A DNA stretch of 64,000 bases from an uncultured Planctomycetales bacterium (lineage in GTDB: Bacteria > Omnitrophota > Gorgyraeia > Aquiviventales > Aquiviventaceae). The translations under genes were made by a program, and so were the position numbers. Of the stretch, positions 1 to 64,000 are shown one piece after another (the stretch's first letter is position 1; each line of letters begins with the position of its first letter). Under the pieces are notes generated by a model. That model was not told the DNA's origin, did not search any database, and was given only the letters and a program-made list of their open reading frames with translations. Location of the stretch: positions 5,159 through 69,158 of the forward strand of contig CAZUWM010000002.1 in NCBI GenBank assembly GCA_964624155.1, written 5' to 3'.

Positions 1-89
1 GGTCTATGAGATAGTCGCGCACTTGGGCTCTGGAGCGGGTTCCGAACCGGAGATACCGTCGAGCCGCGCGCAACCAGCGGTCGACGTCC

Positions 90-1625
90 CTAGCGGGACG
101 CTTTAATGACGACATAGCCTCGGTTGGTGCGGACCAAGGCGTTCGCGCCAGGAGGGATGCTCGAAATGACCTCGCGGTAGTCGTTGACCGAGGCCACCCG
201 CCTGCGGTTGATCTCATTGATCACATCACCGGGTTGCAGACGCGCATCGCCGGCCGGGCTGTCAGGGACGACCTCGGTCACCACCACCCCACCGGTTTCA
301 GGATTGATCCCAAATTGTTCCGCAAGTTGCGGAGTCAAGTCAGCGACCTTCACGCCTCGCCAGGCTTCCGCAGCACCTCCGACGAGCTCAATCTCCGATG
401 GCCGCTCCCCCACCTCGATCGCCATGGTCGAGGTCTTGCCTTCTCTGAGGACTTCGACGTGAACCTTCCGGCCGACTTTGGTGCGACCGACGAGAGCCAC
501 CAGCTCGCCCGCGTTCTTGGCGGGCGTCCCATCGAACGCCTTGATGATATCCCCGTCTTTCATGCCGGCTTTCTCCGCGGGACCATTCGGCAAGACCTGA
601 TAGATGAGCACCCCCGAACGATCGGACAACCCGTAGTACTCCGCGACGTCCTGGGTGATGTCTTGAATCTGCACGCCCAGCCACCCGTACAACACCTTGC
701 GACCCTCGATCAACACATCGAGAATCGCTTTCGCCTTGTTAATCGGAATCGCAAACCCCACCCCCTCGCTGCCTCGGGAGCTGGTGAGGATCGCCACGTT
801 GATGCCGATCACCTCGCCGCGGCTATTGACCAGCGGCCCACCGCTGTTGCCGGGGTTGATGGCGGCGTCCGTCTGGATCAGATCCGAATAATCTCGATCG
901 GCTCGTGAGACATGCGGTAAACGACGGTGCAAGGCGCTGACGACTCCGACGGTCAAGGTCGGTTCAGGGCCAAGCACCTGACTGGAGGACCCATAGCCGA
1001 CTAATCCAAACGGATTGCCCAACGCAATGGCCCATTGGCCGGTCTTGACGGTATTCGAATCCCCCAAGGCGGCCGCAGGAAGATTCTTCGCGTCGATCTT
1101 GATGACGGCCAAGTCGGACCGCATGTCTTTGCCCTTGACCTCACCGGAAAACTCGCGGCCGTCGGACAGGGTCACGGTGATCTTATCCGCATCGGCCACG
1201 ACATGTTCGTTGGTCAGGATATACCCCTGTTTATCGATGATGACGCCGGAACCCAAGCCAAACCGTCGGAATTCCTGTCCTTGGCCCTGTTGTCCGGGGA
1301 CCTGACCGAAAAACTCTCGGAAGAACTCATCGAACGGTTCATCCCCAAAGAAGGGATGCACGCGGAAATATCGCTGGACCTGTTCGATCTGCTCCGTAGA
1401 GATACTCACGACTGCAGGTCCCACCTGCTCGCCGACGCGAGTGAAGGCCTGTTCCAGCGTCTCGGCTTCTGAGCCCCCTTGTCCGGCTTGCACCGGGTCG
1501 AATCCGACGACGGAATGCGACGCAGGCTTGGTGCTTCCCGACCACAGTTCCACGCGCCCCGCAAACACCCCGACCCCCACAATGAGGGCACACAGCCCGA
1601 GGAGACGAATCGTTGAGCCCTTCAT
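90..1625 (-). CDS. HtrA/DegP family periplasmic serine protease with PDZ domains
   Basis: 511 aa; trypsin-like GNSGGPL motif and catalytic H/D/S context; two C-terminal PDZ-like regions; N-terminal signal/TM. Confidence 0.85.
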   Translation of the reverse strand: MKGSTIRLLGLCALIVGVGVFAGRVELWSGSTKPASHSVVGFDPVQAGQGGSEAETLEQAFTRVGEQVGPAVVSISTEQIEQVQRYFRVHPFFGDEPFDEFFREFFGQVPGQQGQGQEFRRFGLGSGVIIDKQGYILTNEHVVADADKITVTLSDGREFSGEVKGKDMRSDLAVIKIDAKNLPAAALGDSNTVKTGQWAIALGNPFGLVGYGSSSQVLGPEPTLTVGVVSALHRRLPHVSRADRDYSDLIQTDAAINPGNSGGPLVNSRGEVIGINVAILTSSRGSEGVGFAIPINKAKAILDVLIEGRKVLYGWLGVQIQDITQDVAEYYGLSDRSGVLIYQVLPNGPAEKAGMKDGDIIKAFDGTPAKNAGELVALVGRTKVGRKVHVEVLREGKTSTMAIEVGERPSEIELVGGAAEAWRGVKVADLTPQLAEQFGINPETGGVVVTEVVPDSPAGDARLQPGDVINEINRRRVASVNDYREVISSIPPGANALVRTNRGYVVIKASR

Positions 1626-2675
<1,050 letters not shown>

Positions 2676-2763
2676 GTTGGTGTCCCTTCCTCTTTTTTAT
2701 TATTTACCCTGTTTGCGCTGCGGGCATACGGGAGGTATTATACCTCATCGAGACGAGCAAGTC

Positions 2764-4071
2764 ATGCGGGCAGCCATCCTCTCCATCGGTTCAGAGTTGA
2801 CCAGCGGGCAGACCGTCAACACCAACGCGGCCTACCTTGCCAGACGGCTCCAGGAGCTTGGGATTCCGTGTGTGCGGCAACTCGTCGTGGCCGATGAGTC
2901 CCCGCGTATTGTTGAGGCGCTCAGAGAGCTGCTGGCTTCCACCGATCTGCTGATTCTCACCGGCGGACTTGGGCCCACCTTTGACGATCTCACCGCGGCC
3001 TCCCTGGCCCAAGCCGTCGATCGTCCGCTTCGATTCGTCCCACGGGCGGCTGCGCGTGTGCGCGTCTTCTACCGACAACATCACCGACGTCTCAACCGCT
3101 TGGCCCTTCGCCAAGCCTATCTCCCCGATGGGGCTCAGGCTCTGCCGAATCCGGTCGGGACGGCCCCCGGGATCTGGTTTGACGGTGATCCTTCGACTCG
3201 TCCCGCTGCGGCGGGACTCGCTCAGGATTCCGCCCCACGGACAGCACCGATGGGGCTCCATGGACACCTCATCGTGGCCTTGCCTGGTGTGCCACGCGAA
3301 ATGCAAGCCATTTGTGAGAAGTCCGTCATCCCCCGTCTTCGACAGCGCCTGCACGGGACACCCATCGTCAGTCGTACGATCCGCACCATTGGGATCGTGG
3401 AACTGGCGATCCAAGGGGTGTTGCGCCGCCTGCGCATTCCGGATGAGGTGCAAGTGGGACTCTATCCGAACCTCATGGCCGTCGATGTCCGCTTGACGGT
3501 CGCCGGCAAGTCCCGACGCGACGCGGAGCGTCTCTTGGATCGGTTGGAGCAAATACTGCGCCGACGACTCGGTCCTGTGGTGTACGGGATCGATGAGGAC
3601 ACGCTGGAAGGCATTGTGGGAGGGTTGCTGGTGAAACGACGCCTGACCCTCGCCGTAGCCGAGTCATGCACCGGCGGCTTGGTCTCTGACCGGTTGACCA
3701 ATGTGCCGGGCAGCTCGCGCTATCTGATCATGTCGGTCGTGGCCTACCACAACCGCGTCAAACACGAGGTCTTAGGAGTACCCCAGGCGGCGTTGACGCG
3801 CTACGGTGCTGTCAGCGCTCACGTTGCCAAGGCCATGGCGCAAGGGGCTCGACGCTGCGCCGGGACTGACGTGGGGCTGGCGGTCACCGGCATCGCGGGG
3901 CCGACCGGGGCGACACCGTCCAAACCGGTGGGCCTGGTCTACATGGCGCTGGCCACACACGCGCGCACGATCGTCGAGCGCCACATCTTCCACGGCGACC
4001 GCCTCGCCGTCAAATCCCAAGCCGCCCAACTCGCCCTCGACCTCCTGCGCCGCCGCGCCTCGTATCCCTAA
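2764..4071 (+). CDS. cinA: Competence/damage-inducible protein CinA (MoCF-binding N-domain + CinA C-domain)
   Basis: Internal ATG of ORF 2344..4071 begins MRAAILSIGSELTSGQ (typical CinA N-terminus); C-terminal LAVAESCTGG motif; divergent from recA. Confidence 0.8.
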   Translation: MRAAILSIGSELTSGQTVNTNAAYLARRLQELGIPCVRQLVVADESPRIVEALRELLASTDLLILTGGLGPTFDDLTAASLAQAVDRPLRFVPRAAARVRVFYRQHHRRLNRLALRQAYLPDGAQALPNPVGTAPGIWFDGDPSTRPAAAGLAQDSAPRTAPMGLHGHLIVALPGVPREMQAICEKSVIPRLRQRLHGTPIVSRTIRTIGIVELAIQGVLRRLRIPDEVQVGLYPNLMAVDVRLTVAGKSRRDAERLLDRLEQILRRRLGPVVYGIDEDTLEGIVGGLLVKRRLTLAVAESCTGGLVSDRLTNVPGSSRYLIMSVVAYHNRVKHEVLGVPQAALTRYGAVSAHVAKAMAQGARRCAGTDVGLAVTGIAGPTGATPSKPVGLVYMALATHARTIVERHIFHGDRLAVKSQAAQLALDLLRRRASYP

Positions 4072-4076
4072 GCATC

Positions 4077-4349
4077 CTATAGCCAGCTCACTTTGATTTC
4101 GCCCTCAAGCGGTTTGAAATCTTTGTCGCCGGTGACGAGTGTCGCTTTTCGTGTCTTGGCAAGCGCGGCGGCGAAGCAGTCCACATAGGGAAGTTTGTGG
4201 GTCACTTTCAACAGCGCGGCGTGTTTAGCAAGTTCGAGGTCCGCGTCCACCAATTCAATCGGGAACGTGCTGATCATGTGAGCCATTCGATTCGCCTGCT
4301 CAATGCCATGGGTCCGGTGCGTGACGTAATAGGCTTCACCCCTAAACAA
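4077..4349 (-). pseudogene. Truncated PIN-domain (VapC-like) toxin remnant
   Basis: 90 aa matching only the C-terminal two-thirds of a PIN domain (PYVDCFAAALA...TGDKDF); in-frame upstream translation lacks the N-terminal acidic/hydrophobic PIN segment; TTG start; overlapped by thpR; no antitoxin partner seen. Confidence 0.45.
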
Positions 4350-4899
4350 ATGGAAACGAGGCGAGGGGGGTGTAGCGCGCGCCGGCGCTGGTGAGCGTGC
4401 TCTGGAAGAGTGTCAGGTGGGTCGCGCAAAACGGTTCAGGTGGACGCCACGCGGATTCGCGCATCGCTGCCATGAGTTGGGCGCGTCCCCGTGGAGAACG
4501 GACGCGGCCAAGGGTGACGTGGGCCGCAAAGGGCCGCTCTTCCTTGGCGAACCCCAGCAAGACCAGCTCTCTCTCGAACTCGCCCGCCAATTGAGTCAAC
4601 CAGTCCTTCCCTTCTCCGACACCGATCCATAGGATGCGGGGCGACTCCAGCGAGGGAAACGCCCCCAGCCCGGTCAATTGGATCGTCGCGACAGGATGGT
4701 GAGAGGCCGCGCCGCGCAGCATCTCCTCAAGACCCTGCCGCTGTTGCTCGGTGATCTCCCCGAGGAATCGCATCGTGACGTGCAGGTTGGCTTCCTCAGT
4801 CCATTTCACATCGGCGCGGGGCTGCGCCAACTGCGATTGGAGATGGGTGAGTGCGCGGCGAATGTCGGCAGGAAGCTCAACGGCCAAAAACGCCCGCAT
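4342..4899 (-). CDS. thpR: RNA 2',3'-cyclic phosphodiesterase / 2'-5' RNA ligase (ThpR/LigT)
   Basis: Two H-x-T-x motifs (HVTMRF, HVTLGR); start taken at internal Met MRAFLAVELP. Confidence 0.8.
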   Translation of the reverse strand: MRAFLAVELPADIRRALTHLQSQLAQPRADVKWTEEANLHVTMRFLGEITEQQRQGLEEMLRGAASHHPVATIQLTGLGAFPSLESPRILWIGVGEGKDWLTQLAGEFERELVLLGFAKEERPFAAHVTLGRVRSPRGRAQLMAAMRESAWRPPEPFCATHLTLFQSTLTSAGARYTPLASFPFV

Positions 4900-4909
4900 G
4901 TTTACGAGT

Positions 4910-4998
4910 CCATAGTCCGCAGTCGATAGTCCATAGTGAGAAATCAAAAAATGCTTCGAGGTTTGTCTATCGACTATGGACTATGGCCTATGGACTAA
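4910..4998. repeat. Inverted heptamer array, CCATAGT arm / ACTATGG arm (3 tandem copies)
   Basis: ccatagtccgcagtcgatagtccatagtg ... cgactatggactatggcctatggacta; between thpR start and pgpA stop. Confidence 0.8.
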
Positions 4999-5463
4999 GT
5001 TCAGGAGGAGAATGGTGTAGGCGGCAGCGCCGACGTCATCGAGCATGATGCCCCACCCCGCCGGCGCTTTCGCGAACCACTTCAAGGGTGGAGGCTTGAC
5101 GATATCGAACAGCCGAAACAGCACAAAGGCGAGCGCCATCATGCCGGGAGCCTGCAGGAGGCTTGGAAACGCCGCGATCGCCGCCCACATGCCCCACACC
5201 TCGTCGATGACGACGAACGATGGATCGTGCGCGCCGGCGGCCCGCTCAGCGCTTGTCGACACCGCCACGCCGATGAGGAGGGCCATGACCAGCAGACCCG
5301 CGCGCAGCGGCGCGGCGTATGACGCCGTGAGACAACCGATCAGCAGCCCGACGCAACTTCCGGCCGTCCCGGGCGCCCAAGGCAGATAGCCGGCACCCCC
5401 GCCGGTGGCGAGGAAGTTAACGAGCCCTTGACATCGTGACATGTCAAGGGCGAGCCGACGCAT
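4981..5463 (-). CDS. pgpA: Phosphatidylglycerophosphatase A
   Basis: PgpA signature ...PWAPGTAGS...; small membrane protein; true start may be internal Met (5442). Confidence 0.8.
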   Translation of the reverse strand: MRRLALDMSRCQGLVNFLATGGGAGYLPWAPGTAGSCVGLLIGCLTASYAAPLRAGLLVMALLIGVAVSTSAERAAGAHDPSFVVIDEVWGMWAAIAAFPSLLQAPGMMALAFVLFRLFDIVKPPPLKWFAKAPAGWGIMLDDVGAAAYTILLLNLVHRP

Positions 5464-6028
5464 CGCGCAAGAGTCCCCGATGGCGCCAGAAAAAACTGGC
5501 TCCTGAGACGATGGTCAAGATCACCGTCACCCACAAGGCCACCGCGATGATCTGTGTCATGACGTGATCGGCGGAGATGGGGAGTGCTGCCGCAAAGGCT
5601 TCTCGGATGATCAAAGAAATCAGGATCAGCACGACGGCCACCATCTGGGAGACCGTTTTATGCTTGCCTTCCTTCGCGGCCGCGATGACGATCTTGCGAT
5701 TGGCCGCGTAGAGTCGCACACCGGTGATGAGGAGTTCCCGAGCGAGAATGACGACCACCATCCAGGCTGGGACGAGACGGAGTTGGACGAAGCTGATCAA
5801 CAAGCCCAGAATGAGGATTTTATCGGCGATGGGATCAAGGAGGGTGCCCAGGGGGCTGGTTTGATTGAATCGCCTCGCGACATACCCATCAAGCCAATCC
5901 GTCAGCGAGGCAAGGGCAAAGAGAAGCAGGCAGACGACTTTCGCCGTCATCCCAGGAACGATCAACAAGCCCATGATCACCACGGTGAGCAGGATGCGAA
6001 GGACGGTGATCTTGGTGGGCAGCGTCAT
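5444..6028 (-). CDS. pgsA: CDP-diacylglycerol--glycerol-3-phosphate 3-phosphatidyltransferase
   Basis: CDP-alcohol phosphatidyltransferase motif DWLDGYVARR...GTLLDPIADK; 194 aa membrane protein. Confidence 0.85.
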   Translation of the reverse strand: MTLPTKITVLRILLTVVIMGLLIVPGMTAKVVCLLLFALASLTDWLDGYVARRFNQTSPLGTLLDPIADKILILGLLISFVQLRLVPAWMVVVILARELLITGVRLYAANRKIVIAAAKEGKHKTVSQMVAVVLILISLIIREAFAAALPISADHVMTQIIAVALWVTVILTIVSGASFFWRHRGLLRDASARP

Positions 6029-7407
6029 GTCAAAGTCGGAAGTGGGAAGTCGGAAGTGGGAAGTGAGATGTTCGCTTCCGCGACCAAATCGTATTCGTAG
6101 GTGTCGGTGATCGTCACTGGGACGATCTGGCCGGGAACCAGCGGTGTGGCGTTCGTCACGTAGACCACCCCGTCCACTTCAGGACAATCGGCTGCGGTAC
6201 GCCCGACAAACTGCGTTGGCTCGGATGGATCGGCCTCGTCAATGATGACCTCGCATCGCCGTCCCAGCCACGTCCGGTTGATCTCCGACGCCACACGCTG
6301 TTGTACCTGCATGAGTTGATCGTAGCGGCGTTGCTTCACCGCCTCCGGAACCTGATCCGGATACCGAAAGGCTGCTGCGCCTTCCTCGTTCGAGTACTGG
6401 AAGGCGCCCAGACGTTCGAATTTCATGTCTTCAATGAACTCGATCAGCGCCTCAAAAGCCCGTTCGGTTTCTCCGGGAAACCCGACAATGACCGCGGTGC
6501 GCAGGGAGATGCCCGGGATCTCCCGCCGGAGTCTCGCCACGCGTTCGCGGATGTGTTCCTGGGTGATCCCGCGGTTCATCCTCATCAGGACGTCGTTGTC
6601 GGCGTGCTCGATGGCCGAGTCGAGATACTTGCAGACGGTGGGGATATCTCGAATCGCTTCGAGAATCTGCGGGGTGATGCCCTTCGGATGGCAGTACAAC
6701 AATCGAATCCAGCGAAGGCCTTGAATCGTTCCTAACGCGGCGAGCAGATCGGCGATGCGCGGCTGACCGTAGAGATCGACACCGTAATCGGAGGTGTCCT
6801 GGCCCACGACAACCAATTCCCTGACTCCCCGCTCCTCAACGAGTCGACGCGCTTCCTCCACGAGATCCTCCATCGGCCGACTCGCCAGAGGCCCCTTGAT
6901 CTTCGGGATGATACAGAAACTGCAGCCTTTCAGGCAGCCTTCAGACACTTTCAGATAGGCATAGTGCGATGGGGTAAGGGCGACGCGGGAAGGCTGCCCG
7001 CGGTGCGGCAGGCGTGGTCGTCGGCGAATGAGTGCGTGGTGTTCACCCTTCAGGACCTTGTGGACGACCGTTTCAATGTCACCAAACCCATCCACCCCAA
7101 CAAACCCATCGACCTCAGGAAGCTCTTTGACCAGTCCTTCTTTGAATCGCTGGACCAAGCACCCGGCGACGACGACCGCCTTGAGCTTCCCTTGCTGCTT
7201 GAGCTCCGCCACCTGCAGCACGGTGTCAATGGATTCTTGGATCGCCTCCTGGATGAAGCTGCACGTGTTGATGATGGCCACATCCGCTTGTTCCAGCGTG
7301 TCGACCACGGTCAAACCGGCTTGTTGTAGCTCGCCCAGATAGAGCTCGGAATCCACCAAGGTTCTGGGACATCCGAGGCTGATCAGATGAACGGTCGGTT
7401 GTCTCAT
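6025..7407 (-). CDS. rimO: Ribosomal protein S12 methylthiotransferase RimO (MiaB-family radical SAM + TRAM)
   Basis: N-terminal ISLGCPRTLVDSE, radical SAM CxxxCxxC (CSFCIIP), C-terminal TRAM; last ~15 aa are encoded by GGAAGTN heptamer repeats. Confidence 0.8.
   Translation of the reverse strand: MRQPTVHLISLGCPRTLVDSELYLGELQQAGLTVVDTLEQADVAIINTCSFIQEAIQESIDTVLQVAELKQQGKLKAVVVAGCLVQRFKEGLVKELPEVDGFVGVDGFGDIETVVHKVLKGEHHALIRRRPRLPHRGQPSRVALTPSHYAYLKVSEGCLKGCSFCIIPKIKGPLASRPMEDLVEEARRLVEERGVRELVVVGQDTSDYGVDLYGQPRIADLLAALGTIQGLRWIRLLYCHPKGITPQILEAIRDIPTVCKYLDSAIEHADNDVLMRMNRGITQEHIRERVARLRREIPGISLRTAVIVGFPGETERAFEALIEFIEDMKFERLGAFQYSNEEGAAAFRYPDQVPEAVKQRRYDQLMQVQQRVASEINRTWLGRRCEVIIDEADPSEPTQFVGRTAADCPEVDGVVYVTNATPLVPGQIVPVTITDTYEYDLVAEANISLPTSDFPLPTLT
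6030..6080. repeat. Tandem GGAAGT(G/C) heptamers x4 with one CTTCC partner
   Basis: gtcggaagtgggaagtcggaagtgggaagtgag; at rimO 3' end / pgsA start. Confidence 0.8.
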
Positions 7408-7447
7408 CTGTGAAATCGATTGTGCAATCTGTGTAATCTGTGGTGTG
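7406..7447. repeat. ATCTGTG heptamer cluster (3 copies)
   Basis: catctgtgaaatcgattgtgcaatctgtgtaatctgtgg; rimO start / rodZ-like end. Confidence 0.75.
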
Positions 7448-7449
7448 GT

Positions 7450-8277
7450 TTATTCAGAGGAGACCCCGGCTCGCACCTTCAGGTCAGGTGCCTCGGGGCT
7501 GTTGGGCAGCGCGCTAATGGTACGGTGGTGAATCAGGACTCGCCCCTGATGAGCGAGGACGAGCGGACTGATCGATTGGCCGTTGAGGATCACGTCCACG
7601 TGAAAGGGTTTGGCGACGATCAGCTTCAACTGGCGCTTGGCTTTCCACGTCTCCTGTGCTCCAGCCGCCAATTCCCGTTGGGTCAACAATCGCCCATCGC
7701 CCTCCACCGAGATCCAGGTCGATCGTCGAGCGATGAGTTTCAGTTCCAAGGATTGGTTCAGGGGGATCACCAAGGTCTCAGGACGAACCGTCGGCTGCTC
7801 AGAAGCGATGGTCAAACTGGCTTCCTGCCGAGGGGTCTCGACGGAGAATCTGCGCAGCGGATTCGCCTTGACCATGACCACGAGGGCGATCACCCCAACC
7901 GCAACGGTCCCGAGGCGACGGATCAGCGCCCAGGGTAGTTCCACCCCGCCTTCAAAGGCGGAGCTTCCTGTGGGGCGAGGCGAAGGAACGGTGGCAGGTT
8001 CTGATGGCGTTGGCGGCGGATAGAGCTGTTGAATGAGCGAGCGAGGATCGAGGTGCAGACATTTCGCGTAGGTCGTCACGAATCCTTTGACGTAGATCGG
8101 ACTCATGGTCTTGTGCAACTCGTCTCGCTCGAGCGTCTCCAGCACCCACGGTTGAATTTTTGTCACGTCGGAGATGTCCCGGAGGCTGAGCCGCTGCGTG
8201 GTGCGCGCGGCTTTGAATTGTTCCCCTACGCTTAATAACTTTAACTCTTGCGAAGTCGATAGGGGGGAAACCATCAA
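7450..8277 (-). CDS. RodZ-like cytoskeleton protein (N-terminal HTH + C-terminal DUF4115-like domain)
   Basis: XRE-type HTH (LSLRDISDVTKIQPWVLETLE), single TM, Pro/Ser-rich linker. Confidence 0.55.
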   Translation of the reverse strand: MMVSPLSTSQELKLLSVGEQFKAARTTQRLSLRDISDVTKIQPWVLETLERDELHKTMSPIYVKGFVTTYAKCLHLDPRSLIQQLYPPPTPSEPATVPSPRPTGSSAFEGGVELPWALIRRLGTVAVGVIALVVMVKANPLRRFSVETPRQEASLTIASEQPTVRPETLVIPLNQSLELKLIARRSTWISVEGDGRLLTQRELAAGAQETWKAKRQLKLIVAKPFHVDVILNGQSISPLVLAHQGRVLIHHRTISALPNSPEAPDLKVRAGVSSE

Positions 8278-8307
8278 AACATCTTCATCGTTGTGATGTT
8301 CTTGAAC

Positions 8308-10485
8308 CTATTCAGAATGGGCGACTTCGGGTCTGGAGAAGATCTCGCGAGGGCGACTGCCCTGGGCCGGTCCGACCAGACCTTCTTGTTCCATCTGATC
8401 AAGGATGCGCGCGGCTCGTCCATAACCCAGCCGTAAGCGGCGCTGGAGAAATGACGTGGACGCCTGGCCGGTCTCCAGGACCAGCCGCTTGGCCATATCA
8501 TACAACTCATCCTTCTCACCCATCAAGCCGAATTCCGCGGGCTGATCTTGTTTGACCAACAACTGTTCATCATAACTCGGAGCGCGTTGGGCTTTCAAGA
8601 AATTCACCAATCGCTCAATTTCTTCATCCGTCACATAGCAGCTCTGGGCGCGAATCGGTTTGGCCGTTCCCGGTCGCAAGAACATCAAATCTCCGCGACC
8701 CAGGAGTTTATCCGCCCCGTTCATGTCCAAGATCGTGCGCGAGTCCACCTTTGACGCCACCTGAAACGCGATGCGAGCCGGAAAGTTGGCTTTAATCACG
8801 CCCGTGATCACGTCAACCGAAGGACGCTGCGTGGCCAGGATGATATGCAGGCCGACCGCTCGAGAGAGCTGGGAGAGCCGCGTGATGGCCTCCTCCACAT
8901 CCTGCGAGGCCACCATCATCAGATCCGCCAATTCGTCGATCACGATGACCAAATATGGAAGACGCTCAAGGCTCGAGGCTCCAGGCTCGAGGTTCTGGTC
9001 TTGCCTTGAGCCTTCAGCTTTCAGCCTAGGGCATCTTTCATTGTAGGCATCGATATTCCTGACCCCAACTTTCGCTAAGACCTGATAGCGACGTTCCATT
9101 TCCGTCACGGCCCAGGCCAAGGCGGCTGCCGCTCGCTTCGCATCCGCGACCACAGGAGCGACCAGATGGGGGATGTCATTGAAGAGTATCAGTTCCACCT
9201 TTTTCGGATCGATCATGAGGAATTTCACGTCATCCGGACTGGCCTGATACAACATCCCGGTCAGCAAGCTGTTCAAGCACACGGTCTTGCCCGATCCGGT
9301 CGCTCCGGCGATCAAGAGATGGGGACACTCGCGCAGGTCCGCCACCAACGGGTGACCTGACACATCCATCCCAATGCCAAGCGCCAGCGGCGAGCGCAGC
9401 TGAGTGAACTCGCGGGAAGTCATCAGGTCTCGCACGTAGACGGTTGTCGCTCGATGGTTGGGCACATCCACCCCCACGAGTCCCTTGCCGGGGATGGGGG
9501 CGATGATATGGCAGCTCGCCGCCTTCAAGACGAGCGCCAAGTCATCAGCGAGCGAGACGATCTTGGTCAGTTTGACTCCGGGAGCGGGTTGGAGTTCATA
9601 CCGGGTCACCGTCGGTCCGCGATCGATGTTGAGCACGGTGGCCTCAATGCCGAATTCCCGCAGGGTCTCCTCCAGAATGCGCGCATTGGTCATTGGGTCT
9701 TCCCCGGGCTCCGCCTGCCGCTGGGCAAGCGGCGGAGGTTGCGTGAGAAGGTCTAACGAGGGCAATTGAAACCCCCCGCTCGTTTGCCGAGCGCGGGCGA
9801 GTTTGGTTGGGGAGAGAGGGGGCGGAATGGTTTTGGGGTTCTGGGTCACGATCGGGTTTCTGATCGATGGCCGTGCTGTTTCAGTGGATCGAACGGCGTG
9901 GTTGGCATCGGCGGATCGCCACGATGAACGTGGGGTCGTGGCCACGGATCGTCTCGTGAAACGCTCGCGGATGGCGTTCCACCAGGTCTGGAGCCCGCTC
10001 ACCCACCGACGAGGAAGAACCCTGGTGTCCACCATCAGCGTCCACGACAAGTAGCCCACACAGAGCGCCAGCAACGCGCTCCCGATGGAGCCTAAATAAT
10101 ACCGGCCGGCCCGAACACCCAGGTAGCCCACGACACCCCCGAGCGCCGTTTGTCGGGTTGGGTCCATCGTACTGAGGGCGATCAAGGTCGAAGCGCTCCC
10201 GAGCAGGAACAGACTCGCAAGGCCTGTGGTGGTCCATCGTCCGTGATCCAGGGTGTTGGTGCGCCACAAGCGGACGGACCAGACGCCCGCCAGGACCGGG
10301 ATGAGGAGCGACGCCCATCCGAATCCTCCCCGCCCGATCAACGCGACCCAAGAACCGACAACACCGCCGATGTTCCGAAGAGGTTGGTTGGGCTCAGAAC
10401 TCAGGAGAGACAAATCTGCGGGATGGTACGACGCGACAGCCAGCAGCACAAACACTCCCGCTGCGCTGATGAAAGCGCTCACCAC
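8308..10485 (-). CDS. ftsK: DNA translocase FtsK/SpoIIIE
   Basis: N-terminal 4-5 TM segments, linker, FtsK ATPase (GATGSGKT Walker A) and gamma winged-helix domain. Confidence 0.9.
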   Translation of the reverse strand: MVSAFISAAGVFVLLAVASYHPADLSLLSSEPNQPLRNIGGVVGSWVALIGRGGFGWASLLIPVLAGVWSVRLWRTNTLDHGRWTTTGLASLFLLGSASTLIALSTMDPTRQTALGGVVGYLGVRAGRYYLGSIGSALLALCVGYLSWTLMVDTRVLPRRWVSGLQTWWNAIRERFTRRSVATTPRSSWRSADANHAVRSTETARPSIRNPIVTQNPKTIPPPLSPTKLARARQTSGGFQLPSLDLLTQPPPLAQRQAEPGEDPMTNARILEETLREFGIEATVLNIDRGPTVTRYELQPAPGVKLTKIVSLADDLALVLKAASCHIIAPIPGKGLVGVDVPNHRATTVYVRDLMTSREFTQLRSPLALGIGMDVSGHPLVADLRECPHLLIAGATGSGKTVCLNSLLTGMLYQASPDDVKFLMIDPKKVELILFNDIPHLVAPVVADAKRAAAALAWAVTEMERRYQVLAKVGVRNIDAYNERCPRLKAEGSRQDQNLEPGASSLERLPYLVIVIDELADLMMVASQDVEEAITRLSQLSRAVGLHIILATQRPSVDVITGVIKANFPARIAFQVASKVDSRTILDMNGADKLLGRGDLMFLRPGTAKPIRAQSCYVTDEEIERLVNFLKAQRAPSYDEQLLVKQDQPAEFGLMGEKDELYDMAKRLVLETGQASTSFLQRRLRLGYGRAARILDQMEQEGLVGPAQGSRPREIFSRPEVAHSE

Positions 10486-10564
10486 GCGCGCCGGCCCCGA
10501 CCGCTGTCGGGGCGCCGTTGGAATGCGAGGGGTGTGAGGCGTTGTGGAAATGACCCCTCCAGCG

Positions 10565-12712
10565 TTAAGCGGGTCGCCGGGGTGCCTGTTCGGAAGCGGG
10601 GGCTGTTTCCGACGCCCCCTCCTCGACCAGCACCCGTTTTCTCGAGAGATTCACGCGACCTTGTTCGTCAATCTCAATCACCTTGACCCGTACCTCATCA
10701 CCGATCTTCACGACATCCTCAACTTTCTTGACGTAGCCTTCGGCCAACTCCGAGACATGGATCAGGCCTTCCTTCCCCGGCAGGATTTCGCAGAAGGCTC
10801 CGAAGTTCATAATCCGCTTGACCTTGCCGGAGTAGATCTTGCCGACCTCCACCTCTTCGGTCAGTGTGCGAATGATCTCCAGCGCCCGCTCGGATTTCTG
10901 CACGTCGTTGGACGCGACGGACACGCTGCCGTCGTCTTCCACATTGATGGTCACCCCGGTCTCCTCGATGATCTTTCGGATCATCCTCCCGCCGGGCCCG
11001 ATCACATCGCGGATTTTATCGGGATTGATCTTGATCGTGACAATTCGCGGGGCGTACATGGAAATCGTCAGCCGTGGCTTCTCGAGGGCGGTCGCCATGA
11101 TGTCGAGCACCGCCATGCGAGCCGGATGCGCTTGCGCCACAATCCGATCGACCAGCTCAAGCGAGAGCCCCTCGGGGGGCTTGACGTCCACCTGCAGCGC
11201 GGTCACCCCTTTGCGAGTGCCGGCCACTTTGAAGTCCATATCGCCGAGGTGATCCTCGAGCCCTGAGATGTCCGTGAGGATCGCCGTCCGATCGCCTTCT
11301 TTCACGAGACCCATCGCCACGCCACTGACGGCCGCACGGATCGGAACCCCGGCATCCATGAGGGAGAGGCTGCCTGCGCAGACGGTGGCCATGCTGGAGG
11401 ATCCGTTGGATTCTAGAATATCCGAAACCACCCGAATGGTATAAGGAAAAGCTTCCTTCGAAGGGACCATGGGTAACAAAGCCCGCTCCGCCAACGCCCC
11501 GTGGCCGATTTCTCGTCGACCGGGGCCGCGGACGGGGCGCACTTCCCCCACGCTGAACGGCGGAAAGTTGTAGTGCACCATGAACCGTTTGAACGACTCG
11601 CCCTCCAGCGCCTCAATGAGCTGTTCATCTTCACTCGTGCCGAGGGTGGTGACCGATAAACTCTGGGTTTCGCCTCGGGTAAAGAGGCTTGAGCCATGCG
11701 TCCTCGGCAGGACTCCAACTTCACAGGTGATCTCCCGCAGTTGGGTAACGCTTCGACCGTCAATGCGCTGCTGGCGAGTCAGAATGTGGGTTCGGACCTC
11801 TTCTCGTTCCACAACCCCCAAGGCGAGTTTGACCTCGTCTGCTGAGACCGCTGCCCCTTCAGGCGCCAGGTCCTTCACGAGCGAGGCGCTCAGTTGGTCC
11901 AACGCGGTTTCACGGGCTTCCTTACCGGTCAATCGATTCAGGCGTTGCAGCTCCCCCCGGGCACGCTGACGGAGAGTCGCCACCAGATCGGCTGACGGGC
12001 CGTGGACGGAGAGCCCGGTGGCCGTGGGTCGTTTCGCGGCGCGCCCTAATTGCTCTTGCAACCGAATGAGTTGGAGCGCGTGCTCGTACCCGAAACGAAT
12101 CGCCTCGATCACTTGAGACTCAGGAACCTCGTGGAATCCGGCCTCGATGGACAGAATGCCATCGACCGTTCCTTCCACGACCACATCGATGGGGCTGTCC
12201 GCCAGTTGCTGATAGGTCGGGTTGGCCGTCAATTGCCCTTTCACCAGTCCCACCCGCGCCGCGCCGACCGGTTTCGGAAACGGCAGGGGTGAAAGGTGAA
12301 GCGCCGCTGAGGCGCCTACCACGGCCAGCACGTCCGGATCGTATGCGCCGTCCGAGGAGAGCACCATGACCATCACTTGAATCTCATGGAGAAATCCGTG
12401 GGGAAAGAGCGGGCGGATCGGACGATCGATCAGACGAGCTGTGAGGATCTCACGCTCGGTGGGACGGCCTTCTCGCTTGAAGAATCCGCCCGGGATGCGG
12501 CCGGCGGCATAGGTTTTCTCTCGATAGTCCACCGTCAACGGGACGAAGTCATTCGCCGTGTCTTCCTTAGGGGAGGGGTCATACACGGCGGTCGCCAACA
12601 CCACGGTGTCGCCTTGCTGGACGATGACCGATCCGTCAGCCTGCTTGGCGACTTTCCCGGTTTCAAGCGAAAAGGTTGAGGCGCCAAGCGCCGTTGAGAC
12701 TCGTTGGGGCAT
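10565..12712 (-). CDS. pnp: Polyribonucleotide nucleotidyltransferase (PNPase)
   Basis: 715 aa; two RNase PH domains, KH (GPGGRMIRKI) and S1 domains. Confidence 0.95.
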   Translation of the reverse strand: MPQRVSTALGASTFSLETGKVAKQADGSVIVQQGDTVVLATAVYDPSPKEDTANDFVPLTVDYREKTYAAGRIPGGFFKREGRPTEREILTARLIDRPIRPLFPHGFLHEIQVMVMVLSSDGAYDPDVLAVVGASAALHLSPLPFPKPVGAARVGLVKGQLTANPTYQQLADSPIDVVVEGTVDGILSIEAGFHEVPESQVIEAIRFGYEHALQLIRLQEQLGRAAKRPTATGLSVHGPSADLVATLRQRARGELQRLNRLTGKEARETALDQLSASLVKDLAPEGAAVSADEVKLALGVVEREEVRTHILTRQQRIDGRSVTQLREITCEVGVLPRTHGSSLFTRGETQSLSVTTLGTSEDEQLIEALEGESFKRFMVHYNFPPFSVGEVRPVRGPGRREIGHGALAERALLPMVPSKEAFPYTIRVVSDILESNGSSSMATVCAGSLSLMDAGVPIRAAVSGVAMGLVKEGDRTAILTDISGLEDHLGDMDFKVAGTRKGVTALQVDVKPPEGLSLELVDRIVAQAHPARMAVLDIMATALEKPRLTISMYAPRIVTIKINPDKIRDVIGPGGRMIRKIIEETGVTINVEDDGSVSVASNDVQKSERALEIIRTLTEEVEVGKIYSGKVKRIMNFGAFCEILPGKEGLIHVSELAEGYVKKVEDVVKIGDEVRVKVIEIDEQGRVNLSRKRVLVEEGASETAPASEQAPRRPA

Positions 12713-12719
12713 CGGGAGG

Positions 12720-12989
12720 TTATTTGCGCAGGTTCAGCGCGTCCAAGATCTTGCGGTAGCTGGTTTCATCATGGCGCTTGACATATTCCAGCAACCGTCG
12801 ACGACGGCTGACCATCATGAGGAGACCCTGGCGGGAATGGAAATCCTTTCGATGGGTCTTGAAGTGTTCCGATAACCCATTGATGCGCTGGGTCAGCAGC
12901 GCAATCTGGACAGGAGGGGACCCCGTATCCTGCTGATGCGCTTGGAATTGTTTGATCACCGTCGCCCGTTGTTGCGTCTCTGCGGCCAT
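12720..12989 (-). CDS. rpsO: 30S ribosomal protein S15
   Basis: 89 aa, conserved S15 sequence; upstream of pnp as in many bacteria. Confidence 0.95.
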   Translation of the reverse strand: MAAETQQRATVIKQFQAHQQDTGSPPVQIALLTQRINGLSEHFKTHRKDFHSRQGLLMMVSRRRRLLEYVKRHDETSYRKILDALNLRK

Positions 12990-13087
12990 GAAGTACAGGT
13001 AGTATACTCTCGAATCTCTTAAGCGTCAACGAAAGAACACCGAAAGGGAGCCTCTAAGCCGAGTTCTGTCCCGCCAACGATCTATGG

Positions 13088-13490
13088 CGGAGATGGTCAT
13101 CCATCTGGGTCCCGCCTTACGGCGGGACTCCTGCGGCCCACCTTCCCATAGCCCCCCTGTTTCGTTTTGCTTCGCAGAGCGAAACAAAACGAGGGGGAGC
13201 ACCGGCCGGGCCAGCCGTTATAGGACGTTTGGCCTTGCTCCGCGTAGGGTTTGCCATGCCCCCTTGGTCACCCTCAGGGCGGTGGGCTCTTACCCCACCG
13301 TTTCACCATCACTCCCACCGCTTTGTTTCGCTGCGCGAAGCAAAGCGAAACAGTGGGAGCTGTCTGCTCTCTGTTGCGCTGTCCGTCCCCGGTTTCTCGC
13401 GAAACCAGAGCCTGGGAATTACCCAGTACGCTGCCCTGTGGAGCTCGGACTTTCCTCCCCCCTAGATTGGCTTCGGGGCGACCATCCAGC
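13088..13490 (-). ncRNA. rnpB: RNase P RNA, bacterial type A (ends +/-10 nt)
   Basis: Minus-strand read contains P4 GGGAGGAAAGUCCGAGCUCCACAGGGCA, GGUAAGAGCCCACC, CGGAGCAAGGCCAAA and P1-pairing ends; no ORF in region. Confidence 0.85.
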
Positions 13491-13502
13491 TCCCTTTCGG
13501 TG

Positions 13503-13925
13503 TCAAAGAACGTGCGTCTTGGCGGCGCGACGGGCCAGCCGATCCGCCTGCTTGTTCAATTCCCTGGGAATGTAGCGAATCTCGCACCGCTCGAAGCGTT
13601 GCACCATCTGCCTGGCCATGTCATAGAACAGCCGCAAGGTCGCATCACGGACTTTGTAGCTTCCGGCAATTTGTTTCGCCAACAGTTCGCTGTCCGTCTT
13701 CACCAGGAGCCGCGTGATGCCTCGGGCCAACGCCTCCTCTAAGGCATAGAGAAGCGCGAGATATTCCGCCACGTTATTGGTCGTCTCGCCCAGGGACTTG
13801 GAGAGTTGACCGGCCACGCCTCCTTTTCCATCGAGGAAGACGACTCCAATGCCGGCCGGCCCTGGATTACCCGAACTCGCGCCGTCGATGAACGCTTCGA
13901 TGAGTTCACGCGTTCTGGTCGACAT
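13503..13925 (-). CDS. rnhA: Ribonuclease HI
   Basis: RNase H fold motifs (DGASSGNPGPAG..., TNNVAEYLAL); internal Met start MSTRTREL. Confidence 0.85.
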   Translation of the reverse strand: MSTRTRELIEAFIDGASSGNPGPAGIGVVFLDGKGGVAGQLSKSLGETTNNVAEYLALLYALEEALARGITRLLVKTDSELLAKQIAGSYKVRDATLRLFYDMARQMVQRFERCEIRYIPRELNKQADRLARRAAKTHVL

Positions 13926-14616
13926 ACAAAATCCGATTACAACTATCGCACGTCGCAAGCTTGGCTTTCAAGTGCGCTTCATTAATCACCTGAGGCGGCT
14001 GCACCATGTTGCAGCCCCCGCAGGACTCCTTCACAATCGGCACCAGGGCGAGCCCATCGCGGTTGGCCAGGACCCGCTCATACAAGGCCAACGACGCCGG
14101 TTCCACGAGTGGTGTCAGCGTCGCCCGTTTCGCTTCAAGCTGCTGCATCTGTTGTGCAATGGTTTGGAGGGCTTGCTGGATCCGCACCTCTTCTTGTGCG
14201 AGCGCGGCTTGTTGTTGGTTGACCCGCACCAGTTGTTGGCTGTGTTCGTGTTTGATCTGGTCAATCTTCTCGAGCACGTGGAGGATCTCTTCTTCCAACA
14301 AGGAACTATCCGCCTTCCCTATGTCGATTTCGTGTTGCATGGCGGAATATTCTTTATTCGTCTTGAGCTGGAAGAGCTGCATCTGCAATTTTTTCACACG
14401 GGCTTCCGCGGTCGACAGTTCCAGTTCTTTTTCCTTGCGCTGGACCTGTGTGGCGTTGAGGCGTGCTTCCACCGCGCCGGCTTTCGCCTGTTCTTCCGCG
14501 AGGACTTGTTTGGCTCGCTCAAGCTCCAAGGGCTTGTGCTGCTGTTCCCGTCGCAGGCGGAACAGCTCGCTGTCCACCTCTTGGAGCTGCTTCAACGTCT
14601 CAAGCACGTCAGTCAT
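13906..14616 (-). CDS. Coiled-coil protein with C-terminal C4 zinc ribbon (COG1579 family)
   Basis: Long heptad-rich region; C-terminal CGGC...(16)...CDSC; this family is commonly adjacent to rnhA. Confidence 0.7.
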   Translation of the reverse strand: MTDVLETLKQLQEVDSELFRLRREQQHKPLELERAKQVLAEEQAKAGAVEARLNATQVQRKEKELELSTAEARVKKLQMQLFQLKTNKEYSAMQHEIDIGKADSSLLEEEILHVLEKIDQIKHEHSQQLVRVNQQQAALAQEEVRIQQALQTIAQQMQQLEAKRATLTPLVEPASLALYERVLANRDGLALVPIVKESCGGCNMVQPPQVINEAHLKAKLATCDSCNRILYVDQNA

Positions 14617-14630
14617 TCAGATTGAGACCC

Positions 14631-14704
14631 TGGGCGTAAGAGGACTCGAACCTCTGACCTCATGCATGTGAGGCATGCGCTCTGACCGACTGAGCTATAC
14701 GCCC
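14631..14704 (-). tRNA. tRNA-Val (anticodon CAC)
   Basis: Minus-strand cloverleaf GGGCGTA/TACGCCC acceptor stem, D-arm GCTC/GAGC, anticodon stem CATGC/GCATG with loop CTCACAT, T-arm AGAGG-TTCGAGT-CCTCT; 74 nt; CCA not encoded. Confidence 0.85.
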
Positions 14705-14712
14705 GTTCCTTG

Positions 14713-14797
14713 TGGGGTCAGGGCTTTACATTTGACATTTCCAACAAACGGCCACGCGCGCCTGGCCCCAAAATGTAAGATGTAAAGCCCTGACCCC
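14713..14797. repeat. Long inverted repeat (18-bp perfect stem ggggtcagggctttacat / atgtaaagccctgacccc, ~49-nt loop) between the two tRNA genes
   Basis: Seen directly in sequence; no T-tract, so not a canonical intrinsic terminator. Confidence 0.6.
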
Positions 14798-14803
14798 TAT
14801 TTC

Positions 14804-14875
14804 TGGGCCGGGGACGGATCGAACGTCCGACCAAGTGGTTATGAGCCACCTGCTCTGCCACTGAGCTACCGGCCC
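14804..14875 (-). tRNA. tRNA-Met, elongator type (anticodon CAT; could alternatively be tRNA-Ile2/lysidine)
   Basis: Acceptor GGGCCGG/CCGGCCC, anticodon stem GGTGG/CCACT with loop CTCATAA, T-arm GGACG-TTCGATC-CGTCC; 72 nt; 5' end abuts/overlaps rpoD stop codon by 1 nt. Confidence 0.8.
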
Positions 14876-16524
14876 TATGAAGTCGCAAGATACCCCTTTT
14901 CAGTGGCAAACGTCATTTCGAGGAAGTTCCGCAGCCGGCGACTCCGAGTGGGATGGCGAAGTTTTCGAAGCGCTTTCGCTTCGATCTGACGGACCCGTTC
15001 GCGGGTCACATGGAACATCTGACCGACTTCTTCCAAGGTCCGGGGGGAGCCGTCTTGCAACCCAAACCGAAGGATGAGCACGTGACGTTCTCGCTCGGAA
15101 AGGCTGATCAGCACATCCTCGATTTGTTCCTTCAACATACTGTAGGCCGTGGCATTCGCCGGAGACACGGCGCGTTTATCCTCAATGAAATCGCCGAAAT
15201 GGGTGTCGCCGTCTTCTCCGATCGGCGTTTGCAAGGAAATCGGTTCTTGGGCGATTTTGAGAATGCCGCGCACCTTCTCGACGGGAATGCCGGTGGCCTT
15301 GGCCACTTCTTCAGGCGTGGGTTCCCGGCCGGTTTCCTGCACGATCGCCAGCGAGACCCGAATCAATTTATTGATCGTCTCCGTCATATGGACCGGGATG
15401 CGGATCGTGCGGGCCTGATCCGCGATGGAGCGGGTAATCGCTTGACGGATCCACCACGTCGCGTAGGTCGAGAATTTGTACCCTCGTCGATATTCAAACT
15501 TCTCCACGGCTTTCATCAAGCCGATATTGCCTTCCTGAATCAGGTCCAAAAAGGAGAGCCCTCGGTTGGTGTACTTCTTCGCGATACTGACCACCAATCG
15601 GAGATTGGCCTCGACCAGCTCTTTTTTCGCCTTCGTATAATCCGTCTCGGCCTGTCGAATCGCCTTGAGGGTCTGACGCATCGTGTCAGGATCGCCGCCT
15701 AAGCGCCGACTCTGCTCTCGCCGCTGCTTGACGATGGTCCGTCGTCTTGATCTCACCCCGCGACCTGTGGTCCGTTTCACCAGATGGAGTTGCCGGTCAG
15801 TCGCTTCCACGGCTTTGAGGAATTGTTCCAATCGCCAGACCAACCACTCGATGGCCCGAATGGTCAGGTGGTACTCCTCCAACAGCTTGCGGACTTTCCC
15901 CTTTTCCCGCCTGGCCCTCAGGCGCCGACGCAGCTTGACCAGTTGAGCCACCAGTTCTTCCCGACGAAGGTTCGGATCGTCCTTGACATAATCTTCCGGA
16001 TTGAGCCGGCCCTCGATCAGTTCGTCGGTTAAGATCAAGAGTTCCCGCCGGACAAAGGGCAGCTGCAGGACTCGATCGCGGAAGGCCAGCTCCGCCGCTT
16101 CAATCTTCTTCGCCAGGGCCAGTTCTTGTTCACGAGTGAGCAGTGGGATCTGCCCCATTTGGCGCAAGTACATTTTCACCGGATCATCAAGTTGTTTGAA
16201 CTCGGCGGGTTCCTCCGCTTCCCCGTCCTCGCGCGCCTCACGGTTTCCCTTCTCCGACGTCGAGGACGCGCGAGGCGATGCGCTCCGCGGCTTATTCACG
16301 ATCTCGATGTTCTCCTTGCCCAGCACGATCAGCAACTCGTCGATTTCCTCGGGCGAGGCCACATCCTCCGGCAGCAAGTTATTCAGCTCCTCATAGGTAA
16401 TGGAGCCCCTGTCGCGGCCGATACTCAGCACTCGAGCGAGCCGTTCAGTGAAGGTTTTCCGTCCGCCACCCCCCTTCGGCGGACGCCCGCCGACGCTCTG
16501 TGGCGGACGTTTGGGGTTAGCCAT
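14875..16524 (-). CDS. rpoD: RNA polymerase sigma factor RpoD (sigma-70)
   Basis: Regions 1.2-4.2 present ([39 protein letters not shown]; region 4 HTH). Confidence 0.95.
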
Positions 16525-18277
16525 GCACGGTCTCCTTCACGAGCTGCTGGTACTGTTTCAATAGCTCCGCCACGTCGTGTTCTCGCCCGGCCTCTTGGGC
16601 TGCCCTCAGGCGCGTGTGGAGCCCGGCCAGTCGTTCCTGACGAACGTTGGACTGGAGACGACGGAGGCATTCGTCAAACGCGTGATCATGATCGCTCACC
16701 GAGTGGGCTAACTGGACGAGCTCAGAGATCACGGCAGCGGTTTCGTCTTCCGCCAATCGCGAAATGAGTTGGGCGGGCGTTGGATCCGTCTGAGACACGG
16801 CCCGCAGCTCGCCGATCGCCATCACAATCCGTCGGAGTGGTGCGGCGGTCATGGCGTCGAGGACGTGAGCGCGCTCGACGGCTTCCCAGCGGGATGGCTG
16901 ATGGAGCACCAAGGCCGTCAGCATCCGCTCCGCCCCTAGCGCCCGCGTCGGCGTACGCACGGGGGAGCGCCGTGGAGTCGTTTCGAGACTGCGAGGCGTG
17001 ATCTTTCGCAGTTCTTCCGCCACCGCGTGTTCATCCAGCTTGAGCCGTTCGGCTAACAGCCTGACGTATTCGGCTTTCAACATGGCGTTCGGGATGTTGG
17101 CGACCGTCGGCAGGACGAACTGAGCCGCTTGGACTCTGCCCTCGGCACGGTGAACGTCGTAGCGACTGATCGCGCAACGGATCAGAAATTCCAAGACCCC
17201 CGCCGCATCGTGGAGAATCCTCGCGAAGGCCTTGGAGCCCTGTGCGCGCACGTACTCGTCTGGATCAATCGCCGTCGGCAATTGAGCGACCCGCACCGCA
17301 AAGCCGGCCTCGACCAAGACGTCGATTCCCCGCAACGTGGCGGCTTCCCCTGCGGCGTCGGCATCAAAGGCTAACACGATTCGTCGAGTGTACCGTGACA
17401 GTACACGGGCCTGCTCCGTGGTCAACGCGGTCCCGAGCGGTGAGACCACGTGGGCAAACCCATGCTGCCACAACAACACGCAATCAAAATACCCTTCCAC
17501 GATGATCGCCTCATCGGCTTTGAGGATGGCCTCTTTGGCTTGGGGCAGCCCAAAGAGGCAGCGACCTTTATGGTAAATCGGCGTCTCAGGACTGTTGAGA
17601 TATTTGGGTTCCTGCCCGGCCAGACTCCGACCTCCAAATCCGACCACCCGTCCTCGACCGTCGTGGAGGGGAAACAGCAGGCGCTGACGAAACCGATCCA
17701 CCAGACCACGCGATGTGCGAATGACCAGCCCCGCCTGTTCCAATAACCCGGGCTCAATCTTGGTTCGTCGGGCCGCTTGCGCCAACCGATCCCGCCCCCT
17801 CATCGGCGCGCACCCCAACCGGAACGCCTGCCGTGTCGTCTCGCTGACCCCTCGGGTGCGTAAATAGGCGCTGGCAGTGCGTCCCTCCCGAGGGTGCCCT
17901 AGCACGCGTTCGTAATAGCGACAGGTCTTGTCCACGATGGCGTACAACTGATCGGTGTGGCCGTTGCGAGACGCCTCAGATCCTTTGGGCAGTTCCACCC
18001 CCACCTGGTCAGCCAGCTGGCGAACCGCTTCCGGAAAGGTCAATCGTTCGTGGTGCATCAAAAAACTAAACACGTTTCCGCCCACGCCGCAGCCGAAGCA
18101 ATGAAAGATCTGTTTGTCCACGTTGACGTGAAAGGACGGGGTGCGCTCCTTGTGAAAGGGGCATAAGGCCTTGAAGTGCCGCCCCACCCGCTTCAACGGC
18201 ACATACCGACCGATGAGCTCGGCGACATCGACACGGGCTTGAATGTCGTCGAGGACCAACTCGGGAATCAGCGGCAT
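16517..18277 (-). CDS. dnaG: DNA primase DnaG
   Basis: Zinc-binding [11 protein letters not shown]...CFGCG, TOPRIM domain; 8-nt overlap with rpoD (dnaG-rpoD operon). Confidence 0.9.
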
Positions 18278-18281
18278 GTGA

Positions 18282-18734
18282 TTACGGGTTCACGATCAGT
18301 GGTGGCTTCACGCGAGTCGTTCGACCCGGAGCGCGATCGACCACCCAACGAATGCCGGTTCGCGCAACGTCCACGAGATGCGGTCCCATGAGCGACCGCT
18401 CCGTAATGCTGGAGGCGAGGTACGGACGATTCCACGAGAGGACGAAGAGCAGGATCACCCCGGCCAACCAGAGTCCTCGAACGCTGCCCACGGCCATCCC
18501 AACTCCCTGGACGATCCAATGGACCCGTTCGTGAGTCAGCAGCGATGTACATTTGCGAACGATCAGGTAGGCGGCCAACGTGGCGACCAACCACGCCATC
18601 CCAAATCCCACGACGTCAAGGAGCCGAGGATCGTCACGCCACCAGGGCGTCAGCCACTGGACAATCTTCCCGGAGAAATTGCACGAAATGGCTGTCGCTC
18701 CCACCAATCCCGCGAGATGGAGCCCTTCCGTCAA
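18282..18734 (-). CDS. cvpA: CvpA family membrane protein
   Basis: 4 TM helices; in-frame upstream extension (WIDLVILILAFRGCYAGFCRG) matches CvpA N-termini, so true start is probably a non-ATG codon near 18800. Confidence 0.6.
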   Translation of the reverse strand: MTEGLHLAGLVGATAISCNFSGKIVQWLTPWWRDDPRLLDVVGFGMAWLVATLAAYLIVRKCTSLLTHERVHWIVQGVGMAVGSVRGLWLAGVILLFVLSWNRPYLASSITERSLMGPHLVDVARTGIRWVVDRAPGRTTRVKPPLIVNP

Positions 18735-18927
18735 CCACCCTCGGCAGAAGCCCGCGTAGCAACCCCGGAAGGCCAGGATTAAAATGACCAGATCAATCCA
18801 GTTGGGCCAGGTCGTTGTTCGCTCCTATCATTTAGCGACAGATTCACTTACAGCGAATCACTATATCATAGGGCTTGAAGGAGCGTCAAGGTAGGCGACC
18901 CGGACTTTGGCGGGTGACGCGGTAAGG

Positions 18928-19164
18928 CTAATCGGTGCAGCGGATTTTGACGATGTGCAGCTCCTCCATCACCGCGTCAAACCTCTGCAGGATGAGCTGC
19001 TGATGATCGAGGATGGTCTGCAGTTTTTTGTCAATGGATGCCGCGTCCACCAGGGACTCTTTCGTTCGCTTCGCGGTCTGTGCATTGGCGCGTCCCTCCA
19101 CCATCCACAGCCCCCCGACCAACCCGATAAGCACGAGGAGACTCCACGGAAGCGAGTTGCGCAT
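18928..19164 (-). CDS. Small hypothetical secreted/membrane protein (signal peptide)
   Basis: 78 aa ORF with N-terminal hydrophobic segment WSLLVLIGLVGGLWMV; lies between pilQ and cvpA; weak. Confidence 0.35.
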   Translation of the reverse strand: MRNSLPWSLLVLIGLVGGLWMVEGRANAQTAKRTKESLVDAASIDKKLQTILDHQQLILQRFDAVMEELHIVKIRCTD

Positions 19165-19177
19165 CTCGGTAAGCTCC

Positions 19178-20650
19178 TTATTGGCCGGCGGCGGCGACGG
19201 CTCGCTTGCCCTTATCCTCGACGAGATGGACCGTCATAAAAATGAGCAGGTCCAATTGATCCTGGCCGGATGGGGTCTGCTCCCGTCGATTCGTAAAGAG
19301 GGCGCCCAAGATCGGAATATCGCCGAGAATGGGAACCTTGCTTTGCGTCACCCGCTCAGCCTGTCGTTTCAACCCTCCGATCGCCAAGGTCTGCCCATCG
19401 ACAAGCCGCACCTGCGTCTGGGCTTTCTGGACATCAAAATCGGGAAACGTGATCCCCGAGGCGTACGTCCGATCAGACCCCACGGTGGTGATTTCCGGCT
19501 TGACGTCCATGACGATTTCTTGTTCCAGGTTCACCTGGGGCTTCACCTTGAGAATGATCCCGGTTGAGCGCGTCTGAAACCCACTGACCGTCGCGCGACC
19601 CGTCGAGGGATCGACCTGAAAATTTGGAATGTTCACATCCGTCCCCACCTGGACACTGGCTTCTTGGTTGTTCAACGTCACAATGGTGGGATTGGAGATC
19701 ACCCGCGTATCCACCCGCTGCTTGAGCATGTTGATGGTCGTCGCCAACTGCGACATCGTGATCGTCCCGAAGACAAATTGACCGCCTGCGTTCGGAATGA
19801 ACCCCTGGTTGGCGACGGCGTTGGTCGCCGCCGAGGTACCGGTGTAGAAGAGATCCCCTGGCCTGGTGAGGAACGTTTCTCCTACTTTGCCATAGGTGGC
19901 GCCCGTCCGATACGGAAAGGTCGTTGAGGAGGTCGCCGGGCTGACGGTCAACTGCATGCTGTCAAACCAGTCAATGCCGAGATTCTCATCCCGCGTCAAC
20001 CGGGTCTCGACGAAGCGCGACTCGATGTGGACTTGGGGGGTCTGCCGATCCAATCGCTCCACGACCTGCTTCAGCTGAAAGAGGTTGGCGGGCAAGTCGG
20101 TCACAATGACCGTATTGGTCCGATCATCGAACTTCACCTTGCCGCGCTCCGTCAACATCTCCTTGACGATCTCCATGACCTCTTTCGACTTCGCGTAGTT
20201 CAACGCAAAGACCTCGGTCCCCAACGCTTCTTGCTCCACCGCCTCCAAACTCATGACGCGGATGACGTTGCCCTTGCGATCATACGTGAAGCTGTACGTG
20301 CGCAGGACGATATCCAGCGCTTGTTCCCACGGGACGTTGGTGAGTTTAATGGTCACCAATCCCTCCACATCGGGGCCGGCGACAACGTCGACCCCGCTTT
20401 TCAGGGACAGGATCCTCAGGACTTGACGGATGTCGGCATCCTTGAAGTCCACACTGATCAGTCCTGTCGGCGCGAGGTCTTGAAGGGGCTGGCTCTCCCC
20501 GACGGCCACCTCGCCGGATTCGGTTTCGTCGGACCACGCCTGAGGGCCGCCGATGAGGCTGAAGCCCACCAGGCCGACCACCACACGCATGATGCCTCGT
20601 CCCATTCCATCACGGCGCATCACTTTGCACCTCCTTCGACGTATGTTCAC
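19178..20650 (-). CDS. pilQ: Type IV pilus secretin PilQ
   Basis: N0/secretin-N domains, secretin C-domain (NPTIVTLNNQEASVQVG...VPILGDIPILGALF); follows pilMNOP. Confidence 0.85.
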   Translation of the reverse strand: MNIRRRRCKVMRRDGMGRGIMRVVVGLVGFSLIGGPQAWSDETESGEVAVGESQPLQDLAPTGLISVDFKDADIRQVLRILSLKSGVDVVAGPDVEGLVTIKLTNVPWEQALDIVLRTYSFTYDRKGNVIRVMSLEAVEQEALGTEVFALNYAKSKEVMEIVKEMLTERGKVKFDDRTNTVIVTDLPANLFQLKQVVERLDRQTPQVHIESRFVETRLTRDENLGIDWFDSMQLTVSPATSSTTFPYRTGATYGKVGETFLTRPGDLFYTGTSAATNAVANQGFIPNAGGQFVFGTITMSQLATTINMLKQRVDTRVISNPTIVTLNNQEASVQVGTDVNIPNFQVDPSTGRATVSGFQTRSTGIILKVKPQVNLEQEIVMDVKPEITTVGSDRTYASGITFPDFDVQKAQTQVRLVDGQTLAIGGLKRQAERVTQSKVPILGDIPILGALFTNRREQTPSGQDQLDLLIFMTVHLVEDKGKRAVAAAGQ

Positions 20651-21114
20651 GGCGTTCCATAAGTCTCGGCCTCACGTGATTTCACCGATTCGTCGAACGT
20701 GATCCGGAGGGTCACCCGGCGACCCTCCCGCTCGAGCACGACCTGATCCTCATGGATTTCCGCCACCCGGTAGCCCCCCACCATATCTCCCACCACGGTG
20801 TCTTGCTCATTCAAGAGGGCGATGGAACGACCGGCCGGATCCCACAAGATCCCCCCCAGCAATGGCAGCGAGGTGTCCAGGGGTCCTGAAAGCAGAAGGG
20901 TGTCGCCGCTCGCTGCAATGGCCCGTCCATCCCGAACGAGCGGCACAAACGGATCGCGTTTGCCCTTCGCATCGTACGTCTCCGCCTTCACAGATAGCAC
21001 AGCAGCACAGAGGACACAGATGAAAGCACACAACACCACAGAGCACACAGAGAACTTCTCCGTGTCATCTGTGGTGTAGCGCTTTTTCTCTGTGTGATCT
21101 GTGTTCTGTGACAT
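20647..21114 (-). CDS. pilP: Type IV pilus assembly protein PilP
   Basis: RDPF motif (KGKRDPFVPL), beta-rich C-domain; N-terminal ~40 aa are encoded by the CACAGAT repeat array, so true start is uncertain. Confidence 0.7.
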   Translation of the reverse strand: MSQNTDHTEKKRYTTDDTEKFSVCSVVLCAFICVLCAAVLSVKAETYDAKGKRDPFVPLVRDGRAIAASGDTLLLSGPLDTSLPLLGGILWDPAGRSIALLNEQDTVVGDMVGGYRVAEIHEDQVVLEREGRRVTLRITFDESVKSREAETYGTP

Positions 21115-21170
21115 CTGTGGTTATCTGTGTATCTGTGCCATCTGTGCAGCATCTGTGGCATCTGTGAGGG
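20988..21170. repeat. Large palindromic array: ~7 CACAGA(T/G) units on left arm, ~10 (A/T)TCTGTG units on right arm
   Basis: Spans pilO 3' end and pilP 5' end; translated into both proteins. Confidence 0.85.
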
Positions 21171-21729
21171 TCACATACGTCAGCAAGATAAGCTTCACGT
21201 TGTGGCGGCGCAGCTCTCGCTCAGACTGACTGATCCGCAACTGCTTGACCTCGATGGACTGATCCCCGGATTCGACACGACTGAGGAACATCCCGAGTTG
21301 ATGGAAGCCGGACAACGCGTCGATTTCGATGGCCACCGCCTTATAGAGCCCTAGCGAGACCTGAGTGTTTGGCTCCAACGGTTGAGCGGACCGCTGGGGA
21401 AAGATGGAGAGAATTTTCACGCCGGTCTGACTGGCCAGTTCTGAGATCCATTCGATGACGGTGGGTAGCGCGTCCTCGGAGGGGAGCTGGTCCCGCAACT
21501 GGGCCACGCTGGTCTGGAGACCGGCGTATTCTTGCTGGATGTTCGTCGCTTGAGCCATCAACTGCTCCATCTGTTGAACTTGCTTGCTCGCCTCGCGGAC
21601 CTGCTGGCTCAGGCGGACGACCGCACCAGCGAGCGGCTGCAGGAGATACAGGTAGTAGACGTACACGGCGAGGCTCATCAGCATCACCAGCCCAACCAGG
21701 AGTCGCCGTTTTTCGCTCAGGCGCTTCAT
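21121..21729 (-). CDS. pilO: Type IV pilus assembly protein PilO
   Basis: N-terminal TM, coiled coil, PilO-like C-domain; C-terminal 14 aa (TDATDAAQMAQIHR) encoded by the repeat array. Confidence 0.75.
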   Translation of the reverse strand: MKRLSEKRRLLVGLVMLMSLAVYVYYLYLLQPLAGAVVRLSQQVREASKQVQQMEQLMAQATNIQQEYAGLQTSVAQLRDQLPSEDALPTVIEWISELASQTGVKILSIFPQRSAQPLEPNTQVSLGLYKAVAIEIDALSGFHQLGMFLSRVESGDQSIEVKQLRISQSERELRRHNVKLILLTYVTLTDATDAAQMAQIHR

Positions 21730-21730
21730 C

Positions 21731-22306
21731 TCATTGTACAGCAGCTTCCAGGACGCATGTCACCGTAAACAGAGTGATCTCTACGTCGTTTTCTCTTGTG
21801 CTTTTGATGGATTCGATTTGAATGTCCCGAACCGCGGAGGTAAACGCCGGCTGGTCCTTGAGATTCTGAACCAGTTGGCCGATCTGAGCCATTTCTTGCC
21901 CCTCTTGACCGAGCGCGGCCCCCTCAATCACCAGCCCGCGAACCGGATCCAGGGAGAGGGTCGTGAACCAAATGCCTTCCGGGGTGGCATCAGAGAGCGT
22001 GTTGAGGCGCCTGGCCCACACGCTCTCGCCACGATGCAAGCCCTCAAACGACGTCTGCTGGGTCCGAAGCTTCTGAAGGGTGACGCGGAGCCGATCCACC
22101 TCCACGCGCCTGGGTTGCAGTTGCTGCAACTGCGCATTCAAGTGATTGAGCTGCATCTGACGGACCTGCCGGACGAGCGCCAGCAGGATGGTCAGACCCA
22201 GGACGATCGCCACGACCACCGAGACGAGCGGTGAGCGGTGGAGTGGGGGAAGAGGGGTGGCGGTCGTCTTGCGATACGACTCTGGCAAGAGGTTGATTGT
22301 GAACAT
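21731..22306 (-). CDS. pilN: Type IV pilus assembly protein PilN
   Basis: Internal Met start MFTINLLPESYRK (canonical PilN N-terminus), TM, coiled coil. Confidence 0.75.
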   Translation of the reverse strand: MFTINLLPESYRKTTATPLPPLHRSPLVSVVVAIVLGLTILLALVRQVRQMQLNHLNAQLQQLQPRRVEVDRLRVTLQKLRTQQTSFEGLHRGESVWARRLNTLSDATPEGIWFTTLSLDPVRGLVIEGAALGQEGQEMAQIGQLVQNLKDQPAFTSAVRDIQIESIKSTRENDVEITLFTVTCVLEAAVQ

Positions 22307-22307
22307 G

Positions 22308-23341
22308 TCAGCCTCGAAGGGCCAACCCGTACGCGATCGCAAACTGGTTTGACACCCGCTGGGCGAAGGGCCATGGTGTCACCGGCTGTGTGAGGTGTTT
22401 CTTCAACGCCTCCAGCAGCCCGCCCGATTGACTCAGGCCACCGCTGAGAACGACGTGATTGGGAGACGGCCCGAAATGGCTCTCGAAGAAATCAAATGAC
22501 AACTGCAATTCTTCGATGAGCGGTTCACATCCCGTCGCCAACACGTTCAACATCTCAGACGACGGCAGGGTACTCTGCTTCAGTTGGGTCATCGCGCCGG
22601 CCTGGTCAAGCCCAGCCTGACTCGCCATATACTGAACCAGCTTCTCCGCTCCCCATGGGATGTCGCGCACGAGATACGGCACCCCGGTTTTCAACACCGC
22701 CAGGTTAGTCCACTGGGCTCCGACGTTGATCAGCGCCGGCGTCTCCGAGTGTGGCGTGCCATTCGCGTGTTCGAGAAAAGCGTTCGTGAGCGCCAACGCA
22801 TCAACGTCCACGGTCGTCACCTCGAATCCCGCGTGTTTCACCCATCCCAACCGTTGATCGAGGAAATCTCGTTTGCACGCGACGATCAGCACCCACATCT
22901 TACTACCTGAGGAGCCAAGCACCGCCCCATCCAACACCACATCCTGAATATTGAATGGCAGGGACCGTTGGGCCTCATACGGAAGGGCTTGTCGAAACTC
23001 CGCAGGACTCAAGGTCGGCATTTCCACCACGCGCATAATCACCCACTGGCCGCTGACAGCCACCGCCACCCCTTTCAGATGTGGAGCGGGCAATCCGTTG
23101 AGAGCCTGTTGAATGGCGTGAGGGATCTGCGCCTCTTGGCCGGGTGAGATCTCAACGAGCTGTTGGCCCAGCACGCGGCGCCCGCCGAGGGCTTTGTGAG
23201 GACCTAACGCGATGGCTTTGATGGAAGAAGATCCGACATCGAGTCCCACGGCGAACTTCGCTTCTTTCGGTTTGATCGCCACGACCTGTTTGACGAACTG
23301 CCAGGCGAACTGCAGGGACTGCGGCAGGGCGAGCGGGGGCG

Positions 23342-23345
<4 letters not shown>
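22308..23345 (-). CDS. pilM: Type IV pilus assembly ATPase-like protein PilM (actin-like)
   Basis: FAVGLDVGSSSIKAIAL phosphate-1 motif; position upstream of pilN. Confidence 0.8.
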
Positions 23346-24033
<688 letters not shown>

Positions 24034-24049
<16 letters not shown>

Positions 24050-24606
24050 GTCATCAAGGTCGCCAACGTGGCGGGGGATTCGATCACCCCGTTGGCGGCA
24101 AACCCGTTCACCCCTTGCTGGGATTGTAATGCACCGTTCTGCCAGACACATTCCCCGAGCGTCCGATTCCGATGACGCCAGCAGACCGAGACGGTCAGCC
24201 GAATCGGGTCGTCACCGACAACGCAGGCAGCCGTGGTGCCCGCTTCGTTCTGGCACGTCACGACGATCAGCTCCTCCGTCAACGGATTGGGTTGAAGGCT
24301 CTTCCCGCCACCGCAGCGCTGCAACCAATCGTCCCATGAGGCGATGGGATCCGTGCAGGTGCCCTGTCCCGTTGCGGCAGGCACAGTATTCGATGGCAAC
24401 GTCGAGCACGTGGGGGTGGTGTTCTGCAACCTGAGTTGTTCCATGACGCGATTGGCGTCATTGATCGCCCAGGTGAGATTTCTGGCATGCTCTGCAAGGA
24501 TCATCTGTCCGAGAAACGCTCCTAAAAACGCGGTCACCGCAAGGGCCAGAATCGCCACGCCGATGAGAACTTCCGGCAGCGTGAAGCCTCCGTGCCACGG
24601 CCTCAC
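24034..24606 (-). CDS. Type IV minor pilin (PilV-like)
   Basis: GTG start giving MRPWHGG|FTLPEVLIGVAILAL; Cys-rich C-domain. Confidence 0.65.
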
Positions 24607-24616
24607 CAGGTTGGCT

Positions 24617-25147
24617 TCAACAATCCGCCGGCGGGTCAGTGACCAACGCATCAGTCGCCTCTGCCGGACCAGAACCTGTGCAATGACGAACGCGTCCGGT
24701 GTTATCCAAGAAAAAAGCTCGTGTGCCCAGCGAGCCGAGCGATTGAGGATTCGCGGTGACGAAGTAGCCCGTGCAGCCGGTCGCGCAGCCGCTTGGCTGG
24801 GCGGTGTAGGTATAGAGATACCCCTGGAACAGCGAGTTCGTCATCGACATGTTGAACGAGGGGGGGCCGTAATCTGGATCCACGTTGTCGTACATATCCG
24901 CCTGCCAGTTGGACGGAAACACGTTGTTGATCGAATGATGCGTGTGCAACATGGAGGCCAGCGCATGCAGGTTGCCGATCGCCGTCGCCTCGTTCGTGGT
25001 GCTGCGGGCCCGCAAAATACTCTGGATCGCGACCGCCACCAGCAGACCAACGATCCCTAGTGCCACCACCAGCTCGACGAGCGTAAAGCCGCGCACCCTA
25101 GCTTCACGTAGCCTACGCGTGCAGCGTTGGAGCGCGAACCGCCGCAT
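24617..25147 (-). CDS. Type IV pilin (PilA-like paralog 2)
   Basis: ...ARVRG|FTLVELVVALGIVGLLVAVAI; shares WQADMY..DPDYGPPSF and C-terminal Cys-containing tail with the next gene. Confidence 0.7.
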   Translation of the reverse strand: MRRFALQRCTRRLREARVRGFTLVELVVALGIVGLLVAVAIQSILRARSTTNEATAIGNLHALASMLHTHHSINNVFPSNWQADMYDNVDPDYGPPSFNMSMTNSLFQGYLYTYTAQPSGCATGCTGYFVTANPQSLGSLGTRAFFLDNTGRVRHCTGSGPAEATDALVTDPPADC

Positions 25148-25230
25148 CCGGGTTACTCGAGAGGAGACGGGCCCCAGCCTCCGCCCGAGGCCCATCTTCA
25201 CTCTCGATTAGTGAGCTCTCTTACGGCGAC

Positions 25231-25722
25231 TTAACACGCGTCAGGCGCTGCATCGAGCGTGCGGTCGTCCACCATTCCCGCAGCCGTCCCGGTCCCCCGA
25301 CAGTGCCGAACAATGCCCGTCTGATTGGCGAAAAACGACCGGGTTCCCGTCGTCCCCAACGCCTGAGGAACCGTCAGCAGGGTAAAGGTCTGCGCCGCGG
25401 TTCGGTTGTACGTATAGGTGTAGCCCTGGACCGTATCCGCCGCTGCCCCAGCGAGGGCGAGATCAAACGACGGCGGCCCGTAGTCCGGATCGGGAGTCGT
25501 GTACATATCCGCTTGCCATGCCGCAGGGTACACGTTGTTCACCGCCCGGAACATCTCCACCCCCGCCATCAGCGCCCGCATGTTCGCCACCGCCGCCGAC
25601 TCATTGGCCGTGGTGCGGCCACGCAACACGTTCGGGATCGCAATCGCCGCCAGCAAGGCGATGATCGCGACCACGATCATCACTTCAACCAAGGTAAACC
25701 CTCTACGAGAAAGGCGTGTCAT
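25231..25722 (-). CDS. pilA: Type IV major pilin PilA-like (paralog 1)
   Basis: MTRLSRRG|FTLVEVMIVVAIIALLAAIAIP canonical prepilin; SD AAAGGAGAT 8 nt upstream; 163 aa. Confidence 0.8.
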   Translation of the reverse strand: MTRLSRRGFTLVEVMIVVAIIALLAAIAIPNVLRGRTTANESAAVANMRALMAGVEMFRAVNNVYPAAWQADMYTTPDPDYGPPSFDLALAGAAADTVQGYTYTYNRTAAQTFTLLTVPQALGTTGTRSFFANQTGIVRHCRGTGTAAGMVDDRTLDAAPDAC

Positions 25723-26267
25723 CGGAGAGATCTCCTTTTGTTTGGTAGGCTGTGCACGTTGCGGGGAGGGATTTTTTGATGGAATGATGATGCCTTCCGC
25801 TTCCCGTCCGTCACCACGCCACAGCGTTTCCGCATCGCTGCATTGTTGACTTCCAACCGCGTACGCTTCACCTCCTTTCAACCTCAAACAAAAACGCCAC
25901 TGCCGCATGGACAATGGCATCATGACACCTTCGTCTCCTTCATGCGGCAACCCAGCCACCCTGTGAATCAGAAAGCAGGACAGCAGTCGACAGCCGGCGT
26001 ACACGTCGGAGCCGGTTAGCCCGGGAGGCTAACGACTCTCCTTAAGCCGACTGCGTTCTGCCCACTCGCTTCTCCCACAGGGCCTGTGGCTTTCCCCCAC
26101 CACAATACCTGGTGGGCCCGCCTCGATTTCTGGCGGGGGCCCCGTCTCACGACGTCCGCCAAACGACCTCGGCGGATCCGCCCGTCTCTGTGGCGGAAGT
26201 GTGGCTTTTTCGCTGAGACACCTGTACTATGCCACACGTCTCGTGTCATCGTCAAGTGTTTTCCGTG

Positions 26268-26309
26268 ATTTCACAGATTGTAAGATCGATGACACCGATT
26301 TCTGTGTAA
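26268..26309. repeat. Palindromic CACAGAT/ATCTGTG pair
   Basis: gatttcacagattgtaagatcgatgacaccgatttctgtgtaatc; immediately 3' of pilC. Confidence 0.75.
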
Positions 26310-26321
26310 TCACGACCTGAA

Positions 26322-27593
26322 TTAATAGGGGCTGATGAGCTGGGAGATCTGGAAGACCGGAAGGAAGAGCGCGATCACGATCGACCCGATCACGAGGCCC
26401 AGCACCGTGATGATGATCGGTTCGATCAGGCTGGTGAGAGCGTTGACGGCCGCATCGACTTCATTTTCATAGAACTCGGCAATCTTCCCAAGCATCTTCT
26501 CCAGTTCACCGGTCTTCTCCCCCACGGCGATCATCCGAGTCACCATCGGAGGAAAGATCTGACTGTTCGCGAGGGGGTCGGCGATGTTGGCGCCCTCACG
26601 GATGCTCGATCGGGCCGCCAGCGCCGCCTGTTCAAGCAATTTATTGCCGACGGTCTTGGCCACGATCTCCAAGGACGTGAGGATCGGCACCCCGGAGCGC
26701 GACAGGGTTCCCAATGTGCGAGCGAATCGCGCGACCGCCACCTTCTGCAGCAAGGGTCCAATGAGGAGGATGCGAAGCTTCAGCCGGTCAAACCACAATT
26801 GACCGATGGGCGTGGCGAGGAACAGGCGGAAGGCGACCACCATCACCAGCACCACCACGATGACCACAGGAAAGTACTTCCTCAACAAGGCGCTGGCGGT
26901 GAGGAGGAGCTGCGTGGGGAGCGGCAATTGCCCACCCAACGACGTAAAGATGTCCTTGAATTTCGGCACGACCACGACCACGAGGAACGTCGTGATCGAG
27001 AAGGCCAGAAGGCACACGAGCGCCGGATAAAAGAGGCTGGACTGGACTTTCCGTTTGAGCATGTCAGCTTTTTCCAAATAGCCGGCCAGTCGATCAAGGA
27101 TCTCATCCAGGCGACCGGACGACTCCCCGGCCTTGACCATATTAATAAAGAACTCCGAGAAGGCGCGAGGATGCTTGGCGAACGCTTCGGAAAGACTGGA
27201 GCCGGATTGGACCTGGTTCGACACCGCCCGCAAGATGCGACGGAAAACCCGATCCTCGATCTGCTCGGTGAGCACCTCCAGGGCTCCGACGATCGGAATT
27301 CCGCTCGCCACCATGGTCGCTAATTGCCGTGAAAAAATGACGAGCTGCTGGGTGGAGACGCGTGGCTGACCCAGCCCGAAGAGGAGTGACCTGGAGGAAC
27401 GCTCTTCAACCGACAGGACGACGCACTCTTGTTTCCAGAGCTCCTCGATGAGCGCCGTCTTGGACTCGGTCTCCAAGACGCCGTTTCGGGTATGCCCGGC
27501 TTTGTCTTTGATGACATACGCAAATGTCGGCATCTTTATTTTTCTACTTGGATTACACAGATTTCCCAACTCGATTTCACAGATTGAATCCAA
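26322..27593 (-). CDS. pilC: Type IV pilus inner-membrane platform protein PilC (GspF family)
   Basis: Two T2SF repeats, 3 TM; 423 aa. Confidence 0.85.
   Translation of the reverse strand: MDSICEIELGNLCNPSRKIKMPTFAYVIKDKAGHTRNGVLETESKTALIEELWKQECVVLSVEERSSRSLLFGLGQPRVSTQQLVIFSRQLATMVASGIPIVGALEVLTEQIEDRVFRRILRAVSNQVQSGSSLSEAFAKHPRAFSEFFINMVKAGESSGRLDEILDRLAGYLEKADMLKRKVQSSLFYPALVCLLAFSITTFLVVVVVPKFKDIFTSLGGQLPLPTQLLLTASALLRKYFPVVIVVVLVMVVAFRLFLATPIGQLWFDRLKLRILLIGPLLQKVAVARFARTLGTLSRSGVPILTSLEIVAKTVGNKLLEQAALAARSSIREGANIADPLANSQIFPPMVTRMIAVGEKTGELEKMLGKIAEFYENEVDAAVNALTSLIEPIIITVLGLVIGSIVIALFLPVFQISQLISPY
27551..27590. repeat. CACAGAT cluster (GATTACACAGATTTC / GATTTCACAGATTGAATC)
   Basis: pilB-pilC junction. 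Confidence 0.75.
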
Positions 27594-27602
27594 CGCCTTT
27601 CC

Positions 27603-29309
27603 TTATTCTTCCGAGGTGACGTGCAAGACTTCTTCGAGGCTGGTCAGGCCCATCGCGGCCTTCCTCAGTCCATCTTCCCGCAAGGTTTTCATCCCTGCTC
27701 GTTCGATGGCGGAACGCTTGATGTCCCAGGATGGTGCGCGGCTGACAATGAGGTCACGAATCGGCTCATCCAGCACGAGCACCTCGATAATGCCGAAACG
27801 GCCACGGTACCCGGTCTGTCGGCACGCGGAGCAGCCTTTGGCGGTATAGAAGATCGCTCCCTCAGGGGGAACCGAACCGAGGCGCTTCATCAGATCGGCG
27901 GGAGGCTGGATCGGCTGACGACATTTCAGACAGAGCTTCCGGACCAACCGTTGAGCCTCGATCAGCACGATACTCGAAGCCACCAGGAACGGTTCGACGC
28001 CCATGTCGATGAGCCTGGTCACGGCGGAGGCCGTGTCGTTGGTGTGCAAGGTCGAGAAGACCAGGTGTCCCGTGAGGCTGGCTTTCATCGCGATATCCGC
28101 CGTTTCGAAATCACGGATTTCACCGACCATCACCACATCGGGATTCTGGCGGAGAATGGCCCGAAGCCCCGCCGCGAACGTGAGGCCGATCTCCGGATTC
28201 ACCGGCACCTGCGTGATGCCTTCTACTTGATATTCGACGGGGTCTTCGATGGTAATCAGACTGCGCGTGGACGCGTTGAGCAGGCTCAAGATCGCGTAGA
28301 GGGTGGTGGATTTCCCGGACCCTGTCGGGCCGGTGACCAAGATCATACCGTGGGGACGCTTGGTCGCTTCGGTGAGGCTGCTGACCGCCTCAGGCAAAAA
28401 CCCCAGACGATCCAGTCCCGCGGTGAGCTGACTGTTGTCCAGCAGCCGCAAGACCACCTTGCCCCCATGCGTGATCGGCAGCACCGAGACACGAAAATCG
28501 ACTTCTTGCCCCTCCAACCTCACTTTGAACCGCCCATCCTGTGGCAGGCGCCATTCAGTGATATCCAGTCCTGACATAATTTTCAGTCTGGTGAGGACGG
28601 TGTTCTGGACCGACTTGGGAAATTGATGAGCCTCCATCAGGTGGCCGTCAATCCGATAGCGCACCCGTAAGACATCTTCCATCGGCTCAAGATGAATGTC
28701 CGAGGCTCGCCTCCGTAGGGCTTCGCGGATCATCTGGTTGATCGCTTTCACAATCGGCGCCTCGCCGTGTTCCTCTGAGATGACCAGATCCGTCGTCTGC
28801 TCCTCCTCCCGGGTAGCAGGTTCTTCAGCGGCCTCGGTAGGGGTGCCGTTGTCGGTGGTACCGGTCAAGGTGGTGGTCGGTGCGTAGACCTGCTCAATGG
28901 CGCGCCGGATCTCGGCCTCCGAGACGAGCACGGGATCCACCGCGTACTGTGTGAGCATCTTCAGATCGTCTAAGGCCATGATGTTCAATGGATCGGCCAT
29001 CGCGACGACAACCCGTTCGCCAAACTTGGAAATCGGGATGACGGTATATTGACGCGCCAGTCGTTGCGGGATCAGCTGCGCCACCGCCGGGTCCACCCGA
29101 TATTTGGCCAATGACAAGGTGGGGATGCGCAATCCTTCCGACACGAGTCCCACGAGCGCCTGCTCCGTCATCACCCCGCGAGCCACCAGAAGTTGCGTCA
29201 AGTCTCGCCCGCTCGCTCCGGCTTCCTTGAGGAGGCCGGTAAGCTGCTCCTTCGTGACCAAGCCTTTCGACACGAGGAGTTCTGAGAGTCGCTGACGAAA
29301 ACTGCTCAT
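27603..29309 (-). CDS. pilB: Type IV pilus assembly ATPase PilB (GspE family)
   Basis: Internal Met start MSSFRQRLSELLV (T2SSE_N/MshEN-like N-domain), Walker A GPTGSGKST, Asp/His boxes, tetracysteine CLKC...CSAC. Confidence 0.85.
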   Translation of the reverse strand: MSSFRQRLSELLVSKGLVTKEQLTGLLKEAGASGRDLTQLLVARGVMTEQALVGLVSEGLRIPTLSLAKYRVDPAVAQLIPQRLARQYTVIPISKFGERVVVAMADPLNIMALDDLKMLTQYAVDPVLVSEAEIRRAIEQVYAPTTTLTGTTDNGTPTEAAEEPATREEEQTTDLVISEEHGEAPIVKAINQMIREALRRRASDIHLEPMEDVLRVRYRIDGHLMEAHQFPKSVQNTVLTRLKIMSGLDITEWRLPQDGRFKVRLEGQEVDFRVSVLPITHGGKVVLRLLDNSQLTAGLDRLGFLPEAVSSLTEATKRPHGMILVTGPTGSGKSTTLYAILSLLNASTRSLITIEDPVEYQVEGITQVPVNPEIGLTFAAGLRAILRQNPDVVMVGEIRDFETADIAMKASLTGHLVFSTLHTNDTASAVTRLIDMGVEPFLVASSIVLIEAQRLVRKLCLKCRQPIQPPADLMKRLGSVPPEGAIFYTAKGCSACRQTGYRGRFGIIEVLVLDEPIRDLIVSRAPSWDIKRSAIERAGMKTLREDGLRKAAMGLTSLEEVLHVTSEE

Positions 29310-31018
29310 CCCACCACCTCGCCAACCGTGGTGCGAAAGACCTCGTCCAGTGTCGTGATGCGCTCCTTGACTTTTTGGAGGGCATCCTCCCGGAGGGTCC
29401 GCATCCCCGTCTTTTGAGCCGCCTCTTCGATGACGCGCTCTTGCGAGCGCTGGACAATCAGCTCTCGGATCTCCGGTGTCATCACCAAGATCTCCGCAAT
29501 GACTTGCCGTCCGCGATATCCCGATTGGGTGCAGGTCTGGCATCCGCTTCCCTTCGCCAGTTCCAGCACCTCACCACGCGCATCAACCAGGCCAAGTCGC
29601 CTCGCCAGCTCCTTGGGGGGTCGATAGGTCTGCGTGCATCGAGGACAGATTCGACGGACGAGCCGTTGCCCGATCACCGCGCTGACGCAGGAGTTGATGA
29701 GAAACGGCTCAATCCCCATGTTGACGAGCCGCACCACCGTCCCCACCGCGCTGTAGGTGTGCAAGGTACTCAGGACCAGGTGGCCCGTCAGCGCCGCCTT
29801 CACCGCCATATCCGCCGTCTCCCCGTCACGGATCTCCCCCACCAAGATGACGTTGGGATCCTGACGGAGAATGGCCCGCAGGGCCTTGGCGAACGTCAGA
29901 TCAATCTCGGCTTTGACACTCATCTGATTGATGCCTTCCAGATGATATTCCACCGGATCTTCAACGGTCACCAGGTTCTTGTCGGGCCGGTCAATGTATT
30001 TCAACAGCGCGTAGAGGGTGGTGGTTTTCCCCGACCCGGTCGGTCCGGTGGCGAGAATCATCCCATGCGGACGTGCGGCGCACCGTTTCAATCGCTCCAA
30101 ATCCTCCGGACGAAACCCCATGGTTTCGAGATCGAGCATGATCTGCTGGCGATCCAACAGTCTCAGGACGATCTTTTCCCCGAAACTCGATGGGAGCACC
30201 GAGACGCGCACGTCGATGGCTCGATTATCCACCGAGAACACGAAGTGCCCATCTTGGGGCAGTCGATGCTCGGCGATGTCGAGCTCCGACATCACCTTGA
30301 TGCGGGAGACGAGTGCTGGCTCAAGCTGTTTGGGGGGGGCTTCGACTTCCTGCAGCAAGCCATCAATTCGGTACCGAATTCGAACCTTGTGTTCCATCGG
30401 TTCAATGAGCACGTCGGAGGCCCGCAGATGAACCGCCCGCGTCAGCATCGCGTCCGTCAACCGCACCACCGGCTGGGCCTGGCTGAGGGGGATGGCGTCT
30501 TCTTCCTCAACGTCCACTTCCACGGAGGGGGAGTCTCCTGATGAGGGCACGGCTCGGAGCATCTCGCCGATGGTTTCTTCCATGCCGATCCCATAATACA
30601 GGTCGATGACCTCGCGGATGTCTTTGAGCGTGGCCAACAGGGGGTTGATCGCATAGCCCGTCATCGTGGCGATCGTCTCGATCGCAAAGATGTTCAACGG
30701 ATCGGCGATGGCCACGGTGAGCGTCTTGCCGATACAGGAGACGGGCACCACATCGTATTGTTTGGCGATCGGACGGGGGATCATGACCCTGAGCTGCTCA
30801 TCCACCTTAAAACGGGTCAAGCTGATGAGGGGGACGTTGAGTTCTTGACCAATGAGGGAGAGCAGCTCGGGCTCTTTGACAAACCCTTTCTGAACCAGAA
30901 TCTCCTGGAGACTCCCGCCATGTTGTTGTTGGAAGGCCAAGGCCTCCTGGAGCTGTTCGGGCGTGACCAGGCGCTTGGAGACAAGTAGTTCAGTGAGTCG
31001 TGCTTTCAGGCTGGTCAT
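29306..31018 (-). CDS. Second GspE/PilB-family secretion ATPase
   Basis: 570 aa; T2SSE_N-type N-domain (RLTELLVSKRLVTPEQLQEALAFQ), Walker A GPTGSGKTT, tetracysteine CPRC...CQTC; start/stop coupled to pilB. Confidence 0.85.
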   Translation of the reverse strand: MTSLKARLTELLVSKRLVTPEQLQEALAFQQQHGGSLQEILVQKGFVKEPELLSLIGQELNVPLISLTRFKVDEQLRVMIPRPIAKQYDVVPVSCIGKTLTVAIADPLNIFAIETIATMTGYAINPLLATLKDIREVIDLYYGIGMEETIGEMLRAVPSSGDSPSVEVDVEEEDAIPLSQAQPVVRLTDAMLTRAVHLRASDVLIEPMEHKVRIRYRIDGLLQEVEAPPKQLEPALVSRIKVMSELDIAEHRLPQDGHFVFSVDNRAIDVRVSVLPSSFGEKIVLRLLDRQQIMLDLETMGFRPEDLERLKRCAARPHGMILATGPTGSGKTTTLYALLKYIDRPDKNLVTVEDPVEYHLEGINQMSVKAEIDLTFAKALRAILRQDPNVILVGEIRDGETADMAVKAALTGHLVLSTLHTYSAVGTVVRLVNMGIEPFLINSCVSAVIGQRLVRRICPRCTQTYRPPKELARRLGLVDARGEVLELAKGSGCQTCTQSGYRGRQVIAEILVMTPEIRELIVQRSQERVIEEAAQKTGMRTLREDALQKVKERITTLDEVFRTTVGEVVG

Positions 31019-31481
31019 TGGTGTGATCTTTGTACGAGCGTTCCAAGGCCTTGAGGATATCCGAGGGGGTACTGATGAAGGCTTGGACCACGCAACTCGT
31101 CAGCATCTCAATATCCTCGATGGCCTGGATGTTGGATGGATCGGCCATGCTCACCGTCAAGGAGTTCCCCACCCGATCGATGGGAATCACGCAATACTGC
31201 CGCGCCACGCGTTCGGGAATCAATCGCACCATGCCATCATCGAGCTCGTAGTTCTCGAGGGGCAGATACGGAAATCCGTACTGAGCGGTCAGCGCCAAGG
31301 CGATCTCTTCCTCGGTGGCAAACCCGAGCTGTGTGAGGACCTGGCCCAACAACCCCCCGTGCGTCCTCTGGTAGGCGAGGGCGTCTTCGAGTTGCTGAGG
31401 CGTAATCACCCCTCGCTCAAGAAGCACCTCCCCAAGTTTTTTCGTCACCACCCGTCTCGCCATTTTCTTGTGAGATGACAC
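30990..31481 (-). CDS. Standalone T2SSE_N/MshEN-type domain protein (putative c-di-GMP receptor)
   Basis: 163 aa; KLGEVLLERGVITPQQLEDALAYQ fits the 24-residue MshEN c-di-GMP-binding motif RLGxxLLxxGLLxxxxLxxxLxxQ; no ATPase domain. Confidence 0.65.
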   Translation of the reverse strand: MSSHKKMARRVVTKKLGEVLLERGVITPQQLEDALAYQRTHGGLLGQVLTQLGFATEEEIALALTAQYGFPYLPLENYELDDGMVRLIPERVARQYCVIPIDRVGNSLTVSMADPSNIQAIEDIEMLTSCVVQAFISTPSDILKALERSYKDHTNDQPESTTH

Positions 31482-31512
31482 AGATTCCCAAATTAATCTG
31501 TGAACTCATCTC
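31469..31512. repeat. Palindromic CACAGAT/ATCTGTG pair
   Basis: gatgacacagattcccaaattaatctgtgaactcatc; between MshEN-type gene and pilT. Confidence 0.75.
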
Positions 31513-31515
31513 TTG

Positions 31516-32592
31516 CTAGCGGTGCATCAGCCGCATGAGATCATCCGGATCGCTGGAACGACCCATCGCTTCATCCATGGTGATCACGCGGTTGACGTAG
31601 AGTTCGTACAGCGCCTGGTTCATCGTCTTCATGCCTTCCTTTTGACCGGTTTGGATCACGGAGTAGAGTTGATGGACTTTCGACTCACGGATCAAGGAGC
31701 GCACCGCATGGTTGGTGATGAGGACCTCGGTCGCCAGCGTTCGCCCCTTCCCACCGGCCTTGGGGATGAGCTGCTGGGAAATGATCCCCAAGAGCTCCAT
31801 CGAGAGCTGCACCCGGACCTGATTCTGTTGATGGGCGGGAAAGACATCGATGATCCGGTTGGCCGTCTGAACCGCATCGGAGGTGTGAACCGTCGCGAGA
31901 ACCAGGTGACCGGTCTCGGCCACCACCAGGGCGGTTTCGATGGTCTCCAGGTCGCGCATTTCTCCAATGAGGATGACATCGGGATCCTGTCGTAAGACAT
32001 GCTTGAGGGCTTGCGCAAAGGACTGGGTGTCGGGGCCGACCTCCCGCTGGTCGATGATGGACTTGTTCGACGTGTGGATATATTCGATGGGATCCTCCAC
32101 GGTGATGATATGACACCGCTGGGTCGTGTTGATGTGATCCACCATGGCGGCTAAGGTTGTCGTCTTTCCTGAACCGGTCGCGCCGGTGATCAGCACCAAT
32201 CCCTTTGGCTTTTCACATAGCGACGTCATCAGGGGGGCCGGCAAGCCCAGCTCCGCGAAATTCATGATCCGTAGCGGCAACATCCGAATGGCCAGTCCCG
32301 CATAGCCTTGCTGCACGAAGCAGTTGCCACGAAATCGGGCGAGGCCTTCAATCGAGAAGGAAAAATCGAGCTCCTTCGATCGTTCGAATCGTTCGATCTT
32401 CTCCGGGGAAAGGAGGCTGTAGGTCAGCTCCCTGACGTCTTCCCCGCTCAAGGCCCCGTGATCGGTGGCGATCAATAGGTCATCGGTGCGAAGATACGGT
32501 GGGAGGTTGGCCGTCAAGTGGAGGTCAGTCGCTCCCTGCTCCACCATCAATCGCAACAACTGCTCGATCGTGGGCTTCGTCACCGTCGCCAT
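31516..32592 (-). CDS. pilT: Twitching motility retraction ATPase PilT
   Basis: 358 aa; Walker A GATGSGKTTT, AIRNLIRE-like helix (AVRSLIRESK), no N-terminal T2SSE_N or Zn motif. Confidence 0.9.
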   Translation of the reverse strand: MATVTKPTIEQLLRLMVEQGATDLHLTANLPPYLRTDDLLIATDHGALSGEDVRELTYSLLSPEKIERFERSKELDFSFSIEGLARFRGNCFVQQGYAGLAIRMLPLRIMNFAELGLPAPLMTSLCEKPKGLVLITGATGSGKTTTLAAMVDHINTTQRCHIITVEDPIEYIHTSNKSIIDQREVGPDTQSFAQALKHVLRQDPDVILIGEMRDLETIETALVVAETGHLVLATVHTSDAVQTANRIIDVFPAHQQNQVRVQLSMELLGIISQQLIPKAGGKGRTLATEVLITNHAVRSLIRESKVHQLYSVIQTGQKEGMKTMNQALYELYVNRVITMDEAMGRSSDPDDLMRLMHR

Positions 32593-32662
32593 TCAGTTCC
32601 TCCTTAATAGGTTCAACCCTTGCGAAGCTGATAGTCCAGCGATGAACAAAAACCGTTTAAGT

Positions 32663-34105
32663 TTAAGATACCGATCCACCGATACCGACGGCACGCAGCG
32701 AGATCATGGCTTTTTCGATGAGATCCTCGCCGGTAATTCCGTCGAGTGGGTTCTCCGCGATCCCCACCTCCAACTGGAGGGGAGTCGTTCCGTTCGAGAA
32801 TTCTTCGAACGTCGTCACCATCCGTCGTCCCAGCTCCTCGGAGATCTCCAGCGCTTGCCGTTTATTGCGCTCCGGCAAGACGACGACGATCTCATTGCCG
32901 GCGAAGCGACCCACGCGATCAATCTCGGTCACCGATTCCTGGACAAACCGAGCCACCTTCTTGATGAGGCGCTCCGCCTCCGGCTCCCCGAACTGTCGAC
33001 GAAACGCTGTCAGGCCCTGCATCCGAAACATCAACAGCCCACATGGGCGCTGGTACATGACGGCCCGTTTGATTTCCTCATCGAGACGACGCTTGATGTA
33101 GCGCTCGTTGTAGACGCCGGTCAGCTCATCGCGAATGGCCAACGTCTTCGCCTTGCGCAGCAACACCTCATTCTCAATCGCAATAGAGGTCTGCTTCGAA
33201 AACACCGTGACCAAATCAACCCACTCGGGGGCCCAGGCGTACGACCCTCGACGGTTCCCCATGCCCAGCACGCCAACCCGGTGGGAACGCATCGTCACCG
33301 GTTGCAGGATCAGATTCGGCTTCCCCAGTTGCTCCCAAATGGCTCTCAGCTCCTGGGGCGGCTGATGCTCATGGTCGATGGCGATCGGTCCCATTTCCAC
33401 GGGAAGGTCGTGGAGGAGATTCACGTCGAGTTGGGAGGTGCGCTTCAAGGTGAAGGACAGGTCTTCCACGGGCTGTAGCGAGAGCAGGCTGAACCCCTGG
33501 TCGTCTTGGGTCGCCAGCTTCTCGACAATGAGCTCGAGGATGACGTCCAGCTCGGTCCCGCTGCCGAGCAGTTCCCCGATCTGCAACAAGCCTGAGAGCA
33601 TGACGACGCGCTTGTTGATTTCCAAATTAATCTCATTCGTCTTCTCGCCCATCTTGTTGAGCTCGGACATATTGCTGCGGATTTTGGCCGTCAACTGGTT
33701 GAGGGCCTGGCTGAGATCACCCAACTCATCGTCTTCGTCTGTCACGCGCAGCTCGCGGTCAAACGCCCCGTTGGCGGCGATCTCCTTCGCCTCCTGGCTA
33801 AGCCGAATCACAGGCGCAATGAGCTTGACCGTCAAGTAGACGCTCCCCAGAAACGCGATGAAGATCGTCAGCGTGATGAGCCCGAGAAGCCACCAGGTGA
33901 CCGCGGCGGGACTCTCGAGGATCGGGAACCAGCGTTCCAACTGGTAGAATTCCCGGACCGATGGCAGCCCAAACCATCCGGCCATCAAGATCAGCATGAT
34001 GATGGGGATGACGGACATCAGGGTGAATGACAGGGTCAGTTTCACCCTCATTCCCCTGGGCGCCAACCGTAACCCGCGAAAAAAATGCGAGGCGACTTCA
34101 CGCAT
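32663..34105 (-). CDS. Membrane HAMP-GAF-GGDEF protein with degenerate active site (RFAGNEI instead of RxGG[DE]EF)
   Basis: 2 TM + HAMP, GAF-like middle, GGDEF fold with A-site AGNEI and I-site RxxD replaced (TEID). Confidence 0.75.
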   Translation of the reverse strand: MREVASHFFRGLRLAPRGMRVKLTLSFTLMSVIPIIMLILMAGWFGLPSVREFYQLERWFPILESPAAVTWWLLGLITLTIFIAFLGSVYLTVKLIAPVIRLSQEAKEIAANGAFDRELRVTDEDDELGDLSQALNQLTAKIRSNMSELNKMGEKTNEINLEINKRVVMLSGLLQIGELLGSGTELDVILELIVEKLATQDDQGFSLLSLQPVEDLSFTLKRTSQLDVNLLHDLPVEMGPIAIDHEHQPPQELRAIWEQLGKPNLILQPVTMRSHRVGVLGMGNRRGSYAWAPEWVDLVTVFSKQTSIAIENEVLLRKAKTLAIRDELTGVYNERYIKRRLDEEIKRAVMYQRPCGLLMFRMQGLTAFRRQFGEPEAERLIKKVARFVQESVTEIDRVGRFAGNEIVVVLPERNKRQALEISEELGRRMVTTFEEFSNGTTPLQLEVGIAENPLDGITGEDLIEKAMISLRAVGIGGSVS

Positions 34106-34379
34106 GGTTTTTCCCTCCTCGAGTTTTGTGGATCATCGTCAGGATGCGTTGCTCGAATTGCTCCGTGGTCCTGATGCCTTCCCCGGTGAGCTGAACAGAC
34201 CGAAGGGCATTGACCATCGCGGCAAGGATCTGCGTGCGTGATAATTTCACACCGGAGGAAAACAGGGCGTCTTTCCCGAGCTTATCCAGGAAATCGACCT
34301 GGTCGCGGTTTAGGGAGGCCACCACGCGGTGAGCGCGTTGGTGGTCGTCAGGTGTGACTGATTTGTGAGAGTTCGCCAT
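34098..34379 (-). CDS. Small hypothetical protein, translationally coupled to the GGDEF gene
   Basis: ~93 aa from internal Met MANSHKSV; 8-nt overlap with downstream gene; no recognisable domain. Confidence 0.4.
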   Translation of the reverse strand: MANSHKSVTPDDHQRAHRVVASLNRDQVDFLDKLGKDALFSSGVKLSRTQILAAMVNALRSVQLTGEGIRTTEQFEQRILTMIHKTRGGKNHA

Positions 34380-34699
34380 CGTTTGGCAACCCAGCCGTCT
34401 TCTTCGCCGTTGCCTTATCGGCACGGCTTCGAAGTACCTGTGGCTTTGCCCCTCCTGCGCTCAAGCACTTTCGTGCTTGAGCTTCGAAGAGCCCTGCGTA
34501 GCTCAGCGCGCAAGCGCACGAGCGAAGCAGGGGTCCCCCGATTGCTCGGGGTTTGCCTTTCGACCCCGCCATTGCTTCATGAGGGCGGGGTGTGACAAAC
34601 GATCAATCGGTGGAACTATATCATATCGGCGACAAAAGCATCAAGGGCACTTTGTGAAAATTCGCCTCCTCACCTTGTGCACTTGTATACTTTGATCGT

Positions 34700-34790
34700 G
34701 TGTGATTGCACAGATTTCTTAAATCGATTACACCGATTATGTCTTTCAAAGATCATCTGTGTAATCATCTTATCAATCTGTGAAATCATC
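34700..34790. repeat. CACAGAT/ATCTGTG cluster (1 + 2 copies with GATT/AATC flanks)
   Basis: Upstream of rodA stop / 5' of the small ORF-GGDEF-pilT operon region. Confidence 0.75.
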
Positions 34791-34795
34791 GTTTA

Positions 34796-35863
34796 TTAGA
34801 AACGGATGCCGAAGCGATGCATGCTCTGTAACAGCCCGACGGCGACCCAGGCCATCACCATCGCCGATCCGCCGTAACTGACCAGCGGCAGCGGAATCCC
34901 CACCACCGGTGCCAATCCCATCACCATGCCCATGTTGATGACGGCTTGATACCCGATCCACGACAGGAGAGCCGCAGCCAGCAACCGGCCTTCTGATTCT
35001 GAATTCTGCACGGCAATCCGAACGCCCCGCCACATCAAACACCCGAAGAGCGCGACCACCATCACCGCACCCAGGAGCCCCCACTCTTCACCGATAACGG
35101 AATACAGGAAATCGGCATGACGCTCAGGCAAGAAATTCAATTGATTCTGAGTGCCCGCCATCCACCCGCGTCCCACCCATCGTCCGGATCCGATCGCGAT
35201 GGTCGACTGGATGATCGTGTAGCCGGCCCCCAAGGGATCGACGTGCGGGTTGAGAAAAACGAGGAGCCGCGCCCGCTGATACTCTTGCAGGACATGCCAG
35301 CCGAGAGGCAGCAAGCCGATTCCGACGACGAGGAGCCCCATGAGATGACGACGAGTCGTCCCGGCAACCCACACGGTTCCAAGCCACATGGCCCCCAGAA
35401 TCGTCGCCGTCCCGAGATCCGGCTGGATGAGAATCAGGACAGCAGGCAATGCCACAAGACCTCCCGAGACGAAGAGGCTGCGCAAGGGGATGCTCGAGCG
35501 TCGCGATCCGACGTACCTCGCCAGCAGGCAGGCGGTGGCGAGCTTCGCGACCTCCGAGGGCTGAAGGCTCAACCCTCCGATCGTCAGCCACCGTTCAGCG
35601 CCTAACTTCACCGTCCCAACCAACTCCACCCCCACCAACAACAAGATGGCCACCACATAGAACGGGACAGCCACGTGAATCCATCGAAAATATGGAACAC
35701 TCGCGACCCAGAAAGCCGCGCACCCCCCCACTCCAATCCAGATCGCTTGACGCCAGACGAGCGATGGATTCAGGGTCGCAGACGCGCTGCGCAAGGCCAC
35801 CAGACTGATCAGCGACAGCGCCGCTGCCACACCCCACAACACCCGATCTGATTTAGCATTCAT
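34796..35863 (-). CDS. rodA: Rod shape-determining protein RodA (SEDS family)
   Basis: 10 TM SEDS topology, conserved C-terminal GGSAMV-like region; follows mrdA. Confidence 0.85.
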   Translation of the reverse strand: MNAKSDRVLWGVAAALSLISLVALRSASATLNPSLVWRQAIWIGVGGCAAFWVASVPYFRWIHVAVPFYVVAILLLVGVELVGTVKLGAERWLTIGGLSLQPSEVAKLATACLLARYVGSRRSSIPLRSLFVSGGLVALPAVLILIQPDLGTATILGAMWLGTVWVAGTTRRHLMGLLVVGIGLLPLGWHVLQEYQRARLLVFLNPHVDPLGAGYTIIQSTIAIGSGRWVGRGWMAGTQNQLNFLPERHADFLYSVIGEEWGLLGAVMVVALFGCLMWRGVRIAVQNSESEGRLLAAALLSWIGYQAVINMGMVMGLAPVVGIPLPLVSYGGSAMVMAWVAVGLLQSMHRFGIRF

Positions 35864-35865
35864 AG

Positions 35866-35912
35866 TCTGATTTCACAGATTTTCAATCAGTGTAACGACT
35901 CACAGATCGCTT
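35866..35912. repeat. CACAGAT x2
   Basis: mrdA-rodA junction; second copy lies in mrdA C-terminal codons. Confidence 0.7.
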
Positions 35913-37569
35913 TGGCGATGGAGGCTGGAAGTCCCCCACCTGATCCTCCATACTCTGTGACGATCGCCATCGCCAGCCGAGGCGCGTCGGCCGGACAGAA
36001 TCCGACAAACCATCCATGCGTTCGTCCCGGCAGATGCGTCTGAGCTGTACCGGTCTTCCCGGCAATACGAACACGGTCGCTATGAGCCGCAACCCCCGTT
36101 CCTTGGGGTTCGTTGACCACCGCGATCATCCCAGCCCGCACAGTCTCGAGGGATTGACGCGACACACCAAACGGCCGACTGTCTGGCGGAGGAATAGGAT
36201 GCCCCCCAACGTCTGCGACGACCCACGGAGTCACGAGCCGCCCGCCGTTGGCGACGGCGCTCACCATGACCGCGACCTGCAGCGGGGTGACCAGAATCTG
36301 TCCCTGCCCGATCGCCAAGAGGGCGACCTCCCCCTCGGTGAGTCGTCGGCCGGAGGGCAGATGACCTGGCTGTTCATCCATCAACCATCCGGTCCGATGA
36401 CCGAATCCGACTCGAGCCAGTTCCGCACGAAGACGCGGCAACCCGACTCGACGTCCGACCTGCATGAAATAGACGTTACATGATTGCTGTAAGGCCCCGC
36501 GGAGCGAGACAGGCCCGTGACCGTCTCGCTTCCAACAATGAAACTCACGATCGCCGATCCGCAACACCCCTCGACATTCGAAGGTCGACTCAGGCTGGAT
36601 GACGCGATGCTCCAATGCCGCGATGGTCGTCACGAGTTTGGCGATCGACCCCGGCACATAGACTCCGTTGGTCGCCCGGTTCAACAAGGGAGAGTCCGGA
36701 TCAATCAGGAGGCCTTGGATCGTCTCCTGCTCTTGGATGGCGAAGGTGCCGGGGTCAAATCCAGGACGGCTGACCATGGCGAGCACTTCCCCGGTGGCAG
36801 GATTGAGCACCACACAGGCACCGGCTTGCGATCCAAAGGATCGTTCGATGAGCGCCTGCAACTGGGCATCGATCGTCACCGTCACGGATTCGCCGGGAAC
36901 CGGCGGACGAAACCCTAGGATGCGACGCTGACGCGCCCGATGGTCCACTTCAATCAGCTCTCCGCCCGCTCGGCCATGCAGCAATTGATCGAGGTGCCAC
37001 TCAAGGCCGGATCGACCGACGAGGTCGTGGGGACGCACCCCGTAGGTTTTGAGGATCGGAAACGCCGAAGCACTAGGCTGCCCGAGATACCCGATCAGGT
37101 GCGACGCAACATCCCCCAGGGGATAGTGGCGTCTGACGACCGGCTCGACCAACACCCCGGGAAGTGCCCCACGGACTTCCTCAATTCGAAGGGCCTCGGG
37201 TTTTGAGAGATCGGCCAGGACAGGAGCGGGTAGAAAGGGCAGGCTGCGTTCCCGCGCAAACGTCCGTGACAACTCGGCAACCGGCGTGTTGGTCAAGCGA
37301 CCGAGACGCGCCAAGACCACCGCGGGATCAGCAACTTCCTGAGGGACGATGGCCAATCGAAACGAGAGATGATTAGTCGCCAGTCGCCGTCCCGTCCGAT
37401 CCAGTAACAGGCCTCTGGGGGCCAGTTGCGGGACGACACGAATCCGATTACGCTCCGCTAAGTCTCGGTAGGTCGCTCCATGGACCACCTGTAAATCGAC
37501 AAGCCGAACCACTAAGAGACTCAACCCAACCCAAGCGAGTCGCCGAAGCCAGATGAGTCGGGAGGTCAT
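35887..37569 (-). CDS. mrdA: Penicillin-binding protein 2 (transpeptidase)
   Basis: Internal Met MTSRLIWLRRL (TM anchor), SxxK (SIAK), SxN, KTG(T) motifs; ATGA overlap with mreD. Confidence 0.85.
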   Translation of the reverse strand: MTSRLIWLRRLAWVGLSLLVVRLVDLQVVHGATYRDLAERNRIRVVPQLAPRGLLLDRTGRRLATNHLSFRLAIVPQEVADPAVVLARLGRLTNTPVAELSRTFARERSLPFLPAPVLADLSKPEALRIEEVRGALPGVLVEPVVRRHYPLGDVASHLIGYLGQPSASAFPILKTYGVRPHDLVGRSGLEWHLDQLLHGRAGGELIEVDHRARQRRILGFRPPVPGESVTVTIDAQLQALIERSFGSQAGACVVLNPATGEVLAMVSRPGFDPGTFAIQEQETIQGLLIDPDSPLLNRATNGVYVPGSIAKLVTTIAALEHRVIQPESTFECRGVLRIGDREFHCWKRDGHGPVSLRGALQQSCNVYFMQVGRRVGLPRLRAELARVGFGHRTGWLMDEQPGHLPSGRRLTEGEVALLAIGQGQILVTPLQVAVMVSAVANGGRLVTPWVVADVGGHPIPPPDSRPFGVSRQSLETVRAGMIAVVNEPQGTGVAAHSDRVRIAGKTGTAQTHLPGRTHGWFVGFCPADAPRLAMAIVTEYGGSGGGLPASIAKAICESLH

Positions 37570-37985
37570 GCAAGACGTCGATGCGTCAACAAGATCACCA
37601 GTAAGCTGCACCCACACGTGACGACCCACCGCATCACGGCGAAGATGAGCGGAGTTCCGAAGATCACGAGGAGCAGCGCCTCTGCAATGCCAATAGCGAT
37701 GAGCGGCAAGAAACCACGACTCGCCTCCAGGCGCGACATCAAGGTCTTGATTCCCCACCCGATGACAAGGTAGGCCCCGGCGGCCTGGAACGGATGGTGG
37801 GCCGTGAACACCATCACCAAGAGCGAGGCGATGATCACCGCACGCATCGAACCCGCCTGGCGAGATCGCACCAACGCCAGGACGAGACTCACCAAGGTCA
37901 GGTCAGGGACTAGCCACGGCGAGGAGAACCATCGGCCGATGGCGACGTGAAGCAATACCCCACTCGTCACAATCACCAGGTCCAT
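37566..37985 (-). CDS. mreD: Rod shape-determining protein MreD
   Basis: 139 aa polytopic membrane protein between mreC and mrdA. Confidence 0.7.
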   Translation of the reverse strand: MDLVIVTSGVLLHVAIGRWFSSPWLVPDLTLVSLVLALVRSRQAGSMRAVIIASLLVMVFTAHHPFQAAGAYLVIGWGIKTLMSRLEASRGFLPLIAIGIAEALLLVIFGTPLIFAVMRWVVTCGCSLLVILLTHRRLA

Positions 37986-37988
37986 GAT

Positions 37989-38930
37989 TCACTCTTTTAG
38001 TCCGCCATGCATTGTGGCGGAGACTGTGGACTTGCCATCATCCTGTTCTCTAAGCATCGCGGGGGGCAAACATAGCACGTCTTCGAGTTGGTGCAATTTC
38101 ACGGCGGGACGGATCCATGCCCTCGTCGAAGCCTGGCGCTCATCCCGCTCGATTCGGACGATGGTCCCGATGGGAAGCCCTTTTGGAAAGGGACCTCCAA
38201 TCCCTGCGGTCACGACCTGATCACCGACTTCGATCTCGGCATCCAGATCGAGGTAGACGAATTCGAGGAGCGCGCCACCGCGGCCAACCACCAATCCTGA
38301 TTCGCGAGACCGCGAAAGTAAGCCCGCGACTCGATGGCTTGGATCGGTCAGCAGCATCGCGGCACTCGTCGTCGGATGGACGTGCAGGATTCGGCCCACG
38401 AGACCGCGGACGTCGACCACGATCGAGTCGACCACCAATCCATCTCGACGACCTCGATTGAGGAGGATGACGTGCTCGGTGGGAAGGATCGTCCTCCCAA
38501 GCATCGCGGCGACGATACCGCTCCCCGGTCTCGCCTCTGTGAGGTGGGCAGCCTGGGTGAGCTGCCTGACCGTCTCACGAAGGTGAATCAACTCGAGTTG
38601 GCGAGCGGTGAGTTCGTGACGAAGCGACGCCTGCTCACGAGACAACGACGGCAGCGAGGGCAGCCACGCCACCGTCTGGGCGATGGATTGGACGAGGGTC
38701 AGTGGAGCGCGAACGAGGGCGTAGACGAGATGTCGGAAGGACTGAGAGCAGACCGTTGCACCGATGACGAGGAGGGCAACCCACAGCGGCGGACGACGCA
38801 GCACACTAATGAATCTGTGTAATCGTGTTTCAGAATCCGTGTAATCTGTGTTACCGTTCTTGGCCGTTACTGGAGATGGCGATCTTGGTGCGCAGATATC
38901 GAATATCTTCCAACCCTTTGCCAACCCCAA
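37989..38930 (-). CDS. mreC: Rod shape-determining protein MreC
   Basis: TM, coiled coil, two beta-barrel C-domains (GLVGRILHV..., [13 protein letters not shown]); N-terminus overlaps mreB end so true start is probably downstream. Confidence 0.75.
38810..38850. repeat. ATCTGTG cluster (gaatctgtgtaatc ... gtgtaatctgtgtt)
   Basis: mreB-mreC junction. Confidence 0.7.
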
Positions 38931-39936
38931 GCGCCACCGCCGTCATGGCGTTTTCCGCCACATGCACCGGCAGATTCGTCTCTTCGGCTAACAGCTTGTC
39001 CAACCCTCGCAGCAAGGAACTGCCTCCGGCTAAGACGATCCCTCGATCGATCAAGTCCGCGGCCAGCTCAGGCGGGGTTTTCTCGAGGGTTGAGCGGGCG
39101 GCTTCCACGATGAGACGAATGGGTTCGGAGAGCGACTCGCGGATTTCCTCAGACGTCACGGTAATCGTTTTCGGCAGGCCGGTGATGAGATCCCGACCGC
39201 GGACCTCCATCGTGAGTTCTTCTTCCAACGGATACGCCGAGCCGATGCGGATCTTGATCTCTTCGGCGGTCCGCTCGCCAATCATCAAGTTGTACGCCTT
39301 GCGCAGGTGTTCTATGATGGCTTGATCCATCTCATCACCGGCTACCCGGATCGATCTGGACACCACCGTGCCATCCAACGAAATGACCGCCATCTCAGTC
39401 GTGCCGCCGCCGATATCGACGATCATATTGCCGCCCGGCTCATGGACCGGCAGCCCCACGCCAATCGCCGCAGCTTTCGGCTCTTCGACGAGATAGACCT
39501 CGCGCGCGCCGGCTCGCAGGGCCGAGTCGCGCACGGCCCGCTTCTCCACCTCCGTGATCCCGGAGGGGATCGCCACGATGACGAGGGGTTTGTTGATCTT
39601 GCGGGGCTGGGCTTTTTGAATGAAGTACCGCAGCATCGCCTCGGTCACCTCAAAATCCGCAATGACCCCATCCTTCATCGGACGGATGGCGGAGATGTTG
39701 CCCGGCGTACGGCCGATCATCCGCTTGGCCTCTTCCCCCACCGCGAGCACTTTCATCGATCCCCGCTGCACCGCCACGACGGAGGGCTCGCACAAGACAA
39801 TCCCCCGTCCTTTGACATAGACGAGGGAGGTCGCGGTGCCGAGATCGATGGCGAGATCGTTGGAAAACAGACCGACGAACGAGTTGATGCCTCGCTCCGC
39901 GAGCACTCGTCCTCGTTGAAAGAGATGTTTTAACAT
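38851..39936 (-). CDS. mreB: Rod shape-determining actin homolog MreB
   Basis: [20 protein letters not shown]..., actin/Hsp70 fold motifs; start at internal Met MLKHLF. Confidence 0.9.
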
Positions 39937-39980
39937 GAGGGGAGAGGTTACCCGCATCCTAGCAGGCGGCGACGAGGTTG

Positions 39981-41342
39981 TCAACCTCCTCGACGAACCG
40001 CAGCCAGCACCTCAAAGAACTCCCCGAAGGACTTCCGGACGCATTCGGCCCCACGAATGGTCGTCTGACCGGCAGCCACCAACCCGGCGACCGCCAGACT
40101 CATCGCGGTGCGGTGATCGTCGAAACTCTCAACGACATCTCCGGTCAACGGATGACCTGCCATCAGCAGATCGGGGTCTGACCAAAGCAACCTGGCGCCA
40201 AGCTGCTTGAGCCCACTCTTCATGGATTCCACCCGGTCTGTTTCCTTGACTCGAAGCTCTCCAACCCGTTTGAATCGCGTTTCCCCCTGAGCGGCACACG
40301 CGGCAACCATTACAATAGGAAGTTCATCAATCAGCCGGGGAACCTCTTCGGCTTCAATGGTGACACCATGGAGGCGTTCCCCGTATTGGACTCGGATCTC
40401 ACCTCGAGGCTCCCAGGTTTCGTCTTGTACCGTCCACTCAATCGAAGCACCCATTCGTCGCAGGACCTCTAACAGGTGAATGCGGGTGGGATTCAAACCC
40501 ACGTCATGAATCGTCAGGCTGGAACCCGGTAGCACGGCAGCCGCAACGATGAAGAACGCCGCACTGGAGAAATCACCCGGAACAGCAAGGCGGCCAGGCG
40601 TCACGAGTTCGCGGTGAGGAGGTGTTATCGTCACGCTTCCCTCGGCACGATGTACCGACACGCCCAGCAACTGCAGCAATCGTTCTGTATGATCTCGTGT
40701 GCGGCTCGGCTCGACCACGGTGGTCGGACCATCGGCATAGAGCCCCGCCAGCAAAATTGAGGATTTGACTTGGGCGCTTGCAATTGGCATGGTGTAGCTG
40801 ATGCGACAGAGAGAACCAGGACATTCGCTGATCGTCAGTGGGGGATAATCCTCAGGAGGAGATTCCTGGAACGAGGCCATAGGCGCTTCTGAGGAAATGC
40901 GTGCGCCCATCTGCGTGAGGGGTTCGGTGATGCGCCGCATGGGCCGTTGAGACAGCGAGGGGCCGGCTGTCAAGCGGCTTTCGAAGGGCTGCCCCGCGAG
41001 CAACCCCGCCGCCAAGCGGATCGTCGTACCGGACTCGCCGCAATCAAGATCTCTACGCGGCGCGCGCAGCCCGCGCAAGCCCACCCCATGGATGCGAAGA
41101 CCTCCCCCGGCCTCGCCAAGCGGGGACACGGGGGGCGGGGCAGGCAGACGCTCCATCTTGACGCCAAGCTGTTGCAGCACCCCGAGGGTCCGCTGGCAAT
41201 CATCTCCCGAAGGCCACGGCGTAATCTCGGTGGCCCCTGAGACCAGCGCGCAGCACAGTGCCGTCCGATGCCCGATCGCTTTATCCGCCGGCACCCTCAC
41301 CTCGCCCTTGATCGAAGAAGCGTGCTGAATGGTGATGTCCAT
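39981..41342 (-). CDS. aroA: 3-phosphoshikimate 1-carboxyvinyltransferase (EPSP synthase)
   Basis: 453 aa, EPSP synthase motifs (PGDKSISHR-like AIGHRTAL..., LRVKETDR). Confidence 0.85.
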
Positions 41343-41438
41343 GTCTCGTGACGAGTCACAAAAAATCCCCCATTCCGGGGGATTTCTCAGGTCTTTTCAG
41401 TAACTGCCTACTACCCGCTGTCTACTACCTACTTCACT

Positions 41439-42221
41439 TTAAAGGGCTGCTCTCACCGAATCGCCTTCTCGAATCGACTCCTTTTTGGATTGCGGCAGGA
41501 TCGCCGCGGCCGAGAGCTCGTCATAAATCTTTTCGACCTTCACCCGCCCGAGTATTTGGTTGTCGCGAACCACCTGGAATTCCTGACCAAGCGCCAGGCC
41601 GTGATTCTTGCCCAGGTTCATGACCACGAAGTCGTACTCTCGATTGACCACGACCACCTGCCCCGCCGACGCTCCAGCCGCCCCGCCATCCGTCACGACA
41701 ACGGTTTCCAACTCAACGGTGGGTTGGGCTTGCGAAAGCTCTAAGACCTTGTCTTCTAATTCCGTTTTGGCGGTCTCTGTCTGGTTGAGTTGGGCTTGGA
41801 GGGTCTTTTGCTGTTCGGTGAGCTGCGCAATCCGTTGGGTGAGCTGGGTGCGCTCCGCCCTGACTTGTTCGAGATCTTTGCTCAATCGATCGACCTCTTC
41901 CTGGCGCCCCTCCACAGCCTTCGCCAGTTCGTCTTTCGCTTTTTGCTCCTCGGCCAACTGCTCAACGGTCTGCTGGAGGTTGGTTTTGGCCTCGGTGAGT
42001 TCCCCTTCAAGTTGCTCTTTGAGGCTTGTCACTTCAGCAAGTTGGTCCTGCAGCGTCGTGTTCTCGGCTTTGACGAGGCGCAGCTCCTTTTCTCGTGCGA
42101 GGCGCACCGCCCGCTCTTGCATCTGGAAAAAGACCGCCACCCCGGCGCCGGCGATGGAGAGCAACGTGAAGATCCCTAAGACAATGATGGCGACTTTGCC
42201 GCTGAATGGGTGAGAGGTCAT
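41439..42221 (-). CDS. Membrane-anchored coiled-coil protein with conserved C-terminal beta-rich domain (paralog of 60246..61400)
   Basis: TM (VAIIVLGIFTLLSIAGAGVAVFF), ~170 aa heptad coiled coil, C-terminal FVVMNLGKNHGLALGQEFQVVRD... Confidence 0.5.
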   Translation of the reverse strand: MTSHPFSGKVAIIVLGIFTLLSIAGAGVAVFFQMQERAVRLAREKELRLVKAENTTLQDQLAEVTSLKEQLEGELTEAKTNLQQTVEQLAEEQKAKDELAKAVEGRQEEVDRLSKDLEQVRAERTQLTQRIAQLTEQQKTLQAQLNQTETAKTELEDKVLELSQAQPTVELETVVVTDGGAAGASAGQVVVVNREYDFVVMNLGKNHGLALGQEFQVVRDNQILGRVKVEKIYDELSAAAILPQSKKESIREGDSVRAAL

Positions 42222-42289
42222 CGAATGTGTGCCTCCTTTTCTATATGCCAGGAGCCTATCATACAGGGTGATGACTGTCAACTTGTGGC

Positions 42290-44301
<2,012 letters not shown>

Positions 44302-44434
44302 CTCGTCGGTCAGCGAGGTGAGCGCCCAAGAGGGCGAAGGGTGGACGATCTTCGTGGCTAGTGGTTCGACAACTTCGATTTGATGAGTTGCTCACCACTC
44401 GTGCTGAGCATCAGTCGAAGCACTCGTGCTGATG

Positions 44435-45382
44435 TTAGTGGACCGCCATCGGCAGGAAATCCGTACACCCGAAGACCCCGAAGATCCCATGGGTCTTCAA
44501 CCAGCACCCCCGCTTCAGATAGCCGAGGGCCGGCCCGATGACGTTGGCCGCCATGGAGGTGTCATCGCCCAAGATGAACGTGTGGCTGGAGCGTTTGCCT
44601 TCAAAGGTGATGCCCGTCAAGGTCATGGTAGTTGACACCGGCTTGTTCGGATGCCGCGTATCCATCACCCCGCCGACTTCGACCTGATCCTGCGAGTCGA
44701 CCACCCCGGCTCGCTCCAGTAAGATGTCATCGGCATGTTCCATGTGATGGAGCTCCAGCAAGCCGCCGGTGCGGTCCAGAAACGCCTCCACCTCTTGATC
44801 CGTCATCGCCTTCGCGCGCTCGACGGAGTAGCCGGGGACATGGGCGATGTCTTCGCGAATCGTGGCCTTATACGCCTCCCAATTGGCGATGCCCACCCCC
44901 CACCAGATATCAACCCGTTCCACCGTGATGAACGACTGAGCCGCCAACGCGGCAGCCGCAGTCAAGAGTCCGGGGGTGGCCCCGCAGCCCGTCAGGACGA
45001 TGCTCTGGGTTTCTTTCGCCAGCGGATCGAGCGCAAACATCTGGGCGACCGCCGCCGTGCGTTTCAACACATCGACGAGAACAACCTGAGGCCGCCGTCG
45101 GATGAATTGCTGGACGACGCCGGGAATGAACTCGTTGGGTAGATTCGGCAACGTCACCAGCACGGCGTCAATCGTACCGTCCCACTCAGCAACGGCCTTG
45201 AGGGAATCGTCACACGGGACGTCTAAGGCAAGGTGGTCACAGGAGAGACCTTCCGACGAGGCGACGAAGCCTTTGCTGTCGCAGATCGCGACCAGCTGCA
45301 GTTCCCGCTTCAGGCCGATGATGCGGCACGCCGCCCGTCCCAGCCCACCGGCTCCCAGCACCGCCACTCGTATCGGTTCCAC
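44435..45382 (-). CDS. NAD(P)-binding Rossmann-fold oxidoreductase (saccharopine/homoserine dehydrogenase-like); specific function unknown
   Basis: N-terminal VAVLGAGGLGRA dinucleotide-binding motif; 315 aa. Confidence 0.45.
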   Translation of the reverse strand: MEPIRVAVLGAGGLGRAACRIIGLKRELQLVAICDSKGFVASSEGLSCDHLALDVPCDDSLKAVAEWDGTIDAVLVTLPNLPNEFIPGVVQQFIRRRPQVVLVDVLKRTAAVAQMFALDPLAKETQSIVLTGCGATPGLLTAAAALAAQSFITVERVDIWWGVGIANWEAYKATIREDIAHVPGYSVERAKAMTDQEVEAFLDRTGGLLELHHMEHADDILLERAGVVDSQDQVEVGGVMDTRHPNKPVSTTMTLTGITFEGKRSSHTFILGDDTSMAANVIGPALGYLKRGCWLKTHGIFGVFGCTDFLPMAVH

Positions 45383-45387
45383 GTCTG

Positions 45388-46389
45388 CTACCTCTCAAGC
45401 CAGGTCTGGCGACAGGATTGCCGTTCCACGAGTTCCGTCGGCAAGAGCAGCTTGGTCGGCATCCGTTTCTTCCCACGCACGTACGGCAACAACGTTTCAA
45501 AGCCCAAGCGTCCCATCTCATCCAAGGCCTGCCGAACCGTCGTCAGGGGAATGCGAGCCTGTGAGGCAATCGGATTGTCGTCAAACCCCACGATCGACAG
45601 CTCCTCCGGAACCCGGACGTTCTTGGCCAGCGCCACATTGATCGTTTCCAACGCCATGTCATCGCTGGCGACAAAGATCGCGGTCGGAGGGTGCTTCAAG
45701 GCCAGCAAGACCTCAGCGGCTTTCCTGGCACTCGGGAGCCCAAAATCTCCGTATTGAATGTAGCCATCAGGCAGGGGGAGTTTGCGCGCCTTCATGGCGT
45801 TGACAAATCCGTCCAGCCGGTCCAATCCGGCCTGGGTTTTGAGATCTCCGGTCATCGTGGCAATCTCTTTGTGCCCCAGCTTGACGAGGTAGTCGACGAC
45901 GCGCTGAGCCCCCAGGCGATTGTCGATCGCCACACAGTTGACCGGAAGATCTTCCAGGTAGTGATTCAAGACCATCGTCGGAATGCCCTCGTCGATGGCG
46001 TGGTCCAACAATTCCTCACAGCCGTACACATCGACAAACACCAGCCCGTCAATCGCCCCGGACGGAAGCGTCTTTCCATCGGTGATGTGCAGCAGCAGAT
46101 CGAAGCGCGAACGCTCCGCGGCAATCCCAATCCCTTTGATGACCTGCATCGCGAAGTAGGAGTGGAAGATGCCTTCGAAGCGCGGGATGAGGAGTCCGAT
46201 CGTGTTGGTCCGTCCTGCGGCCAGGTGTTGCGCGCTCGGGTTGGGACGGTACTTGAGTGTCTTGATCGCCTCCACCACGCGCCGACGATTATCCTCGGAG
46301 ACCGTCGGCACGGCGTTGATCACGCGCGAGACCGTCGTGGTGGAAACCCCGGCGGTGTGGGCGACATCGGCAATGCTCATTTTCTTCAT
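45388..46389 (-). CDS. LacI-family transcriptional regulator
   Basis: N-terminal HTH MKKMSIADVAHTAGVSTTTVSRVIN, periplasmic-binding-protein-like sugar-binding core. Confidence 0.85.
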   Translation of the reverse strand: MKKMSIADVAHTAGVSTTTVSRVINAVPTVSEDNRRRVVEAIKTLKYRPNPSAQHLAAGRTNTIGLLIPRFEGIFHSYFAMQVIKGIGIAAERSRFDLLLHITDGKTLPSGAIDGLVFVDVYGCEELLDHAIDEGIPTMVLNHYLEDLPVNCVAIDNRLGAQRVVDYLVKLGHKEIATMTGDLKTQAGLDRLDGFVNAMKARKLPLPDGYIQYGDFGLPSARKAAEVLLALKHPPTAIFVASDDMALETINVALAKNVRVPEELSIVGFDDNPIASQARIPLTTVRQALDEMGRLGFETLLPYVRGKKRMPTKLLLPTELVERQSCRQTWLER

Positions 46390-46390
46390 A

Positions 46391-46500
46391 TCACAGATAC
46401 CACAGATGCACAGCACCACAGATAGCACAGATAAAGCACAGAATCTGTGGAACAGTTATCTGTGTCATCTGTGGAAGGTTCTGTGTCATCTGTGGTGTGT
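46391..46500. repeat. Large palindromic array: CACAGAT x5-6 / ATCTGTG x5, centred on cacagaatctgtg
   Basis: Between LacI start and secretin A stop. Confidence 0.85.
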
Positions 46501-46511
46501 TTTGCGAGGGC

Positions 46512-48065
46512 TCAGTTCTTCACAGAGGCGAGATGGGCACCGGTGGGATTGACGAGCTGGGCGGTGACGAAAATCAACAAGTTGGAACGCTCCACGGAAT
46601 CATCCTCCTTGCGAAACAGCGACCCGATGATCGGCATCGACCCCAGCACAGGCACTTGGGTCCTGGTCTTCGTCGTCGTGTCCTTCATCAGCCCTCCGAG
46701 CACGACGGTCTGGCCATTGTCGATCACCACGGTGGTTTCCAGGTTGCGGGTGGTAAATCGCGGCAGCGACACCTCTCCCCCAAATGTGTCGTCAGTTTTC
46801 TTTTCGCTCACTTCGGGCTTGAGCGCCAGGGTGATCGTCTTCAGATCTTGCCCCACGCTGGGTGTCACCCGCAACAAAATACCCAGGTCTTTGGTTTGAA
46901 AGTCTTGCGGCACTTGGATGAAGCGCGTCTCCCGTACCCCCGCTGAGGAGACGTCGTTGAAATCCCCATCTTTATTGAGATCCTCCCGTTTGACTGACGC
47001 TTCATAGCGGCTGGCGTAGACAAATTCCGTGACCACCTTGATGGCGGCGGTCTGGTTGTTGAGCGTCGTCACCCGAGGCGCCGACAGGGTCTTGGTTTTC
47101 TTGTTCTGGGTCAGCGCATGCAGGACCGCGGAATATTGCGTGCCGGTCAGGATGCCCTGGAAGGTGAGGTTCAGCGCGTTACCCGAGGTCTGATTGGCGA
47201 AATCGCTGAAGGCGATTTTCGTCCCGCGCTTGAGGGTTGGTCCCGTCGTGGCGAGCTGAACCTCGGGACCTTTTTTCACCACCAGATTCTCGGTGAGCTG
47301 CTCATCAAACCCCCACTCAAAGGTGTCCGTCAAGGTCAACTCAATAAAGCGGGCTTCGATCATCACTTGAATCGGCTCAACGTCCAGTTGGACCAGCAAC
47401 CGCTCGACTTGCTCGAGGTAGTACGGCACGTGCGCGACGATGAGCGCACCGCTGCGCTCATCGAGCAGGAAGGTGCTGTCTCCCACCTGGGGAATCACCT
47501 CAGTCAGGATATCCTTGACCGTTTTGAGTTCTTTGACGCCGGTGCCTTGCAACGCCACGCTCTCGCGCACATCCGCCAGCGGCTCAAAGGCGGCTTTCAA
47601 CGCCAACCCCTGCTTCAGATAGTACACCCGTGTATCGAGGGCTTCGGCTTCCATCTCATCGCGGCTGGCAATCCAGATGGTTTCACCATCCAACCGGTAC
47701 AGCAGTCCTTGGCCTTTGAGCAGGTAATCCAGCACGCGAGACAGGGGCATCTCCACGAGATGCATCGTCACCGGCTTGCCCGTCGTCTTGGCTTGCTCGG
47801 AGAGCACGATGTTCACCCCGCCTCCTTCGGACAGGAAGTCCATCGCCGCACTGAAATCGACTTCCTGGAAATCGGCGGTGACGGGTTGGTTCAACCGATC
47901 TCGAATGGTTTGTACGCTGACCGTGGTGGCCACCGGCGTAGAAGGCTCCGTCACCCCCGCCCACGTCGGGCTGGCAATGACCAAGAGGCACAGACCCGCC
48001 ACACCGGGATGTTGCGTGACTCTCCACTTCGCCAGGGTTGAACCCATTAACTTTTGGGGAGTCAT
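46512..48065 (-). CDS. Secretin (GspD/PilQ family), paralog A
   Basis: Signal peptide, N0 domain, secretin C-domain (RVTTLNNQTAAIKVV..., VPVLGSMPIIGSLFRKEDDSVERSNLLIFVTAQLV). Confidence 0.8.
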   Translation of the reverse strand: MTPQKLMGSTLAKWRVTQHPGVAGLCLLVIASPTWAGVTEPSTPVATTVSVQTIRDRLNQPVTADFQEVDFSAAMDFLSEGGGVNIVLSEQAKTTGKPVTMHLVEMPLSRVLDYLLKGQGLLYRLDGETIWIASRDEMEAEALDTRVYYLKQGLALKAAFEPLADVRESVALQGTGVKELKTVKDILTEVIPQVGDSTFLLDERSGALIVAHVPYYLEQVERLLVQLDVEPIQVMIEARFIELTLTDTFEWGFDEQLTENLVVKKGPEVQLATTGPTLKRGTKIAFSDFANQTSGNALNLTFQGILTGTQYSAVLHALTQNKKTKTLSAPRVTTLNNQTAAIKVVTEFVYASRYEASVKREDLNKDGDFNDVSSAGVRETRFIQVPQDFQTKDLGILLRVTPSVGQDLKTITLALKPEVSEKKTDDTFGGEVSLPRFTTRNLETTVVIDNGQTVVLGGLMKDTTTKTRTQVPVLGSMPIIGSLFRKEDDSVERSNLLIFVTAQLVNPTGAHLASVKN

Positions 48066-50398
48066 GTGACTGGGCCGCGGGAAGCGATAATCCGCGCGGT
48101 GATGAAGATGACGAGATTCTTGCGAGTGACCGTCTCGTCCTTCTGACGGAAGAGCGGCCCCACGAGCGGCAGGTCGCCGAAGAACGGCACTTTGGTCACG
48201 GTGGTGGACCGCGTGTCTTTCATGAGTCCGCCCAGCACCACGGTTTCGCCGTCATGAATCACCACACTGGTCGTCAGTTGGCTGGAGGTGAATTCCGGCA
48301 CCGTCACCCCGCCCCCCAGATCGCGGAACTGACTGAACGAGCTGACCTCCGGCACGAGGACCAAGGTCATCGTCTTCAGGTCCTTGCCGACGCTTGGGGT
48401 CACGTTGAGGAGGATGCCGACGTCCCGTTTTTGAATGTCTTGCGGGACGTTCACAAACTCGGTTTCCCCGGCATCGTCAAAATCCCCGTCGCCGTTGGTA
48501 TCAAATTGGACGAGCGAGACCTCGTAACGGGTGGGATAGCGGAATTCATCGACCACTTTGATCGTCGCGGGTTTATTGTTCAAGGTGGTCACGCGGGGGG
48601 CGGAGAGGGTCTTGCTCTTCTTGCTTTCCTCCAAGACATGGAGGACGGCCTCAAACTTCGCCGCGGTCATGACGCCTTGCAGGGTCAAATTCACTCCTTC
48701 GTCCTCGCGGCTCAGGGCGGGAAACTTAAAACCGCCTCCTGTGGCAATCTGATTGCCGCCCGTACGGCCGGGCGGGGTCGCCTGGTTGGGACGCGTGTCG
48801 GTCCGCTTGGTCAGATCATACGCATCCGTCAGCACCATTTCCAATCCGAGGTGCTCCAGATCCGTCATCGTGAGTTCGATCACTCGCGCTTCAATCAGGA
48901 CTTGAATCGGGGTGACGTCCAGTTGACTCAGCAGGTGTTCGGTCAATTGCAAGTTCTCCCCCGTGTTCGTGATAATCAAGGCGCCGATGCGTTCATCAAC
49001 GACCAATTTGCTGTCGGGCGGCTGGGGGACGGTTTGCGTAATCAGGTCTTTGATCGACTCCATTTGTATGAGTGGGCTCTGCTCGACCGCCGACACCTCC
49101 AAGGCTGAGGGACTGAAACCGCTGCGCAGGAAGAAGACACGGGTTGCCATCGGCTGATTCTCGAATTCTTCCTTGGTGGCCAGCAGGACCGCGTCCTGCT
49201 CGATGCGATAGGAAAGCGTGAGGCTTTTGGCCAAGTATTTGATCGCGTGCTCCAACGGCAGATCGTTAACCTTAATGGAAACAAGCTGCGTCTTGAGGTC
49301 CAACTGCGGGGAGGGGATGATGCTGATCCCCGCGCCATCCGCGATAAAGTCCACCACGTCCCCCAGGGCGACCTCGCTGAAATCCAAGCTGATGGGCTGT
49401 TGGAGCTTGGCGCTGAATTGCTCGCTCGCTCCATAGGGACTCGGCGGGGAGACGAGCCCGACGGTCTTGGCCTCCGGCACGACTTGCGCCTTGAGGACGT
49501 CGTGGATCATCTGGCGCTCATCCATCACAACGCGGCGCTCCAGCCGATCCTGCTCCTCCGTCAGCTTGGCGTCCTGCACCTGTTCCATCAACCGCTGGGC
49601 CGCTCGGTCCGAGGGGTCCTGGACCAAAATTTTCGTCAGCAGTTTCGTCGCCGTGTCATACTGGCGCTCGGCCAAGGCCACTTTGGCGTATTTCATGGCG
49701 GTCTCGAGCTCGATCCGTTTCTCCACCAACAACTGCTCCAACTGGGACACCACCGCTCCCTCGCCAGGTGCCGCCGTGGGAGCTCTGGCGGTGGTCCGCG
49801 CCTGATCTTCATAGCGCTTCAATTCCACCCGCGTGACGAGACGATCCGCCGCTTTGACGAGCGGATGGGAGGGATCGACGAGAGCCATCTGTTGCAGCAC
49901 GGAGATGGCGTCGGTGTACCGTCCTTGTTGATACAAGGCCAGCCCTCGGTGATACAACTCTTTGAGCTGACGCTCCCGGGCGAGTTGGATTTGACGTTGG
50001 GCTTCCCGACTTTTCTCGACGCGCTCTCGGACTTTCTCGCGCACCAGCTTCTCAGCCACTTCGGCGGCCTCGCGGCGAACCCCAGGCGCGCTCAGGACTC
50101 GAGCAGGACGGGTTTTGGAGACGTGTTCGGCGGATTGTTTTTCGCGAATCAGCGCTTCGGCGAGGGCGTTGGCTTGGGCTTGGAGGCGCGCGCAACGCTC
50201 GGCCTCTTCCCCGGTGAGGCCGGCACACGGCGAGCTTGTGGTGAGCGAAGTCGAACCAGAGGATGATTCGGCAGGAGGGACTGGCGTGAAGGACCACGTC
50301 GCGAGCGCACTCGCAAGGAGGACGCTCACCCACGACCGCAAGCGACGCCTCGACATGGTTTCATCGTAACCAACTGTCCCCGTGCTGTCAAGCGTCAT
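48062..50398 (-). CDS. Secretin (GspD/PilQ family), paralog B with ~400-aa coiled-coil/TPR-like N-terminal extension
   Basis: Same secretin core (RVTTLNNKPATIKVV..., VPFFGDLPLVGPLFRQKDETVTRKNLVIFITARII); ATGA-type overlap with paralog A. Confidence 0.8.
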   Translation of the reverse strand: MTLDSTGTVGYDETMSRRRLRSWVSVLLASALATWSFTPVPPAESSSGSTSLTTSSPCAGLTGEEAERCARLQAQANALAEALIREKQSAEHVSKTRPARVLSAPGVRREAAEVAEKLVREKVRERVEKSREAQRQIQLARERQLKELYHRGLALYQQGRYTDAISVLQQMALVDPSHPLVKAADRLVTRVELKRYEDQARTTARAPTAAPGEGAVVSQLEQLLVEKRIELETAMKYAKVALAERQYDTATKLLTKILVQDPSDRAAQRLMEQVQDAKLTEEQDRLERRVVMDERQMIHDVLKAQVVPEAKTVGLVSPPSPYGASEQFSAKLQQPISLDFSEVALGDVVDFIADGAGISIIPSPQLDLKTQLVSIKVNDLPLEHAIKYLAKSLTLSYRIEQDAVLLATKEEFENQPMATRVFFLRSGFSPSALEVSAVEQSPLIQMESIKDLITQTVPQPPDSKLVVDERIGALIITNTGENLQLTEHLLSQLDVTPIQVLIEARVIELTMTDLEHLGLEMVLTDAYDLTKRTDTRPNQATPPGRTGGNQIATGGGFKFPALSREDEGVNLTLQGVMTAAKFEAVLHVLEESKKSKTLSAPRVTTLNNKPATIKVVDEFRYPTRYEVSLVQFDTNGDGDFDDAGETEFVNVPQDIQKRDVGILLNVTPSVGKDLKTMTLVLVPEVSSFSQFRDLGGGVTVPEFTSSQLTTSVVIHDGETVVLGGLMKDTRSTTVTKVPFFGDLPLVGPLFRQKDETVTRKNLVIFITARIIASRGPVT

Positions 50399-50466
50399 TC
50401 ACAGATGACACCGATACACATGCCACAGATGACACAGATTAATTCTCTCTTCTGCGCTCTGTGGTG
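50396..50466. repeat. CACAGAT x3 with partial CTCTGTG partner
   Basis: secretin B start / PilP-like end junction. Confidence 0.7.
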
Positions 50467-50963
50467 GCCTTCGAGGCGAGCGGCAGGCGCACTTCTTCCT
50501 TCGTATCCAGCTTCAACAACACCACCTGATCTTCCGTAATCTCCACCACTTGAAAACCAACGACTTCCTGGCCGGCCTGCACGAAAAAGGTCTTTTTCTG
50601 TTGGCGATCCTCCAGAATCCCGCGCTGTTTGGTGCCCATCACCACGCGTCCTTTGAACACGAATTGCGGAGGGAGGGGTTGCTGCGGCGTCGCGCCCGCC
50701 TCCTCGGCCGGTTTCGGAACGTGGCGGCGCTGGCGACTGAATGGATTGGCTTGCAGCGCCTTCTGCAAGGTTTCCGGGTCGGTTTCCGAGGGCGGCTTCA
50801 AAGGTTCAGGTGTCGGAAACAATTCTTGGACATGTTCCCATCGTTCAGCCACCACGGAGGGAGGTTGACGGGCCCGCATCGTCTGCTGCCAATTCCACGC
50901 GACAAGCGAGAGCGCCACGAACACGACCGCCGTGACCATCGCTTCGAGCGGCGAACCTTTCAT
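50439..50963 (-). CDS. PilP/GspC-like secretin-interacting protein
   Basis: N-terminal TM, Pro-rich linker, C-terminal beta domain resembling PilP of locus 1 (...HEDQVVL...). Confidence 0.5.
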   Translation of the reverse strand: MKGSPLEAMVTAVVFVALSLVAWNWQQTMRARQPPSVVAERWEHVQELFPTPEPLKPPSETDPETLQKALQANPFSRQRRHVPKPAEEAGATPQQPLPPQFVFKGRVVMGTKQRGILEDRQQKKTFFVQAGQEVVGFQVVEITEDQVVLLKLDTKEEVRLPLASKATTERRREN

Positions 50964-51029
50964 CGTGATAAGAAATTGTGACGTATCGCCTTCTTTGCCT
51001 TCTCCATCTTCTTGCCCTCTGAAGCCTTC

Positions 51030-51839
51030 TTACGTTTTCTTCGCTTTACCGGAATCTTTCTTCTTGTCGAGCTCATCTTCAGTGGTGGGGAGTTTCGGAG
51101 CGGTGACGAAATAGCGGGCCACGACCAGCTCCACCGCCAAAGGCTTCGCCTCTTCCCCGCTCTCCGTCGAGGTGGTCGTCACCCGCAGACCCTGCAGGTC
51201 GACCAGCGGGTCGGCCCGATCGAAGGCGTTGAGCACTTTGGTCAAGACGTCAATCGGACAGCTCAGGCGAATGCGAACCGGCAGTTGCGTCAGAAACACG
51301 TCCTGCTCTTCAGCGAGCACCACCGGCTGAGGATCCTCCACCTTGAACGACTCAACGGACGCAACCCCCGGCACGGACATGACCACCTCCGCCGCCTGCT
51401 CGATCAACCCGACCTGCACGAGAAAGCGCGGAACGGCTTCCGGAGGGGGAAGATCTTTAGGAAATCCCAATTGCGTCGGGGCCGTCATGTTTCGAGCGGT
51501 CGCCAGCCGTTCGATGGTGCGCTGGACGGCATGGCTACGTTCTTGGAAGAGCAGTTGGGTGTCGGTCTGTTGGTCACCCAGCTGGAGGGGCGGAGCCATC
51601 CGCGCCAACGCCGTGTCGTACTGCGCCTCCAGCGCCTTCGTCCGCCGTTTGAGGTAGTCAACCACCTGGGGATTCGGTGGGAGTTGATCGCTGACATGGA
51701 GGTTCTTCAACGCCGCTTTCTTCGCCTTGATCTCTTGATCGAGCGCCTGGAGTCGAACCCGCCACACCGCAAAGGCTCCCACCGTCGCCGCGACCATGAG
51801 CAGCAACACGAGTTGTCCTAGATTGGTCTGTCGGGCCAT
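51030..51839 (-). CDS. GspM/PilO-like inner-membrane assembly protein
   Basis: TM + coiled coil + ferredoxin-like C-domain topology; follows GspL-like gene. Confidence 0.5.
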   Translation of the reverse strand: MARQTNLGQLVLLLMVAATVGAFAVWRVRLQALDQEIKAKKAALKNLHVSDQLPPNPQVVDYLKRRTKALEAQYDTALARMAPPLQLGDQQTDTQLLFQERSHAVQRTIERLATARNMTAPTQLGFPKDLPPPEAVPRFLVQVGLIEQAAEVVMSVPGVASVESFKVEDPQPVVLAEEQDVFLTQLPVRIRLSCPIDVLTKVLNAFDRADPLVDLQGLRVTTTSTESGEEAKPLAVELVVARYFVTAPKLPTTEDELDKKKDSGKAKKT

Positions 51840-53384
51840 TTATTTCTTCTTCGATTTTTTGGAGGATTTCGCCGGCGCGGATTTCCCCTTGGCCGAATCC
51901 TCCGCGACACTCGGCGTCGTCGAAGAGGCGTCCAAGAGCCGTTGGACTTGAATGGCAAACGCCACGACCTCCGTCTTCGTCGTTGGATCGGTCATGACGT
52001 TCGTCGCCTGGGGCTTGACCGTCATCCATTCAGGTTCGGCTTTCAAGCGATCGATGAACTGCGTCACACCCTGAAACGATTGCGCGAACCCCTCGAGCGT
52101 GCCGCTGATGTGCGGAAGGCTTTTGGTCAATTCGAGCATGGTCAGCCAGAGACTGTCCGGCAACGTCTCGGTGATCTGGACGAACGAACGGGTCATCCGG
52201 TCGTGGGTGCGCGCGAGAGACTCCAATTGCATGAGTCGATACTCCAGGTGGGCCTGGTGTCTCCGGATCGTCCGGACCTCCGGTCGAAGGAGCTGATACG
52301 AGTGCTCCTCTTTACGATAGGCTTCCACCACGGCCTGGCGAGATCGCAAGGACGTCAAGATCCCCTGGGCGCTCCACCCTGCGGCCATGAGTGCCGCCAC
52401 CAATCCGATGAGCTGGGAACCGCGGCGCAGGCGAGCCACGCGACGGGCACGCAGAATCTGGTCCACCAGATTCAACGAAAGCCGCGCGGTCCCCGCGGCC
52501 TGTAAGGCCAGCCCGCAGGTGGCCACGAAATCCTCCGCCCCGACGTCCGCCGTGGGGCGAGCAATCGTCTCTGTGGAAAGCGAGTGGACGGGACACCCGA
52601 TCGCGCGTTGGAGCGACGCTCCAAACGAGGATCGGCTCTCCGTGCTGCCGACGAGCCAGATGGATGGCGAAGCAGACAACGTCACTGCGGAGGTCTCCAG
52701 ATGTTTCTGCAATCCTTCCCACGAGCTCTTCAGCCACGTCACCGTCTGATCCTGATCCGCTGTCGACGGAAGGAGGCTGGGAAAGACATAGAGGCCGTTC
52801 GAGGCAATGATGATCCACTCCAACACCCGCCCGTCGAGCCGCACGACCAGACCCGCTCCAACAGCCGTCGGGGCGGACTGCAGCCAGGCATTCGCCACGG
52901 CCACCGCATTCACCTGGACGCCGCTCACCGCAACGCCCGCTCGCTGGCAAGCCGTAAGTCGCTCCTGGAGCACGGAGTGTTTGACAGCCGCCACCACCGC
53001 GGCCCCACCCACGCTACCGGATGGAGACGCCGAGGATTTTGATTGTCCATTGAGCGAGAGCCATTGGTAGTGCCAGACCGTCTGCGCCGCGTCATAGGGC
53101 AGGTGTTGCTGGAGTTCGAATCCCACCGCCAAATTCGCCCGAGCGCGATGGACAACGAGCGGCTGCACCGTCGTGACAATGGCGGAGGTCGTCGGCAACC
53201 CCAGCACCACCGGGGATTTGATGGGTAGCGTCCTGCGGACGTATTGGATGGCGCGCAGCAAATCAGGCCCTGAGGTGCCTCCCCAGGGCGCATGGGTGGC
53301 GGCGAGAAGTCGTGGAGGTTTCGTGCGAGGATCAAGGAGGACGGCGCGGACCGCCGCCGTCCCCAACTCCAGACCAACACTCAT
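51840..53384 (-). CDS. GspL-like protein (PilM-type actin-like domain fused to PilN-like TM/periplasmic domain)
   Basis: Internal Met MSVGLELGTAAVRAVLL (actin-like phosphate-1), central TM, PilN-like C-terminus, Lys-rich tail. Confidence 0.6.
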   Translation of the reverse strand: MSVGLELGTAAVRAVLLDPRTKPPRLLAATHAPWGGTSGPDLLRAIQYVRRTLPIKSPVVLGLPTTSAIVTTVQPLVVHRARANLAVGFELQQHLPYDAAQTVWHYQWLSLNGQSKSSASPSGSVGGAAVVAAVKHSVLQERLTACQRAGVAVSGVQVNAVAVANAWLQSAPTAVGAGLVVRLDGRVLEWIIIASNGLYVFPSLLPSTADQDQTVTWLKSSWEGLQKHLETSAVTLSASPSIWLVGSTESRSSFGASLQRAIGCPVHSLSTETIARPTADVGAEDFVATCGLALQAAGTARLSLNLVDQILRARRVARLRRGSQLIGLVAALMAAGWSAQGILTSLRSRQAVVEAYRKEEHSYQLLRPEVRTIRRHQAHLEYRLMQLESLARTHDRMTRSFVQITETLPDSLWLTMLELTKSLPHISGTLEGFAQSFQGVTQFIDRLKAEPEWMTVKPQATNVMTDPTTKTEVVAFAIQVQRLLDASSTTPSVAEDSAKGKSAPAKSSKKSKKK

Positions 53385-53390
53385 GAGGAT

Positions 53391-53415
53391 GATTTCACTG
53401 TGTAATCTGTGTTCC
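53391..53415. repeat. ATCTGTG-type short cluster
   Basis: cactgtgtaatctgtgttcc; GspL-like start / Ig-like end. Confidence 0.6.
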
Positions 53416-54975
53416 TTATTCGATCTTCCACAACTTGATCGGCGGTCCGTAGGGCACGACGGTGCCAGGCGGCTGAATCCCGACAATCCAGGTACGCTCG
53501 GCCGGCGTGGGATCCTCTTCTTCGTCCGGCTGGATGCCGTCCTGGCCGTTGGACTCTTTCGCGGCCTTCACACGGAAGTAGTGGTTGCCGTAGGAGAGTC
53601 CCTCTTTCTTCGCCACCGTCTCAGAGTTCCAGGCCGACCAGCCGTCGTGGTCAAAGGCGTACGAGAACACACACCCGCCTTCCGGACAGGTAAAGCTGAA
53701 CGGCGCGCTCGTCGATGGGGTGAAGCCGGCCGGCCCGCTGAGGATGATGGTATCCGGTGCTAGCAAGTGCAGCTCAATGTCCGCCGCCACCGGCTCGGAG
53801 ATATTGCCGACTTTATCGATGAATTTGACGTAGACTTTCTGGGTTCCGTTGACTGAGTTCAACTTCCACAGCTCTCGCACCGGGTTAAAGGATTCTTGGA
53901 CGAAGCCCGTCACCGCATCGTTGCTGATGAGCATCCCGGTGACCCCGGAGATCGCATCCGAGCTGGAGAGGTTCAGCGTCACATAGACACTCGTGGTCAT
54001 CGCGGCCCCCGCGTTGATCAGCACCGAGCCGGTTGGTGGGGTCACATCCGTGGTGAAGCTCCACACCAAGGCGGTTTGCTTGTTGCCGACGCGGTCAGAG
54101 GCTTCGACCTGAATGGCGTTCGCGCCCTCTTTCACCAAGCCGGTACTGGTCGCGGTCACGACTCCGGTCGTCTCATCGACGCTGACCGACGACTGGAGGC
54201 CGTTGATCAACAACTTGATCTGCGAAGCCCCCACCCCGCTGTGGGGATCCGTCACGTTGACGGAAATGCCGGGTTTGAGGGTGTTCAACAGACTCCCCGC
54301 CGCCGGGGTGTAGGTCCCCAGTGCCGGCGCGGTCGTATCAAGCCACAATGCAAAGGACAAGGGTGTCCCGGCATTGCCGGCCGAATCCACGGCTTTGACC
54401 GAAAAGAGGTGCTGGCCGTCGGCCAGCCGTTTCAGGGGGTCTTGCGCCACGTCCCAGGAGGTGCCTTTCGTGTCAATGATCGTGTCGGGATCTCCATTCA
54501 GCGCATAGCTGTAGCCCTCCACCAACTCAGGCGCCTGCGCTTGCCAGATGAAGATCGGATCGGCATCGCGCTGCCAGGTCTTCTGGCTGATCTCGGTTCC
54601 GAGGGGCGCGGCCTTCGCATATAAGAGCGTCAAGGCCAGATTGCCTTTGACGACGGAGATGGCCGGACCCAGGGCCGCGCCAACGAATCCTGTGAAGACT
54701 TGAACCGTCTTACTGGACAACTTGTCTGCGCTGAAGGCCGCACCCATCGTGGTGGTTTGTCGGTGTCCCGATGAGGAACTGGTGACGACCCCGCCCAATT
54801 GCGTGGTCTCGCCGATCTCCAGCGTTTTGGTCTCGCTCTTGGCGCGCGCCGCCTCCACCAAACCAGTCGACAGTCCATAGTCCATAGTCCATAGCAAAAG
54901 AGCAACGGCGAGAGAGCGCCCAACGAACAACGGCGTGACGGTGGACGGTGGACGGGAGACGGTGGACGGTATCAT
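53416..54975 (-). CDS. Secreted protein with tandem bacterial Ig-like (Big) domains
   Basis: Signal peptide; repeated Ig-like segments (DTTAPALGTYTPAAG..., TDVTPPTGSV...); no pilin N-terminus; signal peptide partly encoded by CCATAGT repeats. Confidence 0.55.
   Translation of the reverse strand: MIPSTVSRPPSTVTPLFVGRSLAVALLLWTMDYGLSTGLVEAARAKSETKTLEIGETTQLGGVVTSSSSGHRQTTTMGAAFSADKLSSKTVQVFTGFVGAALGPAISVVKGNLALTLLYAKAAPLGTEISQKTWQRDADPIFIWQAQAPELVEGYSYALNGDPDTIIDTKGTSWDVAQDPLKRLADGQHLFSVKAVDSAGNAGTPLSFALWLDTTAPALGTYTPAAGSLLNTLKPGISVNVTDPHSGVGASQIKLLINGLQSSVSVDETTGVVTATSTGLVKEGANAIQVEASDRVGNKQTALVWSFTTDVTPPTGSVLINAGAAMTTSVYVTLNLSSSDAISGVTGMLISNDAVTGFVQESFNPVRELWKLNSVNGTQKVYVKFIDKVGNISEPVAADIELHLLAPDTIILSGPAGFTPSTSAPFSFTCPEGGCVFSYAFDHDGWSAWNSETVAKKEGLSYGNHYFRVKAAKESNGQDGIQPDEEEDPTPAERTWIVGIQPPGTVVPYGPPIKLWKIE
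54872..54894. repeat. Tandem CCATAGT x3
   Basis: gtccatagtccatagtccatag; encodes part of the Ig-like protein signal peptide (LWTMDYGL). Confidence 0.8.
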
Positions 54976-57900
54976 CGTTGCAGGACGGCTTGGATCCGTT
55001 TTGAGGCGACAGGCCGATTGCGCTCAAAGGCCTCGCCCATGCTCATCACTTGAAACACTTGTGAGCGGACCGTCAACCAGTTCGCCAACTGCCGAAACCG
55101 TGCCAGCCGATCATCCTCAGTCTCTCCCAACGTCGAGCCGATCAACACATCCCCAATCCCACGGGCTTTGCTGTCTTGATCGCCATAGGGCCGTCCCGCC
55201 ACGATCCGATCGACGATGGCCTCCGTCATCCCCGACAAGCTGAGCAGGACATCGCGTGACGCCGTATTGACGTTGATGCGGCCCACGAGGATGAGCTGGG
55301 GATCACACATCGCATGGAGGAAATGGCACACGTGGCTTTCCGATTCACACCGGATCTCAAGATGCAAGGTCTTCGGATCAGTGACCCCCATGCCCACCGT
55401 CACCTCACCCACAATCAGACGCCCTTGGGCATCGGTGATCCGAGGAGGCGTCCACTCGCCGTCCTCGCTCCATCGCACCGCCATCGTCTCCCCGCTCCAT
55501 CCATACAGACTCAGGCGATACGTCCCGTCGGGGATGTCCGTCCATTCCCAGACGCCAACGGCCTGACCCCCTGCCCCGCTGGTCTCATAGCCCGTCAGCG
55601 TCTCATGCCATCGATCCCCTCCGCCCAGGAGCGTGGCGGCTTGGCTTTCCAGTCGCAAGCCATCAACCGTCAGTTGATCGACAATCACCGCCAGGTCGTG
55701 GCTCTCCACCGGCTTCCACGCGATGCTGCTGGCCAACCCCGCCAACTCTCCCAATGAGCCCAGCGGTCGATTCAAAATGGTGATTTCCGTCGAGGGATCG
55801 TGCCGAATTTGCTCTTCTCCCGCCACCTCTAAGAGGCCTTCGTTATCGTTCGCCTCGCCGGGGGTGTATTGCTTCAGCGATGGATACCAATCCTCATCAA
55901 GCCCATCTTTGTCATCGTCGAGCACCACGGTCGGATCGCCCTTTTCAAGGCTCTGAAACCCCACGGAGGTGGGGAGTGGAATGCGGTACTCAATCTCATC
56001 CACCACCCACCCCTGGCGGTCCTTCAGCGCCAGCCGGGCGGAGGAAGCATCGGGCGGGAGGGTGCTGATGAGCCAATCCATATCGGGACTCAAGTCGCCC
56101 TCTTCTTCAAGGAATTCAAGCTGCACCACATTGGCATCATCCCGCATCTCCCACGCCGCCAGCGCCGTGATGTCGTTCTCCAGGCCGGGCTGCGTATCAT
56201 CCACGTCCACCGCCGCCACCAACACGCCGTGAGCAGGAATCTTGGCCCCCTCCGGCAGCGACACGGTCCGCATGGCCGCGATCCCTTCGATGGTCCAGCG
56301 GCTCACATCGACCTCCTGGTCGCTGAGGTTGATGAGCTCCACATACTCGCCGTCAGGCTCAAGGGACAACGACACCTTCTCAAAATAGTATGTCACCTCG
56401 CCGGCGGTTTTGCCAAGAGAGACGCGAAATTTTGTTTTCTTCGGCTGCTGCTCACCCGCCTGGGGGACTTCCACCACGATCAACGGCTCGTCATGCCGAG
56501 CCCCGTGGAAGGAGACGGTCGAGCTGCTGTTGATTTTTCCCACAGCGCTCCCAGATTGCCCATAGACCCGAAGGTGATACTTCCCCGGAGGGACGTAGTT
56601 GGATTGTCCCGCGGTCGTCGTCCACTCCCATTCAGCCGATCCCACCCCGCTGTTCGTGCAGGTGCTGGAGGCACATGACCAAGCGGAATTGCCTTTCGAA
56701 AAGGTGGCCGCACTCACCGTCAACTCGACCACCGGCGAGACCATCAACTCATTGAATCGCACCGCCTCGATGCCCCGCACGACCGTCCCTCCGCTCGTCG
56801 GCGGTTCGGTGGGCACGAGCTCCACGCCGCGAAACGCACACGAGCTGTCTTCGGCCTCGCGACAGGTCAGTTCCACCGTCATCGTCTCGCTGGTCAGTTT
56901 CAGCGTCCCAAACGTCTCATCGGAATCGAGGGAGGGTTTCGACTCCCCGTTGATCGTGACATCGCCCACTTTCGTTCCGGAAAGGCCCCGCACGATGACC
57001 TGGAAGGTGCCAAGAGGGACGGAGAGCGCCCAGGCAAGCGCAGACTCTGACGGGCTGCTGAGGTAATGACCCTCTGGTTGCGCCTGCCACGTCCAACTGC
57101 CCTGGTCGCCTTGGTTGGCCATCTCGTAGGGCGTGCTGTGCCGCACCACCTTGGAGAGGGCGAGGTCCGTATCGATGTAATCCGCCATATTGGCCGCGAG
57201 CTGCCAGGGATCGGCCCCGCCTTTTTCCAGCAAGGCGTTGAGGATTTCTTCGGCGGTGGCGGTATTGACGTTCAACCGCGGTTGGCCGGTGATGCTGAGA
57301 TTCGTATCCCAACTATACACCGTGGCGACGGTTGACAGCTTGGTGAAGGTCGCCTCATCCAACTCGCTGAGCGACAGCACGTCTTCCAGGGTTTCGAAGC
57401 GTCGATCATCCCCTCGCAAGGCCAGCGGCTGATACTCGTCCGGCTCATCCACCGTCCCATCACCGTCATCATCAATGTTGCCACGGCCTGGCTGACCATC
57501 CTCGCCGAAGCGGTAGCTCTCGACCGAGGTCGCGAGGGAGCCGGGCACGCCGATCTTCGAAAACAGCGAGGTGAGGCTCATGCCATCGACCCCATGAGCC
57601 GCTGGATCGGCCAGGGCGACGTTGAGATTCACCTTGCCCGCTTCATCCCTGATCAAGACGCCATAGCGTCCCCCCACCTCGCCGTGGCTGTTCGCCACCA
57701 GCCACCACCGGGCGTCAACGGTGTCATCCTCATCCACATCGACATCGGAGCCGGTCATCGCATCGACCCACGCCTCCGTCAGGTCGTCATAGCGCGATCC
57801 GAGCTGATCCTCATCCAACACGACCCACCCATGGGCGACACCGGCTTCCGCGATATACCGGGCTTGCGTTGAGGCGACGAATTGTTTGGCGGCCTGGGTT

Positions 57901-58085
57901 TCGAGAAACATCGAGAACACGAACGAGACCCCCATGATCGCCACGACGGTGAGCACGCTGACGACGATGAGCAGCGCAATCCCCCGCTCTCCAATGCGGA
58001 ATGGGGAATGGGGAATGGGGAATCTAAGCCTTCCATTCCAAATTCCAAATTCCGAATTCCGAATTCGATCAGCTGGTGGGGACAT
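54972..58085 (-). CDS. Giant GspK/PilX-like minor pseudopilin (~1040 aa)
   Basis: N-terminus ...ERG|IALLIVVSVLTVVAI (GspK-type, no Glu5); two ComEA/HhH-like LNVNTAT / INVNTAS motifs typical of T2SSK; ~700 aa of extra beta-rich sequence. Confidence 0.6.
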   Translation of the reverse strand: MSPPADRIRNSEFGIWNGRLRFPIPHSPFRIGERGIALLIVVSVLTVVAIMGVSFVFSMFLETQAAKQFVASTQARYIAEAGVAHGWVVLDEDQLGSRYDDLTEAWVDAMTGSDVDVDEDDTVDARWWLVANSHGEVGGRYGVLIRDEAGKVNLNVALADPAAHGVDGMSLTSLFSKIGVPGSLATSVESYRFGEDGQPGRGNIDDDGDGTVDEPDEYQPLALRGDDRRFETLEDVLSLSELDEATFTKLSTVATVYSWDTNLSITGQPRLNVNTATAEEILNALLEKGGADPWQLAANMADYIDTDLALSKVVRHSTPYEMANQGDQGSWTWQAQPEGHYLSSPSESALAWALSVPLGTFQVIVRGLSGTKVGDVTINGESKPSLDSDETFGTLKLTSETMTVELTCREAEDSSCAFRGVELVPTEPPTSGGTVVRGIEAVRFNELMVSPVVELTVSAATFSKGNSAWSCASSTCTNSGVGSAEWEWTTTAGQSNYVPPGKYHLRVYGQSGSAVGKINSSSTVSFHGARHDEPLIVVEVPQAGEQQPKKTKFRVSLGKTAGEVTYYFEKVSLSLEPDGEYVELINLSDQEVDVSRWTIEGIAAMRTVSLPEGAKIPAHGVLVAAVDVDDTQPGLENDITALAAWEMRDDANVVQLEFLEEEGDLSPDMDWLISTLPPDASSARLALKDRQGWVVDEIEYRIPLPTSVGFQSLEKGDPTVVLDDDKDGLDEDWYPSLKQYTPGEANDNEGLLEVAGEEQIRHDPSTEITILNRPLGSLGELAGLASSIAWKPVESHDLAVIVDQLTVDGLRLESQAATLLGGGDRWHETLTGYETSGAGGQAVGVWEWTDIPDGTYRLSLYGWSGETMAVRWSEDGEWTPPRITDAQGRLIVGEVTVGMGVTDPKTLHLEIRCESESHVCHFLHAMCDPQLILVGRINVNTASRDVLLSLSGMTEAIVDRIVAGRPYGDQDSKARGIGDVLIGSTLGETEDDRLARFRQLANWLTVRSQVFQVMSMGEAFERNRPVASKRIQAVLQR
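57996..58067. repeat. GGAATGG x4 followed by (A/G)AATTCC x4 (inverted arms)
   Basis: 5' end of giant GspK-like gene / 3' end of GspJ-like gene; translated as NSEFGIWNG...FPIPHSPF. Confidence 0.8.
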
Positions 58086-58674
58086 ACACGACGGTCTCAA
58101 ACTGTTCCGGTTTCTTCGCGCCGATCGTCACGGTGATCCGAATCGCTTTGGGGACTCGGGCTTCCTGCTCGCCATCCTCCCGCCCATCCCATGCCGTCAG
58201 CCACTGCGTGCCATCGAAATACGACAGCTCCAGTCCAACGACGTCGGTCCCGCACACCTCATCCGTGCCGGTGGCTTCGTAATCGCCGTCCGCAGGCTCG
58301 TCATCATGGCACATGAACTCGTGCTCGCTGTTGAGCCAATACCCCCGCTCCACAAGGCCGGAGCGCCCGGCCAGGACCCCGACGAAAAACACCTCGTCTT
58401 GCGTGCTGTCCTCTTTGAATCGGGTGGCCTCGGCGTCGTTGCCCACAAACGGATACCGCTCCTGGGTCAGACACGAACCGAGTTCCCTCGCGAAGAGATC
58501 AAACAGGAGACGAGCTTGTTGATAGCGCTCCGTCCGCAACTGCCCGCTGCGCCACGTCTGCGTGATCCCGCGGAACATCAGCATCGTCGAGCCCGTGATG
58601 GTGATGAGAATCGCCATCGCGATCATCAGTTCCACCAACGTCAGCCCCTGGGGTCGGGGCTCTACATTTGACAT
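58069..58674 (-). CDS. GspJ/PilW-like minor pseudopilin
   Basis: MSNVEPRPQG|LTLVELMIAMAIL prepilin motif; ~200 aa. Confidence 0.6.
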   Translation of the reverse strand: MSNVEPRPQGLTLVELMIAMAILITITGSTMLMFRGITQTWRSGQLRTERYQQARLLFDLFARELGSCLTQERYPFVGNDAEATRFKEDSTQDEVFFVGVLAGRSGLVERGYWLNSEHEFMCHDDEPADGDYEATGTDEVCGTDVVGLELSYFDGTQWLTAWDGREDGEQEARVPKAIRITVTIGAKKPEQFETVVYVPTS

Positions 58675-58741
58675 TGCAGGGCGCGAGGAGTCTCGGTCCG
58701 ACCCCATGGTCTGTTCTTGACGATTTTTTACCCTGAACCCG

Positions 58742-59185
58742 TTAACTTTTAGGCTTGCGGAGGTAGGTCACCAGATCAAGGGTTCGACCGCGGCCCTCCT
58801 GCGCCCACCCTACCGAGACGGTCACCCGCTTGAGACTGGTCGGATCCACCACGTCCTCGACCTCCGGTTGATCGATCGTCAGGACGATGGTGTAGTCTTC
58901 TTCAGTCGTCGTGGAACTCCCCACGGCGAGGTCGTCCCAGGACGTGAGTTTGGTTGAGGCCATGGTGCGTTCGGCCAACAGAGTGGCTCGACTGACCTGC
59001 TCCGCGCGACGAGAAGCCCGCAGGCCCATCGGGAAGACCCGCATGGATCCCACGAGTCCGACGGAAAGGATCCCAATGGCGATGACGACTTCCACTAACG
59101 AGAAGGCGGAAGGCGGAAGGCGGAAGGCGGAAGTAGTTTTCCACTTCCCACTTCCCACTTCCCACTTCCCACTTCGACAAGTCAT
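58742..59185 (-). CDS. GspI/PilV-like minor pseudopilin
   Basis: ...PPSA|FSLVEVVIAIGILSVGL prepilin-like N-terminus; 27-aa leader encoded by GGAAGGC/CACTTCC heptamer repeats; ATGA overlap with gspF-like gene supports the start. Confidence 0.55.
   Translation of the reverse strand: MTCRSGKWEVGSGKWKTTSAFRLPPSAFSLVEVVIAIGILSVGLVGSMRVFPMGLRASRRAEQVSRATLLAERTMASTKLTSWDDLAVGSSTTTEEDYTIVLTIDQPEVEDVVDPTSLKRVTVSVGWAQEGRGRTLDLVTYLRKPKS
59089..59176. repeat. GGCGGAA/GGAAGGC x4 followed by CACTTCC x5 (inverted arms)
   Basis: Encodes leader peptide of GspI-like pseudopilin. Confidence 0.85.
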
Positions 59186-60249
59186 CCGAGGATCTTGGTG
59201 AGTGAGAGCAACGGCAGGAACATGGCAATCACAATGAAGCCCACAATCCCACCCACGCCGACAATCAACAAAGGCTCAAGCAGCTGCGTCAACCCCCCCA
59301 GCATCACCTCGACCTCTTCCTCGTAGTTATCCGCCAACTGGACGAGCATCCGATCGAGCTGGCCGGTCTCCTCGCCGAGGGCCACCATCCGGGAGACGAG
59401 CGGCGGAAACGCCCCGGAGACTTCGATGGGACGGGCCAGGGATTCACCGGCGCGCAGACTCCGCTCCACGTCCTGCAAGGCATCATCCAGGACCGCGTTG
59501 GAGACGGTCATGCGGACCGTTTCCAAGGCGTTCAGGATCGGCACCCCGCTGGAGAGCAACGTTCCAAACGTCCGGGCGAAGCGCGCGATGAGGAGCTTGT
59601 GAATGAGGGTCCCGAAGAGCGGCAGTCCCAACAGTAATCGGTCGACCTGCCGTTTTCCGCCGGGGGTCTTCATCAGCGCTTGGAGCAGCGCCACGAATCC
59701 TGCGGCGGCGATCGCCACCAACCACCACCATTGACGCACGATATTGCACAGGATGATCAAAATCCGCGTGGGCAGGGGCAAGGCGGAGCCCAGCTCGGTG
59801 AACATCCCCATGAAGGTGGGGACCACGAAGGCCATCAGGATGATCAAGATGCTCACGGCGGCGAACATCACAAAGGCCGGATACATCAAGGCGCCGCGCA
59901 CGCGATCGCGCAGCCGTTGTTGTTTTTCCATCACCTCGGCGAGCCGCTTGAGGATTTCTTCAAGGAGCCCGCCGACTTCTCCGGCCCGCACCATATTGAT
60001 GTAAAACGGAGGGAAACACCGTGGATGCCGCGAGAACGCTTCGGAGAGCTTGACGCCCGCTTCCACGTCACTGGCGACCAGGGTAAAGACTTGGCGCAAG
60101 GACCCCGGTTCCAGTTGGTCGCTGACGGTACGGAGGGATCGCAGCAGCGGCATGCCGGCTTTCACGAGGGTCGCCAACTGCCGGGTGCACACGACCAGTT
60201 GAGCGCGCGAGGCGCCGCCAAACCGGAATCGCCCCCGCGAAGCCATCAC
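59182..60249 (-). CDS. GspF/PilC-family inner-membrane platform protein
   Basis: T2SF repeats, 3 TM; 355 aa. Confidence 0.8.
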   Translation of the reverse strand: MMASRGRFRFGGASRAQLVVCTRQLATLVKAGMPLLRSLRTVSDQLEPGSLRQVFTLVASDVEAGVKLSEAFSRHPRCFPPFYINMVRAGEVGGLLEEILKRLAEVMEKQQRLRDRVRGALMYPAFVMFAAVSILIILMAFVVPTFMGMFTELGSALPLPTRILIILCNIVRQWWWLVAIAAAGFVALLQALMKTPGGKRQVDRLLLGLPLFGTLIHKLLIARFARTFGTLLSSGVPILNALETVRMTVSNAVLDDALQDVERSLRAGESLARPIEVSGAFPPLVSRMVALGEETGQLDRMLVQLADNYEEEVEVMLGGLTQLLEPLLIVGVGGIVGFIVIAMFLPLLSLTKILG

Positions 60250-61400
60250 GGGCCGCGTTGAACGGCAAGATCACCAACGTGGAGGGCATCGGCATTCTCA
60301 GGAGCAATCAAATCGCACGCCGCAAGTTGTGGACGCACGCGGACCGCAACCGCTCGTCCGATCATCTCAACCCCGCGCACCAGGTCGAACGTCATCCCGA
60401 CGCGGACCCCCTCCTCGGCACCCTGGTTGATGATGAGAAAACGATGGGGGGGATTGACCTCAAGCACGTGGGCACGGATGGCTGCCATGGTGGGGGGCCG
60501 TTCCTTGCGGACGATGATCGGAGGCAGTTCGACCGTCTGCGAACCGACGCCTCCCCCTTGCTGTGAGCGGCGTGCCTCCTCCACCAACGTGTTGGTGTGG
60601 GGGCGCGGCTCCGTGGGTCGGGGAGCGGATGATGCGTTGGCCGGCTCCTGGGGCCTCGCCGGCTTGACGACGACCCCTGACGGCGAGAGGATCGGCAGGG
60701 GAGTGTGTTGAGGAGCGTTCGAGGAATCCAGAGGCCGTTCAGGTGTCTGAAGGACCGGAGCGTGGCCTTGGAAATTCACGGCATCCGATGAGAGCGAGGC
60801 GTCCGAAGGAGCGCTGGTCACCGTCTGCGGGATGATCGGCCACACGGCCTCCACGCGAGGCGGGAGGATCCCACCTGTCGTTCCGGTTGAAACGGCTGGG
60901 CCGCCTTGGGTCAGTTGACGTTCGAGCGCCGCCACCCGTTCACGCATCTGCCGGTAATCGCGATCGGCCAGGGTCAGGCGATTCCGAAGGCGTGCCGCCA
61001 CGTGTTCCAGGTCTCTTTTCTCTTCTTCCAGACGACGAGCCTGGTCTTTGGCGTCGTTGCGCTCCCGTGCGAGTCGAGCGACTTCAATTTCAAGACGCGC
61101 CTTCTCGTTTTGAAGCGCGTCATGGCGCACTTGGACGTCACGAAGGGCCGCGAGTTCCTGGGTCGCCGTGGTGAGCTGCCCTCGCACGCTCTCAAGACGC
61201 CGCTCCAATTCGCTGCGCTCAGTCTGCAGTTGATCGAATTGTTGTTGAAGCGCTTGGTTCTGTTCTTTCAGCGTGCTGATGGCTTGTTCTTTCGCCGCAA
61301 CGTCTTGCTTCAAGCGGGTCAGTTGCAGCCACGGCCCAATGGCGAGCCCCGCCATCCCGAGCACACCCACCACTCCAAAGGCGATCAACGGCCGATTCAT
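60246..61400 (-). CDS. Membrane-anchored coiled-coil protein with Pro/Ser-rich linker and conserved C-terminal beta-rich domain
   Basis: TM, ~150 aa coiled coil, C-terminal FLIINQGAEEGVRVGMTFDLVRG... homologous to C-terminus of 41439..42221. Confidence 0.5.
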   Translation of the reverse strand: MNRPLIAFGVVGVLGMAGLAIGPWLQLTRLKQDVAAKEQAISTLKEQNQALQQQFDQLQTERSELERRLESVRGQLTTATQELAALRDVQVRHDALQNEKARLEIEVARLARERNDAKDQARRLEEEKRDLEHVAARLRNRLTLADRDYRQMRERVAALERQLTQGGPAVSTGTTGGILPPRVEAVWPIIPQTVTSAPSDASLSSDAVNFQGHAPVLQTPERPLDSSNAPQHTPLPILSPSGVVVKPARPQEPANASSAPRPTEPRPHTNTLVEEARRSQQGGGVGSQTVELPPIIVRKERPPTMAAIRAHVLEVNPPHRFLIINQGAEEGVRVGMTFDLVRGVEMIGRAVAVRVRPQLAACDLIAPENADALHVGDLAVQRGP

Positions 61401-62636
61401 CTAGGCTTGGATGAACACCTCACGAATCACCCAGCAGGCGGCTCCTAACGCGACCGCCTGATCTCCTAATTTCGCCGGCAACACATCCACGAGACTCGCG
61501 TGCTCTTCGTAGGCGTACCGTTTCACGGCCCGCCACACCGGCTCCAGCAGGAATGAATCAGCCTGTTCAATCCCTCCCCCGATCACGACGACCTCAGGAT
61601 TCAGGAGGTTAACGATGGTGGCGATGCGAACGCCCAATTGCAAGGCGGAATGCTCGATGAGCTCTTTCGCGAGTTGATCACCCGCGTGGGCGGCTTTGAT
61701 GACCACGTCCATCGTCAACTCATCGAGGTGGCCATTGACCAATTCCTTCATCGTGGAGGCGTTCCCTTCCCCGATGAGTTTCTTCGCCTGGTTGGCCAAG
61801 CCGAGATCCCAGACATTGGAGACGAGGAATCCGGGGCCTTTGATCCACGTGATGTAATCATCGTTGTTGGGCACCGAGATGCCGACTTCCCCGGCGCTGC
61901 CGCATGAGCCCCAATAGACATGGCCGTTCAAGATCAGACTAGCCCCGACATCCGAGTAGAGGTAGACCATGTTCTCCACGCGACGATCCAGGCCGAGTCG
62001 ATACTCTCCGTAACCCGCGAAGCTCGCGTCGTTGCCGATGAAGACGGGCATCTTGAACTCGCTTTCCCACCGACTTTGGAGGGCCAAGTAACTCGTTCGG
62101 CTGCCGCGATGCGAGGAGGTATCGCGGACGGTTCCTGCCCGCTCATCCAAGATCCCACCGACCCCAATGGCGATCCCCTGGATTTTTTTCGGATCCACGG
62201 GACTGGTGGTGAGCACGTCACGAATGAGCTCGACCGCTTGCGCCAGCGCCTCATCCATCGTCGTGATGGCGCGGGATCGAGTCCGTTGATGCACGATGCT
62301 CCCGCGCAGATCCGTGATGAGGCCTCGCATCGTGACATGGGGGACGTTCATCGGTCCGACATCCACCCCGATCGCAAAGCCGGATTTCGCGTGGAGCTCG
62401 ACCAGCACGGGTTTCCGACCGCCGGTGGACACATCAAATCCTCGCTCCACCACCAGCCCGTGCTTGATGAAATCCGCCACGTAGTTGGAGACGGTCACGA
62501 TGTTGAAACCGGTGCCTTGCGACAACTCGGTCCGCGTCATCGGTCCCCGTTGGCGGATGAGCTCAAGCAAGCTCAAGCTCTTTTGTTCCCGTTCCGTGAG
62601 CCGATGATCTTCGAGCAGGGTCCGTCGTCGAATCAT
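61401..62636 (-). CDS. ROK-family transcriptional regulator (NagC/Mlc-like; N-terminal wHTH + sugar-kinase fold)
   Basis: HTH LLELIRQRGPMTRTELSQGTGFNIVTVSNYV; ROK glycine-rich regions; zinc motif partly degenerate (WGSCGSAGE). Confidence 0.75.
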   Translation of the reverse strand: MIRRRTLLEDHRLTEREQKSLSLLELIRQRGPMTRTELSQGTGFNIVTVSNYVADFIKHGLVVERGFDVSTGGRKPVLVELHAKSGFAIGVDVGPMNVPHVTMRGLITDLRGSIVHQRTRSRAITTMDEALAQAVELIRDVLTTSPVDPKKIQGIAIGVGGILDERAGTVRDTSSHRGSRTSYLALQSRWESEFKMPVFIGNDASFAGYGEYRLGLDRRVENMVYLYSDVGASLILNGHVYWGSCGSAGEVGISVPNNDDYITWIKGPGFLVSNVWDLGLANQAKKLIGEGNASTMKELVNGHLDELTMDVVIKAAHAGDQLAKELIEHSALQLGVRIATIVNLLNPEVVVIGGGIEQADSFLLEPVWRAVKRYAYEEHASLVDVLPAKLGDQAVALGAACWVIREVFIQA

Positions 62637-62783
62637 GGTTCGACTCCGCTCACCATGACCCTGAGCAAACGAAGTGCGTCGAATGGGTCATCCCCCCACC
62701 TGTCTGTTGATCGCCATGCGAAAACTTTCTTTCAGACTATTGTTGAGGACTTTTAGAAGATTGTCAAGCAACGACTTACAACA

Positions 62784-62878
62784 TCACAGATGGCACAGAG
62801 ACTCCACAGATGGCACAGATACATTCCCTCTGTGGTTCTCTGTGTTCTCTGTGGTGTGTATCTGTGCTATCTGTGGTT
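62784..62878. repeat. Palindromic array: CACAGAT x4 / TCTGTG x5
   Basis: Between glycoside hydrolase stop and ROK regulator start. Confidence 0.85.
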
Positions 62879-63997
62879 CCAGAGGCTGTGGTAGAGGCGA
62901 TAGGCCTTGCGCAGTTGACGCAGGTAGGGACTGTGGCTTCCATCTCCTTGGCTGGTGAGGCCGAACCACTCCTCATAATTCTTCCCGCCGGGAAACGGCC
63001 CAGACCAGTTGGGCGTGGTGTCATGAACCAACGGAGAAAATCGGGGCGGCTGGCCGGCTTTCCACCATTCATCCACCCACGTAAAGACGACCCCGCCTAG
63101 GGCATTGCCCGTTCCACGACCGGCCATGTGACTTTCAAGATCCACCCAGTTCCCCAAATGATACAGCGCCTGTCCCAGCTCGCCGACCTCCTGAGGCTGT
63201 CGGGCTTGATACGCGGGACACCCAAACTCCGTGATGACCACCGGCTTGTCCAGAGAGTCTCGGACGGCCTCGAAGAAACTCCGGCCAAAGCCGTGCCACC
63301 CTCGGTAGACGTTCGCCCCAAACACATCAATCGCCGGCGCGTGCTGGGCGATGAGATCCAGATACAACCACTCCCCGTTAGCGATCGCCACCGGATGGGT
63401 GGGGTCCTCCCGATGAATCCACATCACCAGCTCGTTGATGAACTGGTAGTATTCCTTAGGATACTTGGCGGCATTCCCCACCCCACCGACCACGCCGTGC
63501 TGACCGCCGTAATTGTTTTCATTCCCGAGCACCCACATCAGAATGTACGGTTCCTCTTTAAACGCCCGGATCATCTCCTTGACGCTCTGGACCATGCGTG
63601 TGCGCTGCGTCTTGTCCAGATAATCGGTCCCTTCTTCCCACTTGGCTCCTGACCCCACCGTATACATGCCGACCAAATCACCCATGAGGACCATGATGCC
63701 GTGCTGCTCATAGAGCTGCCGCAGGAGGGCTTTGTTCGAGGCATGATGATACAGTCGAACGGTGTTCACCCCCATCTCGCGCATGAGGTGAAAGTCGCCG
63801 ACCGTCGGCTCTTCCGGATCCTGTCGGTTGTTGCGATTCGCATCCACAAAGGCATCAAAGGGGCCGTCGGGTTTGTCGTTCTGGTTGCGATCCGCCATCA
63901 TCCAATCCTTCAAGGTGCCTTCATCCGGCGATTCGCCGACCGCGCTGGGTTGATAGGACATGCCCTGAATCACCCACGGCCGGTCATCCACGAACAA
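62867..63997 (-). CDS. Clan GH-A TIM-barrel glycoside hydrolase (GH5/GH2-like), N-terminus beyond window edge
   Basis: Acid/base LGNENN and nucleophile VVITEFG motifs at the expected spacing; ORF open to the window end. Confidence 0.6.
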   Translation of the reverse strand: MFVDDRPWVIQGMSYQPSAVGESPDEGTLKDWMMADRNQNDKPDGPFDAFVDANRNNRQDPEEPTVGDFHLMREMGVNTVRLYHHASNKALLRQLYEQHGIMVLMGDLVGMYTVGSGAKWEEGTDYLDKTQRTRMVQSVKEMIRAFKEEPYILMWVLGNENNYGGQHGVVGGVGNAAKYPKEYYQFINELVMWIHREDPTHPVAIANGEWLYLDLIAQHAPAIDVFGANVYRGWHGFGRSFFEAVRDSLDKPVVITEFGCPAYQARQPQEVGELGQALYHLGNWVDLESHMAGRGTGNALGGVVFTWVDEWWKAGQPPRFSPLVHDTTPNWSGPFPGGKNYEEWFGLTSQGDGSHSPYLRQLRKAYRLYHSLWNHR

Positions 63998-64000
63998 CTG

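Follow-up and report, generated by a model that had tools for sequence, protein, structure and literature searches.

Palindromic heptamer-type repeat arrays at gene ends look like fast-evolving, gene-less selfish DNA

The 64-kb stretch of DNA analyzed here (the window) contains arrays of short tandem repeats in inverted orientation that are enriched at gene ends, fold stably and overlap coding sequence, and that turn over rapidly between related genomes. They have the appearance of selfish DNA that evolves fast, more than that of a regulatory code peculiar to this genome. Being palindromic, dispersed, and gene-less, they are comparable to MITEs and REP elements, and we consider the chances somewhat better than even that they are elements of this kind, which were reshaped by slippage and survive where the compact genome tolerates them. 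The main family, with the unit CACAGAT at 13 sites, resembles the arms around a small PD-(D/E)XK nuclease gene (GxxExxY, TIGR04256 / PF13366) but lacks the gene.

CACAGAT and ATCTGTG matched the window 43 times, compared with 8.33 ± 2.87 matches in dinucleotide shuffles, none of which reached 43. GGAAGNNGGAAGNNGGAAG matched 8 times and a three-unit CACAGAT pattern 4 times, with 0 matches expected for either. Tandem Repeats Finder returned paired arrays with a period of 7–9 across the window (Table 1), and all four examples cited in the initial annotation of this DNA (20988-21170, 46391-46500, 62784-62878, and 59089-59176) agreed with their earlier description. Each array opens with 1–10 copies of a 7–10-nt unit and continues with a second block built from the complementary unit, and the polarity is uniform, with the CACAGAT or GGAAG-type unit first and its complement second. 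The window holds the families CACAGAT, GGAAGNN, GGAATNN, GTCCA-core, and GCTSRAG, the last of which is confined to one site in FtsK. Heptamer units, as originally proposed, are present, but the period of the CACAGAT family is 7–10 nt and not strictly 7. About half of the CACAGAT sites are small (1–3 units) or single-armed (7395-7442, 27556-27584, 38813-38850, 50400-50439, and 53405), and a lone heptamer within a gene at position 5550 is probably a chance match. The annotation was right to set the arrays apart from CRISPR, as the units are only 7–10 nt long and there are no spacers, and its comparison with heptanucleotide STRR-type repeats was upheld. The arrays are not GC hairpins of the terminator type either. 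The arm/anti-arm layout, which it had regarded as distinguishing, had been described before in Xanthomonas (PMC4692102) and in Geobacter metallireducens (PMC2700814).

Most arrays were predicted to form stable RNA stems, in line with the hairpins proposed earlier. Folding z-scores relative to shuffles were −5 to −7 for the CACAGAT and AGTCCAT arrays and −2 to −4.9 for the GGAAG/GGAAT arrays, whose GGAAG-type arms pair across a 5-nt core only (5 of 7 nt). The exception was the array at 23935-24035, which folded no better than shuffles (z +0.4).

Table 1 Repeat arrays in the window, with folding of the RNA where values are available.
Position	Strand	Repeat units	Location	Tandem Repeats Finder	Fold
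4907-4997		AGTCCAT x ~4, 30-nt loop, ATGGACT x4	Covers PgpA stop (4981), stops short of LigT ATG (4899)	4907-4937 / 4967-4997	−38 kcal/mol, z −6.3
6033-6079		GGAAG-core heptamers on + strand (CTTCCSA x4 on mRNA strand), essentially single arm	MiaB end
7395-7445	-	Three CACAGAT units on mRNA strand	Between RodZ stop (7450) and MiaB
8964-9027		GCTSRAG x4 / CTYRAGC x3 hairpin	In frame within FtsK motor domain	8964-8992 / 9003-9027
20988-21170		Largest CACAGAT array, ~5 + 10 units	PilO end / next protein start	21025-21166
23941-24029		GGAAGGG x3, then CTTCCGA-type x ~7 (GGAAGTC on mRNA strand)	Start region of pseudopilin-locus gene	23941-23959 / 23964-24029
26272-26306		Small CACAGAT/ATCTGTG hairpin (GTGATTACACAGA...ATCTGTGAAATCAC)	Right after T2SS-F stop (26322)
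27556-27584	+	Two CACAGAT units (AUCUGUG on mRNA)	Between T2SS-E stop (27603) and T2SS-F
31479-31502		One-unit CACAGAT hairpin	Between PilT and MshEN-domain gene
34709-34782		CACAGAT-family hairpin element, ~100 nt	After RodA stop, upstream of conserved promoter		z −5.0
35874-35907	+	Two CACAGAT units (AUCUGUG on mRNA)	Between PBP2 and RodA
38813-38850	-	Two exact CACAGAT units + CACGGAT on mRNA strand	MreB-to-MreC junction region
46388-46500		CACAGAT x5 / ATCTGTG x5	Between secretin stop (46512) and LacI-type regulator ATG (46389)	46388-46494	−52.7 kcal/mol, z −6.6
50400-50439	+	Four CACAGAT-type units, single arm	Adjoins conserved promoter-like site (TTGACA at 50391)
53405-53420	-	CACAGAT + CACAGTG	Right after stop of Big_13 protein gene
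54872-54970		(CCGTCCA) x4, 40 nt, (ATGGACT) x3 on mRNA strand; complementary over GTCCA/TGGAC core	N-terminal coding region of Big_13 protein	54872-54894 / 54937-54970
57993-58066		GGGGAAT x4.4 / ATTCCAA x4.6 (GGAAUUY then AUUCCCC on mRNA)	Between pseudopilin 2 and conserved GspK start	57993-58023 / 58035-58066	z −2.1
59101-59175		(GAAGGCG) x4.6 / (CCACTTC) x5	Entire leader-peptide coding region (mRNA strand)	59102-59133 / 59141-59175	z −4.9
62785-62875		CACAGAT/CACAGAG x4, then CTCTGTG/ATCTGTG x5	Just upstream of conserved promoter-like site (62767)	62785-62875

The stop codon of a called gene lay within 100 nt of 12 of the 13 CACAGAT sites, compared with 17.5% of random positions (P ~1e-8). 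Almost all arrays had been placed exactly at gene boundaries; this strong enrichment bears out the association but not the word "exactly", because several arrays are not intergenic. They reach into the ends of the neighbouring coding regions, or in one case into the interior of FtsK, and so contribute to a leader peptide, a membrane anchor, C-terminal tails, and an FtsK loop. The array at 6033-6079 encodes the C-terminal tail of MiaB (ISLPTSDFPLPTLT, up to the stop) immediately ahead of the ATGA overlap with PgsA, and the MiaB ATG (7407) itself falls within the last CACAGAT unit (CAGATGA) of the array at 7395-7445. Read on the mRNA, the largest array specifies the C-terminal tail of PilO and the N-terminal tail of the following protein in its 5' arm, and the hydrophobic anchor FSVCSVVLCAFICVLCAAVLSV of that second protein in its 3' arm. 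The array in the Big_13 protein gene, which starts at 54975 in an ATGA overlap with GspK, lies on either side of the signal/anchor segment, and the long GspK frame is open throughout the array at 57993-58066. The leader peptide encoded by the array at 59101-59175 extends from an ATG at 59185, in an ATGA overlap with T2SS-F, to the prepilin motif AFSLVEVVIAIG. The FtsK array, which was also recovered in an independent assembly (L001), lengthens a loop by ~13 residues, and this extra loop is visible in an alignment with the FtsK of a relative. A junction-specific function does not explain the FtsK-loop and other in-coding arrays.

Comparison with relatives (~87–91% identical DNA) revealed a rapid turnover of the arrays. 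In relative L003, the PgpA-LigT junction carries GTGACAA x4 / CTTGTCG x4 in place of the AGTCCAT array and the MiaB-PgsA junction carries GGAATGC x3 / GAATTCN x4, the RodZ-MiaB site is empty, and at the PilO array the homology stops at ...LTYVT and restarts at YDAKGKRDPFVPL. Three further samples of this strain have the PilT-MshEN hairpin unchanged, L206 has a variant hairpin at the site, and in L207 it reads CGCGGAT/ATCCGCG; the element after RodA is missing from both of these close relatives. No target-site duplication could be defined, which counts against the mobile-element reading. In L444, GGGGACACAAA hairpins occupy the place matching 50400-50439, a GGGGACACAAA hairpin that matching 62785-62875, and (AGTGATTA)4 / (CTCAATCA)5 the junction at 53405-53420. 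The site of the Big_13 array holds (CGTATCT)4.3 + (TTCTGCC)5 in L444 and a GGGGACA hairpin + (CTGTTCA)4 in L445. At the site of 57993-58066, L445 has no array and L444 a different hairpin, and at 59101-59175 both carry unrelated units. L444 possesses its own families (GTGATTR x22 and GGGGACAC x11 in 20 kb), whereas CACAGAT, with its 43 matches in the window, reaches at most one match per locus in the relatives.

The description of the arrays as genome-local thus applies to their abundance only, since the CACAGAT element also occurs in diverse phyla, where it brackets GxxExxY genes. When 185,579 species genomes were searched for a run of three CACAGAT units, at least 120 stretches matched in very diverse bacteria and some archaea, compared with ~7 expected by chance from a uniform-composition estimate made without control heptamers; Scytonema HK-05 and Pedobacter are examples of isolate or near-complete genomes among the carriers. 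Among the matches listed, the element reads CACAGAT x3 then ATCTGTG x3, the CACAGAT block precedes the ATCTGTG block in ~71 clusters (2 were mixed), the units recur every 10 nt (241 gaps) or 9 nt (90 gaps), and the distance between the arms is bimodal (0–150 nt or 350–550 nt). Three of these listed loci contain a GxxExxY / PDDEXK_3 gene inside the arms (E ~1e-42). Conversely, among 67 testable metagenome loci selected by GxxExxY homology alone, 56 were bracketed by inverted repeats that exceeded the 99th percentile for shuffled flanks and 46 carried at least two CRCNRAW units per side, with the consensus GGAACC-RCAGAT-GAA-CRCAGAT... The GxxExxY alignment shows no variation at the catalytic D...ExK residues. 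The window has the CACAGAT unit in common with cassette arms across phyla, and its array at 62785-62875 opens on the mRNA strand with the sequence that canonically bounds these arms on the outside, GGAACCACAGAT. As neither a GxxExxY gene nor a transposase or other cargo was found within the 64-kb window, no autonomous partner can be named for this genome, another point against the mobile-element reading. Only CACAGAT was tied to cassette arms, with no cargo link found for the GGAAGNN, GGAATNN, GTCCA, and GCTSRAG families; GGAAGGC/CTTCCGC arrays were found in other genomes too.

An unlikely, if conceivable, alternative is that the arrays are RNA hairpins selected by the host as determinants of processing or stability, as 3' end hairpins lacking a U-tract, or as enforcers of translational coupling through a stem right after an ATGA overlap. 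The computed stems are consistent with such a role, several arrays start directly after ATGA overlaps, others separate the end of an operon from a conserved promoter, and the change to CGCGGAT/ATCCGCG at PilT-MshEN is compensatory. Four related genomes also have arrays at the junctions occupied here, with different units and arms that are complementary within each genome, which could mean a positional function rather than mere tolerance. However, one array sits inside an FtsK domain loop, some junctions are occupied in one relative but empty in another, and the conservation of the unit across phyla is unexpected for pure structure. The incomplete pairing of the GGAAG-type arms and the shuffle-like folding of one such array also argue against it, no U-tract follows the stems, and a terminator scan flagged no array as a whole. 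Neither the folding energy, which showed no asymmetry favouring the mRNA strand, nor the mismatches in the cassette arms (71 G.U vs 74 A.C) were biased by strand. Pure in-place slippage and template switching at pre-existing small hairpins, with neither mobility nor a trans-acting partner, appears decidedly unlikely. At 59101-59175 the units are 100% identical inside each arm, whereas 2 of 7 positions differ from one arm to the other, a pattern suggestive of slippage in place and not of transposition; GCTSRAG is a single-site unit, and units at one junction are loosely alike among relatives (GAAGTGG, GACGTGC, GAGTGATT). Heptamer repeats are over-represented in bacteria, and polymerase slippage was proposed as the cause (PMC4692102). 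Such a process fits poorly with one unit at 13 sites in 64 kb, with other genome-specific families in the relatives, and with a stereotyped cross-phylum architecture of fixed polarity, conserved outer boundaries, and nuclease cargo.

It is quite improbable that the arrays are DNA sites bound by a nucleoid-associated protein or global regulator specific to this genome, a role that had been guessed for paired tandem-repeat sites in Geobacter metallireducens (PMC2700814). A conserved core with variable spacer positions (CACAGAT + 2–3 nt, GGAAG + 2 nt), the 10-bp phasing of the cross-phylum family, which places the units on one helix face, and the promoters adjoining some arrays would suit this explanation, but a 7-nt period puts consecutive sites on different faces, arrays lie in coding regions or between genes coupled in translation, where a promoter would not be expected, close relatives have different units in their place, and no candidate regulator was identified. 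Phase variation, in which gain or loss of a 7-nt unit shifts the frame or alters the 5' region of pilus and secretion genes, is very improbable. The unit length is not divisible by three, and the 5' coding regions of several pilin-like genes contain arrays; yet the length polymorphism between strains that the annotation proposed to look for was not seen, as copy number did not differ among four near-identical strains of one relative or, at the arrays covered, among four samples of the window strain. This constancy also counts against the selfish-element reading. Moreover, housekeeping junctions also carry arrays, and the arm/anti-arm layout is unnecessary for such a switch. An assembly or contamination artefact, which the annotation would have read from identical arrays in unrelated taxa, has a practically negligible probability. 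Identical CACAGAT arrays do exist in such taxa and one Logan contig (L001) terminates within an array, but three other, independently assembled sequencing runs reproduce the arrays covered, reading frames continue in frame through arrays, and the elements are present both in genomes from isolates or close to completeness and at orthologous sites of the relatives.

According to the selfish-element reading that we prefer, palindromic short-tandem-repeat elements would insert as selfish or near-neutral, putatively mobile DNA, with the CACAGAT family as a "solo" form of the GxxExxY cassette arms and a presumed role of the nuclease. Replication slippage inside each arm would further remodel these elements. 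They might persist only at harmless places, namely between cistrons, past operon ends where the next promoter follows, in parts of proteins such as leader peptides, membrane anchors at the N-terminus, and C-terminal tails, and in one FtsK surface loop. The seeming preference for pilus and secretion loci, described earlier as striking, is better accounted for by tolerance, because the N-terminal leaders and anchors of these genes have few sequence constraints; arrays are also located at the housekeeping junctions PgpA-LigT, MiaB-PgsA, RodZ-MiaB, MreB/MreC, and PBP2-RodA. At the molecular level the arrays would probably act as stems of double-stranded RNA, although action at the RNA level is not supported by strand asymmetry, a point against the mobile-element reading. 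By analogy, a transcribed stem of 20–45 bp would be an RNase III substrate or a protective 3' hairpin: the CACAGAT arrays resemble the GACAGAT-repeat stem in the intervening sequence of Coxiella 23S rRNA, where three tandem GACAGAT heptamers lie in a 28-bp terminal stem, the repeat copy number differs among strains, and RNase III cleaves within the stem (PMC4990558).

The CACAGAT unit and its complement occur 43 times in the window, compared with 8.3 ± 2.9 times in shuffled sequences, and runs of three GGAAGNN units were found eight times against an expectation of zero. Paired blocks were located at ~20 places by Tandem Repeats Finder and an inverted-repeat search. An automatic arm/anti-arm detector was too strict for irregular arrays, and we therefore compiled the array sites from Tandem Repeats Finder output, from counts of the patterns and by reading the sequence directly. 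At the four examples cited in the initial annotation, direct reading of the sequence agreed with the description of a block of units followed by a block of the complementary unit. The arrays contain one to ten units at an irregular spacing of 7-10 nt, and many are one-armed. In folding calculations, stems of the CACAGAT and AGTCCAT arrays reached z-scores of -5 to -7, and the GGAAG/GGAAT arrays formed 5-bp helices split by 2x2 internal loops (z of -2 to -4.9), with one array of this type folding no better than shuffled sequences. Folding energies revealed no preference for the mRNA strand. The arrays are a real feature of this DNA.

The window has a G+C content of 59.9% and carries nearly all genes on the minus strand. 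Encoded are the housekeeping proteins LigT, PgpA, PgsA, a MiaB-like enzyme, RodZ, FtsK, PNPase, RpoD, DnaG, MreBC, PBP2 and RodA as well as two type II secretion/type IV pilus-like loci, and the nearest relatives of PNPase, PilT and GspK belong to Candidatus Omnitrophota metagenome-assembled genomes. Many of the genes overlap by ATGA and hence leave almost no spacer DNA. The siting of the arrays at gene boundaries, as initially proposed, is borne out by a stop codon within 100 nt of 12 of the 13 CACAGAT sites (P about 1e-8), but several arrays are translated and therefore not strictly intergenic (see table). These repeats can be read as protein, namely as a leader peptide, a membrane anchor or an enzyme loop. 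The leader and anchor residues encoded by arrays would belong to the pseudopilin (58742-59185) and the PilP-like protein (20647-21114), respectively. In the array following PilO, hydrophilic tails are encoded by the CACAGAT arm and a hydrophobic stretch, FSVCSVVLCAFICVLCAAVLSV, by the ATCTGTG arm, the latter at the position of the membrane anchor in a relative. Exactly this hydrophilic-then-hydrophobic order results when a purine-rich arm precedes its complement. The apparent preference of the arrays for pilus and secretion loci is explained by N-terminal leaders and anchors, which tolerate nearly any sequence of this kind. Arrays mislead start-codon calling in these genomes and break short-read assemblies: a short-read contig of the window's strain (L001) ends, and a run of N in a relative (L445) lies, within such repeats, which indicates that they break or mask assemblies.

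Positions of arrays and other features in the window and in comparison loci from other genomes, samples or viral contigs (L-numbers)
Sequence	Positions	Strand	Feature	Observation
Window	4077-4412	-	ORF	Matches part of the PIN-domain profile (38-115 of 120 positions)
Window	6033-6079		Array	Encodes MiaB C-terminal tail
Window	7395-7445		Array site	Partial (G)GAACC/GGTT(CC) boundary, AAACCACACCACAGAT
Window	7407		MiaB ATG	CAGATG start codon
Window	8964-9027		Array	In frame in FtsK motor domain loop, ~13 residues extra compared with relative
Window	13039-13497	-	RNase P RNA	Bacterial, class A, 247 bits
Window	13153-13357		Long inverted repeat	Inside RNase P RNA, unrelated to arrays
Window	14631-14875	-	tRNA-Val/tRNA-Met	Hairpin between the genes
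Window	14714-14797		Hairpin between tRNAs	27-nt arms, 93% complementary, containing ACATTTG-type repeats
Window	20988-21170		Array	CACAGAT then ATCTGTG; spans conserved PilO end (...LTYVT) to conserved YDAKGKRDPFVPL of next protein, replacing all between
Window	26272-26306		Array	CACAGAT then ATCTGTG
Window	31479-31502		Array	CACAGAT then ATCTGTG
Window	34381-34566	-	Leader	5' of small ORF and GGDEF diguanylate cyclase operon; promoter-like TTGACA...TATGATATAGT in front
Window	34709-34782		Array	CACAGAT then ATCTGTG
Window	46388-46500		Array	CACAGAT then ATCTGTG
Window	46437-46449		5-bp sub-hairpin	Flagged in terminator scan
Window	50363-50391	-	Promoter-like	TTGACA-17-TACGAT; kept in L444
Window	50400-50439		Array	Adjoins promoter-like sequence
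Window	53405		Array site	Partial boundary, GGAACACAGAT
Window	54872-54970		Arrays	Either side of Big_13 protein signal segment
Window	59101-59175		Array	Whole pseudopilin leader-peptide region, from ATG to prepilin motif AFSLVEVVIAIG
Window	62739-62767	-	Promoter-like	TTGACA-17-AACAAT; kept in L444
Window	62785-62875		Array	CACAGAT then ATCTGTG; adjoins promoter-like sequence; begins GGAACCACAGAT on mRNA strand
L001	4431-4491		Contig end	Stops exactly within FtsK array
L003	7898-7963		Hairpin between tRNAs	Other short repeat
L004	~9190-9235		28-nt insertion	CCCCCC...GGGGGG hairpin in RNase H-to-S15 spacer
L010	650-1350		CACAGAT elements	Prevotella contig, three in tandem within 700 nt
L126	~900-1500		GxxExxY cassette	Nested or triplicated arm sets
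L146	~1050-1620		GxxExxY cassette	Complete solo hairpins on both sides
L303	206-318		Array, viral contig	Outer GGAAGGC/CTTTCCGC arm pair around inner GGCACAGAG repeats
L444	1730-1770; 17712-17746		Hairpins	GGGGACACAAA...TTTGTGTCCCC family
L445	~6337-6346		Run of N	Inside hairpin

Relatives at ~81–97% protein identity provide a natural time series in which arrays sit at the same junctions but have had their units replaced by unrelated ones. We compared GCA_001804415.1 (L002-L005; PNPase 81% identical to the window), GCA_016206725.1 (L444; GspK 87%), GCA_964342925.1 (L206 and L445; PilT 97%, ~90% DNA identity) and other samples of the window's strain (L001, L208-L210). In the pseudopilin leader, the window has (GAAGTGG)5/(CTTCCGC)4.6, GCA_964342925.1 has GACGTGC/GCACGTC units and GCA_016206725.1 has (AGTGATTR)3/(CTCAATCA)4.5. 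Between PgpA and LigT, an AGTCCAT array in the window corresponds to a GTGACAA array in GCA_001804415.1, and this genome lacks the window's arrays between RodZ and MiaB and between PilO and the next gene. The array downstream of RodA is absent from GCA_964342925.1 and from L207, a further relative (PilT 88%). Between pilin 2 and GspK, the window array is missing in GCA_964342925.1 and a different hairpin is found in GCA_016206725.1, whereas between pilin 1 and pilin 2 GCA_964342925.1 has an array and the window has none. The abundance of each array family is genome-specific: the 43 CACAGAT copies in the window compare with at most one per relative locus, and 20 kb of GCA_016206725.1 contain 22 GTGATTR units and 11 GGGGACAC hairpins. 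Within each genome the two arms stay complementary. In L444, the 8-mer family AGTGATTR/CTCAATCA was observed at three or more junctions, and GGGGACACAAA...TTTGTGTCCCC hairpins (11 half-sites per 20 kb) sit at junctions that hold CACAGAT arrays in the window.

The arrays had been regarded as a genome-local family, and this does not hold. With each of 185,579 species represented by a single genome, a scan for three CACAGAT units separated by 1-5 nt returned at least 120 stretches, compared with ~7 expected by chance according to our own uniform-composition estimate. The matches listed came from diverse bacteria and archaea, including Prevotella, Brocadiia, Scytonema, Patescibacteria, Acidobacteria, Planctomycetes and Streptomyces. 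Many of them share a stereotyped element, AACC-CACAGAT-nnn-CACAGAT-nnn-CACAGAT, followed by a centre of 5-100 nt and ATCTGTG-nnn-ATCTGTG-nnn-ATCTGTG-GTT. Among the listed matches, the CACAGAT block almost always comes first, the unit period is 10 nt (241 gaps) or 9 nt (90 gaps), and the distance between the arms is bimodal, with 0-150 nt or 350-550 nt. Arm/anti-arm arrays of unrelated heptamers were met incidentally in many of the unrelated genomes examined. Searches of 210 loci for three GGAAGNN units or two AGTCCAT units gave no match. In viral contigs, the three-unit CACAGAT query matched mostly on a single strand; four-unit GGAAG matches had an arm/anti-arm layout in 8 of 113 cases, and some contigs contained GGAAGGC/CTTCCGC arrays. 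The nesting in the viral contig L303 indicates two unit families within one element.

In three of the listed CACAGAT loci, a gene of ~125 codons lies between the arms. It encodes a GxxExxY protein (TIGR04256) of the PD-(D/E)XK nuclease family PDDEXK_3 (PF13366; E about 1e-42), a family listed as of unknown function with ‘multiple transfers’ (PMC3424549). In a reverse test, 80 metagenome loci were picked solely for a relative of this protein, and 67 of them had enough flanking sequence. The flanking inverted repeats exceeded the 99th percentile of shuffled flanks in 56 of these 67 loci, and 46 carried two or more CRCNRAW units on both sides. The cassette consensus is GGAACC-RCAGAT-GAA-CRCAGAT-GAA-CRCAGAT ... 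ATCTGYG-TTC-ATCTGYG-TTC-ATCTGYGGTTCC, and the ATG of the gene often lies within CAGATG. The protein alignment shows no variation at the predicted catalytic residues (D, ExK). The arm unit is kept across loci whose proteins share no more than 50-70% identity, a pattern that argues for sequence-specific recognition rather than pairing alone. Neither PDB sequences nor PHROGs nor PADLOC contained a match to the GxxExxY protein, our literature search found no paper on the cassette arms, and no GxxExxY ORF occurred in a further set of loci that included viral contigs. Most elements in other genomes have no PDDEXK_3 gene between their arms, and the few non-GxxExxY interiors between CRCNGAT arms (170-750 nt) look non-coding. 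The layouts of L126, L146 and L010 suggest insertion into or beside existing elements.

The window arrays share with the cassette arms the CACAGAT unit, which lies within the CRCNGAT consensus, the order of the CACAGAT and ATCTGTG blocks and, at MiaB, the CAGATG start codon. The outer GGAACC...GGTTCC boundary of the cassettes recurs at 62785-62875, is partial at two further sites and is not evident at the remaining ones. The cassette arms have three units with a 10-nt period, unlike the irregular and often one-armed window arrays, and they enclose a nuclease gene, whereas a six-frame hmmsearch detected no PDDEXK_3/GxxExxY gene in the window. Since most elements elsewhere are likewise without cargo, the window arrays would be solos, i.e. 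gene-less elements.

A similar design is known from the 23S rRNA intervening sequence (IVS) found in Coxiella burnetii, a selfish 428-nt element with a small ORF, whose inverted repeats at the two ends pair into a 28-bp stem that is cut internally by RNase III (PMC4990558). Directly before the start codon of the ORF, this IVS has three tandem copies of GACAGAT, two or three depending on the strain (PMC4990558), a unit which, as given there, is one base apart from CACAGAT. In both the IVS and the window arrays, a long stem arises from terminal inverted repeats with a 5' arm of tandem heptamers, and folding of the window arrays yields stems of at least ~20 bp built of such heptamers, the Coxiella side of this comparison being taken from the paper. 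The IVS are located in helix 25 or 45 of 23S rRNA (helix 45 in Coxiella) and carry an S23p four-helix-bundle ORF, whereas the window arrays lie in mRNA or at gene junctions and have no cargo. The window arrays are not themselves 23S rRNA IVS, as Rfam identified RNase P RNA and two tRNAs only and no rRNA gene in the window. The Coxiella IVS is the sole member of the wider class with experimentally shown activity; by analogy, RNase III might cut the stem in array transcripts.

In their layout, the arrays belong to a type of repeat that is known but still unexplained. Heptamer repeats are more frequent than expected in the intergenic DNA of bacteria, with inverted pairs on record for Xanthomonas and Geobacter, and the question of their origin and role is decades old. 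Xanthomonas GGGAATC and Nostoc GGGGAYT arrays are 89-93% intergenic and lie within tens of nt of ORF ends, with 70-75 convergent inverted GGGAATC pairs per Xanthomonas genome, and the Xanthomonas arrays vary in length and sequence from species to species but keep their positions (PMC4692102). Their GGGAAT core resembles a GGGGAAT array of the window; however, these repeats are described as G-quadruplex formers with one dominant unit per genome, and neither translation nor a cargo gene is reported (PMC4692102). In Geobacter metallireducens, families that are particular to the species and consist of 3-5 tandem units of 7-9 nt form opposite-strand pairs between genes, e.g. proB-proA, which are absent in the sister species, have variable inter-site distances and were proposed to be IHF/HU binding sites (PMC2700814). 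REP/REPIN sequences and MITEs are, like the window arrays, genome-specific short palindromes at gene ends that are present or absent between close relatives, and a trans-acting nuclease or transposase has been proposed for them too. In contrast to these, the window arrays have arms that are internal tandem arrays of short units instead of a single imperfect palindrome of ~20-40 nt, which in REP/REPIN often occurs as inverted doublets, and no RAYT (IS200/IS605-type TnpA) or other transposase gene was found in the window, where Pfam scans of large ORFs gave no real match to a transposase-type family. CRISPR arrays consist of direct repeats of ~23-55 nt with unique spacers of similar length and were rightly dismissed in the initial annotation, as the units here are 7-10 nt long, abut or lie 1-4 nt apart, and form a second block of reverse complements. 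The STRR of heterocystous cyanobacteria are tandem CCCCAGT, TTGGTCA or CAACAGT. These units differ from those in the window, whose organism belongs to the Omnitrophota according to its PNPase, PilT and GspK relatives. STRR and the TAACTGA repeats of Beggiatoaceae are also intergenic tandem heptamers near start codons with a patchy distribution across phyla, but they have other units and form direct arrays almost exclusively (169 direct sets versus one indirect in ‘Maribeggiatoa’; PMC4679880). Intrinsic terminators, with a GC stem and U-tract, do not fit, since no T-run occurs 3' of the arrays; within arrays, a scan of positions 45000-64000 flagged just one 5-bp sub-hairpin, and terminator-like sites in this region were as numerous as in shuffled sequences. 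No array matched a known RNA family at Rfam 15 gathering scores, and a permissive search gave sub-threshold miRNA-precursor hairpin matches only.

On balance, we slightly favor the interpretation that the window arrays are selfish palindromic elements and the CACAGAT sites their gene-less solos. This is indicated by a polarity that is fixed and ends that are conserved, by the nuclease cargo, by bursts specific to single genomes and by differences in presence or absence. The perfectly identical units within an arm indicate that slippage then reshapes the elements. Against a selfish origin, the window contains neither a cargo gene nor a transposase, and the non-CACAGAT families have no link to cargo. 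In addition, no target-site duplication was definable at the RodA element, as the three relatives have diverged too far in their intergenic sequences for the element ends to be placed. The recurrence of arrays at the same junctions could also reflect a function in the host RNA, for example enforced translational coupling or 3' end hairpins, the latter before the two conserved promoters (62767 and 50391). We consider such a function rather unlikely: the counts of G.U (71) and A.C (74) mismatches in the cassette arms show no strand asymmetry as a sign of RNA-level selection, and the placement of arrays in a protein loop and in protein tails argues against any junction-bound function. Pure slippage appears less probable still. 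Protein-binding sites, phase variation or an artefact each rank below both of these alternatives. Between strains, no copy-number polymorphism was seen: four near-identical strains of GCA_001804415.1, separated by 21 SNPs and a single GC hairpin of 28 nt, differ at no array, and four samples of the window's strain were identical at the arrays covered. The sole indel among the four strains is this hairpin.

Beyond the proposed selfish origin of the window arrays, we tentatively raise the possibility, which we regard as doubtful at present, that CRCNGAT arrays and the GxxExxY nuclease constitute an unrecognised cross-phylum class of mobile mini-cassettes, with the ORF-bearing 23S rRNA IVS as a special case and MITE-like solos. 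The phased units would be binding sites of the nuclease or form its cruciform or hairpin substrate, and gene-less solos might multiply in a MITE-like manner before slippage reshapes them. Compact genomes such as the one studied here may even recruit solos to encode leader peptides and membrane anchors, given that hydrophilic residues come from the purine-rich arm and hydrophobic ones from its complement. The cross-phylum nuclease link, the likeness to rRNA IVS and the translated arrays set the window arrays apart from an ordinary repeat family. The question of heptamer origin and role becomes testable here for three reasons: a conserved small nuclease gene, enclosed by the same arms in many phyla, is a concrete partner, and these arms resemble the RNase III-cleaved stems of rRNA IVS; the relatives form a time series of replaced units; and the repeats can be read as protein. 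If the nuclease link is true, one mobile-element family would account for much of the ‘unexplained repeat’ content in many bacterial genomes as well as for how rRNA IVS arose.

Further features of the window include the leader of the GGDEF operon, which is kept in two relatives and had sub-threshold matches only, to c-di-GMP-I riboswitch variants (E 0.1-0.2) and Clostridiales-1 (E 0.0055). At the place of the ORF with the partial PIN-domain match, a relative has a full MazE and PIN pair followed by two further genes, and thus the gene content 3' of LigT differs.

Follow-up and report, generated by a model that had tools for sequence, protein, structure and literature searches.

A palindromic heptamer array at a pilO-pilP junction as the probable source of a PilP-like start codon and export signal

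How can a single hairpin-forming repeat end one gene and begin the next? In the stretch of 64,000 nucleotides analysed here (the window), a palindromic CACAGAT/ATCTGTG array of about 180 bases, able to form a hairpin, occupies positions 20989-21166, where the minus-strand genes pilO and pilP meet. The original prediction had placed an array of about seven plus ten units at 20988-21170, and the individual hexamers bear this out: on the plus strand, the left arm holds five exact CACAGA hexamers (20989, 21006, 21015, 21037 and 21046) and two degenerate ones (CACAGC at 20998, CACAAC at 21029), while the right arm holds ten TCTGTG hexamers between 21068 and 21166. Unit spacing is irregular, 7-11 nt with a median of 9, and TRF reports a period of 9 with 77% matches and 16% indels; the irregular spacing marks it as an array of motifs rather than a true tandem repeat. 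The head-to-tail 7-nt period of perfect tandem repeats of the STRR type is absent from the junction array, where TRF finds varying spacers. The window contains 43 copies of ATCTGTG, far more than the 8.3 +/- 2.9 of shuffled sequences (shuffle maximum 19). The predicted RNA fold of the array has an energy of -93.8 kcal/mol (z = -7.1), and the predicted DNA fold has z = -5.6; across lineages, junction RNA folds reach z = -4 to -10 with an array and about +0.5 without one. The minus strand of the junction has no terminator-like site or U-tract of an intrinsic terminator, the 3' arm being followed by AAGGCGGAG, and no promoter was found at the junction. Rfam covariance models matched only RNase P RNA and tRNAs in the window, none of them on the arrays, and only one tmRNA and one tRNA in ten array-bearing loci.

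Which residues does the array encode? The window carries the operon order pilM-pilN-pilO-(PilP-like ORF)-secretin, with Pfam matches for PilM, PilN, PilO and the secretin, and the same order is found in the related loci L001, L002, L205 and L207. One ORF of L002 is pilM and no pilin orthologue. The pilO gene (21121-21729, minus strand) encodes 202 aa with the Pfam PilO domain at residues 40-185; the protein ends in ..LTYVTLTDATDAAQMAQIHR*, its stop codon is the TAA at 21121-21123, and its last 14 residues (TDATDAAQMAQIHR, 21124-21165), which are array-coded, are not conserved in relatives. The next gene (20647-21114, minus strand) encodes a PilP/GspC-HR-like protein of 155 aa with the N-terminus MSQNTDHTEKKRYTTDDTEKFSVCSVVLCAFICVLCAAVLSVKAE. 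Its ATG (21112-21114) lies inside a CACAGATG unit, 6 nt past the pilO stop and in the same frame as pilO. The PilQ-like secretin gene (19178-20650, minus strand) adjoins it downstream, with a start that overlaps the pilP stop. On the coding strand, the 5' arm (21067-21166) comprises about ten CACAGA(T) units with spacers of 0-4 nt and one degenerate stretch, and from it come the tail of PilO with its stop codon, then the pilP ATG and residues 1-16 of PilP. A 15-nt loop (21052-21066), with GGAG at 21061-21058, encodes residues 17-21. The 3' arm (20989-21051), made of five exact and two degenerate TCTGTG units, encodes residues 22-42 (SVCSVVLCAFICVLCAAVLSV), which make up the hydrophobic core of what is presumably the signal peptide. 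The original assignment of the last 14 residues of PilO to the right arm of the plus strand is therefore correct but incomplete, since that arm also encodes PilP residues 1-16; the left arm, to which about 40 residues of PilP had been given, encodes only residues 22-42, with 17-21 falling in the loop. Cleavage is predicted after A44 (codon 20983-20985), the conserved mature part starts with ETYDAKGKRDPF, and the 3' end of the array lies three codons ahead of the conserved A|E cleavage position.

This protein of 155 aa has an HR domain of the PilP/GspC type. Its profile matches GspC (2lnv, E = 1.4e-4), and AlphaFold models a beta-domain (pLDDT about 95) that resembles LspC and GspC-HR and for which Foldseek returns GspB 4wfw, PulC 6hcg_e, GspC 3oss_C and PilP 2y4y_B with probabilities of 0.84-1.0 and TM(target) of 0.55-0.71, at E-values of only 0.02-0.6. 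With the canonical PilP and GspC proteins of type IV pili and type II secretion it shares both its gene place between pilO and the secretin and an HR beta-domain like those of PilP 2y4y, GspC 3oss/2lnv and PulC 6hcg. It differs from them in lacking the lipobox and PF04351 features: a search with Pfam PilP (PF04351) gave no match, just sub-threshold T2SSB and T2SSC, and no lipobox [LVI][ASTVI][GAS]C is present, the signals of homologues ending in ..A|E. It also differs in that its N-terminal segment, presumed to serve in targeting, is repeat-coded and varies among close relatives.

Does this segment export the protein? Purifying selection acts on the mature domain (dN/dS 0.13-0.27, including pairs with arrays in both members), and the array-coded segment is therefore most likely PilP's working export signal. 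The protein has only one hydrophobic segment, coded by the 3' arm, preceded by a hydrophilic N-terminus coded by the 5' arm. Mean hydropathy in the three reading frames is +2.43, +1.86 and +2.19 for the 3' arm and -1.73, -1.52 and -1.38 for the 5' arm, and the 5' arm offers ATGs in two of three frames. The hydrophobic core consists of 22 uncharged residues (F21-V42) with a maximum 15-residue hydropathy of 3.23, against 1.5-2.4 in array-less relatives; for an h-region it is long (22 aa), and it contains four cysteines. The n-region of the window protein and of L001 has a net charge of -1, which is atypical for Sec signals, where a positive charge is expected; the net charge before the core is +4 to +6 in L003, L004 and L205. 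Small uncharged residues stand at -3 and -1, at the site conserved across the family, V-K-A|E in the window aligning with A-R-A|E, G-W-A|E and C-W-A|E of relatives. A hydrophobic N-terminal segment before ..A|E and YDAKGKRDPF is present in 28 of 30 aligned family members, the remaining two entries beginning too late to reveal it. AlphaFold models the N-terminus with low confidence and no helix, a result that is uninformative about a helix. A PilP start further downstream, at a lipobox, would have argued against a repeat-coded N-terminus; as well as the lipobox, a suitable downstream start is missing, since no start codon between the array and the conserved YDAKGKRDPF keeps the YDAKGKRDPF N-terminus. 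A HMMER search with the 44-aa array-coded N-terminus against 1.84 billion representatives returned only the query itself and one weak internal match, so the peptide is not a conserved module.

What did this segment replace? Arrays are found at the pilO-pilP site only in some lineages and with differing unit numbers, and array-less orthologues (L002/P0004, L206/P0008 and L207/P0009), like distant homologues, have an ordinary signal peptide ending in ..A|E that is encoded by non-repetitive DNA. Both observations support the earlier proposal that the repeat-coded residues are lineage-specific and perhaps co-opted as a signal. Homologues named Candidatus Omnitrophica are the sole basis for placing this lineage in the Omnitrophota. 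The window has 10+6 units in this comparison, L001 4+8 and L003 7+5; the L004 contig begins within the array and shows 3+5 or more, and L205 has a decayed palindrome plus 2 units. The pilP ATG of L002, L206 and L207 follows gtgacc by about 8 nt. In the window, L001 and L003, CACAGATG sits on this ancestral ATG, the first array unit coinciding with it exactly, and the array follows, taking the place of the approximately 87 nt that form the overlapping pilO stop/pilP start and the ordinary signal peptide in array-less relatives. The ATG at the ancestral position in the window (gtgaccctcacagATG, 21159-21161, minus strand) is out of the pilP frame and opens a 57-aa ORF (20988-21161) in another frame that ends at the array edge, while its counterpart in L001 and L003 shares the frame of mature PilP. 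In the window, L001 and L003, an ATG of the 5' arm shares the frame of the mature domain across the array; so does, in L205, the ATG at the ancestral position across the decayed palindrome. In L004 the mature-domain frame stays open upstream as far as the contig start. Close relatives that differ in unit number at the junction are separated by dS of 0.25-0.8. By dS, the array-less L002 is nested among array-bearing lineages, and a history with a single gain therefore needs recombination or replacement. Simple insertion with target-site duplication was rejected, as the roughly 87 nt are replaced rather than added to and the 3' boundary differs among L003, L001 and the window.

We consider it probable, from comparison of these sequences, that the junction array is an expanded, ORF-less copy of a dispersed family of polar palindromes that was taken over as coding sequence for the start and signal of PilP. 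Translation of pilO would extend 42 nt into the 5' arm and end at TAA 21121-21123, which lies in a bulged, largely unpaired part of the predicted hairpin. Initiation of pilP would follow 6 nt on, at the ATG of the CACAGATG unit (21114), by termination-reinitiation coupling as in relatives with overlapping stop and start. The remainder of the 5' arm would form the n-region and the 3' arm the h-region (FSVCSVVLCAFICVLCAAVLSV) of a Sec signal peptide or signal anchor; signal peptidase I would cleave after VKA, releasing the mature HR (PilP/GspC-type) domain into the periplasm to dock on the secretin. In the predicted hairpin, the stretch from -15 to -1 of the ATG at 21114 is 71% unpaired. An in-frame GTG (V23, 21046-21048, minus strand), 9 nt past the GGAG, is a possible alternative start; both it and the GGAG are fully base-paired in that fold (P unpaired 0.00). 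The other role first suggested, modulation of pilO-pilP translational coupling by the array, would fit the predicted hairpin and the 6 nt between stop and start. Speaking against takeover as coding sequence, a hairpin of -94 kcal/mol within a coding region could impede translation. As for origin, a solo CRCRGAT palindrome may have landed on or next to the ancestral start and grown by slippage; the old signal peptide would then have become dispensable, and the array may have spread among close lineages by recombination.

Could the array serve a different end, with the coding of a signal only secondary? It might be a contingency locus, in which slippage alters unit number and frame and so switches PilP and pilus assembly, a role that could coexist with that of a signal peptide. 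Heptamer repeats drive phase variation of Haemophilus HMW1A (PMC8262952, PMC12721329), and several features of the junction would suit such a role: unit numbers and spacers differ among close relatives (dS 0.25-0.8), units plus spacers are not multiples of three, and the ancestral ATG of the window is now out of frame, another CACAGATG being used instead. Nevertheless, we give phase variation only a small chance, as irregularly spaced units (TRF, 77% matches and 16% indels) lend themselves to slippage less well than perfect tandem repeats do, and the frame is open (ON) in all five lineages with an array or decayed palindrome, the start of L004 being cut by the contig end.

The array might instead be purely non-coding, an mRNA-stabilising hairpin, an RNase III site or a cruciform, and the PilP N-terminus an artefact of ORF extension; PilP would then stay in the cytoplasm, leave it by another route or have lost its function. 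This we regard as improbable, despite the strong predicted hairpin and the mostly intergenic location of other copies in the window and in other phyla (58 of 61 solo palindromes lie outside long ORFs), as it leaves unaccounted for the purifying selection on the mature domain, the hydrophobic N-terminal signal of 28 of 30 aligned homologues, the lack of an in-frame start between the array and YDAKGKRDPF and the frame open from a 5'-arm ATG in the window, L001 and L003; the absence of a terminator-like U-tract and of a promoter also speaks against it. Metagenome assembly can go wrong at palindromic repeats, and some cross-phylum matches lie at contig ends. An assembly artefact or chance low-complexity sequence is nonetheless scarcely credible, with arrays at the same site in four independent assemblies from different samples and arrays also in isolate and long-read complete genomes; chance is excluded by the ATCTGTG counts in shuffles and the fold z-scores.

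Where does the palindrome come from? Going beyond the original prediction, we find the array to be a member of a dispersed multi-phylum family with a start codon in its unit. The same units recur in many phyla, partly as ORF-less hairpins: over 120 loci, in genomes that include isolates and long-read complete assemblies, show them at period 10 (311 cases) or 9 (110 cases). A 5' CRCRGAT arm and a 3' ATCYGYG arm read identically on either strand, and this left-right polarity outnumbers the reverse by 66 to 5; the same unit variant is present on both arms of 24 of 31 cassettes. Small nuclease-like GxxExxY genes (TIGR04256) have an arm upstream in 32/59 cases and downstream in 36/59, against 8/402 control windows, and in-frame CRCRGATG is the start of 28 of 72 GxxExxY ORFs. 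The outer flanks follow the consensus AAC|CRCRGAT ... ATCYGYG|GTT, with C at -1 in 80%. The junction copy has C[AG]C[AG]GAT units at a 9-10 nt period and the family polarity. Its flanks (cccT|CACAGAT and TCTGTG|aag) are off consensus, and tblastn found no GxxExxY gene in the 64-kb window or related loci, so its link to the cross-phylum family lies in unit sequence, period and polarity only. Among about 320 loci scanned, two doubtful long ORFs start in the 5' arm and read through the 3' arm, so outside this lineage it is uncommon for the array to be co-opted as a signal. DnaA boxes, Pho-box-like response-regulator sites and transposon terminal repeats, all suggested by the 10-nt period, leave the complementarity and co-variation of the arms unexplained. 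A full-text literature search for CACAGAT/ATCTGTG gave only irrelevant primer matches, the literature on GxxExxY, 23S IVS proteins and Omnitrophota repeats held nothing about such arrays, and we found no description of a CRCRGAT/ATCYGYG family. By analogy with REPIN-RAYT, and tentatively, the palindromes might be non-autonomous partners of GxxExxY PD-(D/E)XK nuclease-like genes in an undescribed cross-phylum selfish system. With a start codon (CRCRGATG) built into arms that form long hairpins, and with a hydrophilic 5' arm before a 3' arm hydrophobic in every frame, their solo copies would be frame-tolerant modules of start plus signal peptide, and pilO/pilP a case caught in the act. We regard this as a possibility on the doubtful side.

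The nearest comparison is with REP/REPIN sequences and their RAYT transposases (Bertels & Rainey 2011, PMC3116915). In both cases short palindromes, mostly solo hairpins, occur by the hundreds at gene junctions, with a minority arranged in inverted orientation around a small nuclease-type gene. A REPIN, however, is a single palindrome of 20-40 nt, whereas the present arms are arrays of 7-nt units with a 9-10 nt period; RAYT is an HUH transposase of the IS200/IS605 type, whereas the partner here is a GxxExxY PD-(D/E)XK-like protein (TIGR04256). Unlike REPINs, the present unit is common to many phyla, and the mobility of its family is putative. TAACTGA heptamer repeats of marine Beggiatoaceae, Cyanobacteria and Bacteroidetes (MacGregor 2015, PMC4679880) likewise lie directly upstream of start codons in unrelated phyla, sometimes overlapping the end of the upstream ORF or coding peripheral protein residues. 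Those are perfect direct 7-nt tandems that, in one orientation, put stop codons into every frame; here, spaced units form inverted pairs that contain ATGs and are apparently translated as an N-terminal export signal. Cyanobacterial STRR and the GGGNATC heptamers of Xanthomonas and Nostoc (Rehm et al. 2015, PMC4692102) are abundant intergenic arrays, mainly between co-directional ORFs, transcribed and variable in unit number, but they are G-rich, quadruplex-forming and single-stranded in logic rather than palindromic pairs, and formation of a signal peptide is not reported for them. In Borgs, fast-evolving tandem repeats also turn coding and add lineage-specific segments to conserved proteins, creating new protein regions (PMC9879509); these are in-frame perfect direct repeats that yield disordered regions, whereas here a palindrome would replace a targeting signal.

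If takeover of the array as PilP's signal is correct, the junction documents the replacement of a targeting signal by repeat DNA, with ancestral-type and derived alleles in close relatives, and a palindromic repeat can supply stop, start and export signal together. It would also offer a handle on the function of short-period intergenic repeat arrays: heptamer-type arrays have been known for decades in cyanobacteria, Xanthomonas and Beggiatoaceae with no agreed function, and one unit family is linked here to uncharacterised GxxExxY (TIGR04256) proteins across many phyla. Type IV pili are believed to be important for host attachment in Omnitrophota (PMC10066038), so hypervariability of the PilP signal could have consequences for pilus assembly. 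Gene prediction programs place starts wrongly or cut genes short at such arrays, as in P0015, annotated as 88 aa.

The junction is one of several array sites in the window, where 54 of 65 CACAGA/TCTGTG hexamers fall in 11 clusters, all at ORF boundaries, and all paired clusters have the polarity L then R. Full palindromes lie at 46392-46494 (5 CACAGA + 5 TCTGTG), between a secretin gene and a LacI-type gene, and at 62785-62875 (4 + 5 units), where the flanks ggaaC|CACAGAT ... ATCTGTG|Gttcc conform to the cross-phylum consensus. At the start of a RimO-like gene (6025-7407), three CACAGAT units on the coding strand (7407-7442, minus strand) form a further copy, whose last unit (CACAGATG) supplies the ATG of that gene. 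The tail of the RimO-like protein, ..SLPTSDFPLPTLT*, does come from a repeat, as predicted, namely a GGAAGTS heptamer array. The signal peptide of a Big_13 Ig-like protein (53416-54975) had likewise been ascribed to repeats: its N-terminus, MIPSTVSRPPSTVTPLFVGRSLAVALLLWTMDYGL.., spans a CCGTCCA/CTATGGA array pair and is array-coded, but the hydrophobic core is mostly coded by the loop. Some of the other arrays within the window have a pure 7-nt period.

The pilO-pilP boundary of the window is occupied by a palindromic CACAGAT/ATCTGTG array (forward-strand positions 20989-21166) in which a 15-nt loop (21052-21066) separates seven CACAGA units, five exact and two degenerate, from ten TCTGTG units. 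Unit-to-unit spacing is irregular (7-11 nt), and TRF reports a period of 9 with 77% matches. ATCTGTG is present in 43 copies in the 64-kb window versus 8.3 +/- 2.9 in dinucleotide shuffles, and 11 clusters, every one at an ORF boundary, hold 54 of the 65 CACAGA/TCTGTG hexamers; wherever clusters are paired, CACAGA precedes TCTGTG. The minus-strand array RNA, which corresponds to the coding strand, folds into a single long imperfect hairpin (-93.8 kcal/mol, z = -7.1), and the DNA fold has z = -5.6. Unit positions, shuffle statistics and fold z-scores thus bear out the palindromic array of the original prediction.

Nearly all genes of the window lie on the minus strand. Those surrounding the array are, in sequence, pilM (22308-23345), pilN (21731-22342), pilO (21121-21729; Pfam PilO, E = 5e-13), a PilP-like ORF of 155 aa (20647-21114) and a secretin gene (19178-20650). 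What is the 155-aa protein? Its only Pfam matches, T2SSB and T2SSC, are both sub-threshold; a profile of its family finds the GspC HR domain 2lnv (E = 1.4e-4), and its AlphaFold model confidently shows residues 80-140 (pLDDT about 95) as a beta-domain that resembles GspB, PulC-HR, GspC-HR, LspC and PilP in structure comparison. The protein is of the PilP/GspC HR type but lacks a lipobox, and its named homologues come from Candidatus Omnitrophica MAGs.

Read along the coding strand, the array's 5' arm (21166-21067) carries the PilO tail, the pilO stop, the pilP ATG and PilP residues 1-16. The 14 PilO residues encoded there (TDATDAAQMAQIHR) are its last and are not part of the Pfam PilO domain. 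The TAA is at 21123-21121, and the pilP ATG (21114-21112) follows 6 nt past it, inside a CACAGATG unit. The two genes share a frame, with the TAA and two codons alone between them. Residues 17-21 are encoded by the loop and residues 22-42 by the 3' arm (21051-20989). The roughly 40 PilP residues originally assigned to this arm, the left one on the forward strand, were an overestimate. Residues 21-42 (FSVCSVVLCAFICVLCAAVLSV) form the sole hydrophobic segment ahead of the conserved ETYDAKGKRDPF.

In 28 of 30 aligned family members the N-terminus has a hydrophobic segment that precedes ..A|E and YDAKGKRDPFVPLVRDGR, in that order; the other two entries start too late to show it. Junction DNA was compared for seven relatives. 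Three loci are array-less (L002, L206 and L207, encoding P0004, P0008 and P0009): the pilP ATG overlaps the end of pilO, about 8 nt past the gtgacc codons of ..YVT, and an ordinary signal peptide (e.g., MLRREYLIYSLLWTTAIAVTWLSTARA|ETPSEK) is encoded by non-repetitive DNA. Exactly on this ancestral ATG position falls the first CACAGATG (gtgaccctcacagATG) of the arrays in the window, in L001 (P0003) and in L003 (P0005); the L004 (P0002) sequence begins inside the array, which places the 5' boundary out of view. The arrays (10+6 units in the window, 4+8 in L001, 7+5 in L003 and at least 3+5 in L004) reach the A|E codons or nearly so. Their 3' boundary varies by lineage, and nine codons (xSEKIAAVI) of L001, L002 and L004 are missing in the window. 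The array stands in place of the older sequence and is not an insertion into it. The seventh junction, L205 (2335-2450), retains a decayed palindrome (ggggacataaacaa..ttgtttgtgtcccc) and two TCTGTG units; its protein, P0015 (Omnitrophica MAG GCA_016206725.1), is annotated as a truncated product of 88 aa. There, an ORF from the ancestral ATG (MLTPKPRGDINKLLKTIKIVCVPYLMICDLCWG|EYDARGK) seems to give the true start of that protein.

How did the array allele reach its present distribution? Synonymous divergence across pilN, pilO, pilP and pilQ places the window, L001, L002 and L004 in a tight cluster (dS 0.25-0.8), with L003 and L205 outside it and L207 far away. The array-less L002 is therefore nested among array-bearing lineages, and nearest neighbours inside the cluster differ from gene to gene. 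The array allele may have arisen once and then moved by homologous recombination, it may have been gained at the same site more than once, or L002 may have regained an ordinary allele; we regard each of these histories as possible.

The dN/dS of the mature PilP domain is 0.13-0.27 in all pairs, array-array pairs included, which indicates that the gene is maintained, and the sequence from the array to the conserved N-terminal motif contains no in-frame start. Reading from the ancestral ATG stays in the PilP frame across the entire array in both L001 and L003; in the window it ends at an array-edge TGA, and the in-frame unit is a later CACAGATG. Whichever of the three frames is read, the 3' arm is hydrophobic (mean hydropathies of 2.43, 1.86 and 2.19), with a single stop in one frame, and the 5' arm is hydrophilic (-1.73, -1.52 and -1.38), with ATGs in two frames. 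The window's -3/-1 positions, V-K-A|E, align with the A-R-A|E and G-W-A|E of relatives. Comparison of array-less and array-bearing relatives thus supports the proposal that the repeat was co-opted as a signal sequence, and the array-coded segment is probably the working Sec signal or signal anchor. Against this reading stand the net charge of -1 in the window's n-region and a long, cysteine-rich hydrophobic core; the AlphaFold model is uninformative on the N-terminus. The window's 57-aa minus-strand ORF from the ancestral pilP ATG position (20988-21161), which closes at the array-edge TGA, covers the whole array in a different frame and has a hydrophilic half and then a hydrophobic half.

Junction RNA folds with z of -4 to -10 with the array and about +0.5 without it. 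In the predicted ensemble, surplus units of the 5' arm leave the pilO stop and pilP ATG within a bulge. The ATG is 36% unpaired and the stretch from -15 to -1 ahead of it 71%; an alternative GGAG/GTG start at the hairpin apex is fully paired. No promoter-like or terminator-like site was found on the coding strand at the junction. Together these features make it likely, on the predicted fold, that pilP is started by termination-reinitiation coupling, as arranged in array-less relatives.

In 185,579 species-representative genomes, the pattern CACAGAT-N1-4-CACAGAT-N1-4-CACAGAT matched at least 120 loci, against a chance expectation that we estimate at about 4; IMG/VR viral contigs yielded at least 120 more. 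The genome matches listed span Bacteroidota, Planctomycetota, Verrucomicrobiota, Acidobacteriota, Chloroflexota, Cyanobacteria, Proteobacteria, Spirochaetes, Patescibacteria, NC10, Actinobacteria and two MAGs labelled archaeal, and include isolates and closed chromosomes. Among them, units recur with a period of 10 in 311 cases and of 9 in 110, and the CRCRGAT arm precedes the ATCYGYG arm (L-R) in 66 cases and follows it (R-L) in 5. Loops measure 3-201 nt, the outer flanks follow the consensus AAC|CRCRGAT, and long ORFs exclude 58 of the 61 solo palindromes. No Rfam family was found on the arrays of the window and ten array-bearing loci. In a Patescibacteria MAG (L031, 4667-5164), a 5+4-unit CACAGAT palindrome starts 6 nt downstream of the tmRNA gene, which suggests that in certain genomes the element acts at the 3' ends of transcripts.

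At three unrelated genome loci, the arms tightly flank a GxxExxY gene of 125-140 aa (TIGR04256, E = 1e-43). Eighty GxxExxY loci were gathered by protein similarity alone, 59 with enough flank to score. At least two CRCRGAT units lie within 150 nt upstream in 32 of these, at least two ATCYGYG units lie downstream in 36, and both are present in 27; only 8 of 402 control windows contain such units. Variants co-vary between arms in 24 of 31 cassettes (e.g., CGCAGAT with ATCTGCG), and CACCGAT, CGCAAAG and CACAGAC are among the further variants. An in-frame ATG lies within a CRCRGATG unit in 28 of 72 GxxExxY ORFs, 21-32 residues ahead of the motif in 26 of the 28 (mode 26). The 64-kb window contains no GxxExxY gene, and we found no description of this association in the literature. 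Tandem GxxExxY cassettes occur at L140 (about 1884-2010), where a right arm runs directly into another left arm that carries an ATG of its own, and several right arms lie in series at L125 (about 1423-1570), an arrangement reminiscent of cassette arrays. On an Oscillibacter contig (L064, 4418-5208), a YafQ/RelE-like toxin ORF sits between the two arm types, which are separated by 750 nt; this ORF is the sole non-GxxExxY candidate cargo seen and fills <60% of the gap.

Among known systems, REP/REPIN-RAYT, the heptamer repeats TAACTGA, STRR and GGGNATC, and Borg tandem repeats come closest. What is new is a palindromic array in place of a signal peptide and gene boundary, together with the cross-phylum tie between the CRCRGAT unit family and GxxExxY genes. 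From sequence, we infer that the array probably serves in export and translational coupling and that the family may be mobile.

Pure 7-nt tandem arrays built from other units (AGTCCAT, GCTSAAG, GAAGTCG, CCGTCCA, GAATTYG and GAAGTGG) form at least seven further palindromic pairs in the window, all at gene junctions; such arrays lie at 4907-4997, 8964-9027, 23941-24029, 54872-54970, 57993-58066 and 59102-59175, with a single arm at 6033-6065. In several pairs the arms mismatch at the same two of seven positions (e.g., GAAG[TG]G versus GAAG[GC]G), which would give 5-bp helices with regular 2x2 internal loops. A RimO-like gene (UPF0004, radical SAM and TRAM domains) has its start ATG in a CACAGATG unit (array 7407-7442), with UPF0004 beginning at residue 6; its last 15 residues (..SLPTSDFPLPTLT*), past TRAM, come from a GGAAGTS heptamer array (6025-6065). 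A minus-strand prepilin-like ORF (23342-24151; ..RRG|FTITELLMAAAIFVAIGG) has a long putative leader (KSEIGSRKSEPKGGTRKSEVGS..) from a GAAGTCG/TTCCCCC array pair. RNase P RNA (13039-13497) and two tRNAs (14631-14875) are also present, and two further secretin genes in tandem (46512-48065 and 48062-50398) are each bordered by CACAGAT arrays (46392-46494 and 50400-50463).

Follow-up and report, generated by a model that had tools for sequence, protein, structure and literature searches.

A free-standing MshEN domain as a candidate c-di-GMP sensor for the PilB1 motor of an Omnitrophota pilus locus

Why should a pilus locus encode, as a separate small protein, the domain that MshE-type ATPases carry at their own N-terminus as a c-di-GMP sensor? 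The question arises from a 64-kb stretch of Candidatus Omnitrophota DNA, the whole of which is referred to here as the window. The machine encoded is a type IVa-pilus-like system, and all the features described lie on the minus strand. There are two extension-type ATPases, PilB1 (29306..31018; 570 aa; T2SSE 458.7 bits, MshEN 65.4 bits) and PilB2 (27603..29312; 569 aa; T2SSE 458.8 bits; a 646-aa ORF reaching 29543 is an over-extension), the platform protein PilC (26322..27593; T2SSF 215.6 bits) and a retraction-type ATPase of 358 aa, PilT (31516..32592; TIGR01420 477 bits against a cut-off of 319). The rest of the machine, four N-methyl pilin-like genes, PilM, PilN, PilO and a secretin, occupies 19178..26004 and was identified by the Pfam families N_methyl, PilM_2, PilN, PilO and Secretin. 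The MshEN-only gene sits between PilB1, which an initial annotation of this DNA had counted as the second ATPase, and pilT, as that annotation described.

The small protein had been taken as 163 residues, from a GTG at 31481 (30990-31481). Its database orthologues begin at M7, leaving 157 residues from the ATG at 31463 (30990..31463). It had been described as an MshEN domain alone, and Pfam PF05157 (E=1.6e-19) and NCBIfam NF053729 'c-di-GMP_motif' (64.5 bits, cut-off 38) were indeed the sole families matched. There were 1746 homologues, and the best 120 of the 1746 are all single-domain proteins of 149-180 aa. Phmmer matched the N-domains of PilB, PilF and MshE, including 5HTL with E=5.7e-17. 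[quoted passage not shown] The AF2 model, which is only of moderate quality (pLDDT 68, pTM 0.42), consists of a four-helix bundle and an alpha/beta subdomain; in the PDB it is matched best by 5HTL, the complex of MshE with c-di-GMP (Foldseek E=5.6e-9). The dN/dS values were 0.05 and 0.14; the gene is under strong purifying selection.

The predicted c-di-GMP-binding signature covers 53 residues (31281..31439) and is composed of motif I, KLGEVLLERGVITPQQLEDALAYQ (31368-31439), a five-residue spacer, RTHGG, and motif II, LLGQVLTQLGFATEEEIALALTAQ (31281-31352). The near-perfect match to the 24-residue motif noted initially was borne out: both motifs are intact, and the alignment with V. cholerae MshE is gapless over MshE residues 6-118 with both motifs in register. 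Residues K9, L10, G11, Q32, L38, L39, G40 and Q61 (157-aa numbering) align with R9, L10, G11, Q32, R38, L39, G40 and Q61 of MshE. A strict motif expression was run on all six-frame ORFs of the window from 150 aa upwards, and the MshEN-only ORF was the sole match, indicating that the motif is not due to chance. Across the Omnitrophota loci, the free domain has G3, G3' and Q24' (primes denote motif II) in 83/83 and Q24 in 82/83; L6 is invariant, and L17 and L21 are present in 82/83 and 78/83 loci, respectively. In MshE, binding is undetectable in the G11L mutant, 72-fold weaker in G40I and about 10-fold weaker in Q32A/Q61A (PMC5013675 supplement). Position 1 is Q in motif I of 49 of the 83 loci and L in motif II. 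The relaxed motif of Wang et al. has [RKPN] at this position, so the glutamine counts against the predicted binding. The window protein itself has K and L at the two positions, the residues of PilF GSPII-B, a nanomolar binder 83-fold tighter than MshEN, in which reversion of these residues to R made binding weaker; for one of the two mutants described, the loss was 25-fold (PMC11731258). A good motif alone is insufficient for c-di-GMP binding, and that the MshEN-only protein binds the nucleotide is a prediction from its sequence.

The domains attached to the motors are different. The initial annotation had ranked the free domain above both of them, on account of an A at position 24 in the ATPase at 27603-29312 and an R at position 10 in that at 29306-31018. 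Both substitutions were found, and the ranking is supported by NF053729 scores in four genomes (62.6-66.6 bits for MshEN-only, 44-53 for PilB1 and 22-38 for PilB2) and by residue counts in about 80 loci. The PilB1 motif region (30842-31000; RLTELLVSKR...) has G3 replaced by T, G10 by R, G3' by Q and Q24' by E; that of PilB2 (29133-29291; RLSELLVSKG...KEA) has G3 replaced by S, Q24 by A, G3' by T and Q24' by G. The absence of the position-3 glycine from both half-motifs of both ATPases had been overlooked. The commonest residues of PilB1 in 81 loci are T, I or V at G3 and S, Q or K at G3'; for PilB2 they are S, I or A and R, A or G. The critical glycines, kept in every free domain, are thus both lost in PilB1 and mostly lost in PilB2. 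The window PilB2 scores 33.4 bits, below the NF053729 cut-off. PilB1 is still above it, and its probable loss of c-di-GMP binding is deduced from the glycine substitutions only.

The arrangement had been called unusual for type IVa pilus loci. This holds for the model organisms but not for Omnitrophota, where the layout is conserved: most of the genomes sampled have it, with relatives in at least 299 species genomes (stretches confirmed in the GTDB species-genome collection). The gene order in about 80 loci is degenerate GGDEF gene and pilT, neither of them always present, then MshEN-only, PilB1, PilB2 and PilC, with PilB2 present in 59/61. The gene following MshEN-only is PilB1 in 72/72 loci; the gap is less than 150 nt in 67, overlaps are frequent and the spacing is variable. 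In the window, the end of MshEN-only and the start of PilB1 share 29 nt, read in different frames. Moreover, three natural MshEN::PilB1 fusions were found, P0128 (765 aa), P0391 (84% identical) and, in a MAG of Omnitrophota at NCBI, P0392 (66% identical), although they are rare: the best 120 relatives of PilB1 include three. P0128 consists of the MshEN domain, a low-complexity linker and a full PilB1, and its locus continues with PilB2 and PilC. The fusions, the universal adjacency and the low dN/dS point to PilB1, not PilT, as the partner. The reading we favor, with moderate confidence, is that PilB1 receives its c-di-GMP-sensing N-terminal module in trans, as the 157-aa protein, an MshEN (GSPII) domain that has split off.

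Farther upstream is a 480-aa membrane protein (32663..34105) with two TM helices and HAMP (PF00672), GAF and degenerate GGDEF (PF00990) domains. The GAF_3 match is weak in the window protein (18.6 bits); precomputed Pfam calls GAF families in the orthologues. In the AF2 model (pLDDT 81), which is similar to sensor diguanylate cyclases, a long coiled coil accompanies the TM helices, a GAF-like domain and GGDEF. The initial annotation correctly made the gene a neighbor of pilT but placed it after pilT; on the minus strand it is upstream. It lies upstream of MshEN-only in 54/69 loci and often directly abuts it. Alignment to PleD confirmed that the A-site reads RFAGNEI and that the RxxD I-site is gone: GGEEF is replaced by AGNEI (32888-32902) and RAID by TEID (32918-32929). 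In addition, D327 is replaced by R, K332 by T, N335 by R and D344 by E, so that by this alignment the metal- and guanine-binding residues are lost. Neither GG[DE]EF nor RxxD was found in any of 64 orthologues, and the guanine-recognizing N335 is replaced throughout. The protein had been considered a non-catalytic sensor or receptor. Judged by these residues, it is almost certainly devoid of cyclase activity; however, since no orthologue has RxxD, it is not a c-di-GMP receptor of the PelD/PopA type either, and its most likely role is signal input at the membrane or scaffolding. Directly upstream, and overlapping this gene, is an orphan ORF of about 93 aa (34098..34379), the synteny of which is kept in the closer clade even where the degenerate GGDEF gene is absent. 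Searches of Pfam and the PDB gave no match for it, and its membership of the module is uncertain.

Other explanations were weighed against a sensor for PilB1. The possibility was considered that the free domain has a purely structural or adaptor role and binds no nucleotide, its motif residues building the four-helix bundle; it might bridge PilB1 and PilB2 or dock both to PilM/PilC. The position-1 residues of the family (mostly Q, and L) are in keeping with this, as are a post-motif segment, TAQYGFPYLPL, conserved as strongly as the motif and suggestive of a protein interface, and a co-conserved degenerate GGDEF protein unable to supply c-di-GMP. However, the invariant residues are the ligand contacts of 5HTL, including two glutamines that touch only ribose-phosphate, and the PilB1 and PilB2 domains keep the fold and its hydrophobic positions without those glycines and glutamines, so the fold does not need them. 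The K1/L1' pair, furthermore, occurs in a nanomolar binder. We regard a purely structural role as rather unlikely, if the strongest competitor. That the small gene is instead a recent gene-split artefact, the pseudogene remnant of a two-MshEN PilB or an assembly frameshift might be suggested by the fused versions and by the out-of-frame overlap with PilB1, but the split form occurs in about 80 independently assembled species genomes, and the gene has its own start codon, low dN/dS and variable spacing to PilB1. The conservation data effectively refute this idea.

The initial proposal was that a c-di-GMP-loaded MshEN adaptor switches the machine between extension and retraction, either by engaging PilT or as a decoy N1 domain competing with the motors for PilM/PilC. 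The position of the gene between pilT and the PilB genes is compatible with it. So is the binding of GspL/PilM-type proteins by the MshEN_C subdomain of type II secretion ATPases (4PHT and 2BH1, as cited in PMC8389850), by which a free MshEN_C copy could compete for such a site. Yet of 69 loci, 36 have pilT within the 3.2 kb upstream of MshEN-only and 33 do not, whereas PilB1 is always adjacent; the fusions are to PilB1 and none is to PilT; and in more distant genomes (L089/L090) the locus has no pilT, and its two PilB genes lie between two free MshEN genes. The switch through PilT is not supported by these data, and the proposal as a whole appears improbable. Still less credible is a working GGDEF protein that provides c-di-GMP locally to MshEN, as DgcJ does for NfrB in E. 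coli. Its co-conservation with the MshEN gene, its public annotation as a diguanylate cyclase, and more distant orthologues in which the first metal-binding Asp is retained and the site resembles GDDEF or GDNEF would favor such a source; against it, the window protein has no GG pair and no acidic third residue, the four other residues compared with PleD are replaced, no orthologue has GG[DE]EF, and N335 is replaced in all of them.

Known systems offer partial parallels to a detached PilB1 sensor. As in V. cholerae MshE, M. xanthus PilB and C. perfringens PilB2, there is an MshEN fold with two 24-residue motifs and a 5-residue spacer, and the context is a pilus extension motor; unlike in MshE-type ATPases, the sensor would be a separate polypeptide, and the attached copies lack the ligand-contacting glycines. 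T. thermophilus PilF likewise combines binding and non-binding MshEN/GSPII domains in one motor: of its three tandem domains, GSPII-B and GSPII-C bind c-di-GMP and GSPII-A does not. The rare Omnitrophota fusions resemble a two-domain PilF. However, PilF is a single chain with the non-binder outermost, whereas here the predicted binder is outermost and usually detached, and the locus has two ATPase paralogues. In the PilB-PilZ-FimX system of Xanthomonas and Pseudomonas, too, the MshEN-like domain of PilB has no c-di-GMP motifs and sensing is left to separate proteins, one with a degenerate GGDEF. There, the sensor is the FimX EAL domain and the bridge a non-binding PilZ; the Omnitrophota locus has neither PilZ nor EAL, its predicted sensor is MshEN and its degenerate GGDEF belongs to a membrane HAMP-GAF protein. 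PelD is also a membrane-anchored GAF protein with inactive GGDEF, and its gene too neighbors a secretion or assembly machine. Its RxxD, however, is intact and is the site of c-di-GMP binding, whereas the protein here has TEID. In the E. coli pair NfrB-DgcJ, too, an MshEN receptor has a GGDEF protein of its own, but DgcJ is an active cyclase and the protein here has none of the catalytic and substrate-binding residues checked.

A motif scan found no active cyclase, EAL, HD-GYP or PilZ within the window, a point against a c-di-GMP sensor; the nucleotide would be supplied by cyclases whose genes lie in other parts of the genome. Signaling by c-di-GMP is plausible in the phylum, since a study of Omnitrophota (bioRxiv 10.1101/2023.11.21.568195) reports PilZ genes as well as GGDEF domains. 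The degenerate GGDEF protein is most likely a membrane-anchored signal-input or scaffold partner acting through protein contacts. The free MshEN domain would bind one c-di-GMP, probably with high affinity, and would dock on PilB1 or on the PilM/PilC platform, making pilus extension dependent on c-di-GMP. As a separate-polypeptide sensor for the extension motor PilB1, or possibly for the PilB1/PilB2 pair, it would perform in trans the role that MshE, M. xanthus PilB and T. thermophilus PilF perform in cis.

The gene at 30990-31463 on the minus strand encodes a protein of 157 residues (MshEN-only; 163 residues when the open reading frame is extended to a GTG at 31481) that matched MshEN families and no others. 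The protein scored 70.1 bits against PF05157 (cut-off 23.1, E=1.6e-19) and 64.5 bits against NF053729, the 53-residue c-di-GMP_motif model of NCBIfam (cut-off 38), in agreement with the free MshEN domain proposed in the initial annotation. The motif search was for two 24-residue stretches of the form [RK]hGxxhhxxGhhxxxxhxxxhxxQ, 5 residues apart. Both were found, motif I (KLGEVLLERGVITPQQLEDALAYQ) and motif II (LLGQVLTQLGFATEEEIALALTAQ), on either side of the spacer RTHGG. The match is near-perfect, as had been noticed, the deviations being K at position 1 of motif I and L at 1', T at 7' and A at 12' of motif II. No second open reading frame of at least 150 residues, in any frame of the whole window, matched the strict motif expression.

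MshEN-only aligned without gaps to V. cholerae MshE (5HTL), so that K9, L10, G11, Q32, L38, L39, G40 and Q61 of the 157-residue protein correspond to R9, L10, G11, Q32, R38, L39, G40 and Q61 of MshE. The ligand-contacting glycines (MshE G11 and G40) and glutamines (Q32 and Q61) are all retained. Across 83 loci, G3, G3' and Q24' were found in 83/83 and Q24 in 82/83, L6 was invariant, and L17 and L21 were present in 82 and 78 loci, respectively. The AF2 model placed helices at residues 10-16, 22-35, 39-45 and 51-61, followed by an alpha/beta part, which is the expected four-helix bundle and alpha/beta subdomain. When this model was compared with known structures using Foldseek, the top match was 5HTL, the MshE-c-di-GMP structure (E=5.6e-9), with a TM score of about 0.45 from a model of moderate quality (pLDDT 68). 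The possibility was considered that the gene is a pseudogene, a split gene or an assembly artefact. However, the dN/dS was 0.05 against the orthologue in locus L002 and 0.14 against that in L007, and the mean column identity was 68% among proteins 64-97% identical to MshEN-only, values that exclude these explanations.

Mutants of MshE indicate how much these residues matter for ligand binding. Binding was undetectable in G11L, 72-fold weaker in G40I and about ten-fold weaker in Q32A/Q61A (PMC5013675 supplement). A motif match is necessary but not sufficient, and the GSPII-A domain of T. thermophilus PilF is a precedent in which the match does not suffice for c-di-GMP binding. [quoted passage not shown] GSPII-B starts motif I with K and motif II with L, the same two residues by which MshEN-only deviates from the RLG consensus; replacement of these residues by Arg weakens binding to GSPII-B, and K167L strengthens it (PMC11731258). 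The conserved ligand contacts, the MshE mutant data, the GSPII-B-like K/L pair and the predicted fold thus favor binding, while the GSPII-A precedent and the Q found at motif-I position 1 in most family members count against it. On balance, we expect that MshEN-only binds c-di-GMP specifically, with somewhat better than even confidence, and the earlier suggestion of a free c-di-GMP sensor is retained as a prediction.

The two tandem PilB-like ATPases, PilB1 (29306-31018, minus strand, 570 residues) and PilB2 (27603-29312, minus strand, 569 residues), carry N-terminal MshEN domains of their own. MshEN-only is 36% identical to each of them without gaps, so the three domains can be compared position by position. 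In the window, PilB1 has the substitutions G3 to T, G10 to R, G3' to Q and Q24' to E, and PilB2 has G3 to S, Q24 to A, G3' to T and Q24' to G. The R at position 10 of PilB1 and the A at position 24 of PilB2 had been pointed out before; the position-3 glycine proved to be lost as well, in both half-motifs of both proteins. Neither ATPase therefore has the intact motif glycines and glutamines of an MshE-type motor, and a like pattern was seen in 67-81 loci. The three commonest residues of PilB1 across loci were T, I and V at G3 and S, Q and K at G3', with Q24' mostly G; those of PilB2 were S, I and A at G3 and R, A and G at G3', with Q24 and Q24' variable. Against NF053729, the window PilB1 scored 52.8 bits, above the cut-off of 38, and PilB2 scored 33.4 bits, below it. 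In four genomes the ranges were 62.6-66.6 bits for MshEN-only, 44-53 for PilB1 and 22-38 for PilB2. Because PilB1 passes the cut-off, its predicted loss of binding is based on the glycine substitutions, read in the light of MshE G11L and G40I, and not on the profile. Both ATPases look catalytically competent, since Walker A, Walker B, the His box and the four-Cys cluster are kept. Neither reached the NCBIfam equivalog cut-offs for PilB (TIGR02538) or GspE (TIGR02533).

All these genes are tightly packed on the minus strand. The order of transcription is an orphan small open reading frame (34098-34379, about 93 residues), a 480-residue 2TM-HAMP-GAF protein with a degenerate GGDEF domain (32663-34105), pilT (31516-32592, 358 residues), MshEN-only, PilB1, PilB2 and pilC (26322-27593). 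The end of MshEN-only overlaps the start of PilB1 by 29 nt, and the end of PilB1 overlaps the start of PilB2 by 7 nt. The mechanical open reading frame of PilB2 has 646 codons and reaches 29543, but its orthologues begin at MSSFRQ (29312), and the extra 77 codons, which overlap the 3' end of PilB1, are probably not translated. The orphan frame overlaps the start of the degenerate GGDEF gene by 8 nt and is syntenic in the closer clade, even where that gene is missing (locus L005). It had no match in Pfam or among PDB sequences; its resemblance to a ribbon-helix-helix protein was by eye only and no such claim is made. Downstream of pilC lie four pilin-like genes, pilM, pilN, pilO and a secretin gene, and upstream of the region are mreB, mreC, mreD, pbp2 and rodA. 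The pilus operon directly follows mreB-mreC-mreD-pbp2-rodA in nearly all Omnitrophota loci examined (window 14875-41342; loci L005-L090), and this linkage of cell-elongation and pilus genes is conserved among them. In the window, dnaG and rpoD come after the pilus operon.

The closest homologues of MshEN-only come from Candidatus Omnitrophota metagenome-assembled genomes, and the best 120 of 1746 were all single-domain proteins of 149-180 residues. When one genome per GTDB species was scanned, 299 stretches with confirmed relatives were obtained; the top 80 of these loci were all from Omnitrophota, some under the automatic label Planctomycetales. Open reading frames were called in the related loci and assigned to the window proteins by BLASTP. 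The recurrent order was RodA, (small ORF), (degenerate GGDEF protein), (PilT), MshEN-only, PilB1, PilB2, PilC. PilB1 was the next gene after MshEN-only in 72/72 loci with downstream sequence and began within 150 nt, often overlapping, in 67 of them. The tandem PilB-like extension ATPases (27603-31018, minus strand) were kept together in 59/61 Omnitrophota loci, the number in which PilB2 was present. Upstream of MshEN-only, the degenerate GGDEF protein occurred by itself in 32/69 loci, together with PilT in 22/69, and PilT by itself in 14/69; a single locus (1/69) had neither. Both are absent from L089 and L090 (48% identity), which have the order RodA, MshEN-only, PilB1, PilB2, a second MshEN-only, PilC. 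That second stand-alone gene, between PilB2 and PilC (11034-11486 in L089, and in L090), scored 56 bits on the c-di-GMP motif model. Together with the counts, this layout shows that the invariant core consists of MshEN-only, the two PilB paralogues and PilC; the degenerate GGDEF protein often accompanies this core, and the presence of pilT is optional.

Sequence databases contain stand-alone MshEN proteins in abundance; a length of 145-180 residues is seen in many of the 25,226 representative matches. Two more distant stand-alone relatives (P0167 and P0262) lie on contigs of 1-2 kb that showed no gene context. The N-terminal MshEN domain of the 723-residue protein P0133 is 60-62% identical to the window protein. 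P0133 also has a Pfam PilZ domain and a C-terminal DUF7305/adhesin-like region, so that a single chain would carry two distinct types of c-di-GMP receptor domain. Full-text literature searches returned no characterised stand-alone MshEN protein and no account of the Omnitrophota locus. The MshEN, GSPII and 'cofactor' passages of a recent review of PilB cofactors (PMC11656802) make no mention of such an arrangement.

Natural fusions point to the partner of MshEN-only. The N-terminal domain of P0128 (765 residues) is 56% identical to MshEN-only; a low-complexity linker connects this domain to a complete PilB1 (58% identity over 570 residues), which retains its own degraded MshEN domain. The fusion gene is followed by PilB2 and then PilC. 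In this locus (L088, 1-7718) the usual upstream rodA, degenerate GGDEF gene and pilT are missing; upstream instead are a giant glycoside-hydrolase-like protein of at least 1792 residues and polysaccharide-modifying enzymes. Two further MshEN::PilB1 fusions, P0391 (84% identical) and P0392 (66% identical, from an NCBI Omnitrophota metagenome-assembled genome), indicate that the fusion, though rare, is evolutionarily maintained. These fusions, the universal adjacency of PilB1 and the frequent overlap of start and stop are classic gene-fusion evidence that MshEN-only would work physically with PilB1. The initial annotation had envisaged control of extension and retraction by c-di-GMP through a free MshEN adaptor. 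The pilT product matches the PilT/PilU family (477.2 bits against TIGR01420, cut-off 319.1), with a T2SSE domain only and no N-terminal MshEN domain. Nothing comparable to the fusion and adjacency evidence for PilB1 exists for PilT, and a PilT-directed switch was not sustained.

The degenerate GGDEF protein resembles sensor cyclases in structure. It scored 83.5 bits against PF00990, and its AF2 model (pLDDT 81), which matched PleD, WspR and other cyclase structures, shows two transmembrane helices, HAMP, a long coiled coil, a GAF-like domain and the GGDEF fold. The GAF match in the window protein was weak (18.6 bits), but the domain is seen in the model and is called by precomputed Pfam in many orthologues. 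Alignment with PleD showed that the A-site has lost its GG pair and its acidic third residue (AGNEI, within RFAGNEI), and that the metal-binding D327 (R) and K332 (T) and the guanine-binding N335 (R) and D344 (E) are replaced as well. None of 64 orthologues had GG[DE]EF, their sites being GDNEF, GGNEF, DDNEF, GDDEF and similar. N335 was replaced in all 64; D327 and the C-terminal Lys are still present in the more remote members. The earlier notion that the protein is non-catalytic is thereby strengthened, and this neighboring 'diguanylate cyclase' is almost certainly not a cyclase. The possibility that it acts instead as a c-di-GMP receptor, raised at the same time, would depend in the canonical mode on an I-site of the PelD/PopA type. 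The corresponding position, five residues before the A-site, reads TEID, with the Arg of RxxD replaced as had been noted; RxxD occurred in none of the 64 orthologues, most of which have [TS]E[IV]D or similar, and this mode is ruled out. Taken together, the losses define a conserved pseudo-cyclase that is neither a source of c-di-GMP nor an I-site receptor. Since its gene often directly adjoins that of MshEN-only, a functional link is suggested, most simply a role in membrane signal input or as a scaffold. In public records (P0272, P0294, P0408, P0412 and others) its orthologues are named 'diguanylate cyclase', and several PilB1 orthologues are named 'Flp pilus assembly complex ATPase component TadA'; judged by residues and locus, both names look wrong.

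The c-di-GMP would have to be supplied from elsewhere. A motif scan of the 64-kb window gave no intact GGDEF, EAL, HD-GYP or PilZ, with EAL-type patterns confined to proteins that lack an EAL domain, and the genes called in 10 related loci included no PilZ or EAL family. GGDEF domains and PilZ genes have been reported in Omnitrophota genomes (bioRxiv 10.1101/2023.11.21.568195).

The Omnitrophota locus shares domain, motifs and machine type with the MshE-type ATPases; however, their sensor lies within the motor chain and here it is separate. Like Thermus PilF, the locus mixes binding (in our case predicted) and non-binding copies of the domain, but PilF holds all of its GSPII copies in a single chain. 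With the fusions to PilB1 in mind, the Omnitrophota system would be akin to a multi-GSPII PilF in split form. In the PilB-PilZ-FimX system of Xanthomonas and Pseudomonas (PMC8389850), the PilB N-domain is likewise degraded and sensing is left to other proteins, of which one contains a dead GGDEF domain. There, however, the sensing domain is EAL and PilZ is the bridge, and neither a PilZ bridge nor a FimX-type EAL protein is encoded with PilB at the window locus. PelD has the same TM-GAF-degenerate GGDEF layout but binds c-di-GMP through RxxD, which the window protein lacks. In NfrB-DgcJ, too, an MshEN receptor has a GGDEF protein dedicated to it, although DgcJ is an active cyclase.

The best reading is that MshEN-only is a predicted c-di-GMP-sensing subunit, Omnitrophota-wide, that would have been detached from the PilB1 extension motor, with the degenerate GGDEF protein as its putative pseudo-cyclase membrane partner. 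A more elaborate, and unlikely, version is a three-part input module unlike all described PilB cofactors. An envelope or contact signal would enter through the membrane HAMP-GAF sensor with its dead GGDEF domain. By touching a free MshEN protein, a c-di-GMP receptor of high affinity, the sensor would hand the signal on, and this receptor would license a two-motor, possibly heteromeric, PilB1/PilB2 extension engine. On this view, sensing of the nucleotide would have been separated from the ATPase in evolution, and a pseudo-cyclase enlisted as its partner.

According to the relevant passages of the PilB-cofactor review, little is understood of how the N-terminal MshEN/N1 domain controls extension motors, since the domain is flexible and full-length structures do not resolve it (PMC11656802). 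Here the domain is separate, small and presumably soluble, and the copies on the two motors are predicted not to bind, which makes this a clean system for asking what c-di-GMP does to the motor, where the domain docks and why some copies are kept and others degraded. Separation of sensor and motor is unsurprising in principle, yet this is a clean, testable and natural case in a little-studied phylum. The finding corrects the database name 'diguanylate cyclase' and gives the poorly known, largely uncultivated Omnitrophota a predicted c-di-GMP receptor that is present in most of the genomes sampled. Some members of the phylum are predatory or host-attached, and their pili may matter in attachment to prey or hosts.

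Follow-up and report, generated by a model that had tools for sequence, protein, structure and literature searches.

The window analysed here, a stretch of DNA of 64 kb, carries between positions 46512 and 62636 of its minus strand 12 tightly packed genes (~16 kb), all of which were recovered as open reading frames and are listed below in the order of the operon.

61401..62636, minus strand: ROK-family protein with an N-terminal winged HTH (NagC/Mlc-like regulator; Pfam ROK 136.9 bits)
60246..61400, minus strand: bitopic coiled-coil protein with TM helix, coiled coil, Pro-rich linker and C-terminal beta-barrel (sequence read directly)
59182..60249, minus strand: GspF/PilC-type inner-membrane platform, named GspF2 (T2SSF twice, 225 bits)
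58742..59185, minus strand: minor pseudopilin, GspI/PilV-like, with prepilin motif SA|FSLVE (N_methyl 21.2 bits)
58069..58707, minus strand: minor pseudopilin, GspJ/PilW-like, with motif G|LTLVE (N_methyl, and T2SSJ 23 bits)
54972..58100, minus strand: giant GspK, 1042 aa (NF037980 83 bits, T2SSK family)
53416..54975, minus strand: Sec-signal Ig-like protein (Big_13 and OmpL47-type barrel in Pfam and NCBIfam)
51840..53486, minus strand: PilM-PilN fusion of GspL-like architecture (likely start M35 at 53384)
51030..51839, minus strand: GspM/PilO-like bitopic protein (T2SSM_b 27.6 bits, gathering score 21.7)
50439..50963, minus strand: GspC/PilP-like protein, 174 aa, with TM helix and small beta domain
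48062..50398, minus strand: secretin B, 778 aa, with signal peptide, ~300-aa TPR/helical extension, N0, N1 and secretin domain
46512..48065, minus strand: secretin A, 517 aa, with signal peptide, N0 (STN), N1 and secretin domain (Secretin 136 bits)

The successive junctions measure 0, -4, -4, 34, -32, -4, -71, 0, 66, 40 and -4 nt, and the value of -71 nt between the Ig-like and PilM-PilN genes becomes +31 nt with the likelier start of the fusion at 53384. All internal junctions are thus overlaps or gaps of at most 66 nt; 230 nt lie 5' of the ROK gene and 83 nt 3' of secretin A. These coordinates agree with a sequence-only reading of the window, which had described a single compact minus-strand block headed by a ROK regulator, and HMM searches of each protein, of the kind that it had proposed and run here with Pfam and NCBIfam, upheld its family assignments. 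The gene order recurs in 16 loci from genomes and in ~33 from metagenomes (at least 6 kb; together the related loci), and the core order F-I-J-K-Ig-L-M-C-D is kept in the outgroup locus L023, with a GspK identity of 35%. In addition, every gene tested, both secretins included, displayed a dN/dS of 0.06-0.29, which indicates purifying selection. The operon is a real, conserved unit of uncultured Omnitrophota-like bacteria. An exact-sequence look-up of GspK found no record, the literature retrieved on tandem and heteromeric secretins, on Verru_Chthon and on the secretins and pili of Omnitrophota does not describe the operon, and no riboswitch or known RNA was detected in 44-64 kb.

The platform protein GspF2 lacks the first ~55 residues, its match to the GspF model TIGR02120 beginning at model position 56, and scores higher against this model (385.6 bits) than against PilC (337 bits), so that GspF is its best family, below the cut-off of 424. 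A GspF platform, as expected of a T2SS, is therefore present; it is 43% identical to the platform of locus 1 (a separate gene cluster of the window, described below), with a dN/dS of 0.06. The coiled-coil gene lies directly 5' of GspF2, likewise in L074, L076 and L077, and the conserved C-terminal beta-barrel of its product resembles TsaP, FlgT_C and MreC: the profile of this region matches the Myxococcus xanthus TsaP chain 3jc8_Ta (E=1.7e-4), and FlgT_C and MreC each match 8 of the 11 members. Note that single-sequence PDB searches with the coiled-coil protein, the GspM-like protein and GspK returned nothing useful.

In the AF2 model of the PilM-PilN fusion, an actin-like domain (residues 36-331) is followed by a TM/coiled helix (342-440) and a ferredoxin-like domain (446-517). 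Foldseek matched it to PilM (5eox, 1e-16) ahead of EpsL/GspL (3e-12), with a TM score of 0.71 to 2ych, and the predicted cytoplasmic domain is a complete PilM fold, closest to the PilM of T4aP. Pfam PilN was matched with 33.6 bits and the NCBIfam family Amuc_1101_fam in all 13 members. The GspM/PilO-like profile matches M. xanthus PilO (E=0.042), and the 174-aa protein shares a 19-residue motif with the PilP-like protein of locus 1. Its description as GspC/PilP-like held as a family likeness, albeit a weak one, since the NCBIfam GspC variants match at E ~1e-5, far below their cut-offs. PilM with PilN-, PilO- and PilP-like partners, the set that characterizes T4aP, is thus encoded here, with PilM and PilN in one polypeptide.

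The two secretins, which the earlier reading had considered tandem paralogs, are indeed 42% identical, both intact, under purifying selection (dN/dS of 0.11-0.23 for secretin B and 0.24-0.29 for secretin A) and conserved in related loci, although secretin A, intact in 7 relatives, is split in L019. Secretin A is 28% identical to the locus-1 secretin. Both are short, with N0 and one Secretin_N domain detected and TIGR02517 scores of 183-186 bits compared with a cut-off of 351. Secretin B reaches 140 bits for the Secretin family and 186, 175 and 165 bits for GspD, Amuc_1098 and PilQ, respectively, all below cut-offs. Its N-terminal extension, previously described as a long coiled coil, is not coiled coil only, as it contains TPR repeats (TPR_2, TPR_14 and TPR_19). 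An origin of this extension by fusion of a separate ~570-aa TPR protein, found in some relatives, was rejected, the similarity being that of generic TPRs. Both secretins might together build a mixed pore.

Upstream of these genes, the GspI-like and GspJ-like N-termini have E5, whereas the prepilin N-terminus of GspK lacks it. The GspI-like protein, whose N-terminus was read directly, has weak matches to Verru_Chthon B, PilV and XpsI, and the GspJ-like protein scores 24.8 bits for gspJ (TIGR01711), below the cut-off. GspK is, as had been noticed, about three times the normal size, and this size is kept in all related loci. Its pilin helix (residues 41-99) is followed by a core split into ~100-316 and ~940-1042 by a beta-rich insertion (~317-935, ~620 residues), which comprises CBM6/35/36-like jelly-rolls and a lamin-tail domain (LTD; 582-705); two DxDxDG acidic loops occur at 210 and 728. 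In structure, the insertion is matched best by carbohydrate-binding modules (CBMs), an assignment that is structural only, since no CBM Pfam family matched GspK and jelly-roll folds are common. The GspK that caps a GspI-J-K tip in T2SS is thus present. The Ig-like gene is found directly 3' of GspK in all loci, including the outgroups L023 and L073, and its product has a profile match to SiiE-type BIg (1e-5).

GspK also raises the question of DNA uptake, in which its HhH motif and lamin-tail domain would bind DNA in a competence pseudopilus with PilQ/HofQ-like secretins. Indeed, HHH_3 (ComEA-type) occurs alongside the LTD in 30 of 30 GspK homologs, and weak matches were obtained to HofQ and HofP and, in the PDB, to ComEA-related proteins and an EEP nuclease family protein. 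However, HhH belongs to the ordinary GspK fold (T2SSK family) and was not added to it, the insertion resembles carbohydrate-binding modules best, and no ComEA, ComEC or DprA was found among the genes scanned in or beside the operon, so we regard this explanation as very improbable.

The absence of an ATPase, a major pseudopilin and a prepilin peptidase from the operon, already pointed out in the earlier reading, was confirmed and holds in all related loci. Pfam and NCBIfam scans found no T2SSE ATPase and no GspG/H-type pilin in 46512-62636, where the only prepilins are the GspI-, GspJ- and GspK-like ones, ~50 related loci likewise contain neither an ATPase nor a major pilin, and Peptidase_A24 had no match among the ~50 ORFs scanned in the window. 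More distant GspF relatives (36-39% identity) display the canonical ATPase-GspF adjacency, so that the ATPase has been lost specifically in this family.

These absences weigh on the possibility that the operon encodes a true T2SS (Gsp/Xcp/Eps), in which a short periplasmic pseudopilus capped by I-J-K would push folded exoproteins, such as the Ig-like protein or large glycoside hydrolases like the GH2-like enzyme encoded upstream, through the secretin(s), and the CBM-like tip, instead of acting outside the cell, would pick out substrates that are glycosylated or bind sugars. The preference of GspF2 for GspF, the GspI/J/K set, the joining of actin-like and periplasmic domains in one polypeptide as in GspL, the T2SSM_b and GspC-like partners and the secretin itself are all shared with T2SS; the Ig-like protein with its Sec signal is encoded alongside in every case, a GH2 gene precedes the operon in the window and in L004, L055, L064 and L085, and preprints tie T2SS-like loci and GH2 enzymes together in Omnitrophota. 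In contrast, GspE, GspG, GspH and GspO are missing in cis, the complete PilM fold replaces the truncated fold of GspL, the GspC-like protein has no PDZ, and in place of one secretin there are two short ones (one with a TPR extension), in which N0-N1 but no N2/N3 or S domain was detected. Moreover, the operon adds a TsaP-like coiled-coil protein and a ROK gene, L011 and L023 have no GH2 at the upstream position, and the CBM-like and LTD modules of the enlarged GspK form a 65-kDa tip insertion which is unprecedented in a periplasmic piston and better fits a surface adhesin. A true T2SS thus appears rather unlikely, though it deserves consideration.

Features shared with T4aP (PilBCMNOPQ, FimU-PilVWX with PilY1, and TsaP; M. 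xanthus PDB 3jc8) are the PilM fold with PilN-, PilO- and PilP-like partners, PilQ-like short secretins (N0-N1-secretin), the TsaP-like barrel motif of the coiled-coil protein, PilB/PilT-type ATPases with MshEN nearby, and an order of small pilin, small pilin, large tip pilin and Sec-dependent non-pilin (I-J-K and the secreted protein) that mirrors pilV-pilW-pilX-pilY1. The earlier suggestion of a carbohydrate-responsive secretion or uptake filament 'rather than a second pilus' is not supported, given this PilM-like domain, these secretins and this gene order. The operon nevertheless differs from T4aP in that PilM and PilN are fused, the two secretins lack AMIN domains, the tip pilin is of GspK type (HhH alpha-domain) and not PilX, and PilA, PilB and PilT are absent in cis.

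Among published clusters, the 'pili-like' Amuc_1098-Amuc_1102 genes of Akkermansia muciniphila, a member of the PVC group, likewise include no ATPase or pilin genes and encode an 805-aa secretin and a ~600-aa PilM-like protein (PMC5332112); the order of secreted protein, PilM-like protein, two small proteins and secretin is parallel in both. The closest named HMMs come from this cluster (Amuc_1101/1098, NCBIfam NF042912 and NF045709): of all named HMMs, Amuc_1101_fam matches the fusion best (all 13 orthologs, best 9e-23), and Amuc_1098_fam scores 172-175 bits on both operon secretins compared with 106 on the locus-1 secretin. Since the equivalog cut-offs are 650 for Amuc_1101 (56.4 bits here) and 750 for Amuc_1098 (175 and 172 bits), the operon proteins are, by sequence score, relatives and not members of these families. 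Homology of the GspM-like and Ig-like proteins to Amuc_1100 and Amuc_1102 gained no support from sequence, as their ortholog profiles matched only PilO and generic BIg domains, respectively, and no Amuc chain among PDB sequences. The operon is also distinct from the Verru_Chthon cassette (TIGR02596-02600), for which full-length matches to A, B and C are expected and the matches, of 18-31 bits, were confined to the N-termini (cut-offs 51-332). In Omnitrophota, a T2SS-like locus beside giant genes, with gspD, gspE, gspF and rcpC, a carbohydrate-active link, a Rotamase_2 PPIase and a proposed role in prey adhesion, has been described in a preprint (West-Roberts et al. 2023, 10.1101/2023.11.21.568195). 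It shares with our operon the phylum and the tie to carbohydrate-active functions, but neither an ATPase nor a Rotamase gene belongs to the operon, and no giant (>25 kb) gene adjoins it. Note that in L024, reached by way of a GspK relative of 760 aa, the order G-H-I-J-K leads into a Rotamase_2 PPIase.

PilA and PilB/PilT components, absent in cis, are encoded ~15-20 kb away in locus 1, itself a complete machine, in which the following candidates were found.

29306..31018, minus strand: PilB paralog 1, candidate trans-acting extension ATPase, 570 aa, with MshEN c-di-GMP motif
27603..29309, minus strand: PilB paralog 2, candidate trans-acting extension ATPase, 568 aa from M79
24617..25722, minus strand: two PilA/GspG-like major-type pilins, candidate filament subunits (N_methyl, and GspG and PilA N-terminal matches)

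The 646-aa ORF of PilB paralog 2 truly begins at M79 (ATG at 29309), in an ATGA overlap with the upstream ATPase gene. The first ATPase had been taken for a GspE-type enzyme, which we rejected, as both paralogs prefer PilB to GspE by the same 30-bit margin (607 to 577 bits for paralog 1, 635 to 605 bits for paralog 2) and both carry the MshEN motif. They are 45% identical to each other, a divergence similar to that of the two GspF proteins (43%), as would be expected if ATPase and platform had been duplicated together. The two pilins are 46% identical, the second gene starting at M95, and locus 1 of relatives has from 1 to 4 pilin genes. In L020-L022, on contigs shared with the operon, locus 1 has the same order (PilT, MshEN protein, PilB, PilB, PilC, pilin(s), PilMNOP, secretin), and beside PilT/PilC the tandem PilB pair is conserved in four operon-bearing genomes, a co-occurrence drawn from one clade with strong macrosynteny and no negative control. 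The proposal that locus 1 supplies the missing parts in trans keeps this conserved pair in its favor but loses its GspE-like member, both paralogs being equally PilB-like. A supply of ATPase and pilin by locus 1 is plausible; our survey of the host genome covers the 64-kb window, and the rest of that genome could encode an ATPase, pilin or peptidase dedicated to the operon.

A closer dependence on locus 1 may also be envisaged, in which the operon would be an alternative tip or accessory module of a single locus-1 pilus, comparable to the Myxococcus minor-pilin/PilY1 clusters, with redundant or conditional platform, alignment and secretin genes. As locus 1 of L020 includes a single pilin and lacks minor pilins, I-J-K of the operon may be the only priming set nearby, and major pilins and ATPases occur in locus 1 alone. 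However, the operon has its own strongly constrained GspF, its own PilM-N, GspM, GspC/PilP and two secretins, and these parts are only 25-43% identical to their locus-1 counterparts, which amounts to a full second envelope complex, conserved in ~50 loci. This explanation therefore seems improbable.

Altogether, we favor, with moderate confidence, a second type IV filament machine intermediate between T2SS and T4aP, with borrowed motor and pilin and a CBM-like tip. GspF2 would act as the inner-membrane platform, the PilM-PilN fusion with the GspM/PilO-like and GspC/PilP-like proteins as the alignment complex, and the paralogous secretins as the outer-membrane conduit. The GspI-like, GspJ-like and giant GspK proteins would form the filament-priming tip complex, which the secreted Ig-like protein, co-conserved and at the PilY1 position, probably joins. 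If the GspK core caps the filament, the ~620-residue insertion would be displayed at the tip, where, judging from its modelled fold, its most likely target would be a glycan, either of a polymer or of the surface of another cell. With no motor, main subunit or prepilin peptidase of its own, such a machine must borrow them, most likely one c-di-GMP-type PilB paralog and a PilA-like pilin of locus 1, the choice of which we infer, and a peptidase encoded outside the window. More tentatively, and in our view unlikely in its entirety, the two machines could share one motor/pilin pool, with a two-secretin mixed pore, a TsaP-like coiled-coil protein at the position of the ATPase gene, and a retractable GspK-CBM filament that, under sugar regulation, would seize polysaccharide or the wall of a host or prey cell like a 'grappling hook'.

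In this operon, a full type IV filament envelope set is retained under purifying selection although motor, main subunit and peptidase are not encoded with it, a natural case in which the idea that two machines share motor and pilin can be put to the test. Neither a tandem secretin pair conserved in one operon nor a GspK with CBM-like modules on its tip-facing side was found described in the literature searched, and both bear on secretin pore construction and on the binding specificity of filament tips. In Omnitrophota, suspected predators or symbionts, the operon is a concrete candidate for a device that attaches to cell surfaces or glycans.

Regulation by sugars was suggested by the ROK gene, whose product scores far above the ROK gathering score of 22.9 and therefore has the sugar-binding domain. 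Residues 19-66 match HTH_IclR, HTH_24 and MarR, all just under gathering scores, and with this winged HTH counted, the protein is a ROK-family regulator; with 132 bits against a NagC cut-off of 650, it is not a NagC or Mlc equivalog. A dN/dS of 0.09 was found for this gene. Of the carbohydrate link proposed earlier, the retention of ROK at 60-82% identity across clade relatives and the CBM-like insertion of GspK stand, but the ROK and coiled-coil genes are missing from the outgroup operons L023 and L073, GH2 lies upstream in only some relatives, and LacI is followed everywhere by oxidoreductase, BioF and BioD in identical order, which indicates clade-wide synteny and not operon membership. Judged from gene order, the GH2 and LacI flanks reflect local synteny, and ROK may place the operon under the control of sugars. 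One promoter-like element lies upstream.

62739..62768, minus strand: sigma-70-like promoter (CTTGACAA-N17-AACAAT), 5' of the ROK gene, 10/12 consensus positions

Promoter and terminator scans of the operon were overall not above chance, internal counts not exceeding those of shuffles. The motif CTTGACAA..(G/C)AATAG recurs once per locus upstream of ROK in L004, L011, L015 and L019, and is thus kept in five lineages, located only upstream of this gene. ROK and the coiled-coil protein with its TsaP-like barrel would have been added at the 5' end in this clade, under a conserved promoter. CACAGA/TCTGTG hairpin arrays at both operon ends were considered as operators for ROK or LacI and rejected; the closest relative lacks them and other junctions have them too, so they are REP-like lineage-specific repeats.

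Each of the twelve minus-strand ORFs that the sequence-only reading had claimed between 46512 and 62636 is present exactly where it had been placed, and their tight packing was likewise found, with internal junctions formed by overlaps or gaps of 66 nt at most. Outside the block the spacing is wider, at 230 nt ahead of ROK and 83 nt beyond secretin A. The proposed gene identities were borne out by Pfam and NCBIfam searches, as follows in operon order:

61401-62636 (-): ROK protein, N-terminal winged HTH
60246-61400 (-): coiled-coil protein, TM and coiled coil
GspF (-): T2SSF twice, 225 bits (Pfam)
Two small prepilins (-): N_methyl, weak GspI/PilV and GspJ signals
54972-58100 (-): GspK, 1042 aa, NF037980 at 83 bits, T2SSK, LTD
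Ig-like protein (-): Sec signal, Big_13 and OmpL47-type barrel
548-aa protein (-): PilN domain (PilM-N fusion), start probably M35 (53384)
T2SSM_b protein (-)
174-aa protein (-): weakly GspC/PilP-like
Two secretins (-): 140 and 136 bits

As had also been claimed, these searches found neither a T2SSE ATPase nor a GspG/H-type pilin in the operon, and no prepilin peptidase was found among the ~50 window ORFs scanned. T2SS membership failed on both the ATPase and the major pseudopilin, which counts against the main rival explanation, a true T2SS with a secretion role; the NCBI names for the operon proteins are already GspK, PilM and so on, and the operon works like a T2SS/T4aP hybrid. Its proteins score too low for membership of the Amuc families (NCBIfam models from an Akkermansia pili-like cluster) or of the Verru_Chthon cassette set. 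Omnitrophota preprints describe another T2SS-like locus, with GspE, that adjoins giant genes (10.1101/2023.11.21.568195), and one locus of our set, L024, displays the pseudopilin and Rotamase_2 arrangement mentioned in the 2023 preprint (10.1101/2023.11.21.568195). For this phylum, a 2026 preprint reports a total of 176 complete genomes. No description of an ATPase-less, double-secretin, giant-GspK operon was found in the literature searched.

The genome scan yielded 16 loci and the metagenome scan another 80; among those that extend far enough to show the gene order, none has an ATPase or major pilin. The MAGs that supply the homologs are labelled Candidatus Omnitrophota/Omnitrophica or, in two cases, Planctomycetales, and those with informative isolate names are of groundwater origin and high G+C. 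On contigs of sufficient length, the genes run ROK, coiled-coil, GspF, I, J, giant K, Ig-like, PilM-N, GspM, GspC/PilP, secretin B and secretin A, and synteny runs on beyond the operon through LacI, an oxidoreductase, BioF-like, BioD and a second coiled-coil protein. All eleven genes that can be compared with the closest relative have dN/dS values of 0.06-0.24, and in other pairs the two secretins give 0.23-0.29; neither secretin is a pseudogene, a possibility raised in the sequence-only reading. In L019 alone, secretin A is in two pieces (16909-17412 and 17719-18336), either a frameshift/pseudogene or an assembly error, and it is intact in the seven other genomes where visible.

Deeper relatives keep the core without the ROK or coiled-coil gene. 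Indeed, the outgroup locus L023 (GspK identity 35%) carries GspF, I, J, K (1111 aa), Ig-like, a small MerR protein, PilM-N, M, C and a secretin, and L073 is arranged similarly. A third group (L074, L076 and L077) holds coiled-coil, GspF, I and J only. At L076 (8768-12043), the coiled-coil gene, a platform of the operon's type (GspF2), GspI-like and GspJ-like lie between RND efflux and housekeeping genes, and a look through the 10-kb flanks found none of K, L, M, C and D; since this reduced module already has the coiled-coil gene and the platform, their pairing predates the link with ROK. More distant GspF proteins, at 36-39% identity, form the usual ATPase-GspF pair, so that going without a cis ATPase is a stable feature of the operon's own GspF family.

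The predicted structure of the giant GspK (30 sequences, pLDDT 78) displays a long N-terminal pilin helix (residues 41-99) and a core split into ~100-316 and ~940-1042 by some 620 inserted residues (~317-935) that are all beta. A lamin-tail domain was found by Pfam in 30/30 homologs, none of which matched a CBM Pfam family. The N-terminus (G|IALLIVV) is GspK-like in having no Glu5, which the I and J proteins retain. In known T2SS structures (PDB 3ci0), GspK caps the GspI-J-K tip, and for this reason the insertion would be placed at the very tip. DxDxDG-type acidic loops with a calcium-binding look occur in GspK (210-222 and 728-737), secretin A (362-371) and secretin B (633-642); the GspK loop 210-222 is nearly invariant among the 30 homologs, and a motif search found none in the secretin of locus 1, the type IV pilus locus of the window.

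The PilM-N fusion model (pLDDT 78) comprises a complete actin-like domain, nearest to T4aP PilM (E=1e-16, TM 0.71) with GspL/EpsL second (3e-12), followed by a TM/coiled helix and a ferredoxin-like PilN domain. Among named HMMs the best is that of the Akkermansia Amuc_1101 family, which 13/13 orthologs match far under cut-off. Secretins A and B score 172-175 bits against Amuc_1098_fam versus 106 bits for the locus-1 secretin, and are 42% identical to each other versus only 25-28% to that secretin; they therefore arose by duplication within this system. The long coiled-coil N-extension described for secretin B exists, but it is not just coiled coil, as TPR repeats lie inside. PilF and Tgl are TPR pilotins, and by analogy this extension may be a built-in pilotin-like module. 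A ~570-aa Sec-signal TPR protein, which may be a separate pilotin-like accessory, lies between the PilP-like gene and secretin B in six relatives (L010, L011, L012, L014, L015 and L019) and not in the window. The C-terminal ~95 residues of the coiled-coil protein are conserved; their profile matches M. xanthus TsaP (E=1.7e-4), the secretin-associated ring protein, and FlgT_C and MreC barrels are each matched by 8/11 members. A distant paralog with TM, coiled coil and FlgT_C/MreC-like barrel (41439-42326, minus strand) has the BioD-like gene on one side and MurA-MreB-MreC-PBP2-RodA on the other, a position kept in relatives.

The ATPase and pilin had been proposed to come in trans from locus 1:

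19178-32592: PilT, MshEN-only protein, PilB (570 aa), PilB (568 aa), PilC, two PilA-like and two minor-type pilins, PilM, PilN, PilO, PilP-like protein, secretin

The '646-aa' ATPase truly starts at M79 (ATG at 29309), which leaves 568 aa and makes its start overlap the upstream ATPase gene by ATGA. For that upstream ATPase (29306..31018), the reading as GspE-type fails, since the two paralogs are PilB-like to the same degree. Each also has the c-di-GMP-binding MshEN motif, a hint that filament extension may be under c-di-GMP control. With only 45% identity, the paralogs are old, and the two platforms are similarly divergent (43%). This similar divergence fits the proposed supply in trans, with one ATPase per platform, but the equal PilB-likeness of the paralogs does not point to either. 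The tandem pair also occurs in L020, L021 and L022, each of which shares its contig with an operon copy (L015, L008 and L018, respectively), and at least 7 contigs, as judged by their length, combine a PilB-570 ortholog with the giant GspK. The assignment of a PilB to the operon platform is an inference, as the paralogs are equally PilB-like, both with MshEN, and the genomes compared all carry the operon. A stand-alone 163-aa MshEN-domain protein (30990-31481, minus strand), which shares 36% identity with the N-terminus of each paralog, lies between PilT and the first PilB and is kept in L020-L022; just upstream, in the window and L021, is a HAMP-GAF-GGDEF protein (32663-34105, minus strand).

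Our proposal is that a filament of borrowed PilA-like pilin, powered by borrowed PilB, would be primed on GspF2 by a GspI-J-K complex that probably includes the Ig-like protein. It would be guided by a complex of the PilM-N, GspM and GspC/PilP-like proteins and pass through a pore of secretins A and B, whether mixed, stacked or alternative. The operon carries this platform and secretin pair beside I, J and K, and a mere alternative tip set is a less likely reading. CBM-like modules shown at the tip would bind a glycan; DNA uptake is also less likely.

The sole promoter-like motif common to lineages, CTTGACAA-N17-(G/C)AATAG, lies directly upstream of ROK in the window (at 62768), L004, L011, L015 and L019. 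ROK is among the best conserved genes (60-82% identity), but outgroup operons do not have it. The sugar regulation suggested earlier from ROK is plausible as a control layer that this clade would have gained. Between ROK and the following gene there is no gap in the window, but up to ~460 nt in relatives. The LacI and glycoside hydrolase flanks are present, but LacI belongs to clade-wide macrosynteny, since the same synteny continues past the operon, and is not an operon member; GH2 is upstream in some relatives only. The usual ROK zinc motif is GHx9-11CxCGxxGCxE; residues 239-252 appear degenerate (GHVYWGSCGSAGEVG, one Cys), and this divergent ROK may differ from NagC and Mlc in ligand and metal binding.

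Long imperfect hairpins at gene junctions are formed by arrays of n x CACAGA(T) then n x (A)TCTGTG, with up to 15 units ~9-11 nt apart:

7407-7442, 20989-21166, 31479-31502, 46392-46526, 50400-50463, 62785-62875: CACAGA/TCTGTG arrays of the window

Four of the six sites fall within the two pilus/secretion loci or at their ends, and the pattern has 4 matches versus 0.08 expected. Because they are missing in the closest relative and two occur at other junctions in L019, these arrays look like REP/MITE-like lineage-specific repeats.
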